This document shows positions 1 to 64,000 of a DNA stretch of 64,000 nt, piece after piece. The notes under the pieces are model-generated. The model worked only from the letters and a program-made list of their open reading frames with translations. It did no database searches and was not told the DNA's origin. The translations under genes were made by a program, and so were the position numbers. This DNA is from Dehalococcoidia bacterium (lineage in GTDB: Bacteria; Chloroflexota; Dehalococcoidia; Lucifugimonadales; G963668185): contig OZ253485.1 in assembly GCA_965261935.1 (NCBI GenBank), positions 106,832 through 170,831 on the forward strand. The letters run 5' to 3'. Positions within the stretch are counted from its first letter, which is position 1, and the number at the start of each line of letters is the position of its first letter.

Positions 1-1
1 C

Positions 2-928
2 ATCAAGGAGGCCAGGAGCGCCACCGACGACATCGAGTCGGTCGTTCTGGTGCGCCTCGACGACGGCGGCCAGGTTGTCGACGGCAGCGAGACAGAGATC
101 GACTGCGACTCCGTTGTCCTCGCGATCGGCATGGTCCCGACGGTCGAGTTGCCGGCGCTGCTACAGTGCGAGCTGGCGTTCGACTCCGCGCGGGGCGGCT
201 GGGCGCCGGTGGTCGACGAGTGGATGCGCTCCAGCGTCGACAACGTGTTCATAGCCGGAGACGCCGCCGGCTTCAACGACGGCATGGTGACCAACCCCGC
301 GATCGCAGAGGCCCAGGGCCGCATCGCCGGCATCGCCGCTGCCGAGTCGCTCGGCGCCGTGGACAGCGCCACCGCCCACGCGAGGCGGTCGGAGCTTGCG
401 GCAGTCCTGGACGGTGCGGGAGCCTCAGAGGTGCACTCGCACTGGAAGCGTTGGATGCACGCGCTGATCAACGCGGGCGGCTTGGACGCTTACATCTGCC
501 AGTGTGAGGAGGTCACCAAGGGTGAGCTTCTCGACGTTTCGCCACCACGGTACCTGAAGTGGGAGTCGGAGCAGATGAGCGCGCGCAACTTGGGCACGCT
601 TCTGAACGACGGGCCTGTGAACCCTGACCAGGTCAAACGGCTAACTCGTGCGGGCATGGGACACTGCCAGGGCAGACGGTGCCGCGAGCACGTAATGATG
701 ATGCTCGCTGAAGAGTCGGGCACCGATCTGACGGAGGTCCCGATGATGAGCTATCGGCCTCCCGTACGCCCGCTGTCGCTGCGGGTGATGTGGCCGCACG
801 AGGAGACGCAGGAAACTCGGGACAACTGGGTTTCCTGGTTCCGCCAGCGCCGGCCGCTCTCGGACGAGGAGTTCGAGGAGCTGGTCGAGCAGAACAAGGG
901 CGTGATCCAGTCCCAGCAACAGGGCTGA
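2..928 (+). CDS. FAD/NAD(P)-dependent oxidoreductase, C-terminal part (5' end lies outside the window), with BFD-like [2Fe-2S]-binding cysteine motif (HcnB/OoxA/sarcosine-oxidase-alpha-like)
   Basis: The reading frame is open from nt 2 (IKEARSATDDIESVVLVRL...), so the listed 50..928 ORF is a truncated gene. It has a FIAGDAAG dinucleotide-fold motif. CQCEEVTKGEL ... AGMGHCQGRRC gives the C-x-C / C-x2-C pattern of BFD-like 2Fe-2S domains. Confidence 0.7.
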   Translation: MKEARSATDDIESVVLVRLDDGGQVVDGSETEIDCDSVVLAIGMVPTVELPALLQCELAFDSARGGWAPVVDEWMRSSVDNVFIAGDAAGFNDGMVTNPAIAEAQGRIAGIAAAESLGAVDSATAHARRSELAAVLDGAGASEVHSHWKRWMHALINAGGLDAYICQCEEVTKGELLDVSPPRYLKWESEQMSARNLGTLLNDGPVNPDQVKRLTRAGMGHCQGRRCREHVMMMLAEESGTDLTEVPMMSYRPPVRPLSLRVMWPHEETQETRDNWVSWFRQRRPLSDEEFEELVEQNKGVIQSQQQG

Positions 929-1079
929 AGCAGTTCGATAACGACCGGAAGATTGTGAGATGGGCGGGGCGGTCAGGTGACCGCCCCGCCGGCTTTCTGC
1001 GCTGGCAAGGGTCGCCTGTATCATGACCTCTTCGCAGTGGATTGACGTATGGTCTCCGCATTAGCAATCGAGGCTGTCA

Positions 1080-1766
1080 TTGAATGACATTGCCGCATGT
1101 GTGGGAAGGCAAGTTGTCATGATCCCCGCGATCGATCCGGAGGCCGACTACAAGGCACTGGTGAAGAGAGGCTACGATGCGTGCGCGAGGGCGTACGATG
1201 GGTCCCGAATCACTGAGCCGGGAACTGAGATACGCGGACTGTCAGACCGCCTGCAAGATGGCGACGCCGTGCTCGATGTTGGCTGTGGCGCTGGCGTCCC
1301 TGTCTCCAGGTGGCTGGCCTCACGCTGCCGCGTCACGGGAGTGGACGTCTCACAAGAGATGGTCCATTTAGCGCGCAGGAATGTACCGACTGGCGATTTC
1401 CTGTGCGCTGACATTATGTCGGTTCGCTATCCTCCAGACAGCTTTCATGCGGTGGTGGCGTTCTACTCCGTATTCCACCTTCCCAGAGAAGAGCACCCGG
1501 ACCTGTTTCGGAGGATCCATCGGTGGCTCAGGCCAGGCGGGCACATGCTGTGCACCCTGAGTTATTGCAATGAAGAGGGTTACACGGAGGAGGACTTCTT
1601 TGGGGCGACGATGTATTGGAGCAACTACAGCCTGGAGGAGTACCTGGAGATACTGAACGAAGTTGGATTCGTGCTGCTTGAGGTATGGTCCACGGCTGAC
1701 GGCTACGAGGAGTCGCCTCAGTATGGCATGGAGGACCATCCCCTGGTCCTGGCGAGAAAACCGTGA
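1080..1766 (+). CDS. Class I SAM-dependent methyltransferase
   Basis: Motif I is LDVGCGAGVP, followed by FHAVVAFYSVFHL and LRPGGHM, typical of the Methyltransf_11/25 fold. The listed start is TTG at 1080. An in-frame ATG at 1119 (MIPAIDPE...) is an equally plausible start. Confidence 0.8.
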   Translation: MNDIAACVGRQVVMIPAIDPEADYKALVKRGYDACARAYDGSRITEPGTEIRGLSDRLQDGDAVLDVGCGAGVPVSRWLASRCRVTGVDVSQEMVHLARRNVPTGDFLCADIMSVRYPPDSFHAVVAFYSVFHLPREEHPDLFRRIHRWLRPGGHMLCTLSYCNEEGYTEEDFFGATMYWSNYSLEEYLEILNEVGFVLLEVWSTADGYEESPQYGMEDHPLVLARKP

Positions 1767-1940
1767 TGGTTAATACCTCGAGCCGCTCTTCCAGCTACCG
1801 CGCGAAGCCGATAGTAATGATCTATGACATTTCGTTAGTTGACCCCACATATGAGGAAAAACTACGATGATGCCCTTCGAGGATCGTGCGTTGATCACAG
1901 TAAATTGGAAGAAAACTGAGCCGCAACGGAGGACGAGGCC

Positions 1941-3005
1941 ATGCCCAACTATGAACATCTGAAGAACCGCTTGGACCAGGGTGACGTGATCATCCTGGAT
2001 GGGGCAATCGGGACCGAGCTCCAGACAATGGGTGCCCCCATGGACCCGGCATCGTGGTGCGGCCCGGCCAACTACACGCACCCGGCAACCGTCCGCCTAA
2101 TGCATCAGCGCTACATCCGGGCGGGGGCAGACATCATAACCACCAACACGTTCAACACCATACGCCCTGCGCTGGAGGCGTCCGGTTACACCGACAAGGT
2201 GAGGGAGATAAACACGCGCGCAGTCGACGCGGCGATCGAAGCCAGAGACCGGGTTGCTGGCGATAGAGACGTTTACATCGCCGGCTCTATTGCGTGCCGG
2301 ACGCCCGTTCGCGACTCCAGGACCGGCACGCTGCAGGGTGGCACCGGCTACGGCTACGGCGCCAGCTTCTCGGCGCAGGAGTTACGAGCGTACGTAGACG
2401 AACAGGCCGAGGTCCTGGCCGAGTCCGGGGTTGACTTCTTTCTGATTGAGAACATGTGGGCCGACAACGAGTCCAGGGCGATTTCTACCGAGGCAGCCAA
2501 GGCCACGGGCCTGCCGGTCTGGGTGGCGTTCACAGCCTCAATGGCGCCGGACGGCCAGACCGTCAGGATGGACTTCGGAGGCACCCGCAACGCCTATAGC
2601 GGAGGCATGGGGATGCCTCTGTGGACTTCCGACTGGCGCCCGATCAACCATGAAATGACACTGGCGGAAGGCATGGCGGAAATCATCAGGCTGGAGCCGG
2701 ATGTGCTGGGCGTATTCCACGCTAGGATAGCCGCCACTACTGAGGCGCTGCGTGTCATGCTCGCGCAATGGTCCGGCCCCGTTGTTGCCTATCCTGACTC
2801 CGGTAGGGGGGACTTCATAGAGACCTGGCGCGACGCCAGCCTGACCAATGAAGAGTCTCCGGAGGACCTGATGCATGAGTCCGCCAAGTGGGTGGAAATG
2901 GGAGCACAGGTGATAGGCGGCTGCTGCGGGTTCGGCGCCGACTACATCGAGCCACTGCGCGGTGGCCTGCCGGGCCGCATCCCATCGCCGCGAGTAGCCG
3001 CGTAG
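1941..3005 (+). CDS. Homocysteine S-methyltransferase family protein (Hcy-binding domain; BHMT/MmuM-like)
   Basis: N-terminal ILDGAIGTELQ and C-terminal VIGGCCGFGADYIEPL (zinc-binding GGCCG signature). Full-length 354-aa ORF. Confidence 0.85.
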   Translation: MPNYEHLKNRLDQGDVIILDGAIGTELQTMGAPMDPASWCGPANYTHPATVRLMHQRYIRAGADIITTNTFNTIRPALEASGYTDKVREINTRAVDAAIEARDRVAGDRDVYIAGSIACRTPVRDSRTGTLQGGTGYGYGASFSAQELRAYVDEQAEVLAESGVDFFLIENMWADNESRAISTEAAKATGLPVWVAFTASMAPDGQTVRMDFGGTRNAYSGGMGMPLWTSDWRPINHEMTLAEGMAEIIRLEPDVLGVFHARIAATTEALRVMLAQWSGPVVAYPDSGRGDFIETWRDASLTNEESPEDLMHESAKWVEMGAQVIGGCCGFGADYIEPLRGGLPGRIPSPRVAA

Positions 3006-3143
3006 GCTTGCCTGGCGCAGAGCCAGGTTGCGTGTTTCACACCTTGAGTGGAACGGACAACGCCAGTCCGACTCGGTGGGACTAGCGCACAGTCCAAGCC
3101 TTCGCTGTGAGATGGCCGTCGGCATGTAACGGCCACCGGTGCG

Positions 3144-4367
3144 CTACTCTGCGCTTGCGCCGGCAGCCTTCAGCGTGTCCTCAACCCAGCGGTTGAACCA
3201 GTACGGCCCCGTTTCCTGGCGCGCAAACACGCTCTGGTTATGATGACGGCGTCCGCTCTCGATGCCCGACTGCTGCCACTCCACATTCTGCGCGTCCTGC
3301 AGGTTTGTGATCTGCCATAGCTCGTAGGCCCTCTTGGCATCGAAGTCGTCGCGCTCCATTGTCTCCGGCTCGAACAGGTAGTCCAACGTCAGTTGAAGCG
3401 TTGTCGGGCCCGTCGGAAGAAGCCGCTGCGTGTGCACGAAGTCTGGGTGCGACCTTATGAATAGGCTGGGTCGCATGATCGTGCCGTCCCTCGGGGTGTT
3501 CAGCTCCCTCTCGGTGAGCGTGCTAATCGGCGGTCCGCTGAGTTGGCCGTCCATCGTCCACGTTTTGCCGCCAGGTATGATGTCCGCCCCTCCGGAGAGC
3601 GACATCGTGTCGCCGCCGGACGATCTCCACTCCGGGTCCTGGCGAACGTCCGTTAGGCCCTTGGAGAAAATAGGCACCAGGCTGATCAGCTCCGGGTGAA
3701 CTGAAGGGCAGTGGAAACATTCCAGAAAGTTCTCGAACCACAGTTTCCAGTTCGCCTTTAGCTCAGCAACGTAGCGAAAGCCCAGCCGCAGGTCTTCCAG
3801 CCGGTAGTTCTTGAGCCTCTCCGGCGCGTCGCCGAGTGCGTCCCCCAGGGGCTCGGCCCGGTCACCGGCCAGGTTCACGAACACGAATCCGCCCCATTCA
3901 CCAACGGCTACGTCGTACAGTGAGTAGTCTTTCATTTCGAAGTCGGCAGACTCTAGCTGGTGCGGCGTCGCGATCAGGTCCCCCTCCAGCGAGTAGGTCC
4001 ACGCGTGGTACGGACAGACGATGGAGCCGCCTTCGAAGCGGCCCTCGTCCTGCGTGCACAGTATCGAGCCGCGGTGCCGGCACGTGTTGTGGAACGCTCG
4101 GACGTTGCCCCGCAGGTCCCTGGTTACGACGAGGTTCTGCCCGCCGATTGTGACGACCTTATAGTCCCTGGGAGAGGCCACCTCTTCCGAGCGACACGCG
4201 AAGATCCACATGCCGTACCAGAAGACGTCGAGCTCTTTGCGGTAGTGTTCCGGGTCGTAGTGCCAGCGACTAGGGAAGCTCTTGCCTGTCTCGTCGAGCA
4301 ACAGCGTTGGCCGACGCTCCGCGCTAACAGAAGTGGCTAGGTTTTCCAGCTTTGATTCCGAGTTCAA
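3144..4367 (-). CDS. Rieske [2Fe-2S] non-haem-iron oxygenase alpha subunit, paralog 1 (GbcA/CntA/Stc2-like)
   Basis: CRHRGSILC...CPYHAWTY Rieske motif. NWKLWFENFLECFHCPSVHPEL mononuclear-iron motif. The listed 602-aa ORF (to 4952) is a read-through of the out-of-frame 3' end of the upstream paralog. The most plausible start is the TTG at 4365-4367, which overlaps the TGA of paralog 2 and has GGAG about 10 nt upstream. The start is uncertain by a few codons. Confidence 0.85.
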   Translation of the reverse strand: MNSESKLENLATSVSAERRPTLLLDETGKSFPSRWHYDPEHYRKELDVFWYGMWIFACRSEEVASPRDYKVVTIGGQNLVVTRDLRGNVRAFHNTCRHRGSILCTQDEGRFEGGSIVCPYHAWTYSLEGDLIATPHQLESADFEMKDYSLYDVAVGEWGGFVFVNLAGDRAEPLGDALGDAPERLKNYRLEDLRLGFRYVAELKANWKLWFENFLECFHCPSVHPELISLVPIFSKGLTDVRQDPEWRSSGGDTMSLSGGADIIPGGKTWTMDGQLSGPPISTLTERELNTPRDGTIMRPSLFIRSHPDFVHTQRLLPTGPTTLQLTLDYLFEPETMERDDFDAKRAYELWQITNLQDAQNVEWQQSGIESGRRHHNQSVFARQETGPYWFNRWVEDTLKAAGASAE

Positions 4368-5599
4368 GGAGTGCTTGCTCCGTTCATCTTCTCCTGCACC
4401 CACTGGTTGAAGGCGTTGGGCCCCGTCTCCTGTATCGCGAACACGCTGCGATCGTGGACCCTGCGCCCGCCCTCGATGCCCGCCTGTTGCCATTCCACGT
4501 TTTGCGCGTCCTGCTGGTTCGTGATGTGCCACAGCTCGTACGCGCGCTTGGCTTCGAAGTCGTCGCGCTCCATCGTTTCCGGCTCGAACAGGTAGTCCCA
4601 CGTCAACTGGAGCGTGTTCGGACCGGTCGGCAGCAGACGCTGCGTGTGGACGTAGTCCGGGTGCGTGCTCATGAAAAGGCTGGGCCGCAGCACCGTACCG
4701 TTCACCGGATGCATGAGCTCCTGTTCGGTGAGCGTGCTGATCGGCGGGCCGCTCAGCTTGCCGTCCATCGTCCACGTCATGCCGCCTGGGATGATGTCCG
4801 CACCCACCAGCCTCATCGACTCTCCGCCGCTTGTCCGCCACTCCGGGTCCTGCCGCACATCCACGAGGCCCTTGGCATAGATCGGAACGAGGTTGATCAG
4901 TTCCGGGTGGACCTGCGGGCAGTGGAAGCACTCCGTGTAGTTCTCGAACCACAGCTTCCAGTTTGCCTTGAGTTCCGCGACGTACCGGAAGCCGAGGCGC
5001 AGGTCCTCCAGCCGGTAGTTACTGAGTCTCTGCGGCGCGTCGCCCAGCGCGTCTTCCAGCGGCTCCGCACGGTCGCCAGCGAGGTTCACGAACACCAGGC
5101 CGCCCCATTCGCCCACGGCCACGCCGTACAGCGAGTAGTCTTTCTTGTCGAAGTCGGCCGACTCCAGCTGGTGCGGTGTCGCGATCAGATCGCCCTCCAG
5201 CGAGTATGTCCACGCGTGGTACGGGCAGACTATCGATCCGCCCTCGAACCGTCCGGCGTCCCGTGTGCACAGGATGGAGCCCCGGTGCCGGCACGTGTTA
5301 TGGAACGCTCGGACGTTGCCCTTAAGATCCCGGGTGATGACGACGTTCTGGTCGCCAATGGAGACAACCTTGTAGTCCCTGGCCGAGGCGACTTCCTCGG
5401 AGCGGCACGCGTAGATCCACATGCTGTACCAGAAGATATCGAGTTCCTTCCGGTGGTGGTCGGGGTCGAAGTGCCAGTGGTTCGGGAAGCTCTTCCCCAT
5501 GCCTTCCAGCAGCTCCAGTGGCCGAATCGACGCGCTTGAAGACCGCACCTCGATCTGGTCGCCATAGACGGTGCCACAGCAATCGCTCTGCTGCGTCAT
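4364..5599 (-). CDS. Rieske non-haem-iron oxygenase alpha subunit, paralog 2
   Basis: CRHRGSILC...CPYHAWTY; NWKLWFENYTECFHCPQVHPEL; 411 aa. Closest by eye to paralogs 1 and 8 (VNLAGDRAEPL segment). Confidence 0.9.
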   Translation of the reverse strand: MTQQSDCCGTVYGDQIEVRSSSASIRPLELLEGMGKSFPNHWHFDPDHHRKELDIFWYSMWIYACRSEEVASARDYKVVSIGDQNVVITRDLKGNVRAFHNTCRHRGSILCTRDAGRFEGGSIVCPYHAWTYSLEGDLIATPHQLESADFDKKDYSLYGVAVGEWGGLVFVNLAGDRAEPLEDALGDAPQRLSNYRLEDLRLGFRYVAELKANWKLWFENYTECFHCPQVHPELINLVPIYAKGLVDVRQDPEWRTSGGESMRLVGADIIPGGMTWTMDGKLSGPPISTLTEQELMHPVNGTVLRPSLFMSTHPDYVHTQRLLPTGPNTLQLTWDYLFEPETMERDDFEAKRAYELWHITNQQDAQNVEWQQAGIEGGRRVHDRSVFAIQETGPNAFNQWVQEKMNGASTP

Positions 5600-5644
5600 T
5601 CGTGTACCTCCCTTGGTCTTCCCCCTGCCCCTGGCGTTTCGCGG

Positions 5645-6862
5645 TTACGAATCGCGACTGATCACTACTTGCCCCGCGGCTCCCATGGTCTCCATCACCC
5701 ACTGGTTGAAATGGTGCGGCCCAGTCTCCTGAGGCACGAACACGCTGTGCTCGTGGTGCTTGCGGCCGCCCTCGATGCCGGCCTGCTGCCACTCGACGTT
5801 TTGCGCGTCCTGCAGGTTGGTGATGTGCCAGAGCTCGTATGCCCGCTTGGCGTCGAAGTCGTCACGCTCCATCGTCTCCGGCTCGAACAGGTAGTCCCAC
5901 GTGAGCTGCACCGTGGTCGGGCTCGTGGGGATCATCTGCTGCGTGTGCACGTAGTCCGGGTGCGCGATGAAGAAGAGATTTGGCCTGAGCTGCATCCCGG
6001 TGATGACGCTGTTCGCCTCCTCTTCCGTCAGTCCGCTGAACGTGGGGCCGCTGAGCTGGCCGTCCATCGTCCACGTCTTGCCGCCCGGTATGATGTCCAT
6101 GACGTGAAGCAGCATCGTCTCGCCGCCGGAGGTCCTCCACTCCGGGTCCTGCTGGACGCCGCTCAGCCCCTTGGAAAATATCGGCACAATGTTGACGAGC
6201 TCAGGGTGCACCTGCGGGCAGTGGAAGCACTCGGTGAAGTTCTCGAACCAGAGCTTCCAGTTCGCCTTGATCTCCTTCACGTAGCGAAAGCCCAGCCTGA
6301 GTCTCTCCGGGTGGTAGTTATTGAACTTGAGGGGAGTGTCTCCCAGCGTCTCTTCGAGCGGATCGGCCGCTCCCGGCGTGAGATTGACGAACACGAAGCC
6401 GCCCCACTCGCCGACTGCCGCTTCGTAGAGTGAGTAGGCTTTCATGTCGAAGTCGGCCGACTCAAGCTGGTGCGGCGTGGCGATCAGGTTCCCTTCCAAC
6501 GAGTACGTCCACGCGTGGTACGGGCAGACGATGGAGCCGCCCTCGAAGCGGCCCTCGTTCTGCGTGCACAGGATCGACCCTCGGTGCCGGCACGTGTTGT
6601 GGAAGGCCCTGAGGTTGCCCTTCAGGTCCCTTGTCAGGACGATGTTCTGCCCGCCGATCGCGACGACCTTGTAATCCCTCGGCGAGGCCACCTCTTCCGA
6701 CCTGCAGACGTTGATCCACATGCGGTACCAGAACGCCTCCAGCTCCTTCTGGTAGTGCTCGGAATCGGAATGCCAGCTGTTCGGGAAGCTGGGCTCCAGC
6801 TTGTCAAGCGTGTTGCGCCTGTGCTGGTAGGTGTACAGTTGCATCTCAGGGACCTCCTTCAC
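5645..6862 (-). CDS. Rieske non-haem-iron oxygenase alpha subunit, paralog 3
   Basis: Same Rieske and Fe-site motifs (ENFTECFHCPQVHPEL). AAGGAGG Shine-Dalgarno sequence upstream of the ATG at 6862. Confidence 0.9.
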   Translation of the reverse strand: MKEVPEMQLYTYQHRRNTLDKLEPSFPNSWHSDSEHYQKELEAFWYRMWINVCRSEEVASPRDYKVVAIGGQNIVLTRDLKGNLRAFHNTCRHRGSILCTQNEGRFEGGSIVCPYHAWTYSLEGNLIATPHQLESADFDMKAYSLYEAAVGEWGGFVFVNLTPGAADPLEETLGDTPLKFNNYHPERLRLGFRYVKEIKANWKLWFENFTECFHCPQVHPELVNIVPIFSKGLSGVQQDPEWRTSGGETMLLHVMDIIPGGKTWTMDGQLSGPTFSGLTEEEANSVITGMQLRPNLFFIAHPDYVHTQQMIPTSPTTVQLTWDYLFEPETMERDDFDAKRAYELWHITNLQDAQNVEWQQAGIEGGRKHHEHSVFVPQETGPHHFNQWVMETMGAAGQVVISRDS

Positions 6863-6895
6863 TAACGCCGCGCACTCCGTTCGGCCCGCTGCCGC

Positions 6896-8103
6896 CTAGC
6901 CGTCGCGCCTGAGCACCTCATGTCCCGCGGACTCAATGATGTCCATGACCCAGTTGTTGAAATGGTGCGGCCCCTTCTCCTGTGGCACGAAGACACTGTA
7001 GTCGTGGTGATTGAGGCTGCTCTGGATCCCCGCCTGCTGCCACTCGACGTTCTGCGCGTCCTGCAGGTTGGTGATTTGCCACAGCTCGTACGCGCGCTTC
7101 ACGTCGAAGTCCTCACGCTCCATCGTCTCCGGTTCGAACAGGTAGTCCCACGTTAGCTGCACCGTGGTCGGGCTCGTGGGAATCATTTGCTGTGTGTGCA
7201 CGTAGTCGGGGTGCGCGATAAAGAAGAAGTTTGGTCGGAGTTGCATCCCTGTGACGGCGCGGTTGGCCTCTTCTTCCGTCAGGCCGCTGAATGTCGGACC
7301 GCTGAGTTTGCCGTCTATCGTCCACGTCCTGCCGCCGGGGATTATGTCGGAGCCGCCGTGCAGCACCATCGTGTCGCCTCCGGAAGGCTTCCACTCCGGG
7401 TCTTCGCTGACTCGTATAAGGCCCTTGGCATAGATCGGCACAATGTTGATGAGCTCCGGGTGGACCTGCGGGCAGTGGTAGCATTCCGAGAAGTTCTCGA
7501 ACCACAGCTTCCAGTTCCCTTTGATTTCATGCACGTACCGGAAGCCCACCTTCAGCCTTTCCGGGTGGTAGTTCTTGAACTTCTCAGGGGTGTCTCCCAG
7601 TGCCGCTTCGAGCGGCTCGGCCTCCTCGGGCGTGAGGTTCACGAACACGAAGCCGCCCCATTCTCCGACCGCCGCCTCGTAAAGCGAATAGTCTTTCATG
7701 TCGAAGTCGGCCGACTCCAGCTGGTGTGGCGTGGCGATCAGCCTGCCCTCCAGCGAGTACGTCCACGCATGGTAAGGGCAGACGATGGACCCGCCCTCGA
7801 AGCGCCCCTTCGCGTGTCCGTGCAGAGAATCGAGCCCCGGTGCCTGCAGGTGTTGTGAAACGCCCTCAGGTTGCCTTTGAGGTCCCTTGTTAGGACGAGG
7901 TTCTGATCGCCGACGCTGACAACCTTATAGTCCCTGGGCGAGGCGACCTCGTCCGATCTGCAGACGTTGATCCACATCCTGTACCAGAATGCGTCCAGAT
8001 CCTTCTGGTAGTCCTCGGGATCGTAGTGCCAACTATTGGGGAAGCTCGGCTCCATCTTGTCGAGACTGCGTTGACTGGTCTCGTACGAAAACAACTGTGT
8101 CAT
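6896..8103 (-). pseudogene. Rieske oxygenase alpha subunit, paralog 4, disrupted by a frameshift
   Basis: The N-terminal ORF 7738..8103 matches the paralogs up to CRHRGSILCT, then runs out of frame (DTRRGASRAG...). The other frame resumes with AKGRFEGGSIVCPYHAWTYSLEG and continues into ORF 6896..7699. Between the CT codons and GRFEGG there are 11 nt, where the paralogs have 9 (QDE). This is a +2/-1 indel near 7811-7820. Confidence 0.85.
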
Positions 8104-8169
8104 GCGTGTCTCCTCTCTGCTCGCTGGATATCCCGCTCACGCCGCGCACTCCGTTCGGCCCGCTGCCGC

Positions 8170-9381
8170 CTAACGGTCGCGCCTGAGCACCTCGTGCCCC
8201 CCGGCATCCATGACCTCCATGACCCACTGGTTGAACTGGTGCGGACCTGTCTCCTGCGGCGTGAACACGCTGTAGTCGTGGTGCTTGCTGCCGCCTTCGA
8301 TGCCTGCCTGCTGCCACTCGACGTTCTGGGCGTCCTGCAGGTTCGTGATGTGCCACAACTCGTAGGCGCGCTTTGCGTTGAAGTCCTTGCGCTCCATCGT
8401 CTCCGGCTCGAACAGGTAGTCCCACGTTAGCTGTACCGTAGTCGGGCTCGTGGGGATCATCTGCTGCGTATGCACGTAGTCGGGGTGCGCAATGAAGAAG
8501 AAGTTTGGCCGGAGTTGCATCCCATTGATAACACTGGTGGCCTCCTCTTCCGTCAGGCCGCTGAACGTCGGGCCGCTGAGTTGGCCGTCCATGGTCCAAG
8601 TCCTACCGCCGGGGATGATATCGGAGCCGCCGTGCAGCACCATCGTGTCCCCGCCGGAAGGCTTCCACTCCGGGTCTTGATTGACTCGACCAAGCCCCTT
8701 CGAAAAGATCGGCACGATGCTGATGAGCTCCGGATGGACCGTCGGGCAGTGGTAGCACTCCGAGAAGTTCTCAAACCACAGTTTCCAGTTCCCCTTGATC
8801 TCATGCACGTACCGGAAGCCCACCTTCAGCCGTTCCGGGTGGTAGTTCTTGAACTTCTCCGGCGTGTCTCCCAGCGCCGCTTCGAGCGGCTCGGCCGGGT
8901 CCGGGGACAGGTTTACGAACACGAACCCGCCCCATTCTCCGACAGCCACGTCGTAGAGCGAGTAGTCTTTCATTGCGAAGTCGGCCGACTCAAGCTGGTG
9001 CGGCGTGGCGATCAGCTTCCCCTCCAGTGAGTACGTCCACGCGTGGTACGGGCAGACTATCGATCCGCCTTCAAACCGGCCCTCGTCTTGCGTGCACAGG
9101 ATCGAGCCACGGTGCCGGCACGTGTTGTGGAACGCTCTCAGTTTGCCCTTGAGGTCCCTCGTGAGGACGAGGTTCTGATCGCCAATGCTGACAACCTTGT
9201 AGTCTCGCGGCGAGGCGATTTCGTCCGACCTGCAGACGTTGATCCACATGCGATACCAGAAGGCTTTGAGTTCCTTCTGGTAATGCTCAGGATCGTAGTG
9301 CCAGCTATTGGGGAAGCTCGGCTCCAGCTTGTCGAGCCTCCTGATCCTCATCCTGCTCTCGTACGAGTACAACTGCGTCAT
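8170..9381 (-). CDS. Rieske non-haem-iron oxygenase alpha subunit, paralog 5
   Basis: CRHRGSILC...CPYHAWTY; NWKLWFENFSECYHCPTVHPEL; 403 aa. Confidence 0.9.
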   Translation of the reverse strand: MTQLYSYESRMRIRRLDKLEPSFPNSWHYDPEHYQKELKAFWYRMWINVCRSDEIASPRDYKVVSIGDQNLVLTRDLKGKLRAFHNTCRHRGSILCTQDEGRFEGGSIVCPYHAWTYSLEGKLIATPHQLESADFAMKDYSLYDVAVGEWGGFVFVNLSPDPAEPLEAALGDTPEKFKNYHPERLKVGFRYVHEIKGNWKLWFENFSECYHCPTVHPELISIVPIFSKGLGRVNQDPEWKPSGGDTMVLHGGSDIIPGGRTWTMDGQLSGPTFSGLTEEEATSVINGMQLRPNFFFIAHPDYVHTQQMIPTSPTTVQLTWDYLFEPETMERKDFNAKRAYELWHITNLQDAQNVEWQQAGIEGGSKHHDYSVFTPQETGPHQFNQWVMEVMDAGGHEVLRRDR

Positions 9382-9449
9382 GCAGGTCTCCTTTCTGTTC
9401 GCTGCGTCTCCTGCTCACGCCGTGACGAAGGTGCCCGGACGGCCCGGGT

Positions 9450-10661
9450 CTAGCCGTCGCGCCTGATTACCTCGTGTCCGGCGGCCTCCATGATCTCCAT
9501 GACCCAGTTGTTGAACTGGTGCGGCCCGGTCTCCTGCGGCACGAACACGCTGTACTCGTGGTGCTTGCTGCCGCCCTCGATGCCCGCCTGCTGCCACTCG
9601 ACGTTCTGCGCGTCCTGAAGGTTCGTGATGTGCCAAAGCTCGTAGGCTCGCTTGGCGTCGAAGTCCTCGCGCTCCATCGTCTCAGGCTCGAACAAGTAGT
9701 CCCATGTCAGTTGGACCGTCGTCGGGCTGGTGGGAATCATCTGCTGAGTGTGGACGTAATCCGGATGCGCCACAAAGAAGAAGTTCGGTCTTAGCTGCAT
9801 GCCGCTGATGACGCTGTTCGCCTCCTCTTCCGTAAGGCCGCTGAACGCAGGGCCGCTGAGCTGGCCGTCCATCGTCCACGTCCGGCCGCCAGGAATGATG
9901 TCCGAGCCGCCGTGCAGCAGCATCGTTTCTCCGCCGGACGGCTTCCACTCCGGGTCCTGCCTGACGTTGCCCAAGCCCTTCGAGTAAATCGGCACAATGT
10001 TGATGAGCTCCGGATGGACCTGCGGGCAGTGGAAGCACTCGCTGTAGTTCTCGAACCACAGCTTCCAGTTGGCCTTGATTTCATGCACGTATCTGAACCC
10101 AAGCTTGAGCCTCTCCGGGTGGTAGTTCTTGAACTTCACGGGAGTGTCCCCCAAGGCCTTCTCCAGGGGCTCTGCCTCTTCCGGCGCCAGGTTCACGAAG
10201 ATGAATCCGCCCCATTCGCCGACCGCCACGTCGTACAGCGAGTAGTCTTTCATGTCGAAGTCGGCCGACTCGAGCTGGTGCGGCGTGGCGATCAGCTTCC
10301 CTTCCAGCGAGTACGTCCACGCGTGGTACGGACACACGATGGAGCCGCCCTCGAACCGCCCCTCGTCCTGCGTGCACAGGATCGAACCGCGGTGTCGGCA
10401 CGTGTTATGGAACGCTCTCAGGTTGCCCCGCAGGTCCCTGGTGACGACGATGTTCTGCTCGCCAATGGATACGACCTTGTAGTCCCGGGGCGAGGCGACC
10501 TCATCCGACCTGCAGACGTTGATCCACATCCGATACCAGAACGTCTCCAGTTCCTTCCTGTAGTGTTCCGGGTCGTAGTGCCAGCTATTCGGGAAACTGG
10601 GCTCCATCTCGTCAAGGACAAGCTTCCTGTTCCGCCTTTGTTCGTAGCTGTAGACCTGCAT
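9450..10661 (-). CDS. Rieske non-haem-iron oxygenase alpha subunit, paralog 6
   Basis: Same motifs (ENYSECFHCPQVHPEL); 403 aa. The 5' third is identical at DNA level to paralog 7. Confidence 0.9.
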   Translation of the reverse strand: MQVYSYEQRRNRKLVLDEMEPSFPNSWHYDPEHYRKELETFWYRMWINVCRSDEVASPRDYKVVSIGEQNIVVTRDLRGNLRAFHNTCRHRGSILCTQDEGRFEGGSIVCPYHAWTYSLEGKLIATPHQLESADFDMKDYSLYDVAVGEWGGFIFVNLAPEEAEPLEKALGDTPVKFKNYHPERLKLGFRYVHEIKANWKLWFENYSECFHCPQVHPELINIVPIYSKGLGNVRQDPEWKPSGGETMLLHGGSDIIPGGRTWTMDGQLSGPAFSGLTEEEANSVISGMQLRPNFFFVAHPDYVHTQQMIPTSPTTVQLTWDYLFEPETMEREDFDAKRAYELWHITNLQDAQNVEWQQAGIEGGSKHHEYSVFVPQETGPHQFNNWVMEIMEAAGHEVIRRDG

Positions 10662-10732
10662 CTGATAACCTCCGTCGCCGGCTCGACCGCTTTTCGTACG
10701 ATTGCCACTCTTTCCTTTACGTCATTCCGTGC

Positions 10733-11938
10733 TTACGAATCGCGCCTCCGCACCGTGTGCCCGGCCGACTCCATGACCTCCATCACCCAGTTGTTGAACT
10801 GGTGCGGTCCCGTCTCCTGCGGTACGAACACACTGTACTCGTGGTGCTTGCGGCCGCCCTCGATTCCCGCCTGCTGCCACTCGACGTTCTGCGCGTCCTG
10901 CAGGTTCGTGATGTGCCACAGCTCGTACCCGCGCTTGGCATCGAAATCGTCGCGCTCCATCGTCTCAGGCTCGAACAGGTAGTCCCACGTCAGTTGCACC
11001 GTCGTCGGGCTCGTGGGAATCATCTGCTGAGTGTGGACGTAGTCCGGGTGCGCAACGAAGAAGAAGTTCGGCCTGAGCTGCATCCCACCGATGGTGCAGT
11101 TCGCCTCTTCTTCCGTCAGGCCGCTGAACGCGGGGCCGCTGAGCTGGCCGTCCATCGTCCACGTCCTGCCGCCCGGTATGATGTCCGAGCCGCCGTGCAG
11201 CAGCATCGTTTCCCCGCCGGACGGCTTCCACTCCGGGTCCTCCCTGACGTCGCCTAGTCCCTTGGAGTAAATCGGCACAATACTGATGAGCTCGGGGTGG
11301 ACCTGCGGGCAGTGGAAGCACTCGCTGTAGTTCTCGAACCACAGCTTCCAGTTCGCCTTGACCTCATGGACGTACCGGAAACCCAGCTTAAGCCTCTCTG
11401 GGTGGTAGTTCTTGAACTTCAGCGGAGTGTCACCCAGCGACTTTTCGAGCGGCTCGGCCTCTTCCGGCGTGAGGTTAACGAACACGAAGCCGCCCCACTC
11501 GCCGACTGCCGCCTCGTAAAGTGAGTAAGCTTTCATGTCGAAATCGGCCGACTCAAGCTGGTGCGGCGTGGCGATCAGCTTCCCTTCCAGCGAGTACGTC
11601 CACGCGTGGTACGGACACACGATGGAGCCGCCCTCGAACCGCCCCTCGTCCTGCGTGCACAGGATCGAACCGCGGTGTCGGCACGTGTTATGGAACGCTC
11701 TCAGGTTGCCCCGCAGGTCCCTGGTGACGACGATGTTCTGCTCGCCAATGGATACGACCTTGTAGTCCCGGGGCGAGGCGACCTCATCCGACCTGCAGAC
11801 GTTGATCCACATCCGATACCAGAACGTCTCCAGTTCCTTCCTGTAGTGTTCCGGGTCGTAGTGCCAGCTGTTCGGAAAGCTGGGTTCCAGCTTGTCCAGC
11901 ACCACGCGCGATCTCTGGTCGTAGTCGTACACTTGCAT
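10733..11938 (-). CDS. Rieske non-haem-iron oxygenase alpha subunit, paralog 7
   Basis: Same motifs; 401 aa. Confidence 0.9.
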   Translation of the reverse strand: MQVYDYDQRSRVVLDKLEPSFPNSWHYDPEHYRKELETFWYRMWINVCRSDEVASPRDYKVVSIGEQNIVVTRDLRGNLRAFHNTCRHRGSILCTQDEGRFEGGSIVCPYHAWTYSLEGKLIATPHQLESADFDMKAYSLYEAAVGEWGGFVFVNLTPEEAEPLEKSLGDTPLKFKNYHPERLKLGFRYVHEVKANWKLWFENYSECFHCPQVHPELISIVPIYSKGLGDVREDPEWKPSGGETMLLHGGSDIIPGGRTWTMDGQLSGPAFSGLTEEEANCTIGGMQLRPNFFFVAHPDYVHTQQMIPTSPTTVQLTWDYLFEPETMERDDFDAKRGYELWHITNLQDAQNVEWQQAGIEGGRKHHEYSVFVPQETGPHQFNNWVMEVMESAGHTVRRRDS

Positions 11939-11992
11939 CTCTGGGACCTCCTGCCTGTTCTGGGCCGCGTGTTGCTATTTGCTGGCAAGTAG

Positions 11993-13171
11993 TTAGATTG
12001 CCCCGGCCTCCTTGAGCTTGTCCGCCACCCACCTGTTGAATCGCCACGGTCCCTGTTCGTTAGATACGAACACGCTCTCCTTGTGCACGTTTCGCCCGGC
12101 CATGAGCCCGGCCTGCTGCCACTCCACGTTCTGGGCGTCCTGCAAGTTCGTGATGTGCCATAGCTCGTATGCGCGCTTGGCGTCGAAGTCCTCGCGCTCC
12201 ATCGTCTCCGGCTCGAACAGGTAGTCCCACGTTATCTCGACCGTGGACGGACTCGTGGGCAGCATGCGCTGTGTGTGAACGTAGTCCGGGTGCATGTTCA
12301 GGAAGAAGCTCGGTCTGAGCATGCCGCCGTTCTGCGGACTGTCCAGCTCGTGTTCATTGAGGCCGCTGAGCGCCGGTCCGCTCAACTGACCGTCCATGGT
12401 CCAGGTCTTCGCGCCGGGGATGATGTCCAGCTCCCTGACCATCGTGTCGCCGCCGGTGCCTTCCCAGTCGCGAGCGAAGCCCCCGTCCAGCGCCAGTGCA
12501 TAGATCGGCACAACGGCGCACAGCTCCGGGTGGACCTGCGGGCAGTGGAAGCACTCCATGTAGTTCTCGAACCACAGCTTCCAGTTCGTCTTGATCTCGG
12601 CTACGTACCTGTATCCCAGGCGCAGGTCCTCAGTACGGTAGTTGGCGAACCGTTCCGGGAAGTCGCCGAGTACGTTTTCCAACGGCTCGGCCTTATCCCC
12701 CGCCAGGTTCACGAACACGAAGCCGCCCCACTCGCCGACGGCCACGCCGTACAGCGAGTAGTCTTTCATGGCGAAGTCGGCCGACTCCAGCTGGTGTGGC
12801 GTCGCGATCAGGCCGCCCTCCAGCGAGTAGGTCCACGCATGGTACGGGCAGACAATCGACCCGCCTTCGAAGCGGCCCTCGTCCTGGGTGCACAAGATGG
12901 AGCCCCGGTGCCGGCAGGTGTTGTGGAACGCGCGGACGTTGCCCTTGAGGTCCCTGGTGACAATGACGTTCTGATCGCCTATGGAGACGACTTTGTAGTC
13001 CCTCGGTGAGGCAACGTCCTCAGAGCGGCACGCGTACATCCACATGCTGTACCAGAAGACGTCCAATTCCTTCCGGTGGTGCTCCGGGTCGTAGTGCCAG
13101 TGGTTGGGGAAGCTCGATTCCAGGTGGCCGATGGCTGCTGGACTGTTAGCAAATGACTGCCGCGTTAGCAT
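11993..13171 (-). CDS. Rieske non-haem-iron oxygenase alpha subunit, paralog 8
   Basis: CRHRGSILC...CPYHAWTY; NWKLWFENYMECFHCPQVHPEL. Divergent segment after the Fe site (VVPIYALALDGGFARDWEGTGG). Confidence 0.9.
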   Translation of the reverse strand: MLTRQSFANSPAAIGHLESSFPNHWHYDPEHHRKELDVFWYSMWMYACRSEDVASPRDYKVVSIGDQNVIVTRDLKGNVRAFHNTCRHRGSILCTQDEGRFEGGSIVCPYHAWTYSLEGGLIATPHQLESADFAMKDYSLYGVAVGEWGGFVFVNLAGDKAEPLENVLGDFPERFANYRTEDLRLGYRYVAEIKTNWKLWFENYMECFHCPQVHPELCAVVPIYALALDGGFARDWEGTGGDTMVRELDIIPGAKTWTMDGQLSGPALSGLNEHELDSPQNGGMLRPSFFLNMHPDYVHTQRMLPTSPSTVEITWDYLFEPETMEREDFDAKRAYELWHITNLQDAQNVEWQQAGLMAGRNVHKESVFVSNEQGPWRFNRWVADKLKEAGAI

Positions 13172-13211
13172 GGCGCGTTACCTCCGCTCGGGTGCAGTTT
13201 CGGCTATGTTA

Positions 13212-13251
13212 GACGAAAACGCGCGGCCCCGCCATGCGTCGGCGGGGCCGC
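13212..13251 (-). terminator. Candidate Rho-independent terminator downstream of paralog 9
   Basis: On the minus strand: GCGGCCCCGCC - GACGCAT - GGCGGGGCCGC (11-bp perfect GC stem, plus-strand 13223-13233 / 13241-13251), followed by GCGTTTTCGTCT. Confidence 0.6.
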
Positions 13252-13279
13252 TGTTCAGTCCTTTCGGATGTGCAGTCGG

Positions 13280-14500
13280 CTAGTACCTGGTGTCCCCGCC
13301 GTAGTCCGGGTCGGTCTCCTCGCCGAGCCGCTCCAGCACCCACTGGTGGAAGCGCCAGGGCCCAATCTCCTGGGGCACGAAGGTGCAGTGATCGGCCTCC
13401 CGGCTGGCCAGTCCCTCCTGCTGCCACTTGCAGTTCTGGGCGTCTTGCCGGTTGGTGATGTCCCACAAATCGACCATCTTGTCGATGTCGAAGTCCGGCC
13501 TCTCCATGGAAGACGGCTCGAACAGCCAGTCGTACACCATCTGTACGCTGGTCGGGCCTGTGGGCAGCATCCGGTGAGTGTGAATGAAGTCAGGGTGGAT
13601 GTTGATAAACAGGTTGGGCCTGAGCACGGACGCAGTGTAGCCGGTGCTCCGTTCCTCCTCGGTGAGGTCGCGGAAGAAGGGCACGTTCGTGGTGCCGTCC
13701 ATGGTGAGGGTCACCTTGCCGGGCGCCAACCGCTGCGTTCGGCTCATCGTCTGGCCGCCCGTAGGCTCGAAGTCCTTGCCTTGCTCCATTAGCATCATGC
13801 CGTCGTCTTTCTGACGGTCGCTGAGCAGTCCCTCGCCGTAGATCGGGATCACGTCACACAACTCCGGATGGACCCCCGGGCAGTGGAAGCACTCCGAGAA
13901 GTTCTCGAACAGCAGCTTCCAGTTGGCCTCCACGTCGATGACGATCCGCTTGCCCAGCTTCAACTCTTCCATGTGGTAGTTCTGAAGTCGGGCAGGGGTG
14001 TTGCCCAGCGTATGCTCGAGCGGTTCCGCGTTAGCGCCGGCGAAATTCACGAAGATGTACCCGGCCCACTCTCCCACGGCCACCCCGTACAGCGAATACT
14101 CGTTCATGTCGAAGTCTGCCGACTCCAACTGATGCGGCGTGGCGATCAGGCTGCCCTCCAGCGAGTAGGTCCATGCGTGGTAGGGGCAGACCACCGAACC
14201 GCCCTCGAACCGGCCCGACTCCTCCGTGCACAGGATGGATCCGCGGTGCCGGCAGGTGTTGTGGAACGCGCGCAGCACACCCTTGAGGTCCCTGGTGATG
14301 ACGCAGCTCTGTTCGCCGACGGTGAAGACTTTGTAGTCCCTGGGCGACGCCACCTCCTCGGCCCGGCAAGCGTACACCCACATGTCGTACCAGAAAACGT
14401 CCAGTTCTTTTTGGTGCTGCTCAGGATCGTAGAAGTAACGGTATGGAAGTCCGTTCTTGATCTGCCTGAGTATCGATGGACCCGCAAATTGAGCCTGCAT
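13280..14500 (-). CDS. Rieske non-haem-iron oxygenase alpha subunit, paralog 9 (most divergent)
   Basis: CRHRGSILC...CPYHAWTY; NWKLLFENFSECFHCPGVHPEL. It has a longer insertion after the Fe site (GEGLLSDRQKDDGMMLMEQGKDFEPTGGQTMSRTQRL). Confidence 0.9.
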   Translation of the reverse strand: MQAQFAGPSILRQIKNGLPYRYFYDPEQHQKELDVFWYDMWVYACRAEEVASPRDYKVFTVGEQSCVITRDLKGVLRAFHNTCRHRGSILCTEESGRFEGGSVVCPYHAWTYSLEGSLIATPHQLESADFDMNEYSLYGVAVGEWAGYIFVNFAGANAEPLEHTLGNTPARLQNYHMEELKLGKRIVIDVEANWKLLFENFSECFHCPGVHPELCDVIPIYGEGLLSDRQKDDGMMLMEQGKDFEPTGGQTMSRTQRLAPGKVTLTMDGTTNVPFFRDLTEEERSTGYTASVLRPNLFINIHPDFIHTHRMLPTGPTSVQMVYDWLFEPSSMERPDFDIDKMVDLWDITNRQDAQNCKWQQEGLASREADHCTFVPQEIGPWRFHQWVLERLGEETDPDYGGDTRY

Positions 14501-14615
14501 ATTCCCTCCTGGTCGTGTGCGCTGCCTTCGGTATATGGTGCGCCGATGATTGAATACAGGCGCGTAACGCGATTCTAGTTGCCAATTCAGTCCACTGCAA
14601 CACTAAAACTCATTG

Positions 14616-14640
14616 GTTACTCCACGTGCTGGGGAGTAAC
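14616..14640. promoter_or_regulatory. Candidate operator: 8-9-8 inverted repeat in the divergent paralog-9 / MFS intergenic region
   Basis: GTTACTCC-acgtgctgg-GGAGTAAC, about 45 bp upstream of the MFS start at 14686. GTAAC pentamers recur nearby (cgcGTAACgcg, tcGTAACaac). Confidence 0.3.
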
Positions 14641-14685
14641 ATTGCTTCTTCGTAACAACAGGGGCGGCGTAAACGGAGAGGTAGG

Positions 14686-15960
14686 ATGACAAGCCGGTCC
14701 CAATCCCCGGCCCAGAGGGCTTCTCAGCCGCGGCGAAGGCTGTTCGTAGCCTTCAGCATAAAGGGCTATGTCTGGTTCTGGGCCAGCATGTTCTGGTCGG
14801 CCGCCGGGATGAGCGGCCGGATGCTCGCCCAGGGCTGGCTCGTCGTCGACCTGACGGACGAGAGCGGCGCCAGCGCGCCGCTATGGCTCGGCATCCTTTC
14901 TGCGGTCCGCGCCATCGGCAGCACTTTCCTGTCGCCCATCGGTGGCGTAATTATCGACAGATTCGACCGCCGCTTACTGCTGGTCGCGCTGCAGACGTTC
15001 AACATGACCACCAGCCTTGTGCTGGGGACCCTCGTTATCATGGATTGGGTGCAGATGTGGCACCTGATAGTCATCTCGCTGCTTCAGGGCATCATCATGG
15101 CTATCAGCATGCCGACCCGCAACGCGGTCACGTTCGACCTCGCGGGTCGCGAGAGCCTGATGAATGCGATGTCCGCCAACTACCTGGCTTCGGACGTCAT
15201 GCGCATAGCGAGCCCTGTGATTGCCGGTGTGATCACGGACCTTGCGGGCACCGGCGGGGCGTTCTTCTTCCTCGCAAGCTCGTTCATCGTCGCAACCTAC
15301 TGCATTCTTCGGCTGCCGCGCACTGAAATGAAGCCCAGACCCCGCCGCTCCGTTTGGTTAAGCCTGACGGAAGGCGCCTCTTACGCATGCCGCAACAGGA
15401 ACATGCGAATGATCATGGTCATGGACATACTCATGTCATGCTTCGCTTACAGCTCGCAACTCATGCTTCCCTTCTTCGCGAGGGAGGTCCTGGGTGTCAG
15501 CGCGACGGGGCTAGGTGTCCTAATGGGAGTTATGGGTGTCGGGTCCCTGATGACCGGCGTGCTTATCGCAAGCTCCGCCAGCCTGAAGCCCACGCACGCA
15601 CGTTACCTGGTGGCCTCCCTGGGATACTCGGCGATGGTGATCGGGTGGGCCGTGTCGCCGTGGTTCGCGCTTGCGGCCTTGTTCCTCTTCCTGAATGGAA
15701 TGGCCTCGGGCGGGTTCAACTCACTGTCTTCTTCCCTCATACAGGTTGTTTCTTCTGAGGAGTACCGCGGAAGGATGATAGGTTTGCAGGGCCTCACCTG
15801 GGGAACGATGTCACTCGGAGGAATGGCCATAGGGGGCGCTGCCACCTTCGTCAGCATAACCTTTGCGCTGTCGGGGCTCGCGGCCATTCCCGCTCTCCTT
15901 TCGGTGGTCTATCTTGTCAGGGCGAAGCAGTACTCTACCGATCCCGAGGATCAGGGCTGA
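14686..15960 (+). CDS. MFS transporter
   Basis: 424 aa with multiple hydrophobic spans. The N-terminal FxxxFxxxxxxWFWASMFWSAAG... layout is typical of MFS_3/EntS-like transporters. Confidence 0.8.
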   Translation: MTSRSQSPAQRASQPRRRLFVAFSIKGYVWFWASMFWSAAGMSGRMLAQGWLVVDLTDESGASAPLWLGILSAVRAIGSTFLSPIGGVIIDRFDRRLLLVALQTFNMTTSLVLGTLVIMDWVQMWHLIVISLLQGIIMAISMPTRNAVTFDLAGRESLMNAMSANYLASDVMRIASPVIAGVITDLAGTGGAFFFLASSFIVATYCILRLPRTEMKPRPRRSVWLSLTEGASYACRNRNMRMIMVMDILMSCFAYSSQLMLPFFAREVLGVSATGLGVLMGVMGVGSLMTGVLIASSASLKPTHARYLVASLGYSAMVIGWAVSPWFALAALFLFLNGMASGGFNSLSSSLIQVVSSEEYRGRMIGLQGLTWGTMSLGGMAIGGAATFVSITFALSGLAAIPALLSVVYLVRAKQYSTDPEDQG

Positions 15961-16047
15961 CCCGCCCCTCTTACGGGCCCATCTGCTGACGGCGGCGGTT
16001 CCGCTTAGTAGCATAAGTAGACGCACTAAATTTCCGGAGGTGTTCCC

Positions 16048-16383
16048 ATGCCGGCAGGACAAGTCTTCGCGATTGCCGACCTCATGGCGCAGCAGAGCGA
16101 GAGCGAAGGGTTCTGGTACGAGTTTCTCCGTGTACCGAGGATGTACTGCGGCCTCTACGTGTTGCCCGCCGGGACCAAAGACCCACAGCAGCCCCACGCG
16201 GACGACGAGGTCTACTACGTCGTGAAAGGGCGCGGCGTCATACAGGTGGAAGGGGACAACATGCCGTTGCAGGAGGGCAGCGTCGCGTACGTCGCCGCGG
16301 ACGCCAAGCACCACTTCCACTCCATCACCGAAGACCTGATCCTATTAGTCTTCTTCGAGGCATCCGGAAGCTCGGAAGGGTAG
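16048..16383 (+). CDS. Cupin domain protein
   Basis: 111 aa. PHADDEVYYVVKGRG...EGSVAYVAADAKHHFHS is a cupin_2 two-motif pattern. Confidence 0.75.
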   Translation: MPAGQVFAIADLMAQQSESEGFWYEFLRVPRMYCGLYVLPAGTKDPQQPHADDEVYYVVKGRGVIQVEGDNMPLQEGSVAYVAADAKHHFHSITEDLILLVFFEASGSSEG

Positions 16384-16497
16384 GGAAGTACGCAAGTCGT
16401 GCGTTGCCCATAGGCGGCCCCGATCTTACACTGTGACATCCACGACCAAGAAGGCTTTGCGAGATGTGGCCGCTAGTTGACGGGCGTCGGAGGGACC

Positions 16498-16713
16498 ATG
16501 GGAGCATCGACCGAGATCATATTCGAAGTGACTGAAGCTGTTGAGGGCGGCCTCGATGCCCGGGCGCTTGGCTATAGCATCTTCACACAATGCGAGGACT
16601 GGTCAGACCTCAAAGCAGTGGTCAAGGATGCCGTTTACTGTCACTTCGGCGACCAGGAAATGCCTAAGGTCATAAGACTGCATTTCGTCAAGGGCGAAGC
16701 CATCGCAGTGTGA
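16498..16713 (+). CDS. hicB: HicB-like antitoxin (HicB_lk_antitox type)
   Basis: MGASTEIIFEVTEAVEGGLDARALGYSIFTQCEDWSDLKAVVKDAVYCHFGDQEMPKVIRLHFV resembles the small HicB-like family. GGAGGGA Shine-Dalgarno sequence before the ATG at 16498. 4-nt overlap with the downstream toxin gene. Confidence 0.7.
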   Translation: MGASTEIIFEVTEAVEGGLDARALGYSIFTQCEDWSDLKAVVKDAVYCHFGDQEMPKVIRLHFVKGEAIAV

Positions 16714-16961
16714 GACTGCTCCGAGACCTGTCGGGCCAAGACTTGGTAGTGTTGTTGCGCCGTCAATACGCTTACCAAGTCTTGCGGCAAAGGGGCAGCC
16801 ATGTGACATTGACCCGAACCGTTGGCGGCGTAGCCGATAGCATTACCGTTCCACTCCACCGCGCCGTTCGCGTAGGAACACTAGGTGGAATAGTTGCCGA
16901 TATCTCTTCCCATTTTGGCTTTCGCCAAAATGAAGTGCGTGCCGCGCTCTTCGGAGGTTAA
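16710..16961 (+). CDS. hicA: HicA family mRNA-interferase toxin
   Basis: LRDLSGQDLVVLLRR..YQVLRQRGSHVTLTR....SITVPLHRAVRVGTLGGIVADISSHFG shows the YcfA/HicA layout with the GSH catalytic motif. Confidence 0.75.
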   Translation: MRLLRDLSGQDLVVLLRRQYAYQVLRQRGSHVTLTRTVGGVADSITVPLHRAVRVGTLGGIVADISSHFGFRQNEVRAALFGG

Positions 16962-17046
16962 GTACTGCCTGTCCGCAACTACGTGAGCTGCGTGCTTCGG
17001 ACGCTACGCACTGGCCATAGCTGAGTCGAGGCTGGAAAACTAGGCA

Positions 17047-17181
17047 ATGGCAGATGACATGCCGTTGCAGGAAGGCAGCGTGACCTACGTCGCCGCGGAT
17101 GCCAGGCACCACTTCCACTCCATCACCGAGGACCTGACCCTGCTCGTCTTCTTCGAAGTGTCTGGAAGTTCTGAAGGGTAG
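17047..17181 (+). pseudogene. Duplicated 3' fragment of the cupin gene (44-codon remnant)
   Basis: 17053-17191 aligns with 16255-16393 (the cupin 3' end plus 10 nt past the stop) at roughly 88% identity by eye. It translates as MADDMPLQEGSVTYVAADARHHFHSITEDLTLLVFFEVSGSSEG*. Confidence 0.8.
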
Positions 17182-17282
17182 GGAAGTACGCGGGCCTGGC
17201 AGTGCCCTTCGGCAGCGCCGCTCTCATGCAAAGCACTTGCGGTTCAGCCATTATTGCCGGCCACAAGTGTGTGGTGTATGGT

Positions 17283-17492
17283 ATGTGTATGACACGCACC
17301 AACGTAGACATCGATGACAGCGCGTGCGCGGAGGTGATGCGGCGCTATCGCTTGGCGACCAAGCGAGAGGCCATTAACTATGCGCTACGTGTACTGGCGG
17401 CAGAACCAGCTTCTGTCGACGAAGCCCGCGCACTTCGGGGGACCGGGTGGGAAGGGGATCTGGACGCGATGCGCGCCTGTCGCGCGCCGTGA
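17283..17492 (+). CDS. vapB: VapB-type antitoxin (DUF2191/Rv0299-like)
   Basis: M(C)MTRTNVDIDDSACAEVMRRYRLATKREAINYALRVLA is the typical N-terminus of this antitoxin family. Its stop overlaps the vapC GTG (GTGA). Confidence 0.75.
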   Translation: MCMTRTNVDIDDSACAEVMRRYRLATKREAINYALRVLAAEPASVDEARALRGTGWEGDLDAMRACRAP

Positions 17493-17884
17493 TCCTCCTC
17501 GACACCTCAGCATGGATAGAGTTTCTCAGGAACACTGAATCTAGAGTCTGCGAACAGGTAGACGAACTGCTGGCTGGAGATATCGCAGTCTGCGATCCCG
17601 TTCGGATGGAAGTGTTCGCTGGTGCACGTGACGAAACACACCTGGCCAGCCTGAGGCGGCTTCTGGCGCGAGGGGTGCTGTTGCATACTAGGGCCACGGA
17701 CTACGAAGATGCAGCCGCGCTCTATCGCCGTTGCAGGCGGCAAGGCGAGACCATACGCAAACTCATAGATTGCCTGATCGCTTCAATTGCGATTCGCGCC
17801 GATGTGCCGGTCCTGCACAACGACTCCGACTTCGACGTGCTCGCCAGACACACTGAGCTACAAGTCTATGGGACAGCAACCTGA
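17489..17884 (+). CDS. vapC: PIN-domain toxin VapC
   Basis: VILLDTSAWIEFL...D..R.E...G....D...IASIAIRADVPVLHNDSDFD shows the PIN acidic residues in the expected order. A GTG start at 17489 is preferred over the listed 17447. Confidence 0.8.
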   Translation: MILLDTSAWIEFLRNTESRVCEQVDELLAGDIAVCDPVRMEVFAGARDETHLASLRRLLARGVLLHTRATDYEDAAALYRRCRRQGETIRKLIDCLIASIAIRADVPVLHNDSDFDVLARHTELQVYGTAT

Positions 17885-18011
17885 GACCGTAGGCGAGTAT
17901 GTGAGATGTCCTCAACTCTTGCTGTAGCCTTCACAAGGCGTTCTGAGTGACATGCCGTCCCACAACGGAGTTCGTTCGGCACTGACGGGAACAAACACGA
18001 GAGGTGAAACG

Positions 18012-19271
18012 GTGCGCGCACTGATAGCGGTAATCGCAATCATGACCTTTGTCCTGACTGCCGTGGCCTGCTAGGGAGACGCAGGACTTGCCGGAGAGCA
18101 GGGGTCTCCCGGTCCGCAGGGTCCCGCGGGACCTCCCGGCCCGGCAGGGGACATCGCCTCGCTGGATGAGGCCACCATAGCCTCAGTCTTGGAACAGCTG
18201 CAGGACGCCAGACTCCGCCTTGTCCGCCGCCCGCCGTGAGGACTCAGAGCGCCTGGACAATCTGGTTCACCGCATCATCGACAACACCCGGAACCCGGCC
18301 TTCAAGGAGCGGCTGGCAGCCTGGACCGCGAGATTCACAGGGTCTTCGAGTCCGCCGCCTCCGCGCCCGACCAGGAGACGGCGCAGACATTCGAGCTGAT
18401 GGAAGGCATCGCAGTAACATCCAGCATCATCAACGCCATCGCGGAGGCGAGGGTCGCCGCCGCAGCCAAGTCGGAGGACGCTGCCGCTAAGCCGCAGGCC
18501 CCCGCACCCCCCAAGTGGGAGCCTGACGAGTACACTCAATACTTCGGCAAAGAGGCCATCGGCAGGTATGACTCCGAAGGTCTCGATGACACGGTCGCCT
18601 ACTACAACACGGAAGAGAGCATCGACTGCAGTGGTACATGTTCATTTTCGACCAGGACGACATAATGCTGGCCCACGCCGCCAACCCCGATCTCGTTGAC
18701 CGGCCTGCTTCAGAGGCCGTCGGGCCCAACAACTTTCCCTCCGGAGAAGCGTTGGTCGCCGTTGCCGACGAGTATGGCGAGTAGTTCAGCTACACGTTCA
18801 CGAACCCGGCGACTGGCGCAGCCGAAGCCAAACACTCCTGGATGGTCGAGTACGATGGCCTGACCTTTGGATCGGGCTGGCATCAGCGAGCGTCGGGCAA
18901 GCACGATGCCCCTGCATACACGCAGGACTTCGTAGCCCGGGCCATTAGCTTGTACAGCGCCATCGGCCACGATGCCCACGGTGGCCTACTACAACACCAT
19001 GGAGAGCGTGGACGGCCAATGGTACGTCTTCATCATCGATGAGGAGGGCTACGCGATATCCTACCTCAACGAGATGGTCAGAGGCCGGGACCCCAACCTC
19101 CGTGTTGACGCCACGGGACACTTCTACGGGGACCACCTGCTGGGTGCCACCGAGTCGGGGCGTTGGGTCGACTACTTGCTGCTGAACCCGGAGACCGGCG
19201 ATGACCGGCAGAAGCACACCTGGGCAGTGGGCCATGACGGCCTGATCTTCGCCTCAGGCTGGTACGAGTAG
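18012..19271 (+). pseudogene. Heavily degraded lipoprotein gene (signal peptide + collagen-like G-X-Y run + two sCache-like sensor-fold repeats)
   Basis: GTG at 18012, then VRALIAVIAIMTFVLTAVAC (lipobox), then an in-frame TAG at 18072-18074, then GDAGLAGEQGSPGPQGPAGPPGPAGDI (9 G-X-Y triplets). Coding sense then continues in shifting frames. The repeat (VAYYNTEESID..WYMFIFDQDDIMLAHAANPDLV...KHSWMVEYDGLTFGSGW) carries another in-frame TAG at 18782-18784. It is followed by an intact second copy (VAYYNTMESVDGQWYVFIIDEEGYAISYLN...KHTWAVGHDGLIFASGWYE*). Confidence 0.75.
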
Positions 19272-19830
19272 CCGCGAACGGTCTGGCCGCAGGGCTAATC
19301 TCAGCGTCTGGATTCCTCGGGCCGGCTCTCTATCGAGCGCGAATGGCAGGCTGGCAGAGAAGCTGTCGACCTCCGTCGGCCAACTCGCCTAGTCACCGTT
19401 GTTGGGGCTCCGGAACGTCTGGGCGCCAAGCAGGGCTATGGCGTCTTCCAGCAGCCGCGAGTTTGACTTCGCCAACACCTGCACGTCCGAGGTGAGAATG
19501 AGTTCAGATGCTCTGACCTTGTCTTCGGCCCGCCGCCTCGTCCTAATGACCATGTAGATCACAAGCCCAATAACGGCGACCGCCACCGCTATACTCCATA
19601 CGAAAGCCGTACCGTTAGATCGTCATCTGTGAGTGACGCTTCCGTGGGGGCGCCCGTGAAGGCAACGGCGAAAATCCAGCCAAGGGTTACCAACCCGTTG
19701 CAAGGGCGCCAATACTTCACTCCGGCACCTCCTGCAGTGAACAATGCATATCGCTTTGAGGGTTAACTCGAAACCAACCTGGGCCTAAATCGCAGCGAGA
19801 ACGAGCCCAGCAGCGCCCCTTGCAAACTCC

Positions 19831-20391
19831 TTACCCGAAGGTCGGCTTGTTGACCATTAGGTAGAGCGAAACAATCGGCAGCGCTATTGCGATTGCCCCC
19901 CAGATGTACCACATCCGGACGGCCGAAAAGAACCTCGGCGGCAGAGAGTCCGGGTAGTCTGATGGGTCGGAGAACACAGCCATGCGGTGTTGGACCGGTA
20001 TGAGTATCCCCACCCAGATGATGCCGGATGCTATGAACAACGCTAGCGCAAGGGTTATCCATGAAAGCTGGTGAAACGCGTCCCAGCCACCCCAGTGAGC
20101 GACTACCATGATGACCCCGTTCATCACTATCAGGAGCACGCCCGGCAAGGTGAACAGGAGGTCGGCCCGGACGACGGCCTTGGCCGAGAAGTGTATGACG
20201 CTGGTGTTGCGCGTCCTCTCCGCCATCAGCATCCAAGCGCCGGTTACGATTATGTTCCCAAGGAAGACCACCGCTCCGGCGATGTGCAGGAATGTGTGCC
20301 ACCTGTAGGGGAACAGCGGCAGGGATGCCGCCACAGTAGCGGCCACTAGGAAGCCGTAAACCAGCCATTCGTTCCGGTGAATGTATCGCAA
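19831..20391 (-). CDS. Integral membrane protein (DUF2269-like, 4-5 TM segments)
   Basis: 186 aa of alternating hydrophobic helices (FLHIAGAVVFLGNIIVTGAWMLM..., LLFTLPGVLLIVMNGVIMV...). Family assignment is from memory only. Confidence 0.55.
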   Translation of the reverse strand: MRYIHRNEWLVYGFLVAATVAASLPLFPYRWHTFLHIAGAVVFLGNIIVTGAWMLMAERTRNTSVIHFSAKAVVRADLLFTLPGVLLIVMNGVIMVVAHWGGWDAFHQLSWITLALALFIASGIIWVGILIPVQHRMAVFSDPSDYPDSLPPRFFSAVRMWYIWGAIAIALPIVSLYLMVNKPTFG

Positions 20392-20873
20392 GCTCAGTCC
20401 TCTCGGAGATGTCCAGGTCAGTACAAGTGCGTACGTTGGCCGATAAGTGCGCGGACAAGTCTACAGCAGTACGCCCCCCTGTTCTCGCGGCCAAAGCAAG
20501 CCGCATTGGGGCCAGCCTTGCGGGAGTCAAGAGCTCCCTAATGGAGACCATTGCGTAACTATCGCATGGGCCTGTCGAAGTATTCACTTGACCCATTCCG
20601 CAGACTGCTGGGGAAGAGCCTGCCCTGACGCTGTCCTGAGCTTGCCGAAGGAGCGAAGTCGAAGGGCTGGGATCGGGTCACACAACCCGAATAATGCGGT
20701 CATGCGAAGGTCTCCCAATGGGGGATCATGCCGAGCATTGCCGTAGTCAGTAACTTCCTATGAGCAGTCCCGGCCAGCAGATTGGGACCTGCATATTGCA
20801 GTGTAGATTGTAGATTAAGATGCAATCGCGAAGGCATAGAGCTCTACACGCTCGCTCGTTCTGAGGCGTGACG

Positions 20874-21277
20874 ATGTCAATCACTTACCAGGAGACGACT
20901 AATGGAATCGGTCCTGACCAACTTGGGGCTTCTTCGTCGGATGGCCTAAACGGCCGTCTGCGGAGGGCCATATGAGAATCCTCCAGGGGAGTGATCTCCT
21001 GGTTATGGCAATCTCGCAGAACCGCAAGGTGGTCGGGTTCGTCACGGCTATCACAGACGGCGTTTCCACCGCCCACATACCATGACTTGAAGTGTTGCCT
21101 GAATGGCAGGGCCGGGGCATCAGCACCCAGCTAATCAGACGTGACTTGGCAAAGCTAGGGGCGGTCTACGCCATCGATCTGATCTGCGACGAAGACGTTC
21201 GGGGATTCTACAAGAGGCTTGGGTTCCAAGCGGTCCGGGGCATGGCAATCAGGAAACACCCGTTTCAAGTGGAGTGA
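20874..21277 (+). pseudogene. GNAT family N-acetyltransferase, disrupted (one frameshift plus one in-frame TGA)
   Basis: MSITYQETTNGIGPDQL is in frame 0. The sense continues in another frame as (W)GFFVGWPKRPSAEGHMRILQGSDLLVMAISQNRKVVGFVTAITDGVSTAHIP, then TGA (21083-21085), then LEVLPEWQGRGISTQLI (GNAT motif A, Q/RxxGxG/A). Confidence 0.75.
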
Positions 21278-21617
21278 CCGCCGGACTCGTCTACCTCCTC
21301 GCGTCTGCCCAAGATATCAGCTTACCGTCACTGTTCATTCATCCCGCCTTTCGCCTTCTTCGCACAACTGTGCTATCATTGACGTATGGAGGCCACGTAC
21401 AGTAGCAACCAGCCCGGACGGTATCGCCTTGTAGGGGTGTCCCATGAGGGCACTCTGCCCCCGGTGGCCGCATTTGGCCGGTTCTGGCCGCCAGCAGGAT
21501 TTCCGAAGGCGCATATCAGCTATGAAACAACCGCACTTGGCCGTTTGGGGCGGACAGACGCATGTACATTTGCACGCTCCGGCCTTAGCGGAGATGTATG
21601 CCCATGCGCGGCTAGTC

Positions 21618-22415
21618 TCACCGGGCGCCGCAAACCTGCAGGCAGGCTTGCATATGGCCGCGCGCCTCGGCGGCGATTGCAGAGCACTGTTGGACCGTGA
21701 ATGCCCTGGCGCCGATGACCTCAAGGTCCAGAGGCCCCTCGTAGCCGTGCTCGTGGAGCACGCGAACGAAACCCAGCAGGTCGATGTCGCCCCTGCCGTT
21801 GGCCTGGTCCTCGGGCCTTCCCGGCGACGCCTGCCTGCCCTTGCAGTCGCGTATGTGCACGTGCCTCACGCGACTTATGACGGGCACGATTGCCTCCGCC
21901 GGGTTCTCCCCGGCCCTGTAAACGTGGGATGGGTCCATGTCGATGCCGAATGCTGGCGAGGCAATCGACTCCATAGCCCGCAGCGTGGTGGCCGTATCGT
22001 GAATGCTGGCGCCGTAGTGCGCCTTGACGCACAGGACCACCCCGTGAGCCTCCGCTACCTCCGACATTCTGGCTAGGGACTCGATCGAGGCCCTGATGCT
22101 GTCCTCGTCGCCAATCTTGCCGCCTGGTCCACAGTTGACCACCGGGATATCCAGGGCCGACGCGGCCGCGCACGCCTGGTCCATCTTCACCGGGTCGTGG
22201 GACGGCTGCTCGATGGCCAGCAGCTCAAGCTCGTACTCCTCCGATAGGTCCCGGATCTCCGGCGCAAGCTCATGCCAGCGCTCCAGCACCAGGTGCTCGC
22301 TCATGCCGTCGATGGCCGACAGCTCGACTCCGTCGTAGCCCGCCATGGCGATGCCTTCGAAGGCCGTCCGCATGCTATGTCCCCCGAAGAGGACCGTGTT
22401 TGCTCCCAGCTTCAT
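21618..22415 (-). CDS. Sugar phosphate isomerase/epimerase (xylose-isomerase-like TIM barrel)
   Basis: MKLGANTVLFGG...AGYDGVELSAI...HVHIRDC...GDIDLLGFVRVL. The ATG at 22415 overlaps the upstream stop (ATGA). Confidence 0.8.
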   Translation of the reverse strand: MKLGANTVLFGGHSMRTAFEGIAMAGYDGVELSAIDGMSEHLVLERWHELAPEIRDLSEEYELELLAIEQPSHDPVKMDQACAAASALDIPVVNCGPGGKIGDEDSIRASIESLARMSEVAEAHGVVLCVKAHYGASIHDTATTLRAMESIASPAFGIDMDPSHVYRAGENPAEAIVPVISRVRHVHIRDCKGRQASPGRPEDQANGRGDIDLLGFVRVLHEHGYEGPLDLEVIGARAFTVQQCSAIAAEARGHMQACLQVCGAR

Positions 22416-23407
22416 GGCTGCTCCACGTCTATCACTTGCCCGGTGTCCCATGACTCGATGGCCGCCTCGATCACGAGCTGCGCCCTGAGCGCGTCCTCGG
22501 CGGAGCCGTCGAGCTCTTCCGGCGAGTCACCGGAAACGTTCTGGTCGATCCAGCGGGTTATGCGGCTCTTGAACGTCTCGCCGAAACCCATCATGCCACC
22601 CAGGTAGGCGTAGGTCTCGACCTGCCGTGAGCGGCGGGGATAGAGCTCCAGGCTCTCGCAAGCCTCTCGCAGCACAACCCTCCCCTCCGAGCCGACCACC
22701 TCCAGCGTCTCCAGGCCGTAGCTGCCTCCGGCGTCGTAGCTGCCGGTCAGATGGCCCACTACGCCGCTTTCGAACAGCATGTTGGCCTGCACGTTCGACC
22801 ATCCCTGCCGCCCCTTGCCGCGCTTGAAGAACGTTTGCACCTTGGCGACGTCGCCGCAGAAGTACCGCATGACGTCGATGGAGTGAGAGTGCAGGGCCCT
22901 CATGTGGAAGTGGGGAGAGGTCTCGTTCGGATTGTTGATCCACATGGTCATGTTGACGATATTCAACTCGCCCAGCCGGCCCTCGTCCACCCACTCCCTC
23001 GCCCGCACCGCGGCGGGAGTAAAGCGGTGGTTGAGGTTGATCCCGTACCGCAGCCCCTTCTCCTTCGCGAGCGCCACCATCTCCCGCGCCTCGGTGATCT
23101 TGTTTGATATCGGCTTCTCTCCCAGGACTGCTACGCCTGCGCAGAGCAGTGCCATCGTGGGCTCGTAGTGGTCCCCGCCGTTCTCCACGCCGGCGGTGCA
23201 GACGCTCGCGATGTCGATCCCGCCGCCCTCCACCATCTCCTCAACGGTAGAGAAGGCCTTGCATGTGTAGCGCCGAGCGGCGGCCTCCGCCTTCTCCTTC
23301 ATGACGTCGCAGACCGCCACTACCTCGCAGCGCGGGTCGTCATCGTAGATCTGAGCGTGCCTGTTGCCGATGGTGCCTGCTCCCACGATTGCTACTCTCA
23401 GTGTCAC
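22412..23407 (-). CDS. Gfo/Idh/MocA family NAD(P)-dependent oxidoreductase
   Basis: VTLRVAIVGAGTIGNRHAQIY Rossmann N-terminus; EKP motif (LGEKPIS). The preferred start is the GTG at 23407, preceded by GGAGG at 9-nt spacing. The listed ORF start (23569) would overlap the sulfatase-like gene. Confidence 0.85.
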   Translation of the reverse strand: MTLRVAIVGAGTIGNRHAQIYDDDPRCEVVAVCDVMKEKAEAAARRYTCKAFSTVEEMVEGGGIDIASVCTAGVENGGDHYEPTMALLCAGVAVLGEKPISNKITEAREMVALAKEKGLRYGINLNHRFTPAAVRAREWVDEGRLGELNIVNMTMWINNPNETSPHFHMRALHSHSIDVMRYFCGDVAKVQTFFKRGKGRQGWSNVQANMLFESGVVGHLTGSYDAGGSYGLETLEVVGSEGRVVLREACESLELYPRRSRQVETYAYLGGMMGFGETFKSRITRWIDQNVSGDSPEELDGSAEDALRAQLVIEAAIESWDTGQVIDVEQP

Positions 23408-23441
23408 TGTAACCAGCCTCCTTCGTTCGGGCATGCCGGCA

Positions 23442-24845
23442 TTAGCTGCGTGATCTGGCCTGCAATCGCCTGGCCTCGGAAGAGCCGCCGATGTGTAGGG
23501 TGTCATAGGCCTGCTGCGACGAATCGAACGCACCGACCCCTTCGTGGCCGTGCCAGTCCCCCTGGTCATAAATCGGGTTGGCGAGGCCGGTCTGCCGCTC
23601 CCGCGCGTCTATCCATCGCTCCATTCTGCGTGTGAGGGCGTCAACTACGTCAGGATGGTCGCCCGCTACGTCATTCACCTCCTGTGGGTCCTCCACCAGA
23701 TTGTAGAGCTCCATCGGAGGTTTGAAGTGGAAGTCGGGTTCCAGGGCCCGGATGAGCTTCCACTGTGGCGTTCTCCAGCCGTGCTTGCGCATCCAGGTGC
23801 ACTCGGTGACGTAGACCTCGGCCTCGTGGGAGGCGGTCTCGCCCCGCACCATGCCCATCAGGCTTCTGCCGTCGAAGGGTATGTCGGTTTCGATACCCGC
23901 CAACTCCAGCAGCGTAGGTACCAGGTCCTTGTGCTGGTTGTAGCCGGACACCCGCAATCCAGCGGGCACCTTCTTCGGGTAGCGAATGATGAGCGGTACG
24001 TGGAGGTTAGAGTCGTACAGCCCGTGGTGGTCGAACCAGCACTCGTGCTCGTACAGTGTCTCCCCGTGGTCGGAGTTCAGGACGATGACGGTGTCGTTCA
24101 GAACTCCGCGGGTCTCCAGGAAAGTAAGGATCGTCTGGATGCAGGAGTCCATGTAAGCGATGGCCCCGTCGTATTGGGCGTTCACCCACTCCTTGTACGT
24201 GATGCCGGGCGGCATCCAGCTCGCGAAGTAGTCCTTGAAGGGCTTGAAGGCGAAGACGGGCTCCATCGAGTCGTTGCCCGGGTCGCGCTCGTCGCCATGG
24301 TAAAACATGCGCTCGAACGGCGGGGGCGGCAGGTAGGGTGTGTGGGGGTCCATGTGGCGCAGCAGCACGAAGAAGGGCTGGTCTTGGCCCAGCAGCCGGT
24401 CCAGTTCCGGGATGCCGACCCCGTTGAGTTCCTGGGCCTTGACAAAGGGTCGCTCCTCCCACATTCCCCACGCCTTGTAGTCCAGGTAGGTGTCGAACCC
24501 CCTGGAGCTTGGGTTGCCGGTAAGGCCCACGCAGGTGGTGTTGTAACCTTCAGCCCTCAGGATCTCCGGAAGCATCGTCACCTCCGGTCTGACCGGGCCT
24601 CTGTGCCGCAGGGCCACCACCTGCGAAGTGAACACGTCCGTGCCGCTAAGCATGGATGTGTAGCCGCTGGTCGTGGGAATGTGGGCGCTGAACGTGTTCT
24701 CGAACAACGTCCCCTGTCCGGAGAGGCGGTCGATGTGGGGCGACGTAAGGCGTGGGTACCCGTAGCAACTCAGGTGGTCTGCCCTAAGGGAGTCGACGCC
24801 GATTATTAGGATGTTCGGTCGACGTCCGGCGCTGCTAGCCGTCAA
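23442..24845 (-). CDS. Sulfatase-like (alkaline-phosphatase superfamily) hydrolase lacking the C/S-x-P-x-R formylglycine motif
   Basis: ILIIGVDSLRADHLSCYGY metal-site N-terminus and LNSDHGE motif. At the position of CxPxR the sequence reads SAHIPTTSGYTSMLSG. Confidence 0.75.
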   Translation of the reverse strand: MTASSAGRRPNILIIGVDSLRADHLSCYGYPRLTSPHIDRLSGQGTLFENTFSAHIPTTSGYTSMLSGTDVFTSQVVALRHRGPVRPEVTMLPEILRAEGYNTTCVGLTGNPSSRGFDTYLDYKAWGMWEERPFVKAQELNGVGIPELDRLLGQDQPFFVLLRHMDPHTPYLPPPPFERMFYHGDERDPGNDSMEPVFAFKPFKDYFASWMPPGITYKEWVNAQYDGAIAYMDSCIQTILTFLETRGVLNDTVIVLNSDHGETLYEHECWFDHHGLYDSNLHVPLIIRYPKKVPAGLRVSGYNQHKDLVPTLLELAGIETDIPFDGRSLMGMVRGETASHEAEVYVTECTWMRKHGWRTPQWKLIRALEPDFHFKPPMELYNLVEDPQEVNDVAGDHPDVVDALTRRMERWIDARERQTGLANPIYDQGDWHGHEGVGAFDSSQQAYDTLHIGGSSEARRLQARSRS

Positions 24846-25995
24846 CGTGGTCTCCCTTCCTCGGGTGGGGCTGGGTCCCCAGCATGTCCGGGACCTCGTC
24901 GATGGGTCGCGGAAAGAATGTAAACATGGAAGTGTATCGGTCTATGTCTGGGCGACCCTCCACGCTCCTTGACTCCATCATCGCGTCCGGGGTCGCTCCC
25001 GGCTCGTCGGACGCGTAGGCGATGCCGGCTCGCCGGTCGTCGAGGCCGAAGGTGAAAGAGTTGGTGGTGTTGGTCTTGACGGAAGGGCATTGGCTGGGAT
25101 ATCCCACTTCGGCCAGGCTCAGGCTTCGAGAACAGTCCAATCGAAGCGGCGACATCATAGAGCGGCCTCTTGAAAGCGGTCAATCCCTGGGTACTCCTAC
25201 AGAAGACGCCGGGGCGAGGCACCCTTCCGGTGCATCTTCGTCTCTTTTGCCGCCTGCTGCGGGCTTCTGGAGCCCTTGCGTGTAGGTTTCCCGTCGCCCG
25301 GCAATGTTCACATTCCAAATAGTGCCACTCCCAGACGATCAAGCTCAGCTTGCTCGATGAAAGTGAGGACTAGCACTGTTCAAAAGGATTCAGAAGTTCA
25401 ATTCTGAGTTGTTCGAAGTCGCTCACGTACGAGTGACCACAGTCAGCCGATGGGCCGTGGCCGCCACCGCAATCGTCGCGTCTTCGGTATTGGTGTCCGA
25501 CCTCCCGTGCATGTGCCGTGTCCTCACCCGGAAGGCGGGCGCGTCCATTGGCAACCCTGGTCCAAGATCTCCTCCGACCAGCCCAACCTCCATCCACGCG
25601 AGTACCGAAGCTCCACGGCGCCTGTTCCGCCCTACACAAACATAGCGGTGTCGCTCCTGCTGAAGTCTCGCGCCGGATAAGGAAGACGCGGGGACTCATG
25701 CAAAGTCTTCTTTCATTCAGACTACGAGACCTCCTCTGCCGCGAAGAAGACCCTTACGCAACCGTCATACTGGAGGAGGCAGGTATCAAGATGGTTGTTA
25801 TGCGGGCACTGTCGGCAAACTGCGCAGAGCGTGTCCGACGCGGGGCGTGGCATTTTGCCCCGGGTGTAACGACTGCGGCCTGTTCTTTGGAGGAGCCGTA
25901 TATGTAATAAGTACTTGACAGACAGTAAAGGCCGCTTTACTGTCTCCGCTCGGAGAATTCACCTTCTGCCCAACACGAATGAGGAGGGTCACACA

Positions 25996-26376
25996 ATGGA
26001 TAGCGCCAGAAGACAGCTTTACATGCGACTGGCCTTGGTACTGCTGGCATACGCCGTCATTCTTGCGATTTCCGTCCCGTTGACCTCGGCGTATCCGGAC
26101 GGAGTTTGGCGCTTCCCTGTAGCCGTCACGCCGATGGCGCCGTTCATCTATGGGATCGTCGCCTACGTCCGCTACTTGCGAAGGGTCGACGAACTCCAGC
26201 AGCGGATCGACCTGGAGGCTCTCGCAATCGCGTTCGGTGCGACGGCAGCCAACACCTTCTCCTACGGATTTCAGGAGCATGTTGGCCTGCCACACATCAA
26301 CTGGTGGTGGGTGTGGCCGGTCATGGGAGTTTCTTGGATGCTCGGCAACGAGTACGCTGTTCGCAGGTACCGATGA
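25996..26376 (+). CDS. Small membrane protein (3-4 TM segments) coupled to the downstream XRE regulator
   Basis: GAGGAGGG Shine-Dalgarno sequence before the ATG at 25996. Hydrophobic helices are present. Its stop overlaps the regulator start (ATGA). Confidence 0.55.
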   Translation: MDSARRQLYMRLALVLLAYAVILAISVPLTSAYPDGVWRFPVAVTPMAPFIYGIVAYVRYLRRVDELQQRIDLEALAIAFGATAANTFSYGFQEHVGLPHINWWWVWPVMGVSWMLGNEYAVRRYR

Positions 26377-26573
26377 AGAATCGACTCCGCGTACTTCGTG
26401 CCGAGCGCAACTGGTCGCAGTCGGAACTGGCGAGTCGCTTGGGTGTGTCGCGCCAAACGGTCAACGCGGTGGAGAGGGGAAAATACGACCCCAGCCTGCC
26501 TCTGGCCTTCAAGCTAGCCAAGCTCTTCGGGCACCCAATAGACCAAATCTTCACCCCGGACGTTGACAACTGA
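26373..26573 (+). CDS. XRE/Cro-C1 family helix-turn-helix transcriptional regulator
   Basis: MKNRLRVLRAERNWSQSELASRLGVSRQTVNAVERGKYDPSLPLAFKLAKLF is a canonical HTH_3 sequence. Confidence 0.9.
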   Translation: MKNRLRVLRAERNWSQSELASRLGVSRQTVNAVERGKYDPSLPLAFKLAKLFGHPIDQIFTPDVDN

Positions 26574-27024
26574 GGCCGCACCCGCCGAAGTGAGCACTTG
26601 GCAAAATGCACCGCTCCTCCTGAATCTACCCTGTCATTTCGCACAAACGCGGCCAGTGCAAAATAAGCAGTCAGCAGGTGAGTAGCATTGCGTTTTCCAG
26701 CGCAAATCCACCCCATCGGCAAGAGTCTGTAACATAGCCCCGCGTCTTACGGAGGCGCCTGGAGCGAAGTCCACCGCGCCGACGGCAGCATCGTCAGGCC
26801 CTGAGAAAGGGCCGCGAGCCGATTCTTTGGCCGCCAGTCCTCCTCCAACGGATAGAGGGAAATTACGCTTGGGCTTCCACATTCCCGGCGTTTTGGTCTC
26901 GATCTTCAGTCAGGACGTGGTTCCATTGGTCTGTTGGAGTCGGCGGCCAGAAGGACAGTCTCTTGGGCCGAGGAACAGATATCAGAGGTCCGCGACTCTA
27001 TCCGATCAGTTTGGAGCCCTACCG

Positions 27025-27843
27025 GTGCCACCCTTCGATCTGACCAATCACGTTGCGCTGGTTACCGGCGCAAATCACGGCATCGGCGCTGCCGCTGCGC
27101 GCGTCTTGGCCGATTGCGGCGCTCGCGTCCTGATTACATACCTTAGGCTCCAGGAAGACGAGTCCCCCGGGAGGCCGGAGGCGTTCCATCGCGCCCGCGC
27201 CTCCGATGGCGGTCCTGTCGTTGCCGCCATCCTCAGGAAGGGCGGGCTGGCCACCGCCGTAGAGGCTGACCTGGCCGATCCGCATTCGCCCCAGCGCCTG
27301 TTCGACATTGCCGAGGCCGAGCTTGGCCCGGTAGACATCCTGGTCAACAACGCCTCCGGAGGAGGCGGGAAGGACACATTCATTGGCGAGACCCGTGACC
27401 AGTTCGGTCGGCTCCTCCACCCAGTATCCGCCGAGACCTTCGAGCAGCAGTTTGCGGTGGATGCACGTGGCGCGGCCACTATGATCGCGGAGTTTGCAAG
27501 GCGCCACTCGGAGCGGGGCGCAACGTGGGGCCGCATCATCGGCCTGACATCCGGAAGGCCAGGTGGGTTCCCGGGCGAAGTCTCCTACGGCGCCGCCAAG
27601 GCAGCCCTTGAGAACTACACGATGTCTGCGGCCGTCGAGCTGGCTGACCTTGGAATCACCGCAAACGTCGTCTATCCGCCGGTTACCGACACCGGTTGGG
27701 TCACGGAAGAAGTAAGGCAGCACGTTCGTGAACGGCCGGACCTGGTCCACATCGCTGAGCCGGAAGACGTAGCGTATGTCATCGCCTACCTGGCGTCAGA
27801 CCATGCCCGCCTGATCACCGGAAACATCGTCCACCTGCGCTAG
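27025..27843 (+). CDS. Short-chain dehydrogenase/reductase (SDR)
   Basis: VALVTGANHGIGAAAA (TGxxxGIG), NNAS, YGAAKAAL (YxxxK). The GTG at 27025 with GGAG 8 nt upstream is preferred over the listed TTG at 26827. Confidence 0.85.
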   Translation: MPPFDLTNHVALVTGANHGIGAAAARVLADCGARVLITYLRLQEDESPGRPEAFHRARASDGGPVVAAILRKGGLATAVEADLADPHSPQRLFDIAEAELGPVDILVNNASGGGGKDTFIGETRDQFGRLLHPVSAETFEQQFAVDARGAATMIAEFARRHSERGATWGRIIGLTSGRPGGFPGEVSYGAAKAALENYTMSAAVELADLGITANVVYPPVTDTGWVTEEVRQHVRERPDLVHIAEPEDVAYVIAYLASDHARLITGNIVHLR

Positions 27844-27977
27844 GGAAGTCCTCACTGCCCTGGCCGGCGGAGTTGATTCTGTGAGGTGTCCCGCCTCCTG
27901 AAGTTCTACCCGGAGACCATCAACCGGTTCACACCCGCGGCCGCTGTCCGGAAGAGTAGAGTCGGCCGGATTCGAAA

Positions 27978-28274
27978 GTGTCTCCCATGCTGAAGCGAGC
28001 GAATGGGCGCGACGCTGTAGTCGGTGCTGTGGTGGGAGCGGCGCTCGGCGCCCTCATTGGTTGGGCCCTTGGCGATTTCGTGGGCGGCATCATTGGAGCC
28101 CTGATGGGGATGATGGTTGGTGCTGTGGTTGGAGCATTCGCGAACGTAAAACGTAATCGGGTACCGGACCTTCTACTACTAGTCCGTTCAAATGTCAGGA
28201 CTCCTGGCTGGATCTGCGGGCGCAGAGTTCTGATCCTGCGAATGAGCAACGCCTTCTGCTCTTCCCTCTGGTAA
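27978..28274 (+). CDS. Glycine-zipper small membrane protein
   Basis: VVGAVVGAALGALIGWALGDFVGGIIGALMGMMVGAVVGAF has repeated GxxxG. Confidence 0.5.
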   Translation: MSPMLKRANGRDAVVGAVVGAALGALIGWALGDFVGGIIGALMGMMVGAVVGAFANVKRNRVPDLLLLVRSNVRTPGWICGRRVLILRMSNAFCSSLW

Positions 28275-28694
28275 CGCCGTCCATCGGGTGGGGGAGACGC
28301 CGCCGCTCAGCAAACGAACGTCCATCGTTGATTAGTACGAATGGCCTCACCATTGCACCCGGTACGCGTAGCCTTGTAGTGTCTCCGCCTGAACGACGAT
28401 CGGAGCGCCTGTTCAGTCAACCGGTACACGTCTTCCCGTCGGAATACGTCGGCCTCCGCAACAAAGCACGCTGTCTCCACACTCCTCAGTCCCCCCGCAA
28501 ATTCGACCATACGGCATCGAGACTATCGAGTCCGATTAGGGTCGAAGCGGCGCTGGTGAGTCAGTCTTCGTACAGGCGTGACTTAGTAAGCGTAAGCGCG
28601 AACGTTGGCATCGCCGCCGCCATCCGTCTTGGGTCGAGATGTAGCCTGGGATTGGGTGTTGAGTCCCGCCGGACGGGTCACCTCACACGGAATG

Positions 28695-29558
28695 CTAGGG
28701 GAACTCAACAGTGGACAGGTCGATCTTGAACTCCGAATACCCCTGCAAGAAGCTTCGGTCCTTGCCATACTTTTGGAATTGCCCTACCAGAGTCTCCAAC
28801 CCTGAAAGGTTGAGTAGATCGAAATCAACTCTAGCCTTTTCTTCCCCGTGACCGCCGTTGTAGATGTCCCATTCAAGGGAGTTTTCTGTCCTTAGGCTTA
28901 GCGTGTAGTTGCCATCCACGGGATTGTTCCACCCGATGACGATTCCATCCGAGCTGACCTCGTAGAATGCACCAATCTCCGAGCCATCGATCGGGTACTG
29001 TTCTGGGGTTACAAGTACTACTGTCGACAGGTCAATCGTGAATTCTGAATGCTCCTCCAAGACCCTACCGTCTACGTCATGTTGCACAAAGAGGCCAACA
29101 AGGGCCTCTGTCCCTGAAAGATTGAACAGTTCATACTCCACCGGAGCGGCATCTTCCCTGTGGCCGCCGTAGTAGATGTTCCACTCGCTGGAGCCTTCAG
29201 TCTTTAGCAGAAGTGAGTAGCTGCCATCATCGGGATTCATCCACCTGATATCTATTCCCGCCTTGCTTATCTCGTAGTAAGCGTCAATCCCTGACCCAAT
29301 AATCGCGTTCTCTTCACGGGTTTCAGGAAGCTCTGACCCATCGGTCTCGTCCTGCGCAGGAGTTTCAGGAATCCCTGAGCCGTCGATCTCGTCCTGTTCA
29401 GGGGTTTCTGGAATCCCTGACCCATCGATCTCGTCTTGTACAGGCGTCTCGGGTCCCGTTTCAGGATCGTCGCTACAGGCCACAAGGCATATTGCAACCA
29501 GACAAGTGAGTGCGGAGAAAGTAACGGGAAGGAAGACCTTAGAGAGTGTCTGTCTCAT
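28695..29558 (-). CDS. Secreted lipoprotein with acidic PETP-x-QDE-x-DGS tandem repeats and two copies of an about 95-aa domain of unknown family
   Basis: Signal peptide with lipobox (LVAICLVAC|S). PETPVQDEIDGSGI / PETPEQDEIDGSGI / PETPAQDETDGSEL repeats. Duplicated module ...GIDAYYEISKAGIDIRWMNPDDGSYSLLLKTEGSSEWNIYYGGH...FTIDLSTV vs ...EIGAFYEVSSDGIVIGWNNPVDGNYTLSLRTENSLEWDIYNGGH...FKIDLSTV. GC is lower than in the neighbours. Confidence 0.7.
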   Translation of the reverse strand: MRQTLSKVFLPVTFSALTCLVAICLVACSDDPETGPETPVQDEIDGSGIPETPEQDEIDGSGIPETPAQDETDGSELPETREENAIIGSGIDAYYEISKAGIDIRWMNPDDGSYSLLLKTEGSSEWNIYYGGHREDAAPVEYELFNLSGTEALVGLFVQHDVDGRVLEEHSEFTIDLSTVVLVTPEQYPIDGSEIGAFYEVSSDGIVIGWNNPVDGNYTLSLRTENSLEWDIYNGGHGEEKARVDFDLLNLSGLETLVGQFQKYGKDRSFLQGYSEFKIDLSTVEFP

Positions 29559-30175
29559 CCTACGGCAACTTCACTGGTAGCGGCATTAGCTCGTTTCAGT
29601 CTTGGATACAAAACTGGGTGCTTCAGCTTGCTGTTCTCACCATTCCGTAATTTTAGTGACCTTGACCTGTCAGCAGCCTATGTCGCACCTGCTGGGATCA
29701 ATACACAGGCCCGGCAGCCTTTCGCCGAGAGACCGATCAGACAGCACCTGGACGCTGGCAGGCGCATCTGTCAGTTGACCCTTGATGTAACTTCCGAGCC
29801 TGACTGCACCTGCGTGGCCAACATCTCCTAACAATGGCTTCTAGCGTGTTGACGTATTGAAGGGACCGGCTCACATGGTGATTCCAAGTTGAATTGAGTG
29901 CCACATTATACCCTCGGTCTCCGAGGGTATAGGTTGGAAAGAGTCTCAGAAGAGCCGATGGCGCCTTAGGACTAGGTTGCTGACCACGAACCCTGGCGTT
30001 GGGGTAGCGCAGCAAGTCGTGTCCCTGTCCCTGCCCGTTGCGAAGCGCTTTGTAGGTTTTGAGGCGAATCAGAGCATGGCACGCAACTCAGAATGCGTGT
30101 CTTCGCCATTGATGTCGGTCCGCGCAACACGACGCGCGGACCACGCACCGCCTCAGACCGACCGCAAACGCAGCC

Positions 30176-31246
30176 CTACGGCAGCGGGCTCCAGCGCAGG
30201 CCGAGCGCGACGGCCGCTAGCGCGAGCAAGGCGCTTACTCCGGTCAGCACAGCCGACACCTCCGTGCGCACCTCCTGCTTCTCGATCTGTACCGGTATCG
30301 TCGAAAAGACCTCCAGTAGCTCGTCTGCACCCTCAGCCAGGTAGTACTCGGCGCTCGTTATGTCGGCAATTCGGCTCAGGGTCCACTCGTCCGGCATCAG
30401 GAAGTTACCGAATCCTCCACCAAAGTTCCCGAACCCTGCGCGCCTCAGACGGCCGGGCAGTTCGCCTCCCCCAAGCTGTTCAGGAGTGCACCTGAGCACC
30501 GCTCGCCCCGACGTCCCGAAGCCTACGGTGTATACACGCACCCCCCTGTCACGCGCGGCGTGGGCGGCGATCAGGGGTCTCACTCCACGATTGCTCGCCC
30601 CGTCGGTGAGCAGCACGATCACGTCCGGCTGCAGGTTCTCGTCCAGGCCCAGGTCGCTCGCATTGTCGTCCCGAGCCATGTACACGCTCACGGGCGGGAT
30701 CTCAGGGTTGACCTCGGCCAGCGCGTCAAGCGACCGCGCGATGGCGCTGCCCACGGCCGTACCCATCCCCGTGGTCAGATTGGCAACCGCTTCGGAGAGC
30801 TCCTCCCTGTCCGTCGTGGGCGGTACGACCACCTGGGCCATGCCGGCAAACGCAACGATCCCAACGCGCGTGCCCGGCTCCTGGCTGTCGATAAACCTCT
30901 CGGTGGCCTCTTGGGCGACCGTGAGCCTGTTGGGAGACACGTCATCGGCGCACATGCTCCACGAAACATCCAGCGCCAGCATGACGGTGGTCCGGTTGGA
31001 CGCCACGGTCACGTCGGCGAAGGGACGCGCAAGCGCCAGGATGAGAAGCGTGATGGCAAGCACCATGAGTGCAAATGGCACATGGCGCCGCCATCGCAGC
31101 CTCCCCGGCATCGCCTGCTGTATCAGGGAAAGGCTGGAGTAATGCACGGCAAACCGTCGCCTTCGCCTCAGGACAAGCGCGTACGCTGTCACTATCAGCG
31201 GAATCGCGGCTAGGAGTAGAAGGAATGTCGGCCAGGAAAACCCCAT
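30176..31246 (-). CDS. VWA domain membrane protein (BatA/BatB-like)
   Basis: N-terminal TM followed by an RRRRR stretch; MLALDVSWSM MIDAS (DxSxS); C-terminal TM. Confidence 0.85.
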   Translation of the reverse strand: MGFSWPTFLLLLAAIPLIVTAYALVLRRRRRFAVHYSSLSLIQQAMPGRLRWRRHVPFALMVLAITLLILALARPFADVTVASNRTTVMLALDVSWSMCADDVSPNRLTVAQEATERFIDSQEPGTRVGIVAFAGMAQVVVPPTTDREELSEAVANLTTGMGTAVGSAIARSLDALAEVNPEIPPVSVYMARDDNASDLGLDENLQPDVIVLLTDGASNRGVRPLIAAHAARDRGVRVYTVGFGTSGRAVLRCTPEQLGGGELPGRLRRAGFGNFGGGFGNFLMPDEWTLSRIADITSAEYYLAEGADELLEVFSTIPVQIEKQEVRTEVSAVLTGVSALLALAAVALGLRWSPLP

Positions 31247-31259
31247 CTCTTACCTCCGG

Positions 31260-32258
31260 CTATGGCGCCCGGCCAAACCAGATCAGCGAGAGCAGCCCGC
31301 CCGCGATGAGAAGCAGCGCGCCGATGCCTCCGAAGGCGGACGTGACTTCGAACTCGCGTGATTCAACAACGAACTCGGTCTCCAACTGCTCGTACACAGA
31401 GGAAAAATCGTCGACGTCCTCAATCCTGAAGTAGTCGCCCTCCGTCAGCAGCGCAATCTCCTGCAACAGCGGCTCGTCCAGTTGTGTGAACATGCTGAAC
31501 CCGTCGATGTCAATCGTCGCTCCCTCAGTCGTCCCGATCCCGACGGTATGCACACGCACTCCGCGGTCGGCGGCCGCCTGTGCTGCCTCCAGCGGGTTCG
31601 GTGGATCGGTGTTCTCGCCGTCGGTCAGCAGCACGATGACCGCCCGCGCGAAGGCGGCCTCGTGCCCGCCGCCTACCGTAAGCGCCGAGTCCGTCGGGCC
31701 GGGTCCGATTTCCCGCGAGATGAGTTCGAGCGCAGTCAGTATTCCCGTACCCAGCGACGTCGCGCTCTGCGGGACCAGCAGGTCGATGGTCGCCGTCAAC
31801 TCCTCCTCATCGTCGGTCGGCGCACGCACCACGAGCCCGCCCTCCCCGAACGACACGACGCCGATGCTCGTGCCGCTGGGCCGCCCGTCCACAAGCGCTC
31901 TGGCTGCCAGCTTGGTTGCCTCCATTCTCGTGGGCTCCACGTCGTCGGCAACCATGCTCGACGACACGTCCAATGTAAGCACCACCGTACCCTCCATTCG
32001 CGGAACTGGCAGTGTGAGTTGGGGCCGCGCCGAAGCCAGCGTCAGCACTACGACTCCAATCAGAATGACGATCGGTGGGATGTGGCGCCTCCGTCCCGGC
32101 AATGCCCCAACCGCATCTCCTGGGCTGCCTTGCATCGCTCCCATTGCGCCCAGTCTGGCCGCGCTCCCGCTCCTCCGCCGCTGCAGTCCCGCATACAGAT
32201 AGACGCACGCGGGCAACGCAAGTAGCGATAAGAGGACCCACGGCCAGATGAAGGACAC
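31260..32258 (-). CDS. VWA domain membrane protein (BatA/BatB-like)
   Basis: MSFIWPWVLLSLLALP...LQRRR N-terminus; VLTLDVSSSM MIDAS; C-terminal TM. Confidence 0.85.
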   Translation of the reverse strand: MSFIWPWVLLSLLALPACVYLYAGLQRRRSGSAARLGAMGAMQGSPGDAVGALPGRRRHIPPIVILIGVVVLTLASARPQLTLPVPRMEGTVVLTLDVSSSMVADDVEPTRMEATKLAARALVDGRPSGTSIGVVSFGEGGLVVRAPTDDEEELTATIDLLVPQSATSLGTGILTALELISREIGPGPTDSALTVGGGHEAAFARAVIVLLTDGENTDPPNPLEAAQAAADRGVRVHTVGIGTTEGATIDIDGFSMFTQLDEPLLQEIALLTEGDYFRIEDVDDFSSVYEQLETEFVVESREFEVTSAFGGIGALLLIAGGLLSLIWFGRAP

Positions 32259-32271
32259 CGCTCTTCTTTCC

Positions 32272-33195
32272 TTACCGCCGCAGGCCCTTCGCCCTGTTGC
32301 GCAGCGCGGCGAAACGAAGGATGGCCAGTACGAGGTCTTGCTCCGTGGACAGCGGCAGATCGTCCACTCCCGCTCGCTTGAAGCTGAGTGCCAGCTCTGC
32401 CTCGCGCCGTTGCGCAGCCTCTCGAAACCGCCGTCGGAATCCCTTGTCGCTTGTGTCCACGCTCATCTGGACACCTGTCTCCGAGTCCTCAACGAGTACG
32501 ACCCCGACGTCCGGAAGGTCTGTCTCCCGTGGGTCCCAGAGCCGAACGGCCAGAAGCTCGTGCTTCCTGTTCAGGCGGTCCATGGCGGGCTCCCAGCCGG
32601 GCAGGCAGATGAAGTCCGAAGCCACGATGATGAGCGAGCGCCGCTTGACGGTGTTGAACGCGGACTCAAGCAGCTTTGTTAGGTCCGTCATGGCTCCGCC
32701 CGACGAAGACTGCTGCCTCTGGATGTCGTTGATGAGCCTGAGCACTTGACGGCGTCCGCCGCGAGGAGGGACCGCGTGCGTGACATCGTTGTCGTACAAC
32801 ACTGCGCCCACTCGGTTCCCATTGCGTGTCAGCAGGCGCGCCAGCAACCCCACCAGGTCCACGATGACATTCGCCTTGCGCCGCTCCGGCCCTCCGAAGT
32901 CCATCGATGGGCTCAGGTCCAGCAGGAACCACGCCGTGACTTCGCGGTCTTCGAGGTATCGGCGCACGTATGGTGAATCCATCCGCGCGGTGACATTCCA
33001 GTCGATGTGTCGGATATCGTCCGGCGGCTGGTACTCCCGCAGCTCGGCGAAGTCCAGCCCTCCGCCCATGAAGAGACTCCGGTAGTCTCCGTGCAGAATC
33101 CCGTCGAGACGCCGCACCACCTGCCAGTCGAGCCGGTGCAGCACACGCTCGGGGGTCTCCGGGCCGCTAGCTTGGACGGGAGCCTGCGTACTCAC
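32272..33195 (-). CDS. DUF58 family protein
   Basis: GDYRSLFMGGGLDFAELREYQPPDDIRHIDWNVTAR is a hallmark of DUF58. Its position between MoxR and VWA genes fits. Confidence 0.85.
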   Translation of the reverse strand: MSTQAPVQASGPETPERVLHRLDWQVVRRLDGILHGDYRSLFMGGGLDFAELREYQPPDDIRHIDWNVTARMDSPYVRRYLEDREVTAWFLLDLSPSMDFGGPERRKANVIVDLVGLLARLLTRNGNRVGAVLYDNDVTHAVPPRGGRRQVLRLINDIQRQQSSSGGAMTDLTKLLESAFNTVKRRSLIIVASDFICLPGWEPAMDRLNRKHELLAVRLWDPRETDLPDVGVVLVEDSETGVQMSVDTSDKGFRRRFREAAQRREAELALSFKRAGVDDLPLSTEQDLVLAILRFAALRNRAKGLRR

Positions 33196-34165
33196 GTAAA
33201 GGCACCTCCGGCAACGAGACTGCCTCCATAAGGCTGTCGAGGATGTCGTCGCTCTGGACGTTGTCCGAGAGCGCTTCGTAAGAAAGCACGAGCCGGTGCC
33301 TCATAACGTCGAGGGCCACGTCGCGGACGTCCTGCGGCAGCGCGTAATCGCGCCCGCGCACAAACGCGAGGGCGCGTCCCGCGACGATCAGGTTGATGGA
33401 CGCGCGGGGGCTTGCGCCGAAAAGTATGTACCGCTTCAGATCGCCCAGTCCGCACATCTCAGGTTCGCGCGAAGACGACACCAGCTTCACCGAGTAGTCG
33501 ATTAGCGCGGGGTCAACGTAGACGCCGTCCGCCCGGCGTTGCATGGCTAGCAGCCCGTCGGGATCGAAGATCGGCGCCACGTCCTGTAGAGCGCCCGTCA
33601 TGCGCTCCACGATCACGAACTCCTCGGTCGTGCTCGGATATCCGACAAGTACCTTGAGCATGAAGCGGTCCACTTGCGCCTCTGGCAGCGGGTAGGTGCC
33701 CTCCGACTCGATTGGGTTCTGTGTAGCCATGACCAGGAAGGGACTGGGCACGGGATACGTCTCGCGCCCTATGGTCACCTGCCGCTCCTGCATCACCTCC
33801 AGCAGCGCGCTCTGCACCTTGGCCGGGGCGCGGTTGATCTCATCTGCAAGCAGCAGGTTTGTAAACACTGGTCCCAGCGAAGTGTTGAACTCCCCTGTCC
33901 TCTGGTTGTAGATGCGGGTCCCTACGAGGTCCGCGGGCATGAGATCTGGTGTGAACTGGATTCGCTGGAACTCGCCGCCCACTGCCTGCGCCAGTGTCTT
34001 TACGGCCATGGTCTTTGCCAGTCCCGGGACGCCCTCCACCAGGATGTGCCCTCTGGCCAGCAGTGCCACCACCATCCGCTCCAGAAGATGGTCCTGGCCC
34101 ACAATTACCTTCTTCACCTCGTACAGGACCCGTTCCATCGGTTCCCTGCCGCCGTCGTTGGTCAT
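33167..34165 (-). CDS. MoxR-like AAA+ ATPase
   Basis: ILVEGVPGLAKT (Walker A), LLADEINRA (Walker B), AAA_3 layout. Confidence 0.9.
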   Translation of the reverse strand: MTNDGGREPMERVLYEVKKVIVGQDHLLERMVVALLARGHILVEGVPGLAKTMAVKTLAQAVGGEFQRIQFTPDLMPADLVGTRIYNQRTGEFNTSLGPVFTNLLLADEINRAPAKVQSALLEVMQERQVTIGRETYPVPSPFLVMATQNPIESEGTYPLPEAQVDRFMLKVLVGYPSTTEEFVIVERMTGALQDVAPIFDPDGLLAMQRRADGVYVDPALIDYSVKLVSSSREPEMCGLGDLKRYILFGASPRASINLIVAGRALAFVRGRDYALPQDVRDVALDVMRHRLVLSYEALSDNVQSDDILDSLMEAVSLPEVPLREYAGSRPS

Positions 34166-34189
34166 AGTCGATTCATTCCCCCGGCTCGT

Positions 34190-35176
34190 CTATTGGTCTG
34201 GCCCTCCCGCGGCGCTGGCTGCCGCGTCGATGGGCACCGCGAAACCTATTCCAATGAAGAAGTCTTGTTCGGTTGAGTTGGCCAGCCCCGTGACGATGCC
34301 CACAACCTGCCCCCGGTTGTTCAGCAGCGGGCCGCCCGAGTTACCTGGGTTAACTGCGGCATCGAACTGGATCAGCCCTCCGATCGGGTCGTCCCTGTCC
34401 GAGGGCAGGTACTCGCGGTTGAGACCGGACACGACGCCCGCGCTCAACGACGCTACCAGGCCCAGCGGGTTGCCCACCGCGAACACCTCGTCTCCTACGC
34501 TCAGCCTCGATGGGTTGCCGATCGTCGCCGGCGTTACTAGTCTCGGAATCCGCGCGGGCGTCAACACGGCGATGTCTCGCTCCGCGTCGATGTTGGCGAT
34601 CGTGGCGGATGTCAGCGTCCCGTCCGCATAGGCGATCTTCATGTCCGTTGATCCCTGGACCACATGCAGCGCGGTGAGCACCTCCGCATCGCTGTTGACC
34701 ACAACTCCGGCCCCGATGCCGATGCCGTTCATTTCGCCGGCAATGTCCGTCTGCACGACGACCAGCGACGGCAATATGGCCTGGTAGACCAGCGCGGAGA
34801 CGGCCGGTTTCTGCGCCTGTGCGCTCAGAGCGTCCGCGACTTCCGCCTCCACGTCGACCGGCGCGGCCTCTTGAACCTTTGCATCGGAGTCGTCCCAGAG
34901 CAGGAAGGCGATGAGCAGCGCCATTGCTCCGAATGCGGCGGCCGTCAGTACGCCGGACCGCTCACGCAGGATACGGCGCGGCCCACTCCAACTACGGGGT
35001 CCTGGGAAAGTGGGCCCAGCCGGCGCCTCGGTGCTTTGGGGTTCGGCGTCGGGTACGTGTCCGTATCGTTGCATTGTTGCGGCTCGCGTACGCTCCCTCC
35101 CGGCTCCCATCCGCACGGACCTCAACCCCGTCCGCGGCGTTGCCTCGCTTATGGGTTCGACGCGTTCATCGCTCAA
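34190..35176 (-). CDS. Membrane-anchored trypsin-like (S1C) serine protease without an obvious PDZ domain
   Basis: TM helix AAFGAMALLIAFLLW. Catalytic triad context TALHVV / DIAVL / NPGNSGGPLLN. Confidence 0.8.
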   Translation of the reverse strand: MSDERVEPISEATPRTGLRSVRMGAGRERTRAATMQRYGHVPDAEPQSTEAPAGPTFPGPRSWSGPRRILRERSGVLTAAAFGAMALLIAFLLWDDSDAKVQEAAPVDVEAEVADALSAQAQKPAVSALVYQAILPSLVVVQTDIAGEMNGIGIGAGVVVNSDAEVLTALHVVQGSTDMKIAYADGTLTSATIANIDAERDIAVLTPARIPRLVTPATIGNPSRLSVGDEVFAVGNPLGLVASLSAGVVSGLNREYLPSDRDDPIGGLIQFDAAVNPGNSGGPLLNNRGQVVGIVTGLANSTEQDFFIGIGFAVPIDAAASAAGGPDQ

Positions 35177-35867
35177 GCGTATCGTGCCCGTGTTAAGGAA
35201 TTGTGAAGAGATCGCGGCTTCACATGTTGCCCGGCAGACATTCGGGCCAAACTGGCCGTTACTGACGTCTTAGCTGTGACGACTGGATGACCGCCACCGC
35301 CGTGGACCTCGCCGTCCCCAACCATGCTCATCTCTCCCACCGCCCCGCCTGTGGCTCAAGCACTTTCGACTCCAGTTTGCCCCGCCCCTCTGGACTGCGC
35401 AAGTGATTGGACAACAGTTCAGACTTCCGAGGATGCAATACCGTTCGCCCCGAGCCCCTCCTGAGCCTGCCGAAGGGGCCTGTCAAAAGACACATCCTCA
35501 GTCGCCGCCCGTTCTGGTCCCGCAATGCACTCGCCAGTTCCCAAGCGGCTCACCACGAACGGGCTGAGGCCTCAGACTACTGAACAGTTACGTGACTAGG
35601 CGTATGCGCCGCTCCCGCACGCTCCGGCGCTCCGTCGAAGTCATCGCCCTGAACGCCAAGTTGCCACACCGGGACAGGGCCTGCGGAGGGTCATGGAGCG
35701 AAGTCCGCCCCGTCGCCTAGCGGCAAGTGTCGGCACCGCACTACCCGATTCGGCCCGCGCGCCGCCGACCGACTCCCCGCGATCCGCTGCCGGCGCTACA
35801 CTCCGTCCGCCAGCTTAGCGTAGCCGGAAACGAGGCAGCCTCGTCCCCCAGGCCCCTTGCGCGCGCG

Positions 35868-36611
35868 TTACTGGCGCCTGTAGGTGTAGCGGGCGTTGGG
35901 CCCTTCGAGGATGGCGCGCTGGTTGTCGGTGAGGCCTTCGTAGTCGTCGGGGTCGAGGAAGTCGGCCGACCATGAGAGCGGGTGCGGGCTGTACTTGAAA
36001 AATATGGTGCGCCGCTCGTCGGCCCCCTTCCAGGGCAGCGTGCCGTGAGTGAGCGCCTCAGTGAATAGAATGGCTGTACCAGCCGGGCCCGTGACGCGCT
36101 CGACGAGCGGGCCGGGCTCGTCCATCTCTTTCCACTCATCCGGGAACGGGTAGTTGCTCTTGTGAGAGCCGGGCACGCAGCCGAATCCGCCGTCGTCGGG
36201 GCCCACGTCCTTGAGGTTGTAGGCCACCACCGACAGCCCGTTATGCATCATCCCGCTCTCGAAACGGAAGTAGTGAGTGGGGTTGAATGGGACCGCGCCG
36301 CCGTGGAGGCTCGTGCCTATCGGACCTTTGCCCGACCTGATCACGTCGAGGTAGACGTGGTCGAGCCGGAACTGATCGCCTAGCAGCTCGGCCAGGTACG
36401 GCGTCACCGTCGGACTATCTATGAGGTCGCGGTACTCCTTGGACCAGTCGAGCAGGGGCACGAACCTGTGGGTGCGCATGTCCGGCGGGCACTCGGCGGC
36501 GATGCGCTGGTCGAGCACACTGTTGAGCTTCGCGATCTGCTCCCTGCTCAGCGCCCCCGGCACGACGAGGTATCCTTGGAGGTCGAACAGGTATCGCTCG
36601 TGGTCGTTCAT
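35868..36611 (-). CDS. Phytanoyl-CoA dioxygenase (PhyH) family Fe(II)/2-oxoglutarate oxygenase
   Basis: LFDLQGYLVVPGALS N-terminus, HxD-like LDHVY, CVPGSHK motif. Confidence 0.8.
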   Translation of the reverse strand: MNDHERYLFDLQGYLVVPGALSREQIAKLNSVLDQRIAAECPPDMRTHRFVPLLDWSKEYRDLIDSPTVTPYLAELLGDQFRLDHVYLDVIRSGKGPIGTSLHGGAVPFNPTHYFRFESGMMHNGLSVVAYNLKDVGPDDGGFGCVPGSHKSNYPFPDEWKEMDEPGPLVERVTGPAGTAILFTEALTHGTLPWKGADERRTIFFKYSPHPLSWSADFLDPDDYEGLTDNQRAILEGPNARYTYRRQ

Positions 36612-37040
36612 GGGTTGCCTCCTTCTAGCGGTTGGTTGGGCTCAGCAGCCGCGCATCTTTCGCGGGGTTATGTGCAGGGTCACATTTTAGTCGAGAGCGA
36701 TCTTTCCCGGGGCCCTTCCCAGTGCCCCTTTCTGCGGCTGTACATCTTGCGGTTGTCACGGTCCTTGCCCGTCGAGGTCGACACGGGCGTCGCCGGACAG
36801 CACGCCGGCGCGCTCACCTTCGAAAACGTTGTTGAACAAGCCCGCCCGCCCGGCTCGGTCAGCCACAGGCTCCCCTGCATGGACGCCGCTGGGAGTCCTC
36901 CTAATAGATAGACGCCGGGAAATTCCGATACTTCACGCGTGCCTTGTACTCTGCCCACTTTCGGCGTCGTACTTCTCCTCGCAGTGCCTTTCGTCGTCTC
37001 GTTGACGGAAGGTGACCAGCGTGACCACGAAGACAAAGTA

Positions 37041-37238
37041 GAGCCTGCCCCAACGCCGTTCGCCCTGAGCTTGTCGAAGGGCCGTGCCGATCAGTCCCAT
37101 CTCCCTTGATGGGAGAGGGTTAGGGTGATACCCCGCCGCGAGTGGCACGAAGAGCCTGCCCCAACGCCGTTCGCCCTGAGCTTGTCGAAGGGCCGTGCCT
37201 ACCAGTCCCCTCTCCCTTGATGGGAGAGGGTTAGGGTG
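37041..37238. repeat. Tandem REP-like composite repeat (111-bp period, about 1.8 units; the third unit continues at 38545-38625 beyond the IS)
   Basis: The unit is GAGCCTGCCCCAACGCCGTTCGCCCTGAGCTTGTCGAAGGGCCGTGCC..CAGTCCC.TCTCCCTTGATGGGAGAGGGTTAGGGTGATACCCCGCCGCGAGTGGCACGAA. Units start at 37041 and 37152. Confidence 0.85.
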
Positions 37239-38544
37239 GGTACAGACCGGGGAGATAGGTTACATCTAAACCGGGCACATGGGTAACACAATGTGGGATT
37301 GTGAGAACCATTCCACAAGGAGGCAAGTGTGTTGCCCTGGAGAGATACGAGTCCGGAGTCTGAGCGATTGCGTCTGATCGAGCGTTACGCCCTGGGAGAG
37401 GAAAGCGTGGCCGAGTTGAGCCGTCAGTTCGGCGTCAGCCGCAAGAGCGTCTACAAGACGATCGGCCGTCACAAGGCCGAGGGTGAAGCGGGTCTGCTAG
37501 ACCGCAGCAGAGCGCCGCATCACCACCCGAACGCGACACCCCCGGAGTTGGTCGATCGGATCATAGAGATGAAGCGAGATCATCCGTTGTGGGGACCCAA
37601 GAAGGTAATCGGCAGGCTGCGGCTCATAGGGCCTGACAAGTCGTGGCCGTCGGCCAGTACGGCGGGCGTCATACTGGACCGTGTCGGACTGGTGAAACGT
37701 CGGCGGCGCAGGCGGCGCAGCACGCCGTGGGGCGAGCCCTTCTCAGGCGCCAGGAGGCCAAACGACGTGTGGTCGATCGACTTCAAGGGGTGGTTTCGCA
37801 CCGCAGACGGGACACGGATCGACCCTCTGACTGTCCAGGACGCGGCATCGAGGTATCTGCTGGTGTGTGACGGACTTGAGCGGCCCAATGGGCCTGAGGC
37901 CAGGCGCGTTCTGGAGCGTGCATTCCGGGAGTACGGCCTGCCCAGAGCCATCCGCACGGACAACGGCCCCCCGTTCGCCGGCGTGGGACTTGGCAGCCTC
38001 TCGTCGCTGTCGGTGTGGTGGGTCAAGCTGGGCATCATCCCTGAGCGCATCGAACCCGGACACCCCGAGCAGAACGGTCGCCTTGAGCGGTTGCACCGGA
38101 CGCTCAAGGCTGAGACGGCCACGCCTCCGCAGGTCAACCGCAGGCGTCAGCGTCACGCCTTCGACCGCTTCAGGCACAGCTACAACAACGAGAGGCCGCA
38201 CGAGGCCCTGGGACAGCGGCCTCCGAGTCTGCTGTACACGCCCTCGTCCAGACCCTATCCTGCACGCATCAGCTCACCGCAATACGGATCAGGAGTCACG
38301 GTCCGCAGCGTCCGCAGCAACGGCGAGATCAAGTGGAAGGGAGACCTGATCTACCTGAGTGCGTCTCTCAAAGGCGAACCCGTCGGCCTCGTACAGCAGG
38401 ACGAGCAAACCTGGTTCATACAGTTCGGCCCACTCATCATCGGTACCCTGGATGATCACGAGAGACAGATCGACAAGACACCCGTAAAAGTGTTACCTAT
38501 GTCCCCGGTCTAACTGTTACCTATGTGCCCGGTCGTACAGGGTG
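37239..38544 (+). mobile_element. IS481-family insertion sequence (about 1.3 kb)
   Basis: Imperfect terminal inverted repeats of about 48 bp (37241-37289 vs 38490-38538). Each is built of two GACCGGGnAnATAGGTnACA sub-repeats. There is a single DDE transposase ORF. AGGGTG is present on both flanks (37233-37238 and 38545-38550), where the uninterrupted repeat unit has it once. Boundaries are good to about 10 bp. Confidence 0.8.
37329..38513 (+). CDS. IS481-family DDE transposase (HTH + integrase core)
   Basis: N-terminal HTH (VAELSRQFGVSRKSVYK); WSIDFKG (D), IRTDNGPPF (D), PGHPEQNGRLERLHRTLK (E). Confidence 0.85.
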   Translation: MLPWRDTSPESERLRLIERYALGEESVAELSRQFGVSRKSVYKTIGRHKAEGEAGLLDRSRAPHHHPNATPPELVDRIIEMKRDHPLWGPKKVIGRLRLIGPDKSWPSASTAGVILDRVGLVKRRRRRRRSTPWGEPFSGARRPNDVWSIDFKGWFRTADGTRIDPLTVQDAASRYLLVCDGLERPNGPEARRVLERAFREYGLPRAIRTDNGPPFAGVGLGSLSSLSVWWVKLGIIPERIEPGHPEQNGRLERLHRTLKAETATPPQVNRRRQRHAFDRFRHSYNNERPHEALGQRPPSLLYTPSSRPYPARISSPQYGSGVTVRSVRSNGEIKWKGDLIYLSASLKGEPVGLVQQDEQTWFIQFGPLIIGTLDDHERQIDKTPVKVLPMSPV

Positions 38545-38676
38545 AGGGTGATACCCCGCCGCGAGTGGCACGAAGAGCCTGCCCCAATTCCGTTCGCCCT
38601 GAGCTTGTCGAAGGGCCTTGTCCAAGAACCCGCTCCGAGTCGCTACAATGCTTGCCACCCAGTGGAGCCCTCCCGC

Positions 38677-39381
38677 CTACGCCAGCAGCTCCGCGGCCAG
38701 CTCGACGAAGTCGTCCACGACGATGTCAGGCTGGTACTCCGATACCTCCGTCGGAAGTCCGTACCTGTCGACGTAGGCCGCCCTGAAACCGCACGCCTGC
38801 GCGCCCAGGATATCGAACGAGTGCGCGGCGACCATCATGATCTCCCCCGGCTCGCACCCCAGCCGCTGTACCGCTTTGCGGTAGATCCCGGGCGAAGGCT
38901 TGAATGCGCCGACCTGGTCCACCGATATTATGGCGTCGAACCTGACTGGCACGTTGTTGCCCAGCAATTCTTTGAGGTACCACTGCTCTCCATTCGATAG
39001 GGCGACCAGCGTGTAGCGCCCCGCCAGCGTCCGCAGCCCTTGGACGGCGTCCTCGAAAGGCCGCAGGCCTTCATAGGCCTCCATAAACTCCCGGACCGCC
39101 TCGTCGGTGTAGCTGACGTTGTGCTTCTCCAGGCAGTAGACGAACGCCCGCCGGCACGTCTCGAGGTAGCCGCTGTGTCCCAGCATCAACAGGTTGTCCT
39201 GGTACTGCTCGATGCGCTGCCGTTCCCGCCAGTCGGCGTAGAACGCCTCGCACGTCACCTCCGAGCCGTGCGCCGCCAGGAAGTCTCCGACGGGACCCGT
39301 GAGGCTGCCGGTGAGGTCCATCACCGTGCCAAAGATGTCGAACGCCAGGAACCTCACGCGAGCAAGATATTCGTCGACCAT
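38677..39381 (-). CDS. HAD superfamily hydrolase, haloacid dehalogenase type II-like
   Basis: FLAFDIFGTVMDL (DxxGT), LSNG, HSFDILGA motifs. Confidence 0.75.
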   Translation of the reverse strand: MVDEYLARVRFLAFDIFGTVMDLTGSLTGPVGDFLAAHGSEVTCEAFYADWRERQRIEQYQDNLLMLGHSGYLETCRRAFVYCLEKHNVSYTDEAVREFMEAYEGLRPFEDAVQGLRTLAGRYTLVALSNGEQWYLKELLGNNVPVRFDAIISVDQVGAFKPSPGIYRKAVQRLGCEPGEIMMVAAHSFDILGAQACGFRAAYVDRYGLPTEVSEYQPDIVVDDFVELAAELLA

Positions 39382-39504
39382 GCAACAGCCCTCCTACTTC
39401 AACCGGCCCGCGACCCAACCGTCAACCACCAGCGCCCCCGCGTTCGCCTTCCCCCAACCTCGCGCCGTGCGCAACATACCGATGGCGGTCCTGTGGGCCG
39501 TGCC

Positions 39505-40584
39505 CTAAAGCGAGTAATGCTCCCTCGCGGCGAGGTGAGTCGGGTCATCCAGCCGGAACGTGTCCGGATTCTTCCCTCGGTCCAACGCCAGCCAATACGT
39601 GAACAGTTGCAATGGCGCCACGTAAACGATTGGCGACAGCGCCTCGGTCACACTTGGCAATCTGACCGCGTGGTCCGCCAGCGACGCCATCTCCTCGTCC
39701 CCTTCGGTCACCAATGCGGTCAGGCCCGCCCCTGTTGCCTTCACCGCCCTTCCAATCTCCAGTGACCTTCCGTACCCCGGCCCTGGCGGGGAGACCAGCG
39801 TGACCGACCATCTTGGCCCGGTCGCCACGAACGGTCCGTGCAGGAACTGTTCGAGTTGAAAGGCCGCGGTCACGTCGTAAGTTGCCTCGTTGATTTTGAG
39901 CGCAGCTTCGTACGCCGTGGAGGCGTTCGGTCCCCAGCCTGCGAAGCAGTACGACCCGAATTCCCGGACCTGCCCCACCAGCTCCTTCACCACCGGCTCG
40001 CTCTTCAGGGCCGAGGCCACCGCGTCGGGCAGTCCGACGAGTTCGCGGCCAAGCTCTTCGCCCCCTGGCAGCCTGGAGGCTATCAGGGCCAGCGCGGTCA
40101 TCGCTCCGGTGTGGCTGACTGTGAAGGCCGACGACCTGTCTCGGTATGTCGTCCTTACGACAACGTCCGCCTCTTCCAGCCTCGCCTCGGACGTTTGGCA
40201 CGTAACGATGGCGGTCGTTGCTCCCGACTCCTTCGCCAGTCTCAACGCTTCCGTCGAGTAGCGCTTGGTCCCGCTGTGTGCCATCACAATGACCAGGTCT
40301 TCTTCGGTAAGCGGTGGAGGGTAGGACACAAACTCGAACGAATTCCACGCATGGGCGTCGTGATGTCCCACCGACCTGAATAGATGTTCACCTACCAGTG
40401 CCGCATGCCACGACGTTCCGATCCCGCACACATACGTCCTTCTTGCCTTCGACGCCAGGGCTGCCAGTTCGTCCGCAACCGGCCCCTGCGTTTCCAGGAT
40501 CTGAGCTATGGTCTCAGGCTGGTCCCGGATGCAATCGTGCATATAGTACGGGTGGCCTTCTCGACGCGGTGGTCTGCTCGTCAT
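39505..40584 (-). CDS. Double SIS-domain sugar-phosphate isomerase/deglycase-like protein (GlmS-isomerase/AgaS/FrlB-like)
   Basis: VCGIGTSWHAALVGEHLF and a second SIS half (CFAGWGPNASTAYEAALK). Confidence 0.75.
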   Translation of the reverse strand: MTSRPPRREGHPYYMHDCIRDQPETIAQILETQGPVADELAALASKARRTYVCGIGTSWHAALVGEHLFRSVGHHDAHAWNSFEFVSYPPPLTEEDLVIVMAHSGTKRYSTEALRLAKESGATTAIVTCQTSEARLEEADVVVRTTYRDRSSAFTVSHTGAMTALALIASRLPGGEELGRELVGLPDAVASALKSEPVVKELVGQVREFGSYCFAGWGPNASTAYEAALKINEATYDVTAAFQLEQFLHGPFVATGPRWSVTLVSPPGPGYGRSLEIGRAVKATGAGLTALVTEGDEEMASLADHAVRLPSVTEALSPIVYVAPLQLFTYWLALDRGKNPDTFRLDDPTHLAAREHYSL

Positions 40585-40654
40585 AGTCTCACTCCCGGAT
40601 TCGAGACCTTTGCGTAACTACGATGGGAACGGATAATGGAGATAATCTGGTCCC

Positions 40655-40790
40655 TTCTCCCCTTGTGGAGACCTTTGCTTAACTGCCGCCTCGGCGGATG
40701 GGAGAGACTCTCCGGCCCCTTCCCCAGTCTGCTGGGGAAGGCTGGGATGGGGATTCTCCCCAGCGCACAGGGTTACGCAAAGCTCTCCGT
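40655..40790. repeat. Composite palindromic intergenic repeat (modules GAGACCTTTGC and CCCCAGTCTGCTGGGGAAGGCTGGGATGGGG)
   Basis: The same modules recur at 49779-50035 and, for the TTTGC module, at 42502 and 43483. Confidence 0.7.
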
Positions 40791-40909
40791 GTAGGCTGGG
40801 ACTTGCGAGTATAGCCCAGCACTCCCTAACCGGTCACCGCCCGCATTGCCTGAGCGACTTCGGTCGACACTTCGAATCGTCTGCCAGGGCTCGGGGCATG
40901 TTTCCCGTC

Positions 40910-41038
40910 CTAAGAAACTATCTCAAAAGGGTGCTTCGACGAGCTCAGTACAATCTGAGCTATACAGAAGATCGTTCGCCCTGAGCCTGTCGAAGGGTAA
41001 TGCTCCGAGTTTCAGATGCTTTTGAGATAGTTTCTTAG
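40910..41038. mobile_element. MITE-like element (129 bp) with perfect 20-bp terminal inverted repeats
   Basis: CTAAGAAACTATCTCAAAAG (40910-40929) and CTTTTGAGATAGTTTCTTAG (41019-41038). The interior carries the GTTCGCCCTGAGCCTGTCGAAGGG REP module and its partial inverse (CTTCGACGAGCTCAG). Confidence 0.65.
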
Positions 41039-41284
41039 TCGTGCCAGCCCACCCGGCCGGCACATGCGGGGAAAATCGTTTCAGCCTCATTAGCGACTGT
41101 AGGCACAGGGCGGTGTACCATCGGCAACTCCGCCGCAACAGCCCAGCGAGACCTACACGTCGAAAGTTGATGCCAACCCCGCCAACTACGGCGACCAGCG
41201 TACCCGTGTCAGACGACTTCGCCGTGATGCCTCGCCCAGCGGACTCAACCGCATGTATTGCCCGTTTAGTGCAGTCTCCGCCCC

Positions 41285-42289
41285 TCAAGAAAATCCCGTT
41301 CGTTGGGCGGTCCACTTCCGCGCGATCACACCCTGCGCATCCTGGAATGCGCGCAACGTCGGCAGTCCCGGGAGCGGCGGTTGCACAGCCTTGTACGTGA
41401 AGTATCCCGCCGTTGCGACCACTGCGGCGGTGACGGCATCGCTATCAGCGTCATGAAATGCGAAGTGCATGGAGGCCACATCCTCGGGACGTGGGCCGCC
41501 CTGCATTGGCACAGTGGCGGCAAACGCGACTGCGTCCATCCACGGAGGGCCGACGCGAGCAAGAGGCCAGTCGACGAACCATGTACGACCCGGCGTGAAC
41601 AGGATGTTGTCTGCCCGGACGTCCATGTTCAGCAGAGTGTCGCCCATCAGCGCGCTTCCGACAGTCCTCTCGATCGCTACCAGCGTCTCAATGTGTCGGC
41701 GCGACCACTCATCCACGTAGTCCATCCGGGACGGCTGTTCGTTGCGTAGCCGGCTCCAGCCATGGACAACCGGCGCGAATGCGCTGCCCGCCGATCCGAC
41801 CATGGCTGCTGGCAGCGGCGACGGGGTCAACAGCGTGCTGAGGTCCTCCAACGCACCCACTACGCGAGGTACCTCCGCCATCTGCCACGGCTCCGACGGA
41901 TGGTGGCCGTCCAGGTCCTCGAAGACCAACACGACCCAGCCGCCCTCGCCCTCGTCGCACGACCACAGCAGCCGGGGGACGGGTGCAGTACTGGGCAGGG
42001 CAGTCATTACTCTGGATTCCCGCCGGTGCATCGCGGGCGTGTCTGGCCTGGGCTCAGGTCCGACGGCCTTGACCAAAACGCGCCGACCGTCGTCCGCGGT
42101 CAGCCGCGCCGCCACACCGGGCGAAAAGCCGGTGCGCTGCGTGGCTGCCCGGACGACTCTCCCACCCAGCCATCGCTCGATCTCACCGCGCACGCGCCTG
42201 GGCATATCTGCCCATTCAAGTCTGACGCCATGGTCCGGGGGCAGCAGCCCCAAGCCTTCCTCTGCCTTCGACTCCGCCGGCTGAGTCAT
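41285..42289 (-). CDS. Phosphotransferase (APH/choline-kinase-like) family protein
   Basis: LNMDVRADNILF (Brenner-like D..N) and WFVDWP (DxD-like) motifs; about 330 aa. Confidence 0.65.
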   Translation of the reverse strand: MTQPAESKAEEGLGLLPPDHGVRLEWADMPRRVRGEIERWLGGRVVRAATQRTGFSPGVAARLTADDGRRVLVKAVGPEPRPDTPAMHRRESRVMTALPSTAPVPRLLWSCDEGEGGWVVLVFEDLDGHHPSEPWQMAEVPRVVGALEDLSTLLTPSPLPAAMVGSAGSAFAPVVHGWSRLRNEQPSRMDYVDEWSRRHIETLVAIERTVGSALMGDTLLNMDVRADNILFTPGRTWFVDWPLARVGPPWMDAVAFAATVPMQGGPRPEDVASMHFAFHDADSDAVTAAVVATAGYFTYKAVQPPLPGLPTLRAFQDAQGVIARKWTAQRTGFS

Positions 42290-42501
42290 GCTCCGGTAAC
42301 CTGCCTCCGTTGTTTAGACCACCAGTCATGTTACACAGGCAGGGACAGGGCAAGGCTTAGTATGCAGGAAGGTCTCAGTCTCCGCCGGCCTGTATCCGAG
42401 CGTCTTGTGCGGTCTCCCCGCCATCATGCCTGGGCCATACCTCTACTTCAGAGTCTCGTCGGCACCGGTTTCCCACGCCCCGCACCTTGATTCCCGCAAC
42501 G

Positions 42502-42650
42502 GGAGACCTTTGCATTCCCTCCTCTCCCTCAATGGGAGAGGACTGAGAGCCTGTCCCGAGTCTCTCGAGGGATGAGGGTGAATGGGGACAGGTGCGGGGC
42601 GCAGCGTGCAAGTTTCGCAAAAGTCGCCAACGGCGGGAATGACGAGGTGG
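42502..42650. repeat. Single copy of the about 150-bp composite repeat that forms the 43.5-kb tandem array
   Basis: GGAGACCTTTGCA...CCTCTCCCTCAATGGGAGAGGACTGAGAGCCTGTCCCGAGTCTCTCGAGGGATGAGGGTGAATGGGGACAGGTGCGGG...GCAAGTTTCGCAAAAGT.GCCAACGGCGGGAAT is nearly identical to 43483-43650, in the same orientation. Confidence 0.85.
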
Positions 42651-42841
42651 GGCGGCCAGCTAGGAAAGCCACTTTTATCTCACGATGCTGGCCTATGCGT
42701 GAAGGTCTCATGGAACGGCAGTAAGGCCATTGGTCCCCCGACCCACCGTCCATTAGCCTCTAGCCTCGATGCTGGCGTCGGTACAGGGTTTGACCCCGCC
42801 CTGCTTCTGTAACTACAATGGTGTAGTGTGCCAGAGGATGA

Positions 42842-43137
42842 TTGCGCTTGCGTTGGACATGGGACGAGACCAAGAATGAAGCGAACCCTCGGACCCACGG
42901 ACTCAGCTTCGAAGCTGCCGTCTACGTGTTTGACGATCCGATATCTGCGACGCAGGAAGACCCATTCCCACATGAACAGCGGTGGCGGACTATCGGCATG
43001 GTGGGCACTCAGGTCGTGATGGTAGTCCACATTTGGCCCGACATCGACGGAAGACCGCTGATGAGAGCGGACGCATCATCTCCGCACGCAAGGCTACGAG
43101 ACGTGAGAGGGAGGCCTATGAAGAAGGACATCACTGA
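42842..43137 (+). pseudogene. brnT: BrnT family toxin gene with a 1-nt frameshift
   Basis: The N-terminal frame gives LRLRWTWDETKNEANPRTHGLSFEAAVYVFDDP...VVMVVHIW. The conserved C-terminus GRIISARKATRREREAYEEGHH* is encoded in the -1 frame (stop at 43135-43137). The listed 188-aa ORF is an artificial BrnT-N/BrnA fusion. The shift lies between about 43030 and 43068. Confidence 0.75.
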
Positions 43138-43408
43138 CCTGCCGCCGGACGTTCAGGCTCAGGTGCGAGCGTTGGAGGCCCTCCCTGACGATCAGATCGA
43201 CACGACCGACGCCCCGGAGATTCTCGACTGGTCCGACGCCAGGCGAGGCGTCTTCTACCGGCCCGTGAAGCAGCAGATTACGCTGAGGCTCGACGCCGAC
43301 ATCATCGCCTGGTTCAGGGCCCACGCCCGCGACGGTCGCGGCTACCAGACCGCCATCAACGCGGCCCTCCGCGAGCACGTCCAAAGCACGGCACGTTCCG
43401 CAGGTTAG
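43118..43408 (+). CDS. brnA: BrnA family antitoxin
   Basis: MKKDITDLP...IDTTDAPEILDWSDARRGVFYRPVKQQITLRLDADIIAWFRAHARDGRGYQTAINAALREHV shows the CopG-like BrnA C-terminal signature (RLD.D...WF...G.GYQT.IN..LR). Confidence 0.8.
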   Translation: MKKDITDLPPDVQAQVRALEALPDDQIDTTDAPEILDWSDARRGVFYRPVKQQITLRLDADIIAWFRAHARDGRGYQTAINAALREHVQSTARSAG

Positions 43409-43482
43409 ATACGAACGGGGTCATCCGCACAACGTGACTCGCCCCGGGCGAAACCTCGCCCGCCGCGACTCCACCCACACTT

Positions 43483-43925
43483 GGAGACCTTTGCACAACC
43501 TTGTCATGAGCGCGACAAGACCTCCTCTCCCTCGATGGGAGAGGACTGAGAGCCTGTCCCGAGTCTCTCGAGGGATGAGGGTGAATGGGGACGGGTGCGG
43601 GCGCAGTGAGCAAGTTTCGCAAAAGTTTCCAACGGCGGGAATCCAGGAGCGGGCCGCCGAGTCATGAGCGTAACAAGACCTCCTCTCCCTCGATGGGAGA
43701 GGACTGAGGTGAGGGTGAATGGGGACGGGTGCGGGCGCAGTGAGCAAGTTTCGCAAAAGTCTCCAACGGCGGGAATCCAGGAGCGGGCCGCCGAGTCATG
43801 AGCGCGACAAGACCTCCTCTCCCTCGATGGGAGAGGACTGAGGTGAGGGTGAATGGAGACGGGTGCGGGCGCAGTGAGCAAGTTTCGCAAAAGTCTCCAA
43901 CGGCGGCAATCCAAGAGCGATGCGC
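43483..43925. repeat. Tandem array (3 units; 158, 134 and about 130 bp) of a composite hairpin-rich repeat
   Basis: CATGAGCG(C/T)(G/A)ACAAGACCTCCTCTCCCTCGATGGGAGAGGACTGAG...GTGAGGGTGAATGGGGACGGGTGCGGGCGCAGTGAGCAAGTTTCGCAAAAGTCTCCAACGGCGGGAATCCAGGAGCGGGCCGCCGAGT recurs starting at 43505, 43663 and 43797. Unit 1 has an extra about 24-bp hairpin (AGCCTGTCCCGAGTCTCTCGAGGGAT). Confidence 0.9.
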
Positions 43926-44216
43926 CGAGCAGGGAATATGCAGCGTTCCCTTCACGATGTTGACTCGCATTTTGGGTTACGACAACACTTCCACCCTTGG
44001 GCGTGGCCGCTCGTAGGCGATGTCCAATCGAACACGTTTCCCAAGACCTCGCCGTTCCCATCAAGCGCATCCAACTGGACAAGTTCGGGGACATTTGCCC
44101 CAGGTTTCGTACTGTTCCCGTAGCCGGACTGCTGGACTTCCCCCTTTGGCCGATGGGATACTCTGTTCGAGTTCTCACTGCTGTTTCATCACGCATCGCT
44201 AGGTTTATAGCGAAAT

Positions 44217-47183
44217 ATGCCACGCCAGACCGAGCCTAACGTCAACAACGCCCGGGGCAGCCTCCTCCAAGCGATGCTGCCCCGGAGCCAAGTGCGTTCC
44301 GAGAACACGCAGGCTATCTCCGGTCACCCCGGCCTGCGCCCCGACATCATTGTCGCTGCGCCCGGTCGCTCTCCGGTTGCACTCGAAGCCGAGTACATGC
44401 CTGCTCGCACCGTCGAACCGGAGGCCAGGTCCCGCCTCGGGCTGGAGGTGGCCGCCAACGGGCGCATCATCGAGGCGGCTATTGCCATCCGGTACCCGGA
44501 ATCGATTAGCGATGCCGACGATCTTCACGCCTCCCTTTCAGAAGCAAGACTGTCCTACTGTCTCTTCACGGAAGATTCGGGAGGTGTGAGCCGCTTCCCG
44601 GAGTCCGGCTGGCTGGAGGGCGCTATCGAAGATCTGGCGGACATGGTGCGATTGGTGTCCGTCCCTCAGCGCGCCGTAACCCAAGCCGCCGATGCGCTGG
44701 AAGCCGGCATCGAAAACGCTGCGAAGTTACTGGATGAACTTGAGGACGTACGCCCTGGCATCACGGTGGCGATAGCCCAGCGTCTTGGAATGATCAACGT
44801 GGCCCAGACCCGCCGCATGGCCTGTGCCATCATCGCCAACGCCCTAGTCTTCCACGAGCGCATCGCCGGAATGCACCCCGAGATCAAGCCCCTGGCCAGG
44901 GTGTGCGGCGACGGCGTGGACAACCCCCAGGGAGAAGTACTCGCCGCCTGGGACGAAATCCTCGGCATCAACTACTGGGCCATCTTTGCCATCGCCAAGG
45001 ACATCTTGGAGCAACTGCCTTCGGCCGATGCGGCGAACATACTGAGACGGCTGAGAAACACCGCCCAGTCGGTCCATGCGACTGGCGTGGACAATGCCCA
45101 CGACCTGACCGGCCGCGTCTTCCAGCGCCTCATCGCCGATCGCAAGTACCTGGCTACTTTCTACACGCTGCCCGCATCTGCCGCGCTCCTGGCGAGGCTT
45201 GCTGTCGCCAAGATGGATGGTGTCGACTGGTCCAGCGCCGAGGCCATAGGCAAACTGCGCATCGGGGACTTCGCCTGCGGCACCGGCGCGCTGCTCTCGG
45301 CGGTTTACGAGCAGATTGCCGCCCGCCACGAACGGGCCGGCGGCGACCCTGCCGCTCTCCACAAGTTGATGATGGAGGAAGTTCTCTACGGTTGCGACGT
45401 CATGCCCTCGGCCGTCCACATCACCGGCTCGACCCTCTCCGGAGTGGAGCCGTCCGTTCTCTTCGACAAGTCCCGCCTGTACACAATGCCTTACGGCAGG
45501 ATGAAGGACGGCAGCGTGACGATAGGTTCCCTGGAACTCCTCCGGTCATCAAGCGTTCTCACACTGTTCAACACCAGCGACCCGGCCATGCGCACCGGCA
45601 GCGCGGGCGAGGAGACTGCCGCCCAGGTACGCGCCGAAATTCCGGACGAGGGCTATGACCTGGTAATCATGAACCCACCCTTTACCAGCAACACCGCCAA
45701 AGAAACTATGCATGTTGGAACGTTCGCTCCGGCTTTCGCCGCGTTTGCTAGCGACGATAGAGATCAGCGGGACATGGCAAGACATCTTTCGAGACTCAAG
45801 AAAGGTACTTGCTATCATGGTCATGCCGGTATGGCCTCGGCGTTTGCAGCTTTGGCCCAGCGAAAGCTAAAGCCAGGCGGGACACTTGCCCTCGTTGTAC
45901 CACTTACGGCTTCTGCTGCATCGTCGTGGCGGGCTTTTCGCCAGATGATGGCCCAAGGTTTCACCGATCTGATGGTTCTGAGCATTGCTGCCAACGGCCG
46001 GGACATGTCGTTTTCATCTGATACCGGCATGGCGGAATGTCTGGTTCTCGCCCGCAAGGTGCCAATTGGTGGATCGCATCGGGGAACACTACACTCTGGA
46101 GGGAAACAAGAACAGAAAGATGACCGAGATCGTTCCCCGTCCGTGCGACGGGCGCATTTTGTGTCGCTGCGCCATCGGCCGCAGGGATTTGCTCACGCCG
46201 CTCAGATTGCCAAGGGCATCGTGACAGGTGATTACATTCGGCGAATTGAAGAAGGGCCTTTCGGTGGAACGCCTTTGATGGTGGGGGAAGAGCTCACTGG
46301 CGAAGCGATAACTGCATCGTCCCATTTGAGCGGAGACCCTTGGGGTGCGGTTCGCCTGTCAGATTACTCTCTAGCGCAGGCCGCCTACGCTTTGTCGGAG
46401 TCAAAGCTATGGCTTCCTGGCAATCACTCTCCACTAGAACTGAAAGTTGCCCGGCTAGCCGAGATTGGGTCCCTTGGCCTATATGATCTAGACATCACAG
46501 GACAACCGCCTCAAGGATCGTTCACGAGGATGGCGTACTCTGCAACAGCCACGTACCCCTCCTTGTGGAACCATAATGCGAGAAACGAAACCCGCATCAT
46601 TTGCGCTCCAGATTCTCAATTGCAAGTCCGTCCGGGGATGAAGACTAAGGCTGCTACGGTGTGGGCTACTGCTGGCCGAAGTCATCTAAACCGCGAGTTT
46701 ACTTTCGGTTCACAAGCACTTGCCGTCTCATTCACAGAGCAAGAGAGCATCGGTGGCAGAGTATGGCCCAATGTCAATTTCCCCGATGAGAGATTTGACT
46801 ACGCTTTTGCTGCGTGGGGTAACTGTACTCTGGGCTTACTATTGCATTGGTGGCACTCTAGCCGTCAGCAATCTAGCAAGGCCGGAATGGCCATCCGTTC
46901 CGCTGATTCCCTTCCGGTCTTAGACTTTCGCTCCCTCAGCCAGGAGCAACTGCTCACGGCACAGTCGATCTTCGAGGAATTTAGGGACAGGGCGCTCAAA
47001 CCCGCCTATCTCGCGGACGCAGACCCCAACCGTGCGCTCCTCGACCGGCACGTCGTCTGCGACCTCCTAGGCTTCGATGAGGACACCTACGTCGCAGTCC
47101 GACGCCTAGCCGCCAAGTGGTGCGCAGAACCGTCAGTCCGCGGCGGCAAGGCTCGGCCCAAGGACGCCACTCAAGTCATCTAG
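44217..47183 (+). CDS. Large fused enzyme: N-terminal PD-(D/E)xK-like nuclease region + gamma-class N6-adenine DNA methyltransferase + C-terminal specificity-like region (type IIG/IIL-like restriction-modification candidate)
   Basis: GRVFQRLIADRKYLATFYTLPASAALLA (HsdM/N6_Mtase-like helical region), IGDFACGTGALL (motif I) and DLVIMNPPFTS (motif IV, NPPF). Motif I upstream of motif IV gives the gamma order. N-terminal RPDIIVAAPGRSPVALEAEY fits a D...E-x-E/K nuclease core, but the nuclease assignment is tentative. Confidence 0.7.
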   Translation: MPRQTEPNVNNARGSLLQAMLPRSQVRSENTQAISGHPGLRPDIIVAAPGRSPVALEAEYMPARTVEPEARSRLGLEVAANGRIIEAAIAIRYPESISDADDLHASLSEARLSYCLFTEDSGGVSRFPESGWLEGAIEDLADMVRLVSVPQRAVTQAADALEAGIENAAKLLDELEDVRPGITVAIAQRLGMINVAQTRRMACAIIANALVFHERIAGMHPEIKPLARVCGDGVDNPQGEVLAAWDEILGINYWAIFAIAKDILEQLPSADAANILRRLRNTAQSVHATGVDNAHDLTGRVFQRLIADRKYLATFYTLPASAALLARLAVAKMDGVDWSSAEAIGKLRIGDFACGTGALLSAVYEQIAARHERAGGDPAALHKLMMEEVLYGCDVMPSAVHITGSTLSGVEPSVLFDKSRLYTMPYGRMKDGSVTIGSLELLRSSSVLTLFNTSDPAMRTGSAGEETAAQVRAEIPDEGYDLVIMNPPFTSNTAKETMHVGTFAPAFAAFASDDRDQRDMARHLSRLKKGTCYHGHAGMASAFAALAQRKLKPGGTLALVVPLTASAASSWRAFRQMMAQGFTDLMVLSIAANGRDMSFSSDTGMAECLVLARKVPIGGSHRGTLHSGGKQEQKDDRDRSPSVRRAHFVSLRHRPQGFAHAAQIAKGIVTGDYIRRIEEGPFGGTPLMVGEELTGEAITASSHLSGDPWGAVRLSDYSLAQAAYALSESKLWLPGNHSPLELKVARLAEIGSLGLYDLDITGQPPQGSFTRMAYSATATYPSLWNHNARNETRIICAPDSQLQVRPGMKTKAATVWATAGRSHLNREFTFGSQALAVSFTEQESIGGRVWPNVNFPDERFDYAFAAWGNCTLGLLLHWWHSSRQQSSKAGMAIRSADSLPVLDFRSLSQEQLLTAQSIFEEFRDRALKPAYLADADPNRALLDRHVVCDLLGFDEDTYVAVRRLAAKWCAEPSVRGGKARPKDATQVI

Positions 47184-47279
47184 CCATGGCATGCCAATTA
47201 CAACAGGTGAGCCACTATCTGCTTAACACCTTTTCGGGCGTGACTTCTCCTGGCGTAAAGGCTAAGAGGAGGTAAGGGC

Positions 47280-48077
47280 TTGTTTGATCTTGAGGGCGTT
47301 GGTGCAAAGCTCGATCGAGCTCGATCGAGTCTTCGGAATCTAGAATCCGAAACCTCACACTACTGCAATAGCATAATCGATGAGTTGAGCCGGGAAGCTA
47401 GGCACATTGGTCAAAGTACGGCGTTCCCACTGGGCGCACCCAGTGACCTCCCTAAAGAGTGGGCGGTAAGCATTGGGGAAATATCCTACAATCTTCGATC
47501 ATCGCTAGACCATCTCATTTGGCAGCTTGTCATGCACAATGACAGAACTCCAACAATCAGCAACCAGTTCCCAATTTTCATGGACAAGACCAAATTCGAT
47601 AAGGCGGTCACGAGGCAACTGAAGGGCGTTGATCCATACAGCCGAAGAATGATCGAAGATGTTCAGCCCTATCAGGGTAGTGAAACTGGATTGTTCCTCC
47701 GAATTCTTCACAGCATTTGCAATATAGACAAGCACCGACACTTGAACTTAGTTGATCAATACTCGAGTATTTCGGCGCACTTGAAGGCAGATGTAGATCG
47801 TAAGTTGCTGCCGGATGGATTGTCAGGTGGGCTGAGCTTGTACATGTATCTGCAAGGCTCTGGAGAAGAGCACAAGGTAGAGTTGGACGTCGACATGCGA
47901 ATCTGCTTTATGGACAGGGAATTACGGGAGACGGGCGTAAGATATCGCTCTACTATGGAAGGCTCTCAACTGCCATATCCGCCGGTGATCTTTACATTGT
48001 CGGACTGCGTCACCGCAGTCGAAACTATAGTTAGTGAGCTCAGCCCAGACGCTGCGCGGCCGGTGTGGGCCTGCTAG
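47280..48077 (+). CDS. Hypothetical protein (265 aa), low GC, no family recognised
   Basis: GAGGAGG Shine-Dalgarno sequence 7 nt upstream of the TTG at 47280. Conserved-looking segments are NLRSSLDHLIWQLV and LRILHSICNIDKHRHLNLV. It lies 96 nt downstream of the methyltransferase gene on the same strand. Confidence 0.6.
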   Translation: MFDLEGVGAKLDRARSSLRNLESETSHYCNSIIDELSREARHIGQSTAFPLGAPSDLPKEWAVSIGEISYNLRSSLDHLIWQLVMHNDRTPTISNQFPIFMDKTKFDKAVTRQLKGVDPYSRRMIEDVQPYQGSETGLFLRILHSICNIDKHRHLNLVDQYSSISAHLKADVDRKLLPDGLSGGLSLYMYLQGSGEEHKVELDVDMRICFMDRELRETGVRYRSTMEGSQLPYPPVIFTLSDCVTAVETIVSELSPDAARPVWAC

Positions 48078-48842
48078 ATCGCCTTAGCCTCTGCCAAGCA
48101 TGTAGGCTTGTAGAAGGCGTCGATTTCCGGACCCAGTGTCCACACAACCTGCCTAGCACTCCAACCCCACCCCATCCAAGACGCTCTTGCATTGCTTCTC
48201 CCGACAGCCTCTACGCCCCCAAAACTCTCCCCAACGCCTTCCCCACCCCCTTCCCCTCAGCGAACGCGCGTGCTAAAATAGGCGCATGAACACCGTACAA
48301 CACGTACAACACCTCGACCGCGCCCCGGCGGGCAGCCCCGCACGGCGCGGTTACTCGCCTGAAATAGCCCTCCCAGCTGTAATAAAACTGTCACAGTTTT
48401 TATACTTTTTGGTTCAATCCGAGAACATTCAGGTATCAAAGCTCTCCAAAATGTGTAACACGGTCCTATCCTCCCAGCTACGAAAAGTGACAGAATGTTA
48501 CGAAATGTGACAATTTTAGCGACTCCAACCTTCTCCTGCGTCCTTTGAAGAGAGCCGACACACCCGCGCTCCTCGGCCTCGCCGCACCGGCCACTCCTGG
48601 TGGCCGCATCTTGCCGCATTTGGCCGCCCGCAGAGACTCCACCGACGCAATCAGGTATGAAAAAGCTGAAAGTGGCCGCTTGGGGCGGCCACGTCCGCTC
48701 CCATCGGCTTCGCCGCACCGGTCTCAGCACCGGCCGGCGCCTTGGTGGTCGAGCCTCAAGAAACATTGCCGAGGCTTTAGACCCCGTGCTAGCGTTGATC
48801 GTGCAGGCGCTTCCCGCGCCGCCCCCTCTCTAGAAAACTCAC

Positions 48843-49769
48843 TTGAGGAGCCGCGTCTTGGAAAAAACACCGCTTGGAAACACAGGACTCGAAATCACTC
48901 GGCTCGGCATGGGCCTGTCCGAGATCGGCAGCTACGAACTCACCGATGAAGACGTCGGTACCGTATCCGCCGTCCTGAACGCCGCACTCGACGGCGGCAT
49001 CAACTTCCTCGACACCGCCGCCTGCTACGGTAACAGCGAGGAGTTGGTCGGCAGATCGGTGTCCGGCAGAAGGGACGAGTTCGTGCTCGCCTCCAAGTGC
49101 GGTCACTCCAGGGAAGGCTTCGAGTGGGGCGACTGGGACCGGCGCACCGTCGAGACCAGCATCGACCGCAGCCTCGAACGCCTGCAGACCGACCACATCG
49201 ACGTCATGCAGCTCCACTCGTGTGAGCTCGAAGTGCTGGAGCGCGGTGACGTGATAGAGGCCCTGCTCGAGGCGAAACGCGCGGGCAAGGTCCGCTTCGC
49301 CGGCTACAGCGGCGACAACGAAGAGGCGCTGTGGGCCGTCGAGAGCGGCCACTTCGACACGCTCCAGACCTCCTTCAGCGTCGTCGACCAGCGCGCCCGG
49401 ACGTGGGAGATCCTGCGCAAGGCTGACGAGGGCGGCATGGGTATCATCATCAAGCGGCCGATCGGCAACGCCGTTTGGCGCGCAGCTAAGAGCACATCCG
49501 AGTACGCCGACGAGTACTTCCGAAGGGCCCAGGAGCTCGCCGCCATGGGCGACGTTCCGGACGAACCCGAAAACAGGATCGAGACCTCCCTCGGCTTCGT
49601 GTTCTCACACCCGCAGGTGGACACCGCCATCCTCGGCACCCAGAACCAGGCGCACATGCAGTCGAACATCCGGATGGTCGAGTCCGGCCTGAACGTGCCA
49701 GAGTCGGTGACCGCCGAGTTGCGGGAACGCTTCGACCGCGTCGGCGAAAACTGGGAGCAGCGCGGTTAG
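48843..49769 (+). CDS. Aldo/keto reductase
   Basis: LGNTGLEITRLGMGLSEIG, FLDTAACYGNSEELVG, IDVMQLHS motifs. The start codon is uncertain (TTG at 48843 or 48858). Confidence 0.85.
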   Translation: MRSRVLEKTPLGNTGLEITRLGMGLSEIGSYELTDEDVGTVSAVLNAALDGGINFLDTAACYGNSEELVGRSVSGRRDEFVLASKCGHSREGFEWGDWDRRTVETSIDRSLERLQTDHIDVMQLHSCELEVLERGDVIEALLEAKRAGKVRFAGYSGDNEEALWAVESGHFDTLQTSFSVVDQRARTWEILRKADEGGMGIIIKRPIGNAVWRAAKSTSEYADEYFRRAQELAAMGDVPDEPENRIETSLGFVFSHPQVDTAILGTQNQAHMQSNIRMVESGLNVPESVTAELRERFDRVGENWEQRG

Positions 49770-49778
49770 CAACAACCT

Positions 49779-50035
49779 CTGACCCCTTCCCCAGTCTGCT
49801 GGGGAAGGTTGGGATGGGGTTCCCCTCCACATACAAGTAGTTATGCAAAGGTCCCCTTGATGGGAGAGGGTTGGAGCCTATCTGACCCCTCCCCCAGTCT
49901 GCTGGGGAAGGTTGGGATGGGGTTCCCCTCCGCACACAAGTAGTTATGCAAAGGCCCCCGTTGATGGGAGAGGGTTGGAGCCTATCTGACCCCTTCCCCA
50001 GTCTGCTGGGGAAGGTTGGGATGGGGTTCTCCGAC
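49779..50035. repeat. Tandem composite repeat, 103-104-bp period, about 2.5 units
   Basis: The unit is CTGACCCCTTCCCCAGTCTGCTGGGGAAGGTTGGGATGGGGTTCCCCTCC.CA.ACAAGTAGTTATGCAAAGG.CCCC.TTGATGGGAGAGGGTTGGAGCCTAT. Units start at 49779, 49882 and 49986. Confidence 0.9.
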
Positions 50036-50165
50036 GAGTGTGTCCAGGACATACCCCCTAATTAGACACCCTCTCAGAGCCAGTCCCGTACTCGATACAG
50101 GAACGAACGCCGAAAGCTGGCTTCTTGGAGACAATCCAAAGAACTTTGGGGGCCGGACCGTCTGC

Positions 50166-51515
50166 CTACTGGAGCCTCCGTAGCTGCGTCTGCGTGACCA
50201 GCACGATCACGCCGGTGACGAGCACGGCTACCGCGAACATGCCCACGGCAGCCTGCCCTCCGAGCCAGTCGGCCACTAGCCCGCCCGGCAGCATGCCCAG
50301 CGGCATCAGCGAGAAGTTCAGCATCCAGACGCTCATGACCCGTCCGCGGTAGCTATCCTCCGTGTGCTCCACCAGGATGGCGTTATAAAGCGTGCGCCTC
50401 GTCGAGTCCCCAAGCCCGATGAGCACAGTCAGCCCTACCGCCGCGTAGTACATGGGTATCGCCGCGATGAGCGACAGCCCCACGCCCGTTACCAGCGTCC
50501 CCGATATCAGGACGAGGCCTCTTTTCCACCTGCCCATCGAGGCTATCGAGAGCGCGCCAATAAGCGACCCTAGGCCCATGAAGCTTAACATCAGCCCCAT
50601 GGCCTCCGGCCCGCGATCGTATATCTCCACCATCAGCACCGGCAGCAAATGCTTGAAGGGCATCGCGAACAGGGCGGTCGCGCCTCCCATTATCAGCAGC
50701 ACCATCACCAGCTTCGTCTGGCGGATGTACACTAGGCCGTCCCTGATGTCGGCCATAATCGTCTTCTTCTGGGACGCCCCGGAGGGCGGCACCGGCGGAA
50801 TGAACCTCGTCAGCAACGCGGCAAGCAGGGCCATCACCGCCGTGATGAAGAAGACTCCCTCCGGCCCCAGCCAGGCATAGAGCCATCCGGCGATCGCCGG
50901 CGTTGTGAGTGTCATCATGCTCATCGCGGCCGCGCTCATCGCCAGGGCGCCGGTGACCATCTCCTTGCCCACCATCTGCGGAATGATCGCCTGCCGCGCC
51001 GGACCGAGGAACGAGAACATGATCCCGTCGAACACCATCATCGCCAGCAGGTGGTACCACGTGACGATGTCGATGAGGATAATCACCGCGATGACCAGGT
51101 ACATGGCTGCTTCCCAGACCTGGGCCGCGAGGATTATCCGCCTGCGGTCTATCCGGTCCGCGATCGCGCCTCCGAAAAGCGCGAGAACCAGCATCGCCGG
51201 CGCGAACCCCGATTGGACAACTCCCAGAAGCAGGGCGGACCGCGTGATGTCGTAGGTCAGGTACCCCACAGCCAACATCTGCATCTGCATGGAGCCCATG
51301 AAGAGCACAGTGCCGAAGAACAGAAATCGGAAGTTCCGGTTGGATAGCGATAGGAACGGCCTCTGCCAACCGGGATGACGCCTCTGCGCCCTGGTACGAG
51401 AAGGGCGCCTGCTTGTCGTTTCCGTCGCGCTGCCGTCGGCAGGTTGAGCCACAGGCGCCGCCCCGGGCATGGACCTCAGCGGAGCGCCTTCGTGGGAGAC
51501 GGGATCGGTTGGCAT
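50166..51515 (-). CDS. MFS transporter
   Basis: FLSLSNRNFRFLFFGTVLFMGSMQMQMLAVGYLTYD and 12 predicted hydrophobic spans. Same family type as 14686..15960. The N-terminal extension and start are uncertain. Confidence 0.8.
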   Translation of the reverse strand: MPTDPVSHEGAPLRSMPGAAPVAQPADGSATETTSRRPSRTRAQRRHPGWQRPFLSLSNRNFRFLFFGTVLFMGSMQMQMLAVGYLTYDITRSALLLGVVQSGFAPAMLVLALFGGAIADRIDRRRIILAAQVWEAAMYLVIAVIILIDIVTWYHLLAMMVFDGIMFSFLGPARQAIIPQMVGKEMVTGALAMSAAAMSMMTLTTPAIAGWLYAWLGPEGVFFITAVMALLAALLTRFIPPVPPSGASQKKTIMADIRDGLVYIRQTKLVMVLLIMGGATALFAMPFKHLLPVLMVEIYDRGPEAMGLMLSFMGLGSLIGALSIASMGRWKRGLVLISGTLVTGVGLSLIAAIPMYYAAVGLTVLIGLGDSTRRTLYNAILVEHTEDSYRGRVMSVWMLNFSLMPLGMLPGGLVADWLGGQAAVGMFAVAVLVTGVIVLVTQTQLRRLQ

Positions 51516-51693
51516 CTGCTGCGCTTCCTGCGCGGGCGGCCGGTGCTGGTGGATCGGTCTCCGACAATCTCACACGCAGCGTCTGCCCGTCTAGTGGTAA
51601 CCGGTTCCCCGAACCGGCAAACGCATTATAGCGGGAACAAGGCGCAACCCTGTTGGACCACACTGACGCGCCGGCCGCGTGAGTCCGTGCGGC

Positions 51694-53115
51694 CTACACT
51701 CCTGCCAGGCCTCTGGCCTCCGAAAGCAGGTCCTGCACGTCGTCCGGAGAGGACGCCTCCGCGTAGATGCGCAGCAGCGGTTCCGTCCCTGAGAATCGAA
51801 TGAGCACCCAGTGACCTCGTTCCAGCCCATACCGGAGCCCGTCCCTGGTGTCAATGCTCTCCACCTTGTAGCCGGCCAGGTAGTCCGGACGCGCGTCGCT
51901 CAACCTGCTCTCGATCTCTCGCCTCTCTGAAGGCTCGATCTCCAGGTCCCAACGGTCGTAGTGATAGGGCCCGACCTCGTCATTGAGCATTTCGATCAGC
52001 CCGGACACGCTCTTCCCCGTCTTGACCATCATCTCCAGGATCATCAGGCCGCTCAGGATGCCGTCGCGCTCCGGGATGTGCCCTCGGAACGCGTACCCGC
52101 CGCTCTCTTCCCCGACCAGCAGCGCGTTCTGCTCCATCATCGCTTGGCCCAGATGCTTGAATCCCACCGGGGCGTCGTAGACTGGCACTTCGTACTTTTC
52201 CGCTAGCCGGTCGATCATCCGCGTCATGGTTATCGACCGTACGAGCGGGCCCTCCTTTCCGAGAATCTTGAGTTGGTGGAGGCAGATCAGGGCGAACGCC
52301 TGAAGCGTGGTGATATACCTCCCGTTCTCGTCCACTACCCCGAGCCGGTCAGCGTCAGCGTCGTTGGCAAGGCCAATGTCGGCCGAGCCGCTCGGCACCG
52401 CCGTCATGAGCTGGCTGAGGTTGCCTGCGATTGGCTCTGGTTGGACCATGCCCGGGAAGCTGGGATCCGGGTCCGCCCGCAGATCGGTGACCTGGGTCGT
52501 TCCGCCGTTCAGCAGCCTGCTGAACAGGCCGCCGCCTGTCCCGTGCATGCCGTCCGCGACGACCTTGAGTCCCGCGTCCCTGATGGCCCGCAGGTCCACA
52601 AGAGATGCCAGCTGTCCGAGGTACGAGGGTAGGGGGTCCATGTACGTAAACAGCCCGATGCGCTCCGCTTCTTCCAGGGACGTGGACTGCACAATGCCTG
52701 AGTCGTGCGCGTCTGCGATGCGAAGCTCCAGGTCGTCGACCACGTCCTGGCCGGCGCTACCCCCGAAACCGGGCTTGTACTTGAAGCCGTTCCATTCCGG
52801 CGGGTTATGGCTGGCGGTGATTACAACGCCCCCCGCCGCGGCTTGGCCTACAACGGCATAGCTAACAGTGGGAGTCGGAGCGGGCCGGTCGCACAGTGTG
52901 GTTGGTATCCCGTTGCCGGCGGTGACCTCCGCCACGGCCTTGGCGAACTCATCGGAGCGGCGGCGCGTGTCGTAGCCTACTATCACGCCGTCTGCAGTCA
53001 GCCCCTGGCTTTTGATGTAGCTCGAGGCGCCTTGGGCGCAGAACCGCACGTTCCGGGTGTTGAACTCCCGGTCGATGATGCCCCGCCAGCCATCTGTGCC
53101 GAACTTTATTTGCAA
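51694..53115 (-). CDS. Phosphoglucomutase/phosphomannomutase (alpha-D-phosphohexomutase)
   Basis: KFGTDGWRG N-terminus and TASHNPPEWNGFK active-site serine loop. The TTG at 53115 is preferred because the listed start (53241) would overlap metK by 62 nt. Confidence 0.85.
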   Translation of the reverse strand: MQIKFGTDGWRGIIDREFNTRNVRFCAQGASSYIKSQGLTADGVIVGYDTRRRSDEFAKAVAEVTAGNGIPTTLCDRPAPTPTVSYAVVGQAAAGGVVITASHNPPEWNGFKYKPGFGGSAGQDVVDDLELRIADAHDSGIVQSTSLEEAERIGLFTYMDPLPSYLGQLASLVDLRAIRDAGLKVVADGMHGTGGGLFSRLLNGGTTQVTDLRADPDPSFPGMVQPEPIAGNLSQLMTAVPSGSADIGLANDADADRLGVVDENGRYITTLQAFALICLHQLKILGKEGPLVRSITMTRMIDRLAEKYEVPVYDAPVGFKHLGQAMMEQNALLVGEESGGYAFRGHIPERDGILSGLMILEMMVKTGKSVSGLIEMLNDEVGPYHYDRWDLEIEPSERREIESRLSDARPDYLAGYKVESIDTRDGLRYGLERGHWVLIRFSGTEPLLRIYAEASSPDDVQDLLSEARGLAGV

Positions 53116-53179
53116 CTGGACGTCCCGGCGCCGGAGTAGGCTGACTGCTGTAGACGAGCGGTGAACGGGCCCGAAGGGC

Positions 53180-54388
53180 CTAGAGGCCCGCGTCGGCTCT
53201 GATTGCTTCGGCCCTGGAGGTCTGCTCCCATGGCAACTCAATGTCCGAGCGGCCGAAATGCCCGTAGGCTGCGGTCTGCTTGTACAACGGCCTCCTTAGG
53301 CCAAGGTCGCGAATGATTGCGCCGGGCCTCAGGTCGAAGTGCTTGTTCACAAGCTCCACGATCCGGTCATCCGGGATATGGTTGGTCCCGAACGTTTCGA
53401 CGGATACCGAAATTGGTTGGGCGACGCCGATAGCGTAGGAGAGCTGGACTTCGGCGCGGTCCGCCACTCCGGCGGCTACCAGGTTCTTTGCCACCCATCG
53501 AGCGGCGTATGTGGCGGACCGGTCTACCTTCGTCGGGTCTTTGCCTGAGAATGCGCCTCCGCCGTGCCTTGCTGCTCCTCCATACGTGTCCACGATGATC
53601 TTGCGGCCCGTCAGACCCGAGTCACCGACCGGCCCACCTATGACGAAGCGGCCGGAGGGATTGACCTCGAACCGGGTGTTCTCGTCCAGCAGGTGCTCAG
53701 GCACCACCGACTTGGCCGCCATTTCGATGAGGTCGGCCCTGATCTGGTCCTGATCCACGTCCGCACTGTGCTGCGTGCTCATGATTACTGTATGCACGCG
53801 TTTGGGCTCGCCGTGGCTGTACTCGACGGTGACCTGTGACTTTCCGTCCGGCCTCAGGTAAGGGAGGGTGCCGTTCTTGCGCAACTCAGACATGCGTCGG
53901 CAAATCTCGTGCGAAAGGTGAATCGGCAGGGGCATGAGGTCGGGCGTCTCGTTGCACGCAAAGCCGACCATCATTCCTTGGTCGCCCGCTCCCAGGCTTT
54001 CGGCGTCGTCGGCCTCGTCGCTGCCTCTGGCCTCAAGGGCAGTGGACACACCGGCCGATATGTCTGGCGATTGCTTGTCCAGGGCAACCTGGACTCCGCA
54101 AGTATTGCCGTCGAACCCGAATGCCGGGTTGTTGTACCCGATGCCGTTGATCGTGTCCCTGACCAAACTGGGAATGTCCACGATGGCCTTCGTGGTGATT
54201 TCACCCATCACCATAACAAGCCCGGTGGTACAGCACACCTCACAGGCCACGCGCGACATTGGGTCCTGTTCAAGCATGGAGTCCAATATTGCGTCCGAAA
54301 TCTGGTCGCAAATCTTGTCCGGGTGACCCTCTGTTACCGACTCTGAGGTCAACAGATAAGACTTGGACTCCATGAAGCTGACTGGCAT
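53180..54388 (-). CDS. metK: S-adenosylmethionine synthetase
   Basis: [52 protein letters not shown] signatures. Confidence 0.95.
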
Positions 54389-54495
54389 GTGTTTGCCCTC
54401 CTCGCGTTTTTCGATTGTGTTGTTTGGGCGTGATTTCTACAGGAACGCGGGCTGCTCTTGTCTTGCGGCGGCCGACGTCCCGATGGTGCCTTCTG

Positions 54496-55764
54496 CTAGG
54501 TGCCCAGGTCCCAACTGGCTAGATACTTGTCCTGTTCCGCGGTCAGATCGTCGATGTTTAACCCCATGGAAATCAGCTTGAGCCTTCCGACTTCCCGGTC
54601 AATGTCTTTCGGCACGGATATGACCTGCGGGCCCATCCCTTCTCCGTGCTTGGCGAGATATTCCACGGACAGAGCCTGGTTCGCAAAGCTCATGTCCATC
54701 ACTGCCGAGGGGTGGCCGTCTCCGGCCGCGAGATTAATGAGGCGGCCCTCACCTAGCAGGTGGATCCTGCGGCCGTCCTTCAGCCGGTACTCGTCCACCA
54801 TCGGACGCACGCGGCTCTTGGACTCGCTCATCTCCTCAAGCGACTCGATGTCGATCTCCACGTCGAAGTGGCCGCTGTTAGCAAGCATGACGCCGTCCTT
54901 CAGCGCCTCAAAGTGTGTCCGCCCTACGGCATGGTATCCGCCGGTCAGGGTAATGACGACGTCGGCGATCTTCGACGCCTCCATCATGGGCATGACTCGA
55001 TGGCCGTCCATCACGGCCTCGAGCGCCCTGATCGGGTCGACCTCGGTAACGATTGTGTGGGCCCCGAGTCCGGCTGCCCGAGAGGCTACGCCGCGGCCGC
55101 ACCACCCGTAGCCGCACACAACCACGTTTTTGCCCGCCCACAGCACGTTTGTGGCTCGTGTGATGCCGTCTATCGTGCTCTGGCCGGTGCCGTACCTGTT
55201 GTCGAAGAAGTGTTTGGTGTCTGCGTCGTTTACGGCGATGATCGGGTACTTGAGCCTTCCTTCTTTGTGCAGACTCTCGAGCCTGATGACGCCCGTGGTC
55301 GTCTCTTCGCAGCCCCCGATGATGTCGCCGATCTGAGAGGACCTGCTCGTGTGCAGGACAGCCGTCAGGTCCGCGCCATCGTCCATGGTGATCTGGGGAT
55401 GGTAGTCGAGAACTTCGTTGATGTGGCTGTAATACGTATCGTTGTCCTCGCCGGTGATCGCGTAGGTCGGTATGCCGTACTCCGCGATTAGGGCTGCGGC
55501 CACCTCGTCCTGCGTGCTGAGCGGGTTGCTGGCGCAGGCAACAACTTCGGCGCCTGCGTCGCGCATGTTGATCAGAAGGTTCGCGGTCTCAGAAGTAATG
55601 TGCAGGCAGGCGGCCACTGTCATCCCGTCCAGCGGTCTCTCTTTGGCGAAACGCTCCCTGATCTGGAGCAGGACCTGCATATCGTTCGCTGCCCACTCGA
55701 TCTTGTTTACGCCGTCCTTCGCCATCGCCAGGTCTCTGACATCTCCCTTGGTAGAAGTCGTCAA
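54496..55764 (-). CDS. ahcY: Adenosylhomocysteinase
   Basis: Full-length 422 aa with SCNPLSTQDEVAAAL-type (here ACASNPLSTQDEVAAAL), GYGWCGRG and DGHPSAVMDMSFANQ signatures. Confidence 0.95.
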   Translation of the reverse strand: MTTSTKGDVRDLAMAKDGVNKIEWAANDMQVLLQIRERFAKERPLDGMTVAACLHITSETANLLINMRDAGAEVVACASNPLSTQDEVAAALIAEYGIPTYAITGEDNDTYYSHINEVLDYHPQITMDDGADLTAVLHTSRSSQIGDIIGGCEETTTGVIRLESLHKEGRLKYPIIAVNDADTKHFFDNRYGTGQSTIDGITRATNVLWAGKNVVVCGYGWCGRGVASRAAGLGAHTIVTEVDPIRALEAVMDGHRVMPMMEASKIADVVITLTGGYHAVGRTHFEALKDGVMLANSGHFDVEIDIESLEEMSESKSRVRPMVDEYRLKDGRRIHLLGEGRLINLAAGDGHPSAVMDMSFANQALSVEYLAKHGEGMGPQVISVPKDIDREVGRLKLISMGLNIDDLTAEQDKYLASWDLGT

Positions 55765-56011
55765 TCTCTCCTCCTCAAATTGCTCGTGTCTAGATGCCGC
55801 GTTCTTAACGGCCTTACGTTATCTACTATTCAATCCGGACGGCCATCAAGGATATGTTCAACGTCCTTCTTGCGTCCAGAATTGTCGCCGGCGCTCAAGG
55901 CTGTTTCGAAACCGTACGCCTGCTCGGGCATGCGAGCATCCACACCGTGACAGCCTTCAGCCATCTCAATCTCAGGAACAAAGGGAGGGTACTCTAAGCT
56001 GTGCTTCACGG

Positions 56012-56947
56012 CTAAGGAAGGGATTCATCCTTGCCGAGGGGCTCGAAATTGGTAAGGTCTGCGAACGCCCGGAATCTGTTCTCGATCTGCTCCTTTGTGA
56101 GCGCTGACGTCTTCTCCAGGCTGAATGCCTCTACGCAGAACGAGCCCATGACGGAGCCGAGGACTGTGGCCCTTCGCAAGCCTCGGGAACTGATGTCTCC
56201 CGTTGCGGCCATGTAGCCCATGAAGCCACCGGCGAATGAGTCTCCGGCGCCGGTCGGGTCCACGACCGTTTCCAGCGGAAACGCCGGCGCGACAAAGATT
56301 GAACTCTCGTGAAACAGGAGAACGCCGTGTTCGCCTCGCTTTATCAGCAGGGTGTGAGGTCCCAGCGCCGTGATCTCGCGGGCTGCGTGTAGCAGGTTCC
56401 CTTCGCCGGAGAACATCCGTGCCTCCGTCTCGTCAATGAAGAGCACGTCTACGGCCTCTACCACCTTGCTGAGAGCGCTCTTGTTCCCCTCAATCCAGAA
56501 ATTCATCGTGTCAAGCGCCACGAGCCGGGGCCTCTCTTTCATCTGGTTGAGCACGTCGAGCTGAAGCTCGGGGTCGATGTTAGCCAGAAAAAGATAGGGC
56601 TGACTGCGGTGGTTCTCACTCAGCTTGGGGCTGAAGTCGGCGAATACATTCAACTGGGTATCGAGGGTCTCACGGCTATTGACGTCTTCCAGGTCGTACA
56701 CGCCTGACCATCTGAAAGTCTTGCCCGATGCGTGTTCCAGCCCAGCAGTGTCGACATTGTGGTCTCGCAACAGACCCTCGTCAGAAGACCGAAAGTCCTC
56801 GCCCACGACCGCGATTAGGCTTACGTCCGAGAAGTAGCTGGCAGCTACCGAAAAGTACGTGGCCGACCCTCCGAGCGCGTCGGTTCTACTCCCGGCCCCG
56901 GTCCTAACCGAGTCGTATGCGACGGAACCCACTACAAGAAGTGACAT
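56012..56947 (-). CDS. PfkB/ribokinase-family kinase (adenosine-kinase-like by context)
   Basis: VDPTGAGDSFAGGF motif and N-terminal GG dipeptide region. Substrate is inferred only from its position next to ahcY and the MTA phosphorylase. Confidence 0.7.
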   Translation of the reverse strand: MSLLVVGSVAYDSVRTGAGSRTDALGGSATYFSVAASYFSDVSLIAVVGEDFRSSDEGLLRDHNVDTAGLEHASGKTFRWSGVYDLEDVNSRETLDTQLNVFADFSPKLSENHRSQPYLFLANIDPELQLDVLNQMKERPRLVALDTMNFWIEGNKSALSKVVEAVDVLFIDETEARMFSGEGNLLHAAREITALGPHTLLIKRGEHGVLLFHESSIFVAPAFPLETVVDPTGAGDSFAGGFMGYMAATGDISSRGLRRATVLGSVMGSFCVEAFSLEKTSALTKEQIENRFRAFADLTNFEPLGKDESLP

Positions 56948-57003
56948 GGCAATCCTTTTATCAGAAGAGGTCGAAGAAGCTCAGAGTCAGGCCCGTCAGG
57001 ATT

Positions 57004-57357
57004 CTACAACTCGTCGCCGTAGCTGGTGGGGTAGCCTTTCTCGATCCACACGCTCGTGCCGTCTTCTACGTTGAACAGCGACTCGGAGTCGAATCCCATC
57101 GCTGCTGCCATCTCGCAGGCAAGCCCACTTCGGACACCCTGGGCGCAGATGAACACAAGTCGCTTGTCTGTTGGCAGTTCCCCAATTCGGGCCAGAATAT
57201 CGTCCACGGTGATGAACAGGGCGTCCTTTACGTGACCTTCGCGGTACTCGTCGTCCCTACGAACATCGACAAAAGTGACGTCTTCTTGCTTGTACATCGC
57301 CTCGGCTTCGTCGATGTCAATACGGTAGTACGGCTCGCCCGGCTGTTGCCTGGGCAT
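57004..57357 (-). CDS. Rhodanese-domain protein
   Basis: LVFICAQGVRSGLA active-site loop (C-x4-R-S); 117 aa. Confidence 0.8.
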   Translation of the reverse strand: MPRQQPGEPYYRIDIDEAEAMYKQEDVTFVDVRRDDEYREGHVKDALFITVDDILARIGELPTDKRLVFICAQGVRSGLACEMAAAMGFDSESLFNVEDGTSVWIEKGYPTSYGDEL

Positions 57358-57375
57358 AGTAGGACCTCCGCTGTT

Positions 57376-58239
57376 CTACTCAAGATAGCGCCCTGCTATG
57401 GGCGCAAGGGTTGCTTTGATTTCGTCCGAAATGACGTCGGGTCTCGTTATGATAGCACTACGCAACGCCGATTCGCAGGCGCACGTCCTGGTTGCGGATA
57501 GAGTAGGGATGAGCCTTGCGGCAATGCGTTGAGCTGCGGCAACGCTGCGGTGCAGATTCTCCACTACCACCTCCACGGACACATCCTTCTCGGTCTCGTG
57601 CCAGCAATCGTAGTCGGTGACCAGAGCTAGCGTCGCGTAGCATACCTCCGCCTCTCTTGCCAGCCTGGCCTCCGGCAAGGCGGTCATGCCAATGATGCTG
57701 GCTCCCCACGATCGGAAAAGCTCCGACTCGGCCCTCGTTGAGAACTGCGGTCCCTCAATAACCACTAGTGTTCCACCCCGGTGGACGGCGGGTGTCTCGT
57801 TCTCGGCCGCGTCGGCCAACTTGGCCGAAAGGTCGTGGCAGTAAGGGTTGGCCATTCCCACGTGGGCCACAATCCCATCCTCGAAGAAGCTGCTCGGCCT
57901 TCCTCTGGTTCTGTCTATTAGCTGGTCCGGGACAACTGCGTCCAGGGGATGCATGTGTTCCTTGAGACTGCCAACGGCGCTTATGGATACGATGCGTTGC
58001 ACTCCCAGCAACCGCATGGCGTACACATTGGCCCTTGCGGGGACCTCAGACGGCGAAAGACGGTGTCCCGCGCCGTGACGTTGTAGGAATGCCACCTTCT
58101 CGCCGCCAATGACACCCAACGTAACGTCTGAGCTTGGAGGTCCGTACGGAGTGTCAATGGCCAGAGTCCGGGGGTCTTCAATGCCCTCCATCTCCGCGAA
58201 TCCGGAGCCTCCAAAGAAAGCTAGGGTAGCTTCACTCAA
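57376..58239 (-). CDS. mtnP: S-methyl-5'-thioadenosine phosphorylase
   Basis: FFGGSGF...TPYG.PS......G..V.FL.RHG.GH...P.....RAN..A...LGV..I...SAVGSL, typical of MTAP/PNP family 2. Confidence 0.85.
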   Translation of the reverse strand: MSEATLAFFGGSGFAEMEGIEDPRTLAIDTPYGPPSSDVTLGVIGGEKVAFLQRHGAGHRLSPSEVPARANVYAMRLLGVQRIVSISAVGSLKEHMHPLDAVVPDQLIDRTRGRPSSFFEDGIVAHVGMANPYCHDLSAKLADAAENETPAVHRGGTLVVIEGPQFSTRAESELFRSWGASIIGMTALPEARLAREAEVCYATLALVTDYDCWHETEKDVSVEVVVENLHRSVAAAQRIAARLIPTLSATRTCACESALRSAIITRPDVISDEIKATLAPIAGRYLE

Positions 58240-58426
58240 AGCAAGTGCTGCACGGGGCGTTGAAGATGAATATCACGGCGGATCCTGCATTGTTGCCTGC
58301 TTGCGGCCCGTCAGCCGGGAATTGTGGCACTGCGTCGAAAACAGTGTCAACCGTTTGATGCGACCCCACCGAAACGTTCGATTGCTTAGTAGAGGCGATT
58401 CAGCCGGAAGCGGTCAACTGCCGTGC

Positions 58427-59083
58427 TCAAATCCCGACTATCCTCACCGCTGAGTGGACTTTGTAGATCCTGTTGATGTTCAAGAGCAACGCGGTGAAGT
58501 CCTCCACGTACCGCGAGTTGCAAAGTCGCCCGCCGTCGATGGCGCGTAGTCCCGGTACATCTTCGGCAAGGGTCATTACGTTCCGCTTGGCATCTCCGGC
58601 GTCGGCGCATACGATCACGTCAGAGTCCACCGGGCGCTCGCCGCGAAGCAGGTCCCTTGCGCTGATTGTCTGAAACGCCGCAACCACCTTCGACTCCGGC
58701 AGTATTCGTTGAGCCTGTTCAGCGGCGGAGCCCTCGGGGACGCGTATGGCACCCGGATGGCCGCCGGTGAACTCTAGCGGCGCAACGACGCTGACAACAG
58801 TCTTGCCCATCAACGGCGCCCGGAGAGATTCCAATGTGGTGACCATTGCGCCGTAAGGCACCACGACAAAGGCAATTTCAGCGTCCAGGGCGGACCTCCT
58901 GTTCGCCGCGCCGGCAATCTCGGCAGAAGGCGCCCTTTCCAATATGGAGTCGGAGGCCTCCGTAGCTCGGCTCACATCTCTGGAGCCGATTATTACGGAG
59001 TGCCCTGCGAGCGCGAATCGGAGCGCCAGCCCCCGGCCTTCAGGACCAGTGCCTCCGATGAACCCCAAAACCCTTTTACTCAT
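58427..59083 (-). CDS. NADPH-dependent F420 reductase-like protein
   Basis: MSKRVLGFIGGTGPEGRGLALRFALAGHSVIIGSRD Rossmann N-terminus, characteristic of NpdG/FNO. The start at ATG 59083 is preferred. Confidence 0.65.
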   Translation of the reverse strand: MSKRVLGFIGGTGPEGRGLALRFALAGHSVIIGSRDVSRATEASDSILERAPSAEIAGAANRRSALDAEIAFVVVPYGAMVTTLESLRAPLMGKTVVSVVAPLEFTGGHPGAIRVPEGSAAEQAQRILPESKVVAAFQTISARDLLRGERPVDSDVIVCADAGDAKRNVMTLAEDVPGLRAIDGGRLCNSRYVEDFTALLLNINRIYKVHSAVRIVGI

Positions 59084-59217
59084 TGGCGGTAATCTAGCGT
59101 CTCTGGGCGTACTCAGCAACTTGCTGCGGGCAGATTCCCTGTTTCTATGCGCATTGCGTGCGGTTGCTGCGGTTCACTACAATGTGGCCAACTTGCAGAC
59201 CCTAGGAGTGCAGCGCT

Positions 59218-61272
59218 ATGCCCGCAGTCCCGAAGGACAAGATTCGTAACGTCGTACTTTTGTCACACGGCGGTGCGGGCAAGACCTTGCTTACGGAAGC
59301 GCTGCTGTACACAGCTGGAGCCGTTACCAGGATTGGCACGCCTGAGAACGGCAATACCACATCCGACTACGAGCCTGAGGAGATCAAGCGCTCAAACAGC
59401 GTACAGGCTACTGTGCTTCCGTTGAATTGGCGCGACCACAAGATAAACCTGATCGACACGCCAGGCTACGCGGACTACCGGGGCGAAGTCGTGTCAAGCG
59501 CTCGAGTCGCGGACGCTGCCATCCTTGTGATTTCGGGACCTGCGGGAGTGGAGGTCGGCTCCACGCAGATGTGGAACATGGCCGTCGAGCTAGATCATCC
59601 AAGGATCGTGTTCGTCAGCAAGCTGGACAGGGATAATGCCGACTTTGGACGTGTGGTGGATTCGCTTGAGCAGGCGTTCGGCCGCCATGTTGTGCCGGTT
59701 CAGGTGCCAATCGGATCGGAGGCCGACTTCTCCGGAGTTGTAAGCCTGCTCGGAGACCAGAGCGACGTGCCCGATGAACTCAGCGACGATGTCGAGGCTG
59801 CGAAAGATCGTCTTGTTGAGGCTATTGCCGAAACCGACGACGACCTGGCGACGAAGTACCTGGAGGGGGAGCCTCTAACCGAGTCGGAACTGATCGAGGG
59901 CCTTAAGAAGGGCGTCGCCTCCGGCGAGATTGTGCCCCTCTTGGCAGGTAGTTCACCCAGCGCCATTGGCGCCTCCGAACTCCTGGACGCGATAGTGGAC
60001 TTCCTACCCTCGGCGGGTGAGAGTGCGTCGGAAGAGGCCAAGGGCCCTGAGGGGGGCGAGAACGTATCGCTGGATGGGGACCCTGCTGGGCCTCTGGCGG
60101 CATTGGTGTTCAAGACAACTGCCGACCCGTTCGTGGGCAGGCTGTCGCTTTTCAGAGTGTACAACGGGACCCTAAAGAGCGACTCGCAGCTATGGAATGC
60201 CACGGCCAGGGAGGCCGAACGCGTTGGACAGGTATTTGTCACCATGGGCAAGGAGCAGCATCCGGTCGACGAACTGGGTCCAGGCGATGTCGGAGCAGCG
60301 CCCAAGCTCTCTTCGGTTCTGACAGGCCACACTCTTTCAACGCGTGACAATCCCTTGGTGTTGGAGGAGATCACCTTCCCTAGTCCCGTGTACCAAATGG
60401 CGGTGTCCCCAAAGTCGCAAGCAGACTTGGATAAGCTGACGGGCGCGCTGTCCCGGATCGCGGAGGAGGACCCCAGCCTGAAGGTGACGCGATCGCCGGA
60501 AACCCAGGAGTTGCTGCTCGCAGGTCTTGGCGATAACCATGTCGAGGTCGCCGTCGAAAAAATGGCCAGGAAGTTCGGAGTCGAAATCGTCCTTAATATG
60601 CCCAAAGTGCCCTATAGGGAGACGATCAACGCCACGACCAGAGTTGAGTACAGGCACAAGAAGCAGTCAGGAGGCCATGGACAGTTCGGTCACGTCTGGC
60701 TTGAGATTGGACCCCAAGGCAGGGGCGATGGCTTCGATTTCGCATCAACCGTTGTGGGCGGTTCCGTGCCCAGAGAGTACATACCTGCAGTGGAAAAGGG
60801 CGTTGTGAAGGCCATGGACTCGGGTGTAGTAGCAGGTTACCCCGTAGTGGACCTTAAAGCCGTGCTCTTCGATGGCAGCTTCCACCCGGTGGACTCCTCA
60901 GGCATCTGCTTCGAGATCGCAGGTGGGCAAGCGCTCTCCAAGGGCATGAAAGAGGCTGTGCCCGTGCTGCTCGAACCGGTCATGCGGGCTAAGATCGTCG
61001 TCCCGGACGAATACGCTGGCGATGTGATGGGCGACTTCAACAGCAGGCGCGGACGTATCCAGGGCATGACCCCGAAAGGTGACGGCACAACGGAGATTGA
61101 GGCTGAGATCCCACAGGCTGAGATGCTGCGTTATGCCACGGACCTGAGGTCGCAAACGCAAGGGCAGGGTACCTTCACCACGGAGTTTGACCACTACGAT
61201 GAGGTGCCGGGTCACCTTGTACCCAAGATCGTCGAGGAGACCGAGCGGGCCAAGGCGGAGGCGCGCTCCTGA
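59218..61272 (+). CDS. Elongation factor G paralog (EF-G-like GTPase)
   Basis: NVVLLSHGGAGKTLLTEAL (G1), DTPGYADY (G3), SKLD (G4) and five-domain length (684 aa). G1 differs from the canonical AHIDAGKT of primary EF-G. Confidence 0.8.
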   Translation: MPAVPKDKIRNVVLLSHGGAGKTLLTEALLYTAGAVTRIGTPENGNTTSDYEPEEIKRSNSVQATVLPLNWRDHKINLIDTPGYADYRGEVVSSARVADAAILVISGPAGVEVGSTQMWNMAVELDHPRIVFVSKLDRDNADFGRVVDSLEQAFGRHVVPVQVPIGSEADFSGVVSLLGDQSDVPDELSDDVEAAKDRLVEAIAETDDDLATKYLEGEPLTESELIEGLKKGVASGEIVPLLAGSSPSAIGASELLDAIVDFLPSAGESASEEAKGPEGGENVSLDGDPAGPLAALVFKTTADPFVGRLSLFRVYNGTLKSDSQLWNATAREAERVGQVFVTMGKEQHPVDELGPGDVGAAPKLSSVLTGHTLSTRDNPLVLEEITFPSPVYQMAVSPKSQADLDKLTGALSRIAEEDPSLKVTRSPETQELLLAGLGDNHVEVAVEKMARKFGVEIVLNMPKVPYRETINATTRVEYRHKKQSGGHGQFGHVWLEIGPQGRGDGFDFASTVVGGSVPREYIPAVEKGVVKAMDSGVVAGYPVVDLKAVLFDGSFHPVDSSGICFEIAGGQALSKGMKEAVPVLLEPVMRAKIVVPDEYAGDVMGDFNSRRGRIQGMTPKGDGTTEIEAEIPQAEMLRYATDLRSQTQGQGTFTTEFDHYDEVPGHLVPKIVEETERAKAEARS

Positions 61273-61300
61273 CGTCCCTCGGCGAGTCGGTGCTTGCATA

Positions 61301-62224
61301 GTGGCTAAGCGTACGGGCAGCAAGCTGATGAGCGCTGCCGAGGCGGTAGGCCGGTTCGTCTTCGATGGCGCCATCGTCGGAATGGGCGGTCAGAGCATCG
61401 GGCGGAACAGCATGGCCCTTGCCCACGAGATTGTCAGGCAAGGTAAGAAGGATCTTACCCTGGTCGGCTGTAACTTGGCCCTCTCAATGGACTTGCTCGT
61501 TGGAGCAGGCCTCGTCCGCCGTACTGAATGCGGCACTGGTAACTTGGAGCGCTTCGGCACGGCTTTCCGGTGGCGCAGGGCTATCGAAGAAGGTCGGCTG
61601 GAGGTGAGGGACTATAGCCATTTGGCAATGGCGTCACGGTTTCTTGCCGCGTCCCTTGGCCTTCCTTTCATGCCGTCCAAAAGCCTGCTTGGCACGGACA
61701 ATCTGAACAAGAAGTCCTTCTGTGGCGAAAGACCATTCGAGATAGTTGATAATCCGTGGAACCCGGGAGACCCTGTTGTTCTCCTTCCGGCTTTGTCACC
61801 CGACGTCTCGATAGTCCACGCTCAGAAGGCGGACGAGATGGGCAATGTGGTTGTGGAGGGATTTACGACCCAGGAGCCGGAGATGATGAAGGCATCCAAG
61901 GCTGTCATCGTAAGCTGCGAGCAGGTGATAAGCACCGATGAAATCAGGCGAGACCCGGACCGCACTACCGTGCCCTACCTGTTCGTGGACGCCGTGATCG
62001 AGCAACCGTGGGGTGGATACCCTACTTCAGTCTACAAGTATTATGAGGTTGACTCGGAGCATCTCTCGATGTACCAGTCGATCGCCAGAAGAGGCGGCGA
62101 AGAATACCAGTCTTACTTGAACGACTATGTCAGGGACTGCGCAGAATTCGACGAACATCTTGAAAAGGCCGCGGGTGTCGCTAAGCTCAACCGGCTGCGG
62201 ACGCTCATGGCGAGGCTAGTTTGA
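61301..62224 (+). CDS. CoA-transferase subunit A (glutaconate/3-oxoacid CoA-transferase family)
   Basis: SAAEAVGRFVFDGAIVGMGG. The GTG at 61301 (or the ATG at 61328) is preferred, because the listed 61187 start overlaps the EF-G gene. Confidence 0.8.
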   Translation: MAKRTGSKLMSAAEAVGRFVFDGAIVGMGGQSIGRNSMALAHEIVRQGKKDLTLVGCNLALSMDLLVGAGLVRRTECGTGNLERFGTAFRWRRAIEEGRLEVRDYSHLAMASRFLAASLGLPFMPSKSLLGTDNLNKKSFCGERPFEIVDNPWNPGDPVVLLPALSPDVSIVHAQKADEMGNVVVEGFTTQEPEMMKASKAVIVSCEQVISTDEIRRDPDRTTVPYLFVDAVIEQPWGGYPTSVYKYYEVDSEHLSMYQSIARRGGEEYQSYLNDYVRDCAEFDEHLEKAAGVAKLNRLRTLMARLV

Positions 62225-62304
62225 CACGTGAAGGCTGCGCGCTTTTTCCAGTAGGCTGACGAAGTGCCTGGCCTGAGCGCAGCGGAAAGATCGGGACGGG
62301 GTGA

Positions 62305-63093
62305 ATGATCGCAATGACGGTAGACTTTCAGCTCGATGAACTGATGGTGGTGGAAGCCGCGCGTCACATCGGCGACGGCGACATCGTAATGGTCGGGACC
62401 GGTTTGCCGTTCGCTGCCGCATTCTTGGCACAGAAGAACCACGCTCCGAACATGTGCTATGTAGTGGAGACTGGTTCGATCGCGCCGCAGCTTCTTCCTA
62501 CTCCCACATCGGTCTCGGACGCGCGCGTAATGTATCGTGCCGTCAAGCTCGGCGGATTGGTGGACACCCTCGGAGGCGTGTTGCAGCGAGGTCTCGCGGA
62601 CGTGGCCTTCCTGGGTGGAGCGCAGATCGACGAGTTCGCGAATGTAAACTCAACCGTAATTGGCGACTACCTCAGTCCCAAAGTACGGTTTCCTGGCAGC
62701 GGAGGCGCTAACGACCTCGCTTCCCACGCCCATAAGATACTCATAATCACGCGTCACGAGAAGCGCAGGTTCCCCAAACGGTGCGACTTCATCACTAGCC
62801 CCGGGTACATTGACGGGCCTGATGGTCGACGGAACGCTGGACTCCCTACACCGTATCCGGACATTGTCGTAATCACGGACCGGTGCGTGATGGCAGTTGA
62901 TAAGTCCACAGGTCGCTTGAGCATCCAAAAGCTGATGCCCGGAGTAACGCTTGATGAGGTCATTGAGAACACCGGCTTCAAGCCTGAGTCGGCCGCCGGA
63001 CTGGGAACGGTCGACCAGCCGTCTGAAGCAGAATTGCATTTGTTGAGGGAAGAGGTCGACCCGGACCGCGTGTATCTGTCGGCTCCGGACTAG
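62305..63093 (+). CDS. CoA-transferase subunit B
   Basis: ELMVVEAARHIGDGDIVMVGTGLP and GSGGANDL motifs. Confidence 0.8.
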   Translation: MIAMTVDFQLDELMVVEAARHIGDGDIVMVGTGLPFAAAFLAQKNHAPNMCYVVETGSIAPQLLPTPTSVSDARVMYRAVKLGGLVDTLGGVLQRGLADVAFLGGAQIDEFANVNSTVIGDYLSPKVRFPGSGGANDLASHAHKILIITRHEKRRFPKRCDFITSPGYIDGPDGRRNAGLPTPYPDIVVITDRCVMAVDKSTGRLSIQKLMPGVTLDEVIENTGFKPESAAGLGTVDQPSEAELHLLREEVDPDRVYLSAPD

Positions 63094-63120
63094 CTATGCA
63101 CAATGGTCAATAGAGGCAGT

Positions 63121-64000
63121 ATGTCAAAAGAGCTAACTCCGTCCGTAGTTTACGATCTCGTGTCCGTGTCGGACCCAGCGTTGTCCTCCGACGGCAGACT
63201 TCTAACGTTCGTGCAGTCGCAGGTGAATGCCGACTCGCAGAAGACTGAATCCCGAATCAGGCTGGCTAGGCTTCCGAGTGGAGAGGCTGAGGATTTCACG
63301 GCCGGTCCGGGAGACGCCGCTCCCGCCTTCTCGCCCGACAGACGAACACTGGCGTTTCTGCGTTCGAATGCCGAGGGTCTTCGAAACCTCTGGCTCATGC
63401 CAACTGACGGCGGCGAGGCCTGGCAGCTCACTTCTACGCGCGGCGGCGTGAGTGAGTTCACCTGGTCACCCGACTCCTCAAGTCTAGCGTACGTCTCGAA
63501 CGTTGACCCGGACATTCTCCCCGAAGACCACGACCCGGCCAAGGATCCCATGACGCGCGTCGTCAGCCGGATCAGGTACCGGTACGACACGCTGGGCTGG
63601 AGAGGCGACTCGCATCGGCATCTCTTCGTCGTACATACCGAAACAGGAGAGTCCAGGCAGGTCACCGACGGCGACTGGGACGACGGGTTCGTCCGTTGGT
63701 CCCCTGACGGCTCCCAGTTGGCCTTCGTTTCGGGCCGAGCAGCCGACCGCGACACCCGGGCCGGCAGTGAGGCGTACGTCGTAGACACTGACGGGGGCGA
63801 ACCTGAGTTGCGTTCGGCCGGTCTGTTGAATGTCGTGTCCGTTTCCTGGGCCCCGGACGGAACACGGCTGTTGGCGCTGGGCAGCATGGATCCGGACAAT
63901 ATGGGACATTGGCAGGGGCGACTGTACGTCTTGGAGCCTGACCGTGGTCCGTTGGAGTTGACGGGCGAGTCACTTTCGCCAGTAGGCGGATTCCCGGGCC
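63121..64000 (+). CDS. S9 family (prolyl-oligopeptidase/acylaminoacyl-peptidase-like) peptidase, N-terminal beta-propeller part; 3' end outside the window
   Basis: Not in the ORF track because the frame is open to the window edge. The ATG at 63121 gives MSKELTPSVVYDLVSVSDPALSSDGRLLTFV...FSPDRRTLAFL...WSPDSSSLAYV...WSPDGSQLAFV...WAPDGTRLLAL, with repeated WSPDG blades. Confidence 0.75.
   Translation, partial: MSKELTPSVVYDLVSVSDPALSSDGRLLTFVQSQVNADSQKTESRIRLARLPSGEAEDFTAGPGDAAPAFSPDRRTLAFLRSNAEGLRNLWLMPTDGGEAWQLTSTRGGVSEFTWSPDSSSLAYVSNVDPDILPEDHDPAKDPMTRVVSRIRYRYDTLGWRGDSHRHLFVVHTETGESRQVTDGDWDDGFVRWSPDGSQLAFVSGRAADRDTRAGSEAYVVDTDGGEPELRSAGLLNVVSVSWAPDGTRLLALGSMDPDNMGHWQGRLYVLEPDRGPLELTGESLSPVGGFPG

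What the first reader, a model, noticed from the sequence alone, without database searches (positions are those of the whole stretch)
2..16383. No cognate reductase for the Rieske array; the flanks suggest a methyl-group/one-carbon context
Characterised members of this oxygenase clade need a dedicated FNR-type / plant-ferredoxin reductase (GbcB, CntB). No such gene occurs in the 64-kb window.

The only nearby redox partner candidate is the truncated flavoprotein at 2-928, which carries a BFD-like [2Fe-2S] motif (CQC...CQGRRC). Between it and the array lie a SAM-dependent methyltransferase and a homocysteine S-methyltransferase (GGCCG zinc site). The latter uses methylated donors such as betaines or S-methylmethionine. 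An MFS transporter and a cupin follow on the other side.

One hypothesis is an uptake, oxidative-demethylation and methyl-salvage locus for diverse methylated osmolytes, with electrons supplied by an unconventional or distally encoded reductase.
Basis: inference. Interest (0 to 1): 0.6.

Follow-up and report, generated by a model that had tools for sequence, protein, structure and literature searches.

The report
Nine tandem amine-type Rieske oxygenases, no reductase
A marine Dehalococcoidia genome carries nine side-by-side copies of an oxygenase related to the enzymes that break down betaines and carnitine, and this whole enzyme sub-family, here and in about 90 other loci, is encoded without the electron-donor gene that its studied relatives always have next door.

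Summary
Window 3144-14500 (minus strand) carries nine tandem Rieske oxygenase alpha genes, one of them frameshifted. No FNR-type reductase, class-II reductase or ferredoxin occurs in any frame of the 64 kb.

The oxygenases carry all the group V (quaternary-ammonium) hallmarks and are closest to Stc2, GbcA and CntA. They form their own sub-family, with F or Y at the CntA-Y203 signature position on a scaffold closer to Stc2.

The missing reductase is a trait of the whole sub-family, not of this locus. It was found in 0 of 89 loci. The same YeaX query finds the reductase beside stc2 on pSymA (E 2e-17).

The flanking flavoprotein belongs to the SoxA/OoxA alpha family. Together with the adjacent homocysteine methyltransferase it is orthologous to a cassette conserved in Chloroflexota: S-methyl_trans, alpha, then a DAO beta subunit. 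That cassette occurs without any Rieske gene.

The flanks lie on the opposite strand and vary among close relatives. The methylated-amine context is therefore supported at pathway level only, and the flavoprotein is at best a weak reductase candidate.

The most likely electron source is a shared carrier encoded elsewhere. Overall this is a new variant of a known kind, of moderate interest.

The parts
2..928 (+). C-terminal 308 aa of a 536-aa NAD(H)/FAD/[2Fe-2S] flavoprotein of the SoxA-N / OoxA / HcnB / L-proline-dehydrogenase-alpha family. The gene runs off the window start.
   Evidence: Pfam Pyr_redox_2, SO_alpha_A3 and Fer2_BFD. The full-length orthologue L001:9317-10927 has GAGVAG (FAD), GSGNLG..E (NADH) and Cys394/396/450/455. 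Best PDB matches are 2gag_A SoxA alpha (E 2e-11) and 1y56_A. It is 63% identical to the alpha subunit of the L013 cassette.
1080..1766 (+). Class-I SAM-dependent methyltransferase of generic type. It is an accessory gene, present in L003 and absent in L001 and L002.
   Evidence: Pfam Methyltransf_25/11. NCBIfam gives only sub-threshold hits. blastn presence or absence in relatives is.
1941..3005 (+). Homocysteine S-methyltransferase-family protein of the 'cassette type'. A His stands where the first zinc-ligand Cys normally is, and the GGCCG motif is retained.
   Evidence: PF02574, 166 bits. It falls below all NCBIfam equivalog cut-offs. It aligns to MmuM 5dml and BHMT 1umy. It is 71-73% identical to the S-methyl_trans of L012 and L013. 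GVFH is conserved in the cassette type, whereas other paralogues keep Cys.
3144..4367 (-). R1, Rieske oxygenase alpha paralogue. The proposed TTG start overlaps the R2 stop; the longer ORF reaching 4952 is spurious.
   Evidence: Pfam Rieske and Ring_hydroxyl_A.
4364..5599 (-). R2, Rieske oxygenase alpha paralogue.
5645..6862 (-). R3, Rieske oxygenase alpha paralogue (R3-R7 subgroup).
6896..8103 (-). R4, Rieske oxygenase alpha paralogue interrupted by a frameshift near nt 7814. It is a probable pseudogene or an assembly error.
   Evidence: The Rieske half (7738-8103) and the catalytic half (6896-7699) are in different frames.
8170..9381 (-). R5, Rieske oxygenase alpha paralogue.
   Evidence: It is 97% nt identical to its L001 counterpart.
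9450..10661 (-). R6, Rieske oxygenase alpha paralogue.
   Evidence: R6 and R7 are 93% identical at protein level, with dS 0.42 and dN/dS 0.10.
10733..11938 (-). R7, Rieske oxygenase alpha paralogue.
11993..13171 (-). R8, Rieske oxygenase alpha paralogue.
13223..13251 (-). Terminator-like hairpin (12-bp stem, 11 G-C pairs, T-rich tail) between R9 and R8. It suggests that R9 is a separate transcription unit from R8-R1.
   Evidence: This is a consensus scan only; the total number of such sites does not exceed that in shuffled sequence.
13280..14500 (-). R9, the most divergent paralogue (55-57% identical to the others). Its pocket signature is shared with widespread homologues, so it is the probable ancestral type.
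14501..14685 (.). 185-bp divergent intergenic region between R9 and the MFS gene. It is the only place where array and flank could share regulation.
   Evidence: Coordinates. No promoter-like match was found there.
14686..15960 (+). MFS_3 (EntS/DHA3-like) transporter, transcribed divergently from R9.
   Evidence: Pfam MFS_3 and MFS_1. NCBIfam 2A0121 and EntS hits are sub-threshold.
16048..16383 (+). Small cupin (111 aa) of unknown function.
   Evidence: Pfam Cupin_2. The DMSP_lyase hit is below the gathering score.

Best explanation
The array is a lineage-specific tandem expansion of an alpha-only Rieske non-haem-iron oxygenase.

What is shown:
- There are nine copies, eight of them intact. 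They are old duplicates under purifying selection.
- The enzyme belongs to the amine / quaternary-ammonium ('group V') branch of the family, together with Stc2, GbcA and CntA.
- It forms a distinct sub-family, with an aromatic F or Y at the cation-pi position of CntA (Y203) on a scaffold closer to Stc2.
- This sub-family is never encoded next to a reductase.
- The plus-strand flavoprotein and homocysteine methyltransferase beside the array are a separate unit. They are a rearranged copy of a conserved Chloroflexota cassette (S-methyl_trans, SoxA/OoxA-like alpha, DAO/SoxB-like beta), and here the beta gene is not adjacent.

What is inferred:
- Each enzyme would work like its relatives. Electrons enter the Rieske [2Fe-2S] cluster of one subunit, cross the conserved bridging Glu to the His-His-Asp iron of the neighbouring subunit in a trimer, and O2 is used to hydroxylate a carbon next to a charged nitrogen. 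This gives N-dealkylation or C-N cleavage.
- The paralogues differ at predicted pocket positions, so each probably takes a different amine or betaine.
- The electrons come in trans from a shared electron-transfer protein or proteins encoded elsewhere, such as a general ferredoxin/NAD(P)H reductase pair. Plant choline monooxygenase, another group Va enzyme, uses the general ferredoxin pool (my own knowledge), and multi-oxygenase sphingomonads share one ferredoxin/reductase set (my own knowledge).
- The cassette function (methyl transfer from a betaine-type donor to homocysteine, then oxidation of the N-methyl product) follows from its domain content and its similarity to BHMT and sarcosine-oxidase subunits; it was not tested.
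- The neighbourhood is therefore a methylated-amine catabolic island at pathway level, not one operon and not a self-contained oxygenase system.
For: Family assignment:
- The best NCBIfam model is GbcA (180-205 bits), against 65-97 bits for the anthranilate, benzoate and phenylpropionate dioxygenase models.
- The best PDB relatives are Stc2 3vca/4qup and 3n0q (E 1e-46 to 1e-47), then CntA (E 1e-32 to 1e-34). Aromatic dioxygenases score E 1e-27 or weaker.
- All nine copies keep the Rieske C/H/C/H ligands, the bridging Glu, the group V Cys-x-x-Cys pair, His-His-Asp and Stc2-W353. The Y203 position is F or Y. Motif definitions come from PMC7948474 and PMC10952381.
- All 82 Rieske genes in 80 metagenome loci also have F or Y, never N.
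- In an NJ tree the sub-family sits apart from Stc2+3n0q and CntA+YeaW. R1-R8 and R3-R7 are each monophyletic in 50 of 50 bootstraps.

Selection and turnover:
- dN/dS is 0.10-0.36 with dS 0.4-1.45.
- The R3-R7 subgroup has 1 to 5 copies among four related genomes.

Orphan status:
- No YeaX-like, HcaC-like or HcaD-like gene and no ferredoxin motif occurs in the window.
- None occurs in 8 other annotated loci of homologues.
- None occurs in 80 JGI loci, with about 487 kb of flank and 37 loci having at least 5 kb of flank.
- The positive control on pSymA stc2 worked, and E. coli yeaW-yeaX are adjacent.

Amine context:
- The commonest neighbours in metagenome loci are a PotD/F-like binding protein (14 loci, median 58 bp away), an ABC ATPase and a class-III aminotransferase.
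- Marine and Chloroflexota loci carry S-methyl_trans, alpha, DAO and peptide-type ABC genes.

Cassette identity of the flank.

Strand layout.
Against: - No substrate or activity is known for any member of this sub-family.
- The trans-acting donor is inferred from absence. I could not search the rest of the genome for FNR-type reductases or ferredoxins, because the genome-collection scan, the protein searches and the contig look-ups were exhausted.
- Monophyly of the sub-family has weak bootstrap support (16 of 50).
- Mapping of pocket positions beyond CntA residue ~225 rests on a sequence alignment of diverged C-terminal domains.
- An alpha flavoprotein lies within 10 kb of the Rieske gene in 4 of 9 marine or Chloroflexota loci. 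In one of these it forms a tight alpha-beta-Rieske string. This is more than the 'unrelated neighbour' reading would predict and leaves room for the rival below.
- Many metagenome contigs are short, so 'no reductase nearby' is strong only for the 37 loci with at least 5 kb of flank.
Confidence: 0.55

Rival explanations
1. The SoxA/OoxA-like alpha flavoprotein (NADH to FAD to BFD-type [2Fe-2S]) is the physiological electron donor of this orphan Rieske sub-family. In alpha-beta-Rieske strings, electrons taken from the N-methyl amine product by the DAO beta subunit, or from NADH, would pass through alpha to the oxygenase. In the window lineage, alpha has lost beta and serves the nine-gene array alone.
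For: - Alpha is the only redox protein beside the array, and it is intact in all four related genomes (92-94% protein identity). In the same genomes the HMT next to it is frameshifted (L001) or absent (L002), and no DAO partner is detectable in the window or L001-L003.
- An alpha-like gene lies within 10 kb in 4 of 9 marine or Chloroflexota loci of the sub-family. One of these reads alpha(513 aa)-DAO(386 aa)-Rieske(404 aa) on one strand, with a 4-nt overlap and then a 23-bp gap.
- Alpha keeps both dinucleotide motifs and four cluster cysteines.
- The window-lineage alpha is at the divergent edge of its family (62% identity against a median of 73%) and has a C-terminal extension of about 25 aa.
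- From my own knowledge, NirB-type nitrite reductases use a Pyr_redox_2 plus BFD-like [2Fe-2S] module as an NADH electron-input device, so the chemistry is feasible.
Against: - No alpha-like gene occurs in any of 80 metagenome loci of the same sub-family.
- The alpha family is conserved with S-methyl_trans and DAO in three sampled Chloroflexota loci (L011-L013) that have no Rieske gene nearby.
- In the window, alpha is on the opposite strand, converging on the array.
- Its structural relatives are subunits of amine dehydrogenases and oxidases. Rieske-oxygenase reductases score only E ~3e-4 (rubredoxin reductase), and HcaD gives no hit.
- Sequential steps of one pathway explain the co-location equally well.
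- The four genomes that share alpha-array adjacency are close relatives, so they count as one observation.
Confidence: 0.18
2. The array is an ordinary aromatic ring-hydroxylating dioxygenase expansion for aromatic DOM or sponge metabolites, as RHD (COG4638) expansions in SAR202 have been read in the literature. The methyl and amine flavour of the flanks is coincidence.
For: - Saw et al. 2020 (PMC6946804) describe COG4638 alpha-subunit expansions of up to 62 copies, few beta subunits and an aromatic-substrate interpretation in SAR202, including a sponge symbiont. Bayer et al. 2018 (PMC6306507) report ring-hydroxylating dioxygenases among aromatic-degradation genes in sponge Chloroflexi genomes.
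- Pfam names the catalytic domain 'Ring_hydroxyl_A'.
- An F or Y near the iron could also stack on an aromatic ring, as the MMV12 inhibitor does in CntA.
Against: - Sequence scores rank Stc2, GbcA and CntA far above any aromatic dioxygenase.
- The Cys-x-x-Cys pair described as a group V peculiarity is present in all copies.
- No beta subunit, no dihydrodiol dehydrogenase and no ring-cleavage gene occurs in the window.
- Recurring neighbours are amine and polyamine-type transporters, aminotransferases, S-methyl_trans and DAO.
Confidence: 0.08
3. The flanks and the array have no functional link at all. The flavoprotein/HMT pair, the MFS gene and the cupin simply happen to border a mobile, fast-evolving gene array.
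For: - The strands are opposite.
- The content between alpha and the array varies in L001-L003.
- The cassette occurs without a Rieske gene elsewhere.
- Alpha, DAO and S-methyl_trans genes are each found at more than one locus in these marine Chloroflexota assemblies, so chance proximity may be common; their genome-wide copy numbers were not counted.
- Only 2 of 80 metagenome loci have an HMT gene.
Against: Independent loci at 48-51% Rieske identity again combine Rieske, alpha, DAO, S-methyl_trans and a peptide-type ABC transporter (L006, L008, the P0078 locus). One of them is an operon-like string.
Confidence: 0.15

Closest known systems
Stachydrine (proline betaine) demethylase Stc2 and the glycine betaine monooxygenase oxygenase subunit GbcA/BmoA (group Vb Rieske oxygenases)
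   Same: - They are the best sequence relatives (Stc2/3n0q E ~1e-46; the GbcA model is the top NCBIfam hit).
- They are alpha-only enzymes of about 400 aa.
- The Rieske ligands, bridging Glu, Cys-x-x-Cys pair, His-His-Asp triad and Stc2-W353 are all conserved.
   Different: - Identity is only about 30%, and GbcA model scores are 180-205 bits against an equivalog cut-off of 670.
- The Vb signature Asn is replaced by F or Y.
- Stc2 has an FNR-type reductase gene immediately downstream, and GbcA/BmoA are paired with GbcB/BmoB (literature). This sub-family has none in 89 loci.
Carnitine monooxygenase CntA / E. coli YeaW with reductase CntB / YeaX (group Va)
   Same: - It shares the aromatic residue at the cation-pi position (Y203 in CntA; F is also functional there, PMC7948474).
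- It shares the Cys pair, the bridging Glu and the iron ligands.
- The Rieske halves are 31-35% identical.
   Different: - It is more distant overall than Stc2 (E 1e-32 against 1e-46).
- The C-terminal pocket residues of CntA (Y225, N270, Y295, F319) are mostly not conserved.
- yeaW-yeaX are adjacent, whereas no YeaX-like gene occurs here.
COG4638 ring-hydroxylating-dioxygenase alpha-subunit expansions reported in SAR202 Chloroflexota (Saw et al. 2020, mBio)
   Same: - The closest relatives of the window are Dehalococcoidia MAG chromosomes of 2.8-3.2 Mb. That this lineage is SAR202 is my inference from the match to Saw et al. and was not tested.
- There are many alpha-only Rieske paralogues and few or no beta subunits.
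   Different: - That work read the expansion as aromatic catabolism and did not address electron donors or tandem organisation.
- Here the tandem copies carry group V (amine / quaternary ammonium) hallmarks.
- Only part of the reported expansions need belong to this sub-family; this was not tested.
Heteromeric SoxA/SoxB-, OoxA/OoxB-, HcnB/HcnC- and L-proline-dehydrogenase-type amine dehydrogenases (for the flanking flavoprotein)
   Same: - The domain order is Pyr_redox_2 followed by BFD-like [2Fe-2S] / SO_alpha_A3.
- The best PDB hits are the SoxA alpha subunit and PH1363.
- Orthologues sit next to a DAO-family beta gene in L011-L013, L008 and the P0078 locus.
   Different: - In the window lineage no DAO beta gene is adjacent.
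- The protein has a C-terminal extension and is at the divergent edge of its family.
- It lies beside the Rieske array instead.
Betaine-homocysteine / S-methylmethionine-homocysteine methyltransferases (BHMT, MmuM) and the MtgE module of split methionine synthase
   Same: It has the PF02574 fold, the DG(A/G) homocysteine motif, the GGCCG zinc motif and a Trp aligned with BHMT W44.
   Different: - It falls below all NCBIfam equivalog cut-offs.
- The first zinc Cys is replaced by His in the whole cassette-type family.
- The methyl donor is unknown. PMC12478193 shows that some 'Bhmt' proteins are really MtgE modules, so a betaine donor cannot be assumed.

Membership tests
Rieske non-haem iron oxygenase, alpha subunit | Rieske [2Fe-2S] motif C-x-H ... 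C-x-x-H | tested here: met
   CRHRG...CPYH is present in all nine copies; in R4 it spans the frameshift.
Rieske non-haem iron oxygenase, alpha subunit | 2-His-1-carboxylate iron site plus a bridging carboxylate between the Rieske and iron centres | tested here: met
   E-C-x-H-C-P-x-V-H and the later Asp align with CntA E205, H208, H213 and D323 and with Stc2 H204, H209 and D360.
Group V (quaternary-ammonium) Rieske oxygenases | Cys-x-x-Cys pair flanking the first iron His (CntA C206/C209; Stc2 C202/C205) | tested here: met
   It is present in R1-R9, in all sampled homologues, and in 82 of 82 genes in metagenome loci through the N-[FY]-x-E-C-x-H-C pattern. The definition is from PMC10952381.
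Group V (quaternary-ammonium) Rieske oxygenases | Closer to CntA, Stc2 and GbcA than to group I-IV aromatic oxygenases | tested here: met
   phmmer against the PDB and NCBIfam rankings. In the NJ tree rooted on HcaE they cluster with Stc2, 3n0q, CntA and YeaW.
Group V (quaternary-ammonium) Rieske oxygenases | Substrate is a quaternary ammonium compound | not testable with these tools
   This needs an enzyme assay. It is only supported indirectly, by the aromatic cation-pi residue and by amine-type neighbours.
Group V two-component systems (GbcAB, CntAB, BmoAB, HpbBC, Stc2 + reductase) | Dedicated FNR-type reductase with a plant-type [2Fe-2S] domain encoded next to the oxygenase | tested here: not met
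   No YeaX-like hit in the window (best E 4.7) or in the 8 other annotated loci. No hit at E <= 0.1 in 80 metagenome loci. The positive control on pSymA gave E 2e-17.
Group Vb demethylases (GbcA / BmoA / Stc2) | Asn at the position of CntA Y203 | tested here: not met
   The residue is F in R1, R3, R4, R5 and R9 and Y in R2, R6, R7 and R8. Stc2 and 3n0q have N.
Group Vb demethylases (GbcA / BmoA / Stc2) | Score above the NCBIfam GbcA equivalog cut-off (NF058607, 670 bits) | tested here: not met
   The five paralogues scanned (R1, R2, R3, R5, R9) score 180-205 bits.
Group Va (CntA, choline monooxygenase, OxyBAC) | Aromatic residue (Y or F) at position 203 for the cation-pi contact | tested here: met
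   The definition is from PMC7948474.
Group Va (CntA, choline monooxygenase, OxyBAC) | Clusters with CntA rather than with Stc2 | tested here: inconclusive
   Overall similarity is higher to Stc2. In the NJ tree the sub-family groups with neither: 'with CntA' 10 of 50 bootstraps, 'with Stc2' 0 of 50, own clade 16 of 50.
SoxA/OoxA/HcnB-type alpha subunit of heteromeric amine dehydrogenases (flavoprotein 2-928) | Pyr_redox_2 FAD/NAD fold followed by a BFD-like [2Fe-2S] / SO_alpha_A3 domain | tested here: met
SoxA/OoxA/HcnB-type alpha subunit of heteromeric amine dehydrogenases (flavoprotein 2-928) | Adjacent DAO-family beta subunit gene | tested here: not met
   tblastn with four DAO beta queries finds nothing in the window or L001-L003. 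The feature is met in the homologous loci L008, L011-L013 and the P0078 locus. A distal beta gene cannot be excluded; one search was uninformative.
Homocysteine S-methyltransferase (PF02574) | Pfam domain above the gathering score | tested here: met
   166.5 bits against a cut-off of 22.
Homocysteine S-methyltransferase (PF02574) | Three-Cys zinc site (one Cys plus the vicinal Cys-Cys) | tested here: inconclusive
   The vicinal Cys-Cys (GGCCG) is present. The first Cys aligns to His (GVFH) in the window, L003, L012 and L013. His could still bind zinc; this was not tested.

The most novel reading that the evidence does not exclude
A large, previously undescribed branch of the quaternary-ammonium Rieske oxygenases has dispensed with the dedicated FNR-type reductase. 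At least in marine Chloroflexota, it would be wired instead to a SoxA/OoxA-like NADH-FAD-[2Fe-2S] flavoprotein. In alpha-beta-Rieske strings, oxidation of the partly demethylated amine by the DAO subunit would pay directly for the next oxygenation. In this genome, an alpha that has lost its beta partner would serve a nine-gene array acting on different host- or DOM-derived betaines.
Probability: 0.15. Interest if true: 0.8.

Novelty: new variant of a known kind. Interest (0 to 1): 0.5.

Why it matters
- Rieske alpha-subunit expansions are one of the signature traits used to argue that SAR202-type Chloroflexota degrade refractory, aromatic dissolved organic matter. If tandem sets like this one are amine or betaine oxygenases, part of that argument shifts. 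It would point towards nitrogen-rich methylated osmolytes, which are abundant in sponges and plankton.
- The family-wide lack of a reductase gene also sets a concrete biochemical question: what reduces a group V Rieske oxygenase when no GbcB- or CntB-type partner exists?
- Two testable candidates follow. One is a shared ferredoxin system. The other is the SoxA/OoxA-like flavoprotein.
- The practical consequence for annotation is that these genes are labelled 'aromatic ring-hydroxylating dioxygenase subunit alpha' or 'glycine betaine catabolism A'. The first label is contradicted by the residues examined here; the second names an equivalog whose cut-off these proteins do not reach.

Tried and rejected
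- **Exact-sequence look-up.** The window HMT is not on record, and the best Rieske match in the 5.8-billion-protein collection is 91%. Upstream sequence therefore had to be inferred from relatives L001-L003.
- **Search for a distal DAO beta orthologue.** I looked for contig-length signatures in a DAO search. It was uninformative, because the 120 listed hits are all at least 77% identical and none comes from the related chromosomes.
- **A degraded reductase in the ORF-poor stretch 16.4-19.7 kb.** Rejected. The stretch holds a VapBC pair, and no YeaX similarity was found.
- **The cupin as a DMSP lyase.** Rejected as unsupported. The score is 22.7 bits against a cut-off of 27, and the metal motif H-A-D-D-E does not fit.
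- **Rfam and tRNA scans of the window.** Nothing was found.
- **The 602-aa ORF 3144-4952.** Rejected as the R1 gene, because its first ~200 codons overlap R2 in another frame.
- **First tree attempt.** It timed out. The faster NJ run resolves the paralogue groups but not the deep order of the three group V branches.
- **Promoter and terminator scans.** The counts do not exceed those in shuffled sequence, so only the one strong hairpin is mentioned.
- **Shadow ORFs.** Overlapping-frame ORFs in high-GC DNA first dominated the neighbour clustering and were filtered out.

Full report
**What is there**

The first 16.4 kb of the window hold three groups of genes.
- On the plus strand: the 3' part of a flavoprotein gene (2-928), a SAM methyltransferase (1080-1766) and a homocysteine S-methyltransferase-family gene (1941-3005).
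- On the minus strand: nine head-to-tail Rieske oxygenase alpha genes, here called R1-R9. Their coordinates are 3144-4367, 4364-5599, 5645-6862, 6896-8103, 8170-9381, 9450-10661, 10733-11938, 11993-13171 and 13280-14500.
- On the plus strand again: an MFS_3 transporter (14686-15960) and a small cupin (16048-16383).

Further details of the array:
- R4 is split by a frameshift near nt 7814, in a sequence that is not a homopolymer.
- The paralogues are 55-93% identical at protein level.
- Pairwise dS is 0.4-1.45 and dN/dS is 0.10-0.36. They are therefore old duplicates kept under selection.
- Gaps inside the array are at most 108 bp.
- A strong terminator-like hairpin (13223-13251) separates R9 from R8-R1.

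**Where it comes from**

The flavoprotein fragment finds three complete Dehalococcoidia MAG chromosomes of 2.8-3.2 Mb at 92-94% protein identity. These are L001 (OZ250142.1), L002 (OY764162.1) and L003 (OZ220745.1). The window genome itself is not in the protein collection.

The rest of the window carries sulfatase, GFO/IDH/MocA, BatA/MoxR/VWA and SAM-cycle genes.

Saw et al. 2020 reported large expansions of COG4638 Rieske alpha subunits in SAR202 Chloroflexota. These reach up to 62 copies in a 3.22-Mb sponge symbiont genome and were read as aromatic catabolism. That the window is from this group is an inference, not something I tested.

**Is a reductase really missing?**

Yes, within what can be seen.
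- Pfam scans of the GC3-supported candidate ORFs of at least ~110 aa in the 64 kb, plus selected smaller ORFs in 16.8-19.3 kb, show no FAD_binding_6/NAD_binding_1/Fer2 protein and no ferredoxin.
- tblastn with E. coli YeaX (the CntB orthologue, taken from the yeaW-yeaX locus) gives nothing better than E = 4.7 in the window and nothing significant in L001-L009.
- HcaC and HcaD, the class-II ferredoxin and reductase, give no hit at E <= 1e-4 in the window or in about 95 related loci.
- A six-frame motif scan finds no plant-type, adrenodoxin-type or 4Fe-4S ferredoxin signature.
- The method works. On S. meliloti pSymA the same YeaX query detects the reductase directly downstream of stc2, at 25% identity and E 2e-17.
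- Upstream of nt 1, by proxy, L001 and L003 show 9.3 kb of housekeeping genes before the flavoprotein.

**What kind of Rieske oxygenase?**

The best NCBIfam model is the glycine betaine monooxygenase subunit GbcA, but at 180-205 bits against a 670-bit cut-off. The anthranilate, benzoate and phenylpropionate dioxygenase models score 65-97 bits.

The best solved relatives are Stc2 (3vca/4qup) and 3n0q at E ~1e-46, then CntA at ~1e-32. Aromatic dioxygenases score 1e-27 and weaker, and no VanA- or DdmC-type chain appears among the 47 matches at E <= 1e-3.

I rebuilt the CntA, Stc2 and 3n0q sequences from the printed alignments and checked them against published residue numbers. I then aligned them with R1-R9. 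All nine copies keep:
- the Rieske ligands;
- the bridging Glu (CntA E205);
- the Cys-x-x-Cys pair that Quareshy et al. describe as a peculiarity of group V;
- the His-His-Asp iron ligands;
- Stc2-W353.

At the position that separates Va from Vb, all nine copies have F or Y. Va enzymes (CntA, choline monooxygenase, OxyBAC) have Y or F there, which makes a cation-pi contact with the ammonium group. Vb enzymes (GbcA, BmoA, Stc2) have Asn.

The same holds for every sampled homologue and for 82 of 82 genes in 80 metagenome loci.

In an NJ tree the sub-family sits apart from both Stc2+3n0q and CntA+YeaW, although its monophyly has weak support (16 of 50). R1-R8 and R3-R7 are each solid clades (50 of 50). 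R9 pairs with a widespread type.

'GbcA/CntA clade' is nevertheless too coarse. These proteins are neither GbcA equivalogs nor CntA orthologues, and whether they demethylate or cleave is open.

**The orphan state is a family trait**

I looked at the surroundings of homologues at 45-60% identity:
- L006, L007, L008 and L009;
- L014 from a Casimicrobiaceae MAG, and L015;
- the P0078 locus and L016.

None has an FNR-type or class-II partner.

A scan of JGI metagenomes returned 80 more loci at 34-53% identity to R9. They hold about 487 kb of flanking DNA, and 37 loci have at least 5 kb of flank. They contain no YeaX-like sequence even at E <= 0.1 and no credible ferredoxin motif.

Clustering of neighbouring ORFs shows what does recur beside the gene:
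- a PotD/PotF-like solute-binding protein (14 loci, median 58 bp away);
- an ABC ATPase with a TOBE domain;
- a class-III aminotransferase.

These are amine-type neighbours, not aromatic-pathway genes.

**What the flanks are**

The full flavoprotein (L001:9317-10927, 536 aa) has an FAD motif, an NADH motif and four cysteines for a BFD-type [2Fe-2S] cluster. Its solved relatives are the alpha subunit of heterotetrameric sarcosine oxidase and the alpha subunit of Pyrococcus L-proline dehydrogenase. Rieske-oxygenase reductases are not among its close relatives.

Its family is strongly conserved, at 58-67% identity to more than 100 clusters, among which the few that carry a source name are called Dehalococcoidia or Chloroflexi.

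In three sampled loci the homologue sits in a cassette with no Rieske gene nearby:
- DAO then alpha (L011);
- S-methyl_trans, then alpha, then DAO (L012 and L013).

The window flavoprotein is 63% identical to the L013 alpha. The window methyltransferase is 71-73% identical to the L012 and L013 methyltransferases. The two plus-strand genes are therefore a rearranged copy of that cassette. No DAO beta gene is detectable in the window or in L001-L003.

The cassette-type methyltransferase has His where MmuM and BHMT have the first zinc cysteine.

Among the close relatives, flank content varies:
- the SAM methyltransferase is absent in L001 and L002;
- the homocysteine methyltransferase is frameshifted in L001 and absent in the L002 locus;
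- the flavoprotein is intact in all four genomes.

**Is the flavoprotein the missing donor?**

The evidence points both ways.

For:
- It is the only redox protein beside the array.
- It has the right cofactors.
- It has lost its usual partner here.
- It is somewhat divergent and carries an extension.
- An alpha-like gene lies within 10 kb of the Rieske gene in 4 of 9 marine or Chloroflexota loci. One of these is a tight alpha-DAO-Rieske string. Another reads Rieske, alpha, DAO, ABC transporter, S-methyl_trans.

Against:
- None of 80 metagenome loci has an alpha gene.
- The cassette occurs without a Rieske gene in the three loci sampled.
- The gene converges on the array from the other strand.
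- Consecutive steps of one pathway explain the co-location as well. In that reading the oxygenase or the methyltransferase acts on the quaternary amine, and the alpha-beta dehydrogenase acts on the N-methyl product.

I rate this reading at about 0.15-0.2. I keep as the main explanation a shared donor encoded elsewhere. That is what other multi-oxygenase genomes and plant choline monooxygenase do (my own knowledge, not tested here).

**Array dynamics**

The R3-R7 subgroup has five copies in the window, at least three in L001, two or three in L003 and one in L002. R5 is 97% nt identical to its L001 counterpart, while its neighbours are 82-90% identical.

Predicted pocket columns differ between the paralogue groups. 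R9 shares its pattern with widespread homologues. This fits diversification of substrate range from an R9-like ancestor. The mapping of C-terminal pocket columns is alignment-based only.

**Verdict**

Group V affinity, the absence of a reductase and a methylated-amine neighbourhood all hold.
- The neighbourhood is not an operon.
- The flavoprotein belongs to a different, well-conserved module.
- 'Demethylation' and 'uptake' are not established.
- The more general result is that a large group-V-like sub-family is encoded without a reductase across 89 loci, and that it forms a nine-gene tandem array in a Dehalococcoidia genome.
- This is a new variant of a known kind, of moderate interest. One higher-interest reading remains open.

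Noticed in passing
window 6896-8103 (junction near 7814): R4 is split into a Rieske half and a catalytic half by a frameshift in the sequence GACACGCG, which is not a homopolymer. It is either a young pseudogene inside an otherwise selected array or an assembly error.
   Followed up: partly
window 13223-13251, minus strand: There is a 12-bp, G+C-rich hairpin with a T-rich tail between R9 and R8. R9, the ancestral-type copy, may be transcribed separately from R8-R1.
   Followed up: no
window 1941-3005; also L003:11988-13052, L012:6860-7921, L013:6893-7951: The cassette-type homocysteine methyltransferase has GVFH where MmuM and BHMT have the first zinc-ligand Cys (GINC). Other S-methyl_trans paralogues in L006 and L008 keep the Cys. 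This is a conserved His-Cys-Cys variant of the zinc site.
   Followed up: partly
window 8170-9381 versus L001:19637-20840: R5 is 97% nt identical to its counterpart in L001, while the flavoprotein and the other paralogues are 82-90% identical. This may reflect recent exchange or unusually strong constraint on this one copy.
   Followed up: no
L001:11256-12322; L002 locus: The homocysteine methyltransferase next to the array is frameshifted in L001 and absent in L002, where other ORFs (7003-7725 and 7995-9563, the latter with no Pfam hit, the former not scanned) fill the gap. The SAM methyltransferase is present only in the window and L003.
   Followed up: partly
JGI 3300047160 contig (P0078 locus, no DNA held); L008:10001-14553: Operon-like strings join the same Rieske sub-family to a SoxA/OoxA-like alpha and a DAO beta subunit. 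One reads alpha-DAO-Rieske with a 4-nt overlap and then a 23-bp gap. The other reads Rieske, alpha, DAO, ABC transporter, S-methyl_trans.
   Followed up: partly
L017-L096 (80 JGI metagenome loci): In these metagenome loci, at 34-53% identity to R9, the commonest direct neighbour of this Rieske sub-family is a PotD/PotF-like binding protein (14 loci, median 58 bp away). An ABC ATPase with a TOBE domain and a class-III aminotransferase also recur. LeuA is adjacent in 11 loci.
   Followed up: partly
window 16400-19700: This ORF-poor stretch follows the cupin. Its only recognisable genes are a VapB/VapC toxin-antitoxin pair (17202-17884). No RNA family or tRNA was found.
   Followed up: partly
window 16048-16383: The cupin gives a weak, sub-threshold DMSP_lyase Pfam hit (22.7 bits against a cut-off of 27). 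Its metal motif reads H-A-D-D-E instead of the usual HxH...E.
   Followed up: partly
window 42842-43408: A single 188-aa ORF carries both a BrnT toxin domain and a BrnA antitoxin domain. It may be a fusion, or two genes merged by my choice of ORF.
   Followed up: no
window 37329-38513 and 44217-47183: An IS481-type transposase and an Eco57I-like type IIG restriction-modification ORF are present. The latter lies beside a G+C dip (0.53 at 46-48 kb, against about 0.61 elsewhere). Mobile or acquired DNA therefore lies downstream of the array.
   Followed up: no
window 50166-58239: This is a SAM-cycle cluster on the minus strand. It holds a second MFS_3 transporter, phosphoglucomutase, MetK, AhcY, a PfkB kinase, rhodanese and MTA phosphorylase. 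It fits the methyl-group theme but lies 36 kb from the array, and these genes are ordinarily housekeeping.
   Followed up: no
window 35868-36611; L007:1747-2664 and 3707-4570: PhyH- and TauD-type Fe/2-oxoglutarate dioxygenase genes occur in the window and near a Rieske homologue in L007. They may represent further oxidative amine or betaine chemistry.
   Followed up: no

Follow-up and report, generated by a model that had tools for sequence, protein, structure and literature searches.

A conserved tandem array of alpha-only Rieske oxygenases in a small Dehalococcoidia clade, with probable divergence for multi-substrate oxidation

Nine Rieske oxygenase genes, with products of 392-411 aa, were found back-to-back on the minus strand (3144-14500) of the window, the whole 64-kb stretch of Dehalococcoidia DNA that was analysed. 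Eight are intact and c4 is frameshifted, a count made in an earlier sequence-only reading and confirmed by open reading frames and Pfam matches. The group V quaternary-ammonium oxygenases are represented by CntA, CMO, OxyBAC, GbcA/BmoA and Stc2, and the nine genes are probably best explained as a vertically inherited tandem array of alpha-only Rieske monooxygenases, an uncharacterised lineage within or beside that group, whose copies diverged for multi-substrate oxidation. Since the copies are old, are each under selection and vary mostly near the predicted substrate pocket, the array looks like a multi-substrate oxidation toolkit. The array and its flanking genes comprise:

1..928, plus strand: SoxA-family flavoprotein, 3' part of 536 aa (Pyr_redox_2 and SO_alpha_A3/BFD)
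1080..1766, plus strand: class I SAM-dependent methyltransferase
1941..3005, plus strand: Zn-type homocysteine S-methyltransferase (PF02574), convergent with c1
3144..4367, minus strand: c1, 407 aa, TTG start; an identical 407-aa product is called in the relative L082
4364..5599, minus strand: c2, 411 aa, from Pfam matches and alignment
5645..6844, minus strand: c3, 399 aa; an equal 399-aa product is called in L082
6896..8103, minus strand: c4, frameshifted pseudogene
8170..9381, minus strand: c5, 403 aa, the copy used for the AlphaFold2 model
9450..10661, minus strand: c6, 403 aa, 93% identical to c7
10733..11938, minus strand: c7, 401 aa, member of the c3-c7 subgroup
10273..10586 (c6), minus strand: 314-nt tract identical in sequence to 11556-11869 (c7)
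11993..13171, minus strand: c8, 392 aa, separate lineage
13223..13251, minus strand: terminator-like hairpin between c9 and c8, 12-bp stem with 11 GC pairs, then a T-run, GCGTTTTCGT
13280..14500, minus strand: c9, 406 aa, the most divergent paralog, 55-57% identical to the other copies
14686..15960, plus strand: MFS_3 / DHA3-type transporter, divergent from c9, adjoining the array in every relative
16048..16383, plus strand: small cupin, 111 aa, kept beside the transporter

A GGAG-type ribosome-binding site precedes every copy, and the genes from c8 through c1 are separated by 23-71 nt or overlap; the TTG start of c1 overlaps the stop of c2 (TTGA), which suggests translational coupling of the two. 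Copies c3-c7 are 80-93% identical to one another in the alignment, and the regular spacing attributed to them was borne out (1241, 1278, 1280 and 1277 nt from start to start), the true start of c3 being ATG 6844 and not GTG 6862. The conserved spacer reported for the same copies, 31 nt long, is complete only between c5 and c4 and between c4 and c3, and partial between c6 and c5. Copies 1, 2 and 8 had been placed in one subgroup, a grouping that did not hold, as c8 forms a lineage of its own and what it has in common with c1 and c2 looks ancestral. Both peculiarities noted for c9 are present, namely the hairpin that separates it (13251-13223) and an insertion, found to be of 10 aa within the loop after the Fe site, and c9 is probably its own transcription unit. 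An assembly artefact was ruled out as the source of the array by identical gene order in at least five independent assemblies.

All eight intact copies match PF00355 (E 5e-19 to 4e-21) and PF00848 (E 1e-37 to 1e-42) in a Pfam profile search. The Rieske ligands C88-x-H90-x19-C110-x2-H113 and the catalytic Fe ligands H211-x4-H216 and D350 (2-His-1-Asp; c5 numbering) occur in all nine copies, the motif counts given earlier being correct on alignment. The nine copies and 65 homologs all retain, without exception, H211, H216 and D350, a bridging Glu and, flanking the first His, a Cys-x-x-Cys pair. The bridging Glu, exemplified by CntA E205 (PMC7948474), and the Cys pair are the defining marks of group V (PMC7948474, PMC10952381). 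The top NCBIfam model was GbcA/BmoA (NF058607), with 183-205 bits against an equivalog cutoff of 670, matching c2 and c9 in full length and c5 and c8 in two stretches; the runners-up, anthranilate and benzoate dioxygenases, reached at most 96 bits over the N-terminal half only. In the PDB sequence search Stc2 was best (8e-46 to 9e-47), followed by 3n0q and CntA, with all alpha/beta dioxygenases behind. The AlphaFold2 model of c5 (pLDDT 91.2) likewise retrieved Stc2 as the top Foldseek match (E 6e-33, TM 0.76), then 3n0q and CntA, with TPADO and NagG afterwards. Clustering with the classical alpha/beta aromatic dioxygenases, named earlier as an outcome that would speak against the GbcA/CntA/Stc2 assignment, was thus not seen. 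Stc2, 3n0q and CntA are the closest characterised relatives, but the array proteins form a separate clade (bootstrap 92%), weakly placed with CntA-type rather than Stc2-type enzymes at 55% versus 17% bootstrap, and are about 22-30% identical to any characterised enzyme. Public labels are generic, e.g., 'aromatic ring-hydroxylating dioxygenase subunit alpha', and IMG names some 50%-identical metagenomic homologs 'glycine betaine catabolism A'. Judged by these matches, the array proteins are alpha-only (beta-subunit-less) Rieske oxygenases and none of the named enzymes.

Stc2, the stachydrine (proline betaine) demethylase of Sinorhizobium meliloti (PDB 3vca, 4qup-4qur), and its structural-genomics relative 3n0q are the top matches in both sequence (E about 1e-46) and fold. 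Stc2 is alpha-only like the array proteins and has the Rieske and 2-His-1-Asp ligands, bridging Glu and Cys-x-x-Cys in common with them. Nevertheless, identity is only 26-30%; Phe or Tyr stands at the CntA Y203 position in place of the Asn that Stc2 and 3n0q have there and that marks the Stc2/GbcA subgroup; the lid loop is of another length and sequence; the residues mapped to the pocket are not the same (NLDHTTIT in Stc2 against, e.g., FLIIWYHT); and Stc2 is a single gene. CntA/YeaW, the carnitine monooxygenase (PDB 6y8j; E. coli b1802), is a group V alpha3 enzyme with the same bridging Glu and Cys pair, and is weakly favoured as sister group of the array clade. Its Y203 makes a pi-cation contact with the trimethylammonium group and is matched by an aromatic residue in the array, whereas its pocket residues F216, Y225, F247, F258, N270 and F319 are mostly not kept, identity is about 22% and the match is confined to the N-terminal half.

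Synonymous divergence between paralogs is high (dS 0.42-1.46, dN/dS 0.10-0.39) and uniform over the gene length, which indicates that the Rieske domain has been conserved by selection and not by conversion. Orthogroups of c9, c8, c2, c1, c3, c4/5, c7 and c6 recur in related Dehalococcoidia genomes, whose EF-G is 82-89% identical to that of the window, with ortholog dN/dS of 0.05-0.20; these relatives hold 5-11 array copies within an equivalent cassette. The synteny comparison proposed for dating the expansion thus gave conserved orthologs and gene order: the copies are of old date, purifying selection maintains every surviving one, and the array, rather than being unique to the source genome, is conserved across a small Dehalococcoidia clade. 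Turnover was also observed. Compared with the intact 401-aa copy of the 97%-identical relative L082, c4 carries a 2-bp 'AC' insertion at 7816-7817, and 6 of 1208 alignment columns differ (this insertion and four substitutions); c4 is, on this comparison, a recent pseudogene, and its truncated 267-aa ORF is also called in the independent assembly L081. The 314-nt tract of c6 and c7 has come about by recent gene conversion or is an assembly chimera, and the array of one relative contains an insertion sequence.

The divergence had been located after the Fe site and in the C-terminal tail, and the alignment agreed, with 18% and 12% invariant positions, respectively, against 67% in the Rieske core. 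Sites fixed within clades yet differing between them are enriched in the loop after the Fe site (27%) and the beta-sheet region (22%) relative to the Rieske core (3%). Pocket positions were assigned not from 3D distances but by aligning the sequences with YeaW/CntA, in a region of low conservation. The positions aligned with CntA F258 and N270 read, by orthogroup, R/R, V/S, I/I, I/V, Q/N and Y/N; these two positions and the one aligned with Y295 do not vary between genomes in c9, c8 and c7, and hardly vary in the remaining orthogroups. The aligned signatures are FLYNYVDT for c9 (common to its orthologs in five genomes), YLQNWYHT for c8, YLIVWYHT for both c6 and c7, YLVSWYHT for c2 and FLRRLYQT for c1, in which both F258/N270-aligned positions are Arg. 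The suggestion that variable positions lie in the pocket is consistent with this ortholog-conserved divergence of the lid loop and CntA-aligned positions. In the c5 model, however, the lid loop is the lowest-confidence and most surface-exposed part (pLDDT 48 at residues 245-252), so part of its variation may be neutral. A nine-fold specificity was overstated, the signatures suggesting about six pocket classes; c3-c7 are nearly alike at the mapped positions, in keeping with dosage or with partial redundancy among them.

The array belongs to a largely conserved cassette: cupin - MFS - (Rieske)n - homocysteine methyltransferase - SAM methyltransferase - SoxA-like flavoprotein - DUF2461. MFS_3 transporters are better known for efflux than for uptake, and the homocysteine S-methyltransferase resembles MmuM about as much as betaine-homocysteine methyltransferase. 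Whereas cntA/yeaW adjoins its own FNR-type reductase gene cntB/yeaX, no CntB/GbcB/YeaX-type reductase was found in the 64-kb window or within 10 kb of any homolog, nor were gbcB-type reductase or dgcAB genes found near the array. The SoxA-like protein has conserved C394-x-C396 and C450-x4-C455, four Cys typical of a 2Fe-2S site, and this FAD/[2Fe-2S] protein is a candidate electron donor for the array, or may be an amine-oxidase subunit. Of 88 homolog loci, 24 have a SoxB/DAO-like amine oxidase within 10 kb, and in L001 one lies directly downstream of a dispersed Rieske paralog.

It is unlikely that the array copies are ring-hydroxylating oxygenases for aromatic compounds. Annotation pipelines give them generic aromatic-dioxygenase labels, the mapped pocket positions of c3-c7 are hydrophobic, and an aromatic residue at the CntA Y203 position also occurs in classical dioxygenases (Phe in HcaE), but quaternary-amine enzymes are their top matches by sequence, profile and fold alike, and aromatic dioxygenases align mainly via the Rieske half. 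Moreover, the bridging residue is Glu, accompanied by the Cys pair, where classical dioxygenases including HcaE have Asp, and the neighbourhood is one of methyl-group and amine metabolism, with no dihydrodiol dehydrogenase or ring-cleavage gene near the array. Expansions in SAR202 Chloroflexota group VII genomes, of up to 62 COG4638 alpha subunits with few beta subunits, were read as aromatic catabolism (Saw et al. 2020, PMC6946804), which favours the aromatic alternative. They have in common with the array the host phylum and apparently the class (Dehalococcoidia), the many alpha with few or no beta subunits and the general idea that paralog growth widens the usable substrates. Most of the published paralogs carry phthalate-, phenoxybenzoate- or carbazole-type labels, and neither a tandem arrangement nor the group V signature nor orthogroup-level conservation is mentioned in the section of that paper devoted to them (PMC6946804). 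Whether the array was common or already characterised had been raised earlier; it occurs in clade relatives and superfamily expansions are published, but no earlier description of a tandem group V-like Rieske array was found in the literature.

There is little likelihood that the array is mainly a gene-dosage amplification, with one reaction on one substrate and differences due to neutral drift. Dosage-only amplifications are usually young and nearly identical, whereas these paralogs show dS of 0.4-1.5, orthologs of each copy are separately conserved (dN/dS 0.05-0.2), and the signatures of c9, c8, c1 and c2 are distinct and fixed across genomes, with charge changes (two Arg in c1) and the c9 insertion. 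Dosage would account for the close identity of c3-c7, the equal c6 and c7 signatures, the variation of 5-11 copies among relatives with one fresh pseudogene, and a tract suggesting that copies still exchange sequence. In alpha3 Rieske oxygenases the Rieske domain of one subunit feeds the catalytic site of its neighbour, and the paralogs could be subunits of mixed trimers, in which a conserved Rieske domain and interface with varied pockets would give combinatorial enzymes. This is highly improbable: a shared reductase explains the conserved Rieske domain equally well, and no precedent was found in the literature on group V enzymes, although the Rieske core is 67% invariant despite saturated synonymous divergence, the close spacing of c8-c1 suggests co-expression from one operon, and inter-subunit electron transfer is established for CntA (PMC7948474).

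The favoured multi-substrate reading would have the array built by old serial tandem duplications, with birth-and-death turnover continuing through lineage-specific duplications, the frameshift, the insertion sequence and at least one conversion tract. The near-invariant Rieske domain and Fe site indicate conserved, shared electron-transfer machinery, presumably a shared reductase, while the orthogroup-specific signatures would have arisen by divergence of the flexible lid loop behind the Fe-binding helix and of a few positions in the beta-sheet that line the predicted pocket. The enzymes would presumably be trimers, and the most likely reaction would be an NAD(P)H- and O2-dependent hydroxylation beside a positively charged N (or similar) centre, leading to oxidative N-demethylation or C-N cleavage. 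Homology and gene context point to quaternary amines or methylated compounds as the substrate class; the organism may take up from its environment several related small compounds, methylated or of betaine type, whose products would feed amine-oxidase and methyl-group metabolism.

Nine Rieske oxygenase genes, designated c1 to c9, were found in a row on the minus strand at 3144–14500 by ORF listing and translation. Their coordinates are given after correction of two starts, those of c1 and c3:

3144–4367, minus strand: c1, with a TTG start overlapping the c2 stop as TTGA, which fits the 407-aa call in a relative
4364–5599, minus strand: c2
5645–6844, minus strand: c3, with an ATG start giving a 399-aa product, the same call as in a relative
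6896–8103, minus strand: c4, frameshifted
8170–9381, minus strand: c5
9450–10661, minus strand: c6
10733–11938, minus strand: c7
11993–13171, minus strand: c8
13280–14500, minus strand: c9

All eight intact products (392–411 aa) matched the Pfam families Rieske (PF00355, E values of 5e-19 to 4e-21) and Ring_hydroxyl_A (PF00848, E values of 1e-37 to 1e-42). The frameshift recognised in the sequence-only reading was traced to a 2-bp insertion (AC) at 7816–7817, by comparison with the unbroken copy of a relative at 97% identity; outside this insertion c4 differs from that copy at four of 1208 positions, and the truncated ORF is called identically in the independent assembly L081. Within c8–c1 the genes overlap or are separated by spacers of 23–71 nt, each with a GGAG-type ribosome-binding site. 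The hairpin proposed between c9 and c8 is present (12 bp, followed by a T-run), and the 31-nt "conserved spacer" of the same reading proved to be complete in two spacers and not in the others. The Rfam scan of the window returned zero matches, and no sigma-70 promoter was found in a scan of the array, with a count below that of shuffled sequence.

The array proteins are catalytic (alpha) subunits of Rieske non-heme iron oxygenases, with both sites that define the family. The Rieske [2Fe-2S] ligands, C88-R-H90-x19-C110-P-Y-H113 in c5 numbering, are unchanged throughout the nine copies and 65 homologs, and the 2-His-1-carboxylate mononuclear iron site (H211, H216 and D350) is invariant in the same set. 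The earlier spacings, C-x-H-x19-C-x2-H and H-x4-H, were both right when checked on the copies, the Asp lying downstream. Group V, the quaternary-ammonium Rieske oxygenases, is marked by a bridging Glu (E205 in CntA) and not Asp (PMC7948474), and a Cys-x-x-Cys pair by the iron site (C206/C209 in CntA) has been described for "some" of its members (PMC10952381). At CntA position 203, the CntA/CMO/OxyBAC subgroup (Va) has an aromatic residue and the GbcA(BmoA)/Stc2 subgroup (Vb) has Asn (PMC7948474, PMC10952381), the aromatic residue making a pi-cation contact (PMC7948474). Group V enzymes also have no beta subunit, form alpha3 homotrimers and are partnered by an FNR-type FMN/[2Fe-2S] reductase (CntB/YeaX/GbcB), usually encoded adjacently (PMC7948474). 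The bridging Glu (E208) and the Cys pair around the first His (E-C209-x-H211-C212) are invariant in the nine copies and 65 homologs, the classical dioxygenase HcaE having Asp in the column of E208. Position 203 is Phe in c1, c3, c4, c5 and c9 and Tyr in c2, c6, c7 and c8, whereas Stc2 and 3n0q have Asn, which sets all nine copies apart from subgroup Vb; the aromatic residue is also ancestral, HcaE having Phe. Neither the array spacers (23–108 nt) nor the scanned ORFs of the window contained a gene with a beta-subunit domain.

The best curated profile was found to be GbcA (NCBIfam NF058607), with scores of 183–205 bits for c2, c5, c8 and c9, far under its equivalog cutoff of 670 bits, and aromatic dioxygenase models reached at most 96 bits, over the N-terminal half only. 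Against solved structures, sequence comparison placed Stc2 (E ~1e-46), 3n0q and CntA (~1e-32) above every alpha/beta dioxygenase. An AlphaFold2 model of c5 (pLDDT 91.2) matched the fold of Stc2 best (E 6e-33, TM 0.76), followed by 3n0q, CntA, TPADO and NagG. The leading hits by profile, sequence and fold are all group V enzymes. In a neighbour-joining tree the array family formed its own clade in 183 of 200 bootstraps (92%); placement next to YeaW received 55% and next to Stc2 17%, with three references and HcaE as the sole outgroup. Since the Glu and the Cys pair are kept, position 203 is Phe or Tyr and the family forms its own clade, it is filed as a separate lineage that would function like group V, outside every named enzyme. 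Cluster look-up and source annotations gave no specific name for these proteins, and a plasmid tblastn search returned generic "aromatic ring-hydroxylating dioxygenase" labels alone, with identities of 34% or less and no usable GbcA reference.

The nine-gene array is not an assembly artefact, since the same gene order was found in other assemblies. Nine copies, all intact, are present in L082 (245-kb contig), ten intact copies and a 121-aa ORF without a Pfam match in L084 (2.98-Mb genome, ~90% DNA identity), eight copies in L085 (3.22-Mb chromosome OZ220745.1, Dehalococcoidia bacterium) and five to six in L086 (contig), with a transposase-like gene inserted. The EF-G of array-bearing genomes is 82–89% identical to that of the window; in all other genomes, which sources label Chloroflexi or Chloroflexota, identity is at most 69%. 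The array thus marks a single genus- or family-level clade.

Pairwise amino-acid identity among the nine copies was 55–93%, and the paralog pairs gave dS values of 0.42–1.46 and dN/dS values of 0.10–0.39. Orthogroups for c9, c8, c2, c1, c3, c4/5, c7 and c6 were resolved in a tree built on 47 genes of five loci, with lineage-specific extra duplicates in the c6 and c1 groups. The copy c8, formerly grouped with c1 and c2, is a separate lineage. Ortholog pairs presented dN/dS values of 0.05–0.20 at dS values of 0.4–1.4. Read from these divergences, an old array has evolved by birth and death and not by recent amplification. Gene conversion behind the invariant Rieske domain was ruled out: synonymous divergence there (pS of 0.43–0.51) matches the rest of the gene, so the near-invariance is attributed to selection and not to homogenisation. 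The sole pair with a significant identical tract was c6/c7, in which 314 nt of the Rieske domain (codons 26–130) are 100% identical (c6 10273–10586, c7 11556–11869). The c6/c7-type ortholog pairs of L082, L084 and L085 share at most 44–68 identical nt, and the tract, private to the window, arose either by gene conversion in the very recent past or as a window-specific assembly chimera. Separately, c5 (8170–9381) and its ortholog at L084 11281–12492 showed a dS of 0.098, whereas other ortholog pairs of the same genomes range from 0.40 to 0.86; a recent exchange of one copy between the window and L084 lineages is suggested by this contrast.

Pocket divergence was evaluated from sites fixed within, and different between, four deep clades (c9, c8, c1/c2 and c3–c7). 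Such sites make up 3% of the Rieske core; their share rises to 27% in the stretch that follows the Fe helix and to 22% in the beta-sheet region 301–345. In the c5 model, residues 229–277 are predicted as a long coil (pLDDT 48 at 245–252), which fits a flexible lid. The substrate-contact residues of CntA are F216, Y225, F247, F258, N270, Y295, Y315 and F319 (PMC7948474). These were mapped via E. coli YeaW, the offset being verified by residue identities and YeaW aligned to the family; F258, N270, Y295, Y315 and F319 correspond to c5 positions 285, 297, 320, 340 and 346, respectively, by sequence alignment in a divergent region. By this approximate alignment, Y315 is kept as Tyr in c1–c8, Y295 in c9 only and N270 as Asn in c8 and c9, whereas the remaining contact positions differ, so that the array does not carry the contact set of CntA.

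Table. Predicted pocket signatures, read at the CntA-mapped positions plus c5 positions 206, 219 and 344
c9 orthogroup: FLYNYVDT
c8 orthogroup: YLQNWYHT
c2 orthogroup: (Y/F)LVSWYHT
c1 orthogroup: FLRR(L/W)YQT
c3–c5: FL(I/V)IWY(H/Q)T, except in the two most distant c3 orthologs, L085 g5 (FLVIWYDT) and L086 g3 (YLITWYHT)
c6/c7: YLIVWYHT, with one Met in L084 g4

Each signature was identical, or nearly so, in every genome bearing that orthogroup. Because of this near-constancy within orthogroups, the signatures support about six predicted pocket classes and not nine.

The array lies in a conserved cassette with the order cupin, MFS_3 transporter, Rieske genes, homocysteine S-methyltransferase, SAM methyltransferase, 536-aa SoxA-family flavoprotein and DUF2461. 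The cupin and the transporter adjoin the array in every relative, and both methyltransferases are missing from L086; in L083 and L084 the flanking sequence is truncated. At L084 19799–20865, the array-side homocysteine S-methyltransferase is probably a pseudogene, since it is split into two ORFs (207 and 148 aa). The context features in the window are as follows:

1–928: SoxA-family flavoprotein, partial (whole gene at L082 18449–20059), with a Pyr_redox_2 domain and a BFD/SO_alpha_A3 region
16048–16383: cupin, 111 aa, adjoining the MFS transporter
53180–58239, minus strand: methyl-cycle cluster (53–58 kb)
53180–54388, minus strand: SAM synthetase MetK
54496–55764, minus strand: SAH hydrolase AhcY
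56012–56947, minus strand: PfkB-family kinase, adenosine-kinase-like
57376–58239, minus strand: PNP/MTAP-like phosphorylase

The cupin was considered as a DMSP lyase and dropped (PF16867 scored 22.7 bits, its cutoff being 27, and DddK matched only at E 2e-3), its better matches being generic cupins and gentisate dioxygenase. The flavoprotein adjoins the array wherever the flank was available (L081, L082, L085 and L086), and its four Cys (C394-x-C396 ... C450-x4-C455) are conserved in three genomes. Given the Pyr_redox_2 domain and the BFD-like region with these four Cys, it would have what a one-protein FAD/[2Fe-2S] reductase needs and is a candidate electron donor. Alternatively, it could be an oxidase subunit, since its neighbour in L086 is a SoxB-like amine oxidase and not the methyltransferases. 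The 64-kb window yielded no FNR-type reductase, ferredoxin or beta subunit, nor did tblastn detect a YeaX-type reductase within 10 kb at the 88 homolog loci among the matches listed; the gene for an FNR-type reductase could lie in another part of the genome. Among the matches listed, 24 of the 88 loci have a SoxB/DAO-like gene within 10 kb, and a Rieske-type ferredoxin (HcaC-like) occurs near family members in 23 actinobacterial loci. At L001 9869–12388 (OZ220745.1), a dispersed paralog is directly followed by a DAO/SoxB-like flavoprotein. The cassette, the SoxB-like neighbours and the methyl-cycle genes point towards the metabolism of amines and methyl groups and away from aromatic ring cleavage.

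Elsewhere in the window, mobile and defence-type genes were found at 37329–38513, 42842–43408 and 44217–47183: an IS481-like transposase, a single ORF in which a BrnT toxin domain is joined to a BrnA antitoxin domain, and an Eco57I-like restriction-modification methylase of 988 aa by a low-GC stretch (0.53, 46–48 kb). The minus strand at 30176–35176 encodes a MoxR AAA ATPase, DUF58, two VWA/BatA proteins and then a trypsin-like peptidase. GC falls to 0.548 at 28000–30000, against ~0.61–0.64 around it, with a 287-aa ORF (28695–29558) without a Pfam match.

On balance, the array is rather probably an alpha-only Rieske monooxygenase set with shared electron delivery and diversified pockets, oxidising several related methylated or betaine-type compounds. 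The alpha-only enzymes would be putatively trimeric, one electron-delivery system would be common to all copies, and the varied predicted pockets would accept several methylated or betaine-type substrates, by N-demethylation or C–N cleavage. Aromatic degradation is the published reading of SAR202 expansions (PMC6946804), but the residue signatures and the gene context both speak against aromatic ring hydroxylation by these copies, which is unlikely. To a similar degree we doubt that the array serves pure gene dosage, an explanation plausible within the c3–c7 group only, and assembly of the paralogs as mixed trimers seems very improbable. A bolder form of the favoured monooxygenase reading, to be entertained only tentatively, is that the array and the SoxA-like FAD/[2Fe-2S] flavoprotein form a new Rieske system, in which one unconventional reductase serves about six pocket variants, possibly in mixed trimers, that strip methyl groups or amines from an entire class of betaine-like compounds.

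Rieske oxygenases in general, group V chemistry and COG-level (COG4638) paralog expansion in SAR202 are already known. In literature searches, neither the tandem array nor sponge/SAR202 betaine oxygenases were found described specifically. The same searches found no description of a conserved head-to-tail array of 5–11 group V-like genes with orthogroup-specific pocket signatures, of a sequence lineage apart from both named subgroups, or of the usual reductase being absent with a SoxA-like FAD/[2Fe-2S] protein adjoining.

The ability of SAR202-type Chloroflexota to attack hard-to-degrade dissolved organic matter is explained foremost by paralog expansion, an account built on gene counts and generic labels. 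The array is a compact test of this idea, with six predicted pocket variants on one conserved scaffold, orthologs under selection, and an adjoining conserved transporter and candidate reductase. Were the array enzymes to act on betaines or other methylated amines, some of what has been published as "aromatic dioxygenase" expansion would have to be moved to methylated-nitrogen cycling, and new specificities would be added to the small group of CntA, GbcA and Stc2, which is important for osmolyte turnover and trimethylamine production. Should the new Rieske system prove true, uncultured Dehalococcoidia would be able to use methylated dissolved organic nitrogen, a capacity not currently credited to them. 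The array overturns nothing; it makes the broadening of substrate range by paralog expansion directly testable.

Follow-up and report, generated by a model that had tools for sequence, protein, structure and literature searches.

An identical 314-bp tract in two adjacent Rieske oxygenase paralogs points to gene conversion within a tandem array of a Dehalococcoidia bacterium

How do two neighbouring paralogs that differ along most of their length come to share 314 bp without a mismatch? The question is raised by a tandem array of nine paralogs, c1-c9, on the minus strand (3144-14500) of a 64,000-nucleotide stretch of DNA from a Dehalococcoidia bacterium (hereafter the window). The nine repeat units are spaced 1211-1338 bp apart, their pairwise identities are 63-90%, and the array adjoins a homocysteine S-methyltransferase gene; a reductase candidate is encoded nearby. 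Copies 6 and 7 are neighbours on the minus strand: c6 (9450-10661; 403 aa) and c7 (10733-11938; 401 aa) are intact open reading frames separated by an intergenic spacer of 71 bp (10662-10732, same strand). Both gene products resemble α subunits of Rieske non-heme iron oxygenases and carry the domains and ligands of that class: the matches to Pfam Rieske (PF00355, 75 bits) and Ring_hydroxyl_A (PF00848, 131-137 bits) lie above the Pfam gathering scores, and the cluster-ligand motifs CRH and CPYH (CxH...CxxH pattern) are present in the translations. The best NCBIfam match is GbcA (NF058607, an equivalog model), which c6, c7 and c9 match at 183-205 bits against a curated cut-off of 670; these three proteins are relatives rather than GbcA equivalogs. 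The nearest solved structures are 3VCA and 4QUP, both of which we take to be Stc2 stachydrine demethylase, and 6Y8J, the carnitine oxygenase CntA; good alignment to these is limited to the N-terminal ~220 residues of the array proteins. The array genes are Stc2/GbcA/CntA-like Rieske oxygenases of a Dehalococcoidia-type genome, with the same Rieske plus Ring_hydroxyl_A two-domain architecture as the α-only quaternary-amine enzymes Stc2 and CntA.

Direct string comparison bears out the exact identity from which the original prediction started: positions 10273-10586 in c6 and 11556-11869 in c7 (both minus strand) agree base for base over 314 bp at an offset of 1283, and the identity ends in mismatches on either side (G/A at 10272/11555 and A/G at 10587/11870). 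As had been proposed, the tract runs from the N-terminal segment through the whole Rieske domain; it encodes c6 residues 26-130 (SWHYDPEHY...LIATPHQL), of which residues 46-130 form the Pfam Rieske domain. The limits are sharp on both sides: in 75-bp sliding windows, c6/c7 identity drops to 74-87% upstream and 80-83% downstream. Identity between the two genes is 90.0% with the tract included; by arithmetic, the rest of the alignment is ~86% identical. The part downstream of the tract has 88.0% identity (~90% had been estimated by eye), and 62 of its 84 differing codons (among 275) are synonymous, as most differences had seemed to be on inspection.

Chance is excluded as the origin of the tract, because every other paralog pair has at least 41 differences in the same 314 columns, exact runs elsewhere in the array are short, and no permutation comes close. 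At the best pairwise rate, the probability that all 314 positions are identical is at most 8e-20; beyond the tract, the longest exact run reaches 56 bp between c6 and c7 and 41 bp in any other pair. The GENECONV-type test that the original prediction had called for gave the following: for c3-c7 the tract comprises 83 consecutive concordant polymorphic sites, against a permutation maximum of 31 in 2000, and for all nine copies it comprises 136 sites, against a maximum of 59 in 1000. A sliding-window and pairwise search for equally long tracts elsewhere in the array found none. As no other pair exceeds an identical run of 41-56 bp, the alternative of a very recent whole-gene duplication, which such tracts would have suggested, is unsupported.

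Comparison with seven related arrays from other assemblies places the tract in a population context. The array of the near-identical strain L085 has nine copies, as does the window, and is 98.4-99.8% identical to it in c9, c8, c7, c5, c4, c3 and c2 (above 99% in six copies other than c6) and 95.9% identical in c1, but just 89.9% identical in c6. Within the tract, L085 c6 differs from window c6 at 25 sites, 21 of them silent and 4 amino-acid changing (K36R, S65N, R78K and N80S, with the window residue first and that of L085 last), and from L085 c7 at 28 sites, whereas the c7 copies of the two arrays differ at only 3. The tract of window c6 is thus phylogenetically incongruent with the rest of its gene: it has no differences from its own c7 and 25 from its L085 ortholog, whereas the ends of the gene are 97-100% L085-like. 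The c6-specific 5' end upstream of the 5' junction (10587-10661, minus strand), which is diverged from c7 and carries a 6-nt insertion relative to it, matches c6 of L085, L167, L168, L170 and L171 at 97-100%; at 10272 window c6 returns to c6-type sequence, and the gene closes with a 3' end of c6 type that leads into the c6-c5 spacer. With two junctions present and the c6-type 3' end kept, window c6 is not the hybrid product of a single unequal crossover. When L085 c6 is taken as the unconverted allele, the minimal converted segment, from the first to the last L085 c6 difference from the c7 type, is 10287-10563 (minus strand); the maximal extent is the 314-bp identity itself.

A c7-type tract in c6 recurs in four other close strains. 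The c6-type copies of L167, L168 (c6a and c6b) and L170 are c7-type across the whole tract and share both junctions, 5' and 3', with the window at the sequence level, with 1-2 differences from the strain's own c7 in L167 and in L168 c6a/c6b. L168 c6c has a c7-type tract broken by deletions, and L171 c6 shares the 5' junction of the window and is c7-type in only approximately the 5' three-quarters of the tract. In L170 c6, alignment columns 0-100 and 400-1000 match L085 c6 at 99-100%, yet the tract is 100% identical to c7; these two alleles, from one sample, constitute a before/after pair. The tract therefore is not private to this genome, and probably arose within the species-level lineage of the window. 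Wider scans added little: in the JGI metagenomes, a 53-nt pattern across the c6/c7-type 5' junction had no exact match and a protein-based scan gave matches of at most 42% identity, and a genome-contig scan with c6 gave at most 55% identity among the matches listed, the best of which (L001) is a different, single-copy locus. L086 (P0003) was set aside as too distant to inform. Orthologs of c6 at 93% identity exist on another contig. An exact search for contigs that encode the c6 and c7 proteins, or P0146 (identical to c7), found none, although a protein-cluster table places both proteins on a single contig of 3,233,344 bp.

These observations uphold the original prediction, in which gene conversion or unequal recombination between adjacent paralogs gave rise to a mosaic tract, and the comparison with related arrays strengthens it; we consider it very probable that the 314-bp identity reflects genuine ectopic homologous recombination (gene conversion) between the adjacent, old paralogs c6 and c7. 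The direction was probably c7 to c6, provided that L085 c6 did not acquire its tract later from a donor outside the sample. The c7 tract sequence is common to all six close strains, and no strain compared has c6-type tract sequence in c7. Moreover, if L085 c6 is unconverted, the exchange was non-reciprocal: c7, the probable donor, is essentially unchanged (3 of 314 sites differ from c7 in L085, L167 and L168), and c6 is the probable recipient. An argument for c7 as donor from its similarity to c3, which matches c7 at ~93% to either side of the 3' boundary, was rejected as non-diagnostic, because unconverted L085 c6 is equally c3-like inside the tract.

We propose the following sequence of events: the 5' third of c6 (residues 26-130, with the Rieske [2Fe-2S] domain) would have been overwritten non-reciprocally by its upstream neighbour c7, leaving in place the 75-nt 5' end of c6 and the two-thirds of the gene that encode the catalytic domain; both endpoints would have fallen within short stretches of pre-existing c6/c7 identity; and the tract, of single origin in the species-level lineage, may then have passed from strain to strain by descent or by homologous recombination. 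The lineage of the window probably underwent at least one more exchange between c6 and c7, which would explain both the perfect identity there and a shared T..T dinucleotide variant. The variant is present in window c7 (11618/11615) and c6 (10335/10332) and also in L085 c6, and is absent from the c7 orthologs and from the other tract-bearing c6 copies; its distribution would need an extra event or patchy heteroduplex repair. The identical tract is itself a substrate for unequal crossing-over, as seen in the extra hybrid c6 copies of L168.

Three alternatives would do without recombination between c6 and c7 altogether, and the comparison with related arrays bears on each. If the c6 consensus had been chimerised with c7 during assembly, by repeat collapse, graph mis-traversal or cross-mapped polishing reads, the tract would be spurious; in keeping with this, the exact window c6 protein occurs on one contig only (3,233,344 bp), and related genes on JGI/IMG metagenome contigs are confined to fragments of 1.3-3.7 kb, so the array is hard to assemble. 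However, that one contig is chromosome-scale (3.23 Mb) and apparently the product of long-read assembly; c7 and the unconverted c6 are distinguished by 28 of the 314 sites and are too divergent for cross-mapping during polishing; and both junctions recur in c6 copies of L167, L168 and L170, and the 5' junction in L171 c6, on other contigs from two other assemblies, each with private differences. Recurrence of the junctions in other close strains argues that the tract is real and not an artefact of the window; the concern appears largely removed by these independently assembled strains, and we regard an artefact as highly improbable. No more probable is the possibility that c6 and c7 arose by recent whole-gene duplication and that the tract is a relic whose flanks later diverged or were overwritten by other donors. 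Overwriting of segments does occur, as c6 is heavily mosaic (positions 9609-10236 are 15% apart between near-identical strains), but L081-L084 have distinct c6 and c7 orthologs, with the 6-nt 5' insertion in c6 and 30-39 differences in the tract, so that the duplication long predates the tract identity; and all strains have kept both the c6-specific 5' end and the c6-c5 spacer. Least credible of all is selective constraint on the nucleotide sequence of the 314 bp, imposed by an RNA encoded within it, by a regulatory element or by a gene on the opposite strand, which we consider close to negligible: a long antisense ORF on the plus strand (9912-10982) does overlap the tract region, but such ORFs lie opposite every copy of this 61% GC array, the whole window has no Rfam match, the tract columns contain 83-136 variable sites among the other seven paralogs, and L085 c6 tolerates 25 changes, 21 of them silent.

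A closer competitor invokes the same partners and a different route, namely a pair of reciprocal unequal crossovers of misaligned c6 and c7, one duplicating and one deleting, instead of a single conversion. An initial crossover near the 5' junction would have produced a c6(5')/c7(3') hybrid and an extra copy; the second, near the 3' junction and between the hybrid and c6, would have removed the extra copy and left a single c6 into which a stretch of c7 is set. Judged by its end product, this pair of events looks the same as classical conversion. Copy number does differ among strains, the c6/c5 gene of L170 is a deletion hybrid, and L168 has just such intermediates: it carries three c6-like copies and three identical c7-c6-type spacers, the spacer having been triplicated with the hybrid genes, as spacer comparison shows, and its c6a, which has the pattern of a single-crossover hybrid, consists of the c6 5' end followed by c7-type sequence to the stop codon and then a duplicated c7-c6 spacer. 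However, all three c6 copies of L168 already bear the tract (c6c with deletions), so the duplications of L168 are more simply explained by crossing-over inside a tract that was already there; the window and L085 are equal in copy number; and a single conversion requires fewer events than two crossovers. We therefore favour a single gene conversion and consider the two-crossover route unlikely, if a good deal less so than the three alternatives above.

The c7-c6-c5 segment as a whole is a hotspot of recombination. The number of c6-like copies ranges from one to three among sister strains, which also contain hybrids of c6 with c7 or with c5 and further identical tracts (293-439 bp), some of them in the catalytic domain; L170 carries the c6/c5 fusion and has no c5. 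Even among close relatives, copies are both gained and lost in the array. Outside the tract, a hypervariable block in the middle of c6, in the catalytic domain (9609-10236, minus strand), forms a separate mosaic region, with 95 differences from L085 c6 in 628 bp (15%) against a background of >99% identity. Its 5' part recurs in L171 c6, and among all sampled copies no donor closer than ~90-97% in short windows was found. Clustered differences between the window and L085 in c1, c2, c5, c7 and c9 often match the states of other paralogs, which suggests frequent micro-conversion across the array. It is tempting to regard the c7-c6-c5 segment as a selected "cassette-shuffling" hotspot in which frequent conversion, hybrid formation and changes of copy number among co-occurring strains bring Rieske and catalytic domains together in novel pairings and so give rise to novel substrate ranges; c6 alleles 15% apart in a >99% background and one to three c6-like copies per strain are consistent with it. 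However, the differences are mostly synonymous and there is no sign of targeting or positive selection, and we consider the idea improbable. Were it true, it would provide a mechanism by which paralog-rich marine or soil Dehalococcoidia diversify oxygenases against heterogeneous organic matter.

Two aspects of the original prediction need qualification. The exchange had been called recent, and relative to the c6/c7 duplication it is: the tract has no differences against ~12-14% outside it, and the distant arrays L081 and L082 (relatives at ~88% nucleotide identity) have 30 and 39 c6/c7 differences in the same columns, with no identical paralog run longer than 68 bp in L081-L084; it is, however, also present in other close strains and not confined to one genome. 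Homogenisation of the electron-transfer domain, with the catalytic domains kept distinct, describes this genome correctly, but sister strains have c6/c7 identical runs of 326 and 439 bp inside the catalytic domain; homogenisation specific to the Rieske domain is therefore not general, and neither the window nor the sister strains give any indication of a domain-specific process.

The classic example of gene conversion and concerted evolution between bacterial paralogs is that of tufA and tufB in Salmonella and E. coli. The c6/c7 case resembles bacterial concerted evolution in its non-reciprocal exchange, in within-genome paralogs that are closer than orthologs, and in sharp ends that lie in pre-existing identity; it differs from tufA/tufB in that c6 and c7 are adjacent in a nine-copy tandem array, only one third of the gene is homogenised, and the tract is polymorphic among co-occurring strains, with no long-term maintenance. 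Concerted evolution in prokaryotes has been surveyed more broadly (PMC6053082). Multigene families of Mycobacterium tuberculosis are reported to be gene-conversion diversity hotspots resolved by long reads (PMC13061034, PMC12046097), where, as here, conversion and duplication at repeated paralogs make most of the between-strain variation and are missed by short reads; those, however, are antigen and virulence families of a clonal pathogen, whereas the present array encodes catabolic oxygenases in environmental Dehalococcoidia that have not been cultured. In evolution experiments with E. coli, deletions between paralogs are reported to have created chimeric genes (PMC13626634), the same kind of product as the fusion of c6 and c5 in L170 and the hybrids of c6 and c7 in L168; unlike those single-junction chimeras, window c6 has an internal tract with two junctions. 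Paralog expansions of ring-hydroxylating (Rieske) dioxygenase α subunits have been described in SAR202 Chloroflexi (PMC6946804), and the common feature is the large number of COG4638-type Rieske oxygenase paralogs per genome in marine Dehalococcoidia-related bacteria; the terms "tandem" and "gene conversion" are absent from the text of that paper.

In conclusion, the tract is real but ordinary gene conversion, a known kind of event that calls for no new mechanism. Its consequences are practical as well as biological: c6 and c7 are unusable as independent lineages in phylogenies or dN/dS analyses, and short-read assembly and read mapping are unreliable at the array. The Rieske domain of c6 is that of c7, with 4 amino-acid replacements relative to the unconverted allele, and the array is structurally unstable, sister strains showing the expected crossover products (extra hybrid copies and a c6/c5 fusion). 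The locus offers a clean population-level case of concerted evolution together with birth-and-death in an expanded catabolic family of uncultured Dehalococcoidia.

By direct string comparison, positions 10273-10586 of the window match 11556-11869, which lie 1283 bp away, at all 314 bases, with the nearest mismatches beyond this tract at 10272/11555 (G/A) and 10587/11870 (A/G), exactly as originally read by eye. The two segments belong to adjoining minus-strand genes, c6 (9450-10661, 403 aa) and c7 (10733-11938, 401 aa), the sixth and seventh of nine tandem Rieske oxygenase repeat units (c1-c9) spaced at 1211-1338 bp between 3144 and 14500. All copies scanned (c2, c6, c7 and c9) contain Pfam Rieske and Ring_hydroxyl_A catalytic domains; the tract encodes c6 residues 26-130 (SWHYDPEHY...LIATPHQL) and therefore covers the entire Rieske domain, as had been claimed.

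Pairwise identity among the nine copies ranges from 63 to 90%, c6/c7 being the closest pair: 90.0% including the tract and about 86% (by arithmetic) without it. Downstream of the tract, c6 and c7 are 88.0% identical, in line with the first estimate, and differ in 84 of 275 codons, 62 of them synonymously, so the divergence is indeed mostly synonymous there. Every other paralog pair has at least 41 differences in the 314 tract columns, and the probability of 314 identical positions is about 8e-20 at the most favourable pairwise rate. Equally long identical runs do not recur through the array; the runners-up are 56 bp in c6/c7 and 41 bp in any other pair. Sliding-window identity falls from 100% in the tract to 74-87% upstream and 80-83% downstream, and the mosaic is thus sharp at each side. 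In a GENECONV-style test, in which polymorphic sites were shuffled, the tract was the sole globally significant fragment and lay far above the permutation maxima: 83 consecutive concordant polymorphic sites vs. 31 for c3-c7 (2000 permutations), and 136 vs. 59 for all nine copies (1000 permutations).

Comparison with related arrays supports, and refines, the gene-conversion or unequal-recombination reading of the original prediction. Orthologous arrays were taken from contigs of close c6 protein relatives: four (L081, L082, L083 and L084) have a c6 ortholog with about 87-90% nucleotide identity to the window, whereas the close strain L085 is 98.4-99.8% identical in c9, c8, c7, c5, c4, c3 and c2 and 95.9% in c1. 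Four further close strains (L167, L168, L170 and L171) were found via c9 and c7 orthologs. Sample ERZ28763718 yielded L085, L168 and L170, each as a separate contig, and sample ERZ25074053 yielded L167 and L171. In L081, which has ten genes called as Rieske oxygenases, and in L082, c6 and c7 each have an ortholog of their own; the two differ at 30 and 39 tract columns, respectively, and c6 shows its diagnostic 6-nt insertion close to the 5′ end. The duplication behind c6 and c7 is accordingly old, and homogenisation produced the identity afterwards. No identical paralog run longer than 68 bp was found in any pair of L081-L084 or L085.

L085, a near-identical strain, has an unconverted-looking c6, only 89.9% identical to window c6 while neighbouring genes exceed 99%. 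The differences form two blocks (25 and 95 sites), the first of which, from 10563 to 10287, lies entirely within the tract; four of its 25 differences are amino-acid replacements (K36R, S65N, R78K and N80S; window state, residue, L085 state). Within the tract, c6 and c7 of L085 differ from each other at 28 sites, and only 3 sites separate window c7 from L085 c7. The c6-type copies of L167, L168 (c6b, one of three c6-like copies, c6a-c6c) and L170 consist of a c6-specific 5′ end, c7-type sequence over the whole tract and then c6-type sequence; c6a likewise passes from a c6-specific 5′ end to c7-type sequence over the whole tract, L171 c6 starts with the c6-specific 5′ end and is c7-type in roughly the 5′ three-quarters of the tract, and in c6c the c7-type tract is broken up by deletions. 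Junction sequences of the L167, L168 and L170 c6-type copies match those of the window. The junctions are resolved to 29 bp (5′) and 15 bp (3′), both intervals being stretches in which unconverted c6 and c7 are already identical. L170 c6 equals L085 c6 at 99-100% in alignment columns 0-100 and 400-1000 and equals c7 at 100% in the tract: they show one c6 allele before and after the tract was gained, and both come from a single sample.

These contigs also bear on whether the tract could be an assembly or polishing artefact. The junctions recur in independently assembled contigs, each with private differences, and the exact window c6 protein is encoded by one 3,233,344-bp NCBI/ENA contig, which we infer to be a long-read chromosome-scale assembly; an artefact is therefore very unlikely, and the tract is, by this evidence, real. 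It would have originated within the species-level lineage, after the split from the L081-L084 lineages, and it is polymorphic among co-occurring strains rather than private to the window genome. With no differences over 314 bp, divergence in the tract is at most about 1% (95% bound), vs. about 12-14% outside it. The description of the event as recent thus stands relative to paralog divergence, but has to be tempered by the sharing of the tract with sister strains.

As the tract sequence is common to c7 of all six close strains and polymorphic in c6, and as L085 c6 looks unconverted on an otherwise identical background, transfer from c7 to c6 is the most parsimonious direction and the one we consider probable; we stop at that because the L085 tract region could have been acquired later from a donor that was not sampled. 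An argument about the donor from similarity to c3 did not hold up. Window c6 (10335/10332) and c7 (11618/11615) share a T..T pattern, which is C..C in all c7 orthologs and in c6 of L167, L168 and L170; L085 c6, which lacks the tract, has T..T. This pattern needs either patchy bidirectional heteroduplex repair or a second c6/c7 exchange in the window lineage. The latter would also explain why identity is perfect in the window, whereas L167 and L168 c6a/c6b show 1-2 differences from their own c7 in the tract.

Window c6 has two junctions and retains its own 3′ end and the c6-c5 spacer, and copy number is nine in both the window and L085; such a structure is what would be expected of classical non-reciprocal conversion. 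Duplication followed by deletion through unequal crossing-over would give the same end product, and sister strains bear marks of unequal crossing-over in this very segment: L168 (12563-17589) carries three c6-like genes separated by three identical 71-bp spacers of the c7-c6 type, c6a joining a c6 5′ end to c7 sequence as far as the stop codon, and L170 (9278-10489) lacks c5 and carries a c6/c5 fusion gene. All L168 c6 copies already bear the tract, however, so their duplications are most simply crossovers within it, and we regard a crossover origin of the tract itself as rather unlikely compared to non-reciprocal conversion.

Mosaicism extends beyond the tract, and no slot of the array varies more than c6. 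The middle of c6 (9609-10236) carries the second block of differences from L085 c6 (95, or 15%, mostly synonymous); no close donor was found among about 70 sampled copies, window-type sequence immediately 3′ of the tract, in the 5′ part of the block, is found again in L171 c6, and the block has the appearance of an allelic replacement whose source lies in unsampled strains or paralogs. Although the window tract covers the Rieske domain, as first described, homogenisation is not specific to that domain, since L167 c6 and L168 c6a share runs of 326 and 439 bp, respectively, with their own c7 in the catalytic domain. In the other copies, the window and L085 show few differences, often clustered in 16-37 bp patches (c5 9058-9073 and 8358-8374; c7 10994-11018; c9 14438-14462; c2 4832-4853; c1 3861-3897), and many variant states are those of other array paralogs, a pattern suggestive of frequent micro-conversion over short tracts. 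The window also shows older mosaics, by now partly decayed, in c3/c7 (91-95% immediately 3′ of the tract) and c4/c5 (93-95%, alignment columns 575-675). At the array edge, a further block of roughly 10% divergence from L085 (about 2200-3400) spans the c1 3′ end and a homocysteine S-methyltransferase gene and is probably a recombination import; past it, the window has a 228-aa ORF (1080-1766), at whose position L082 and L083 carry a 228-aa DUF2461 gene, and L085 has a SAM-methyltransferase gene.

Some gene models deserve comment. In c4 (6896-8130, minus strand), a 2-bp insertion at 7816-7817, relative to all other copies and the L085 ortholog (called as an intact 401-aa gene), shifts the frame directly after the Rieske CRHRG motif; c4 is therefore either a pseudogene in the window genome or affected by a consensus error. 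Gene calls for L170 and L171 likewise break the c4 ortholog into fragments. The long c1 ORF (3144-4952, 602 aa) is an upstream extension through c2; orthologs of 404-407 aa place the start near 4367, with a 4-bp overlap with the c2 stop (4364-4367). Long plus-strand antisense ORFs opposite every copy are expected at 61% GC and are not evidence of genes.

The top NCBIfam match is GbcA (glycine-betaine monooxygenase oxygenase subunit), at 183-205 bits vs. a cut-off of 670, which rules out equivalog identity. Among solved structures, the nearest are 3VCA (deposited as 'ring-hydroxylating dioxygenase') and 4QUP ('monooxygenase; demethylase'), both of which we take to be stachydrine demethylase Stc2, and carnitine oxygenase CntA (6Y8J), with good alignment limited to about 220 N-terminal residues. 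On one side of the array lie a SoxA-like FAD oxidoreductase fragment (50-928) and the homocysteine S-methyltransferase gene (1941-3005); on the other is a gene for an MFS transporter (14686-15960). The oxygenases may plausibly demethylate or oxidise methylated amines, and SAM synthetase (53180-54388) and SAH hydrolase (54496-55764) genes, together with the homocysteine S-methyltransferase gene in the same 64 kb, hint at a link to methyl-group metabolism. The window also holds a sulfatase gene (23442-24845) and an IS481-family transposase gene (37329-38513); in L167, a reverse-transcriptase (RVT_1) gene (6029-7582) is inserted in the flank beside cupin and MFS genes.

Gene conversion and concerted evolution of bacterial paralogs are long established, tufA/tufB being an example. 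Further examples come from a prokaryote survey (PMC6053082) and, for conversion, from long-read M. tuberculosis studies (PMC13061034, PMC12046097), and Rieske dioxygenase paralog expansion is known in SAR202 Chloroflexi (PMC6946804). The tract, whose observation is confirmed here, is a new and well-documented instance among tandemly arrayed oxygenase genes in an uncultured lineage and involves no new mechanism; most simply read, it promotes further instability of the array.
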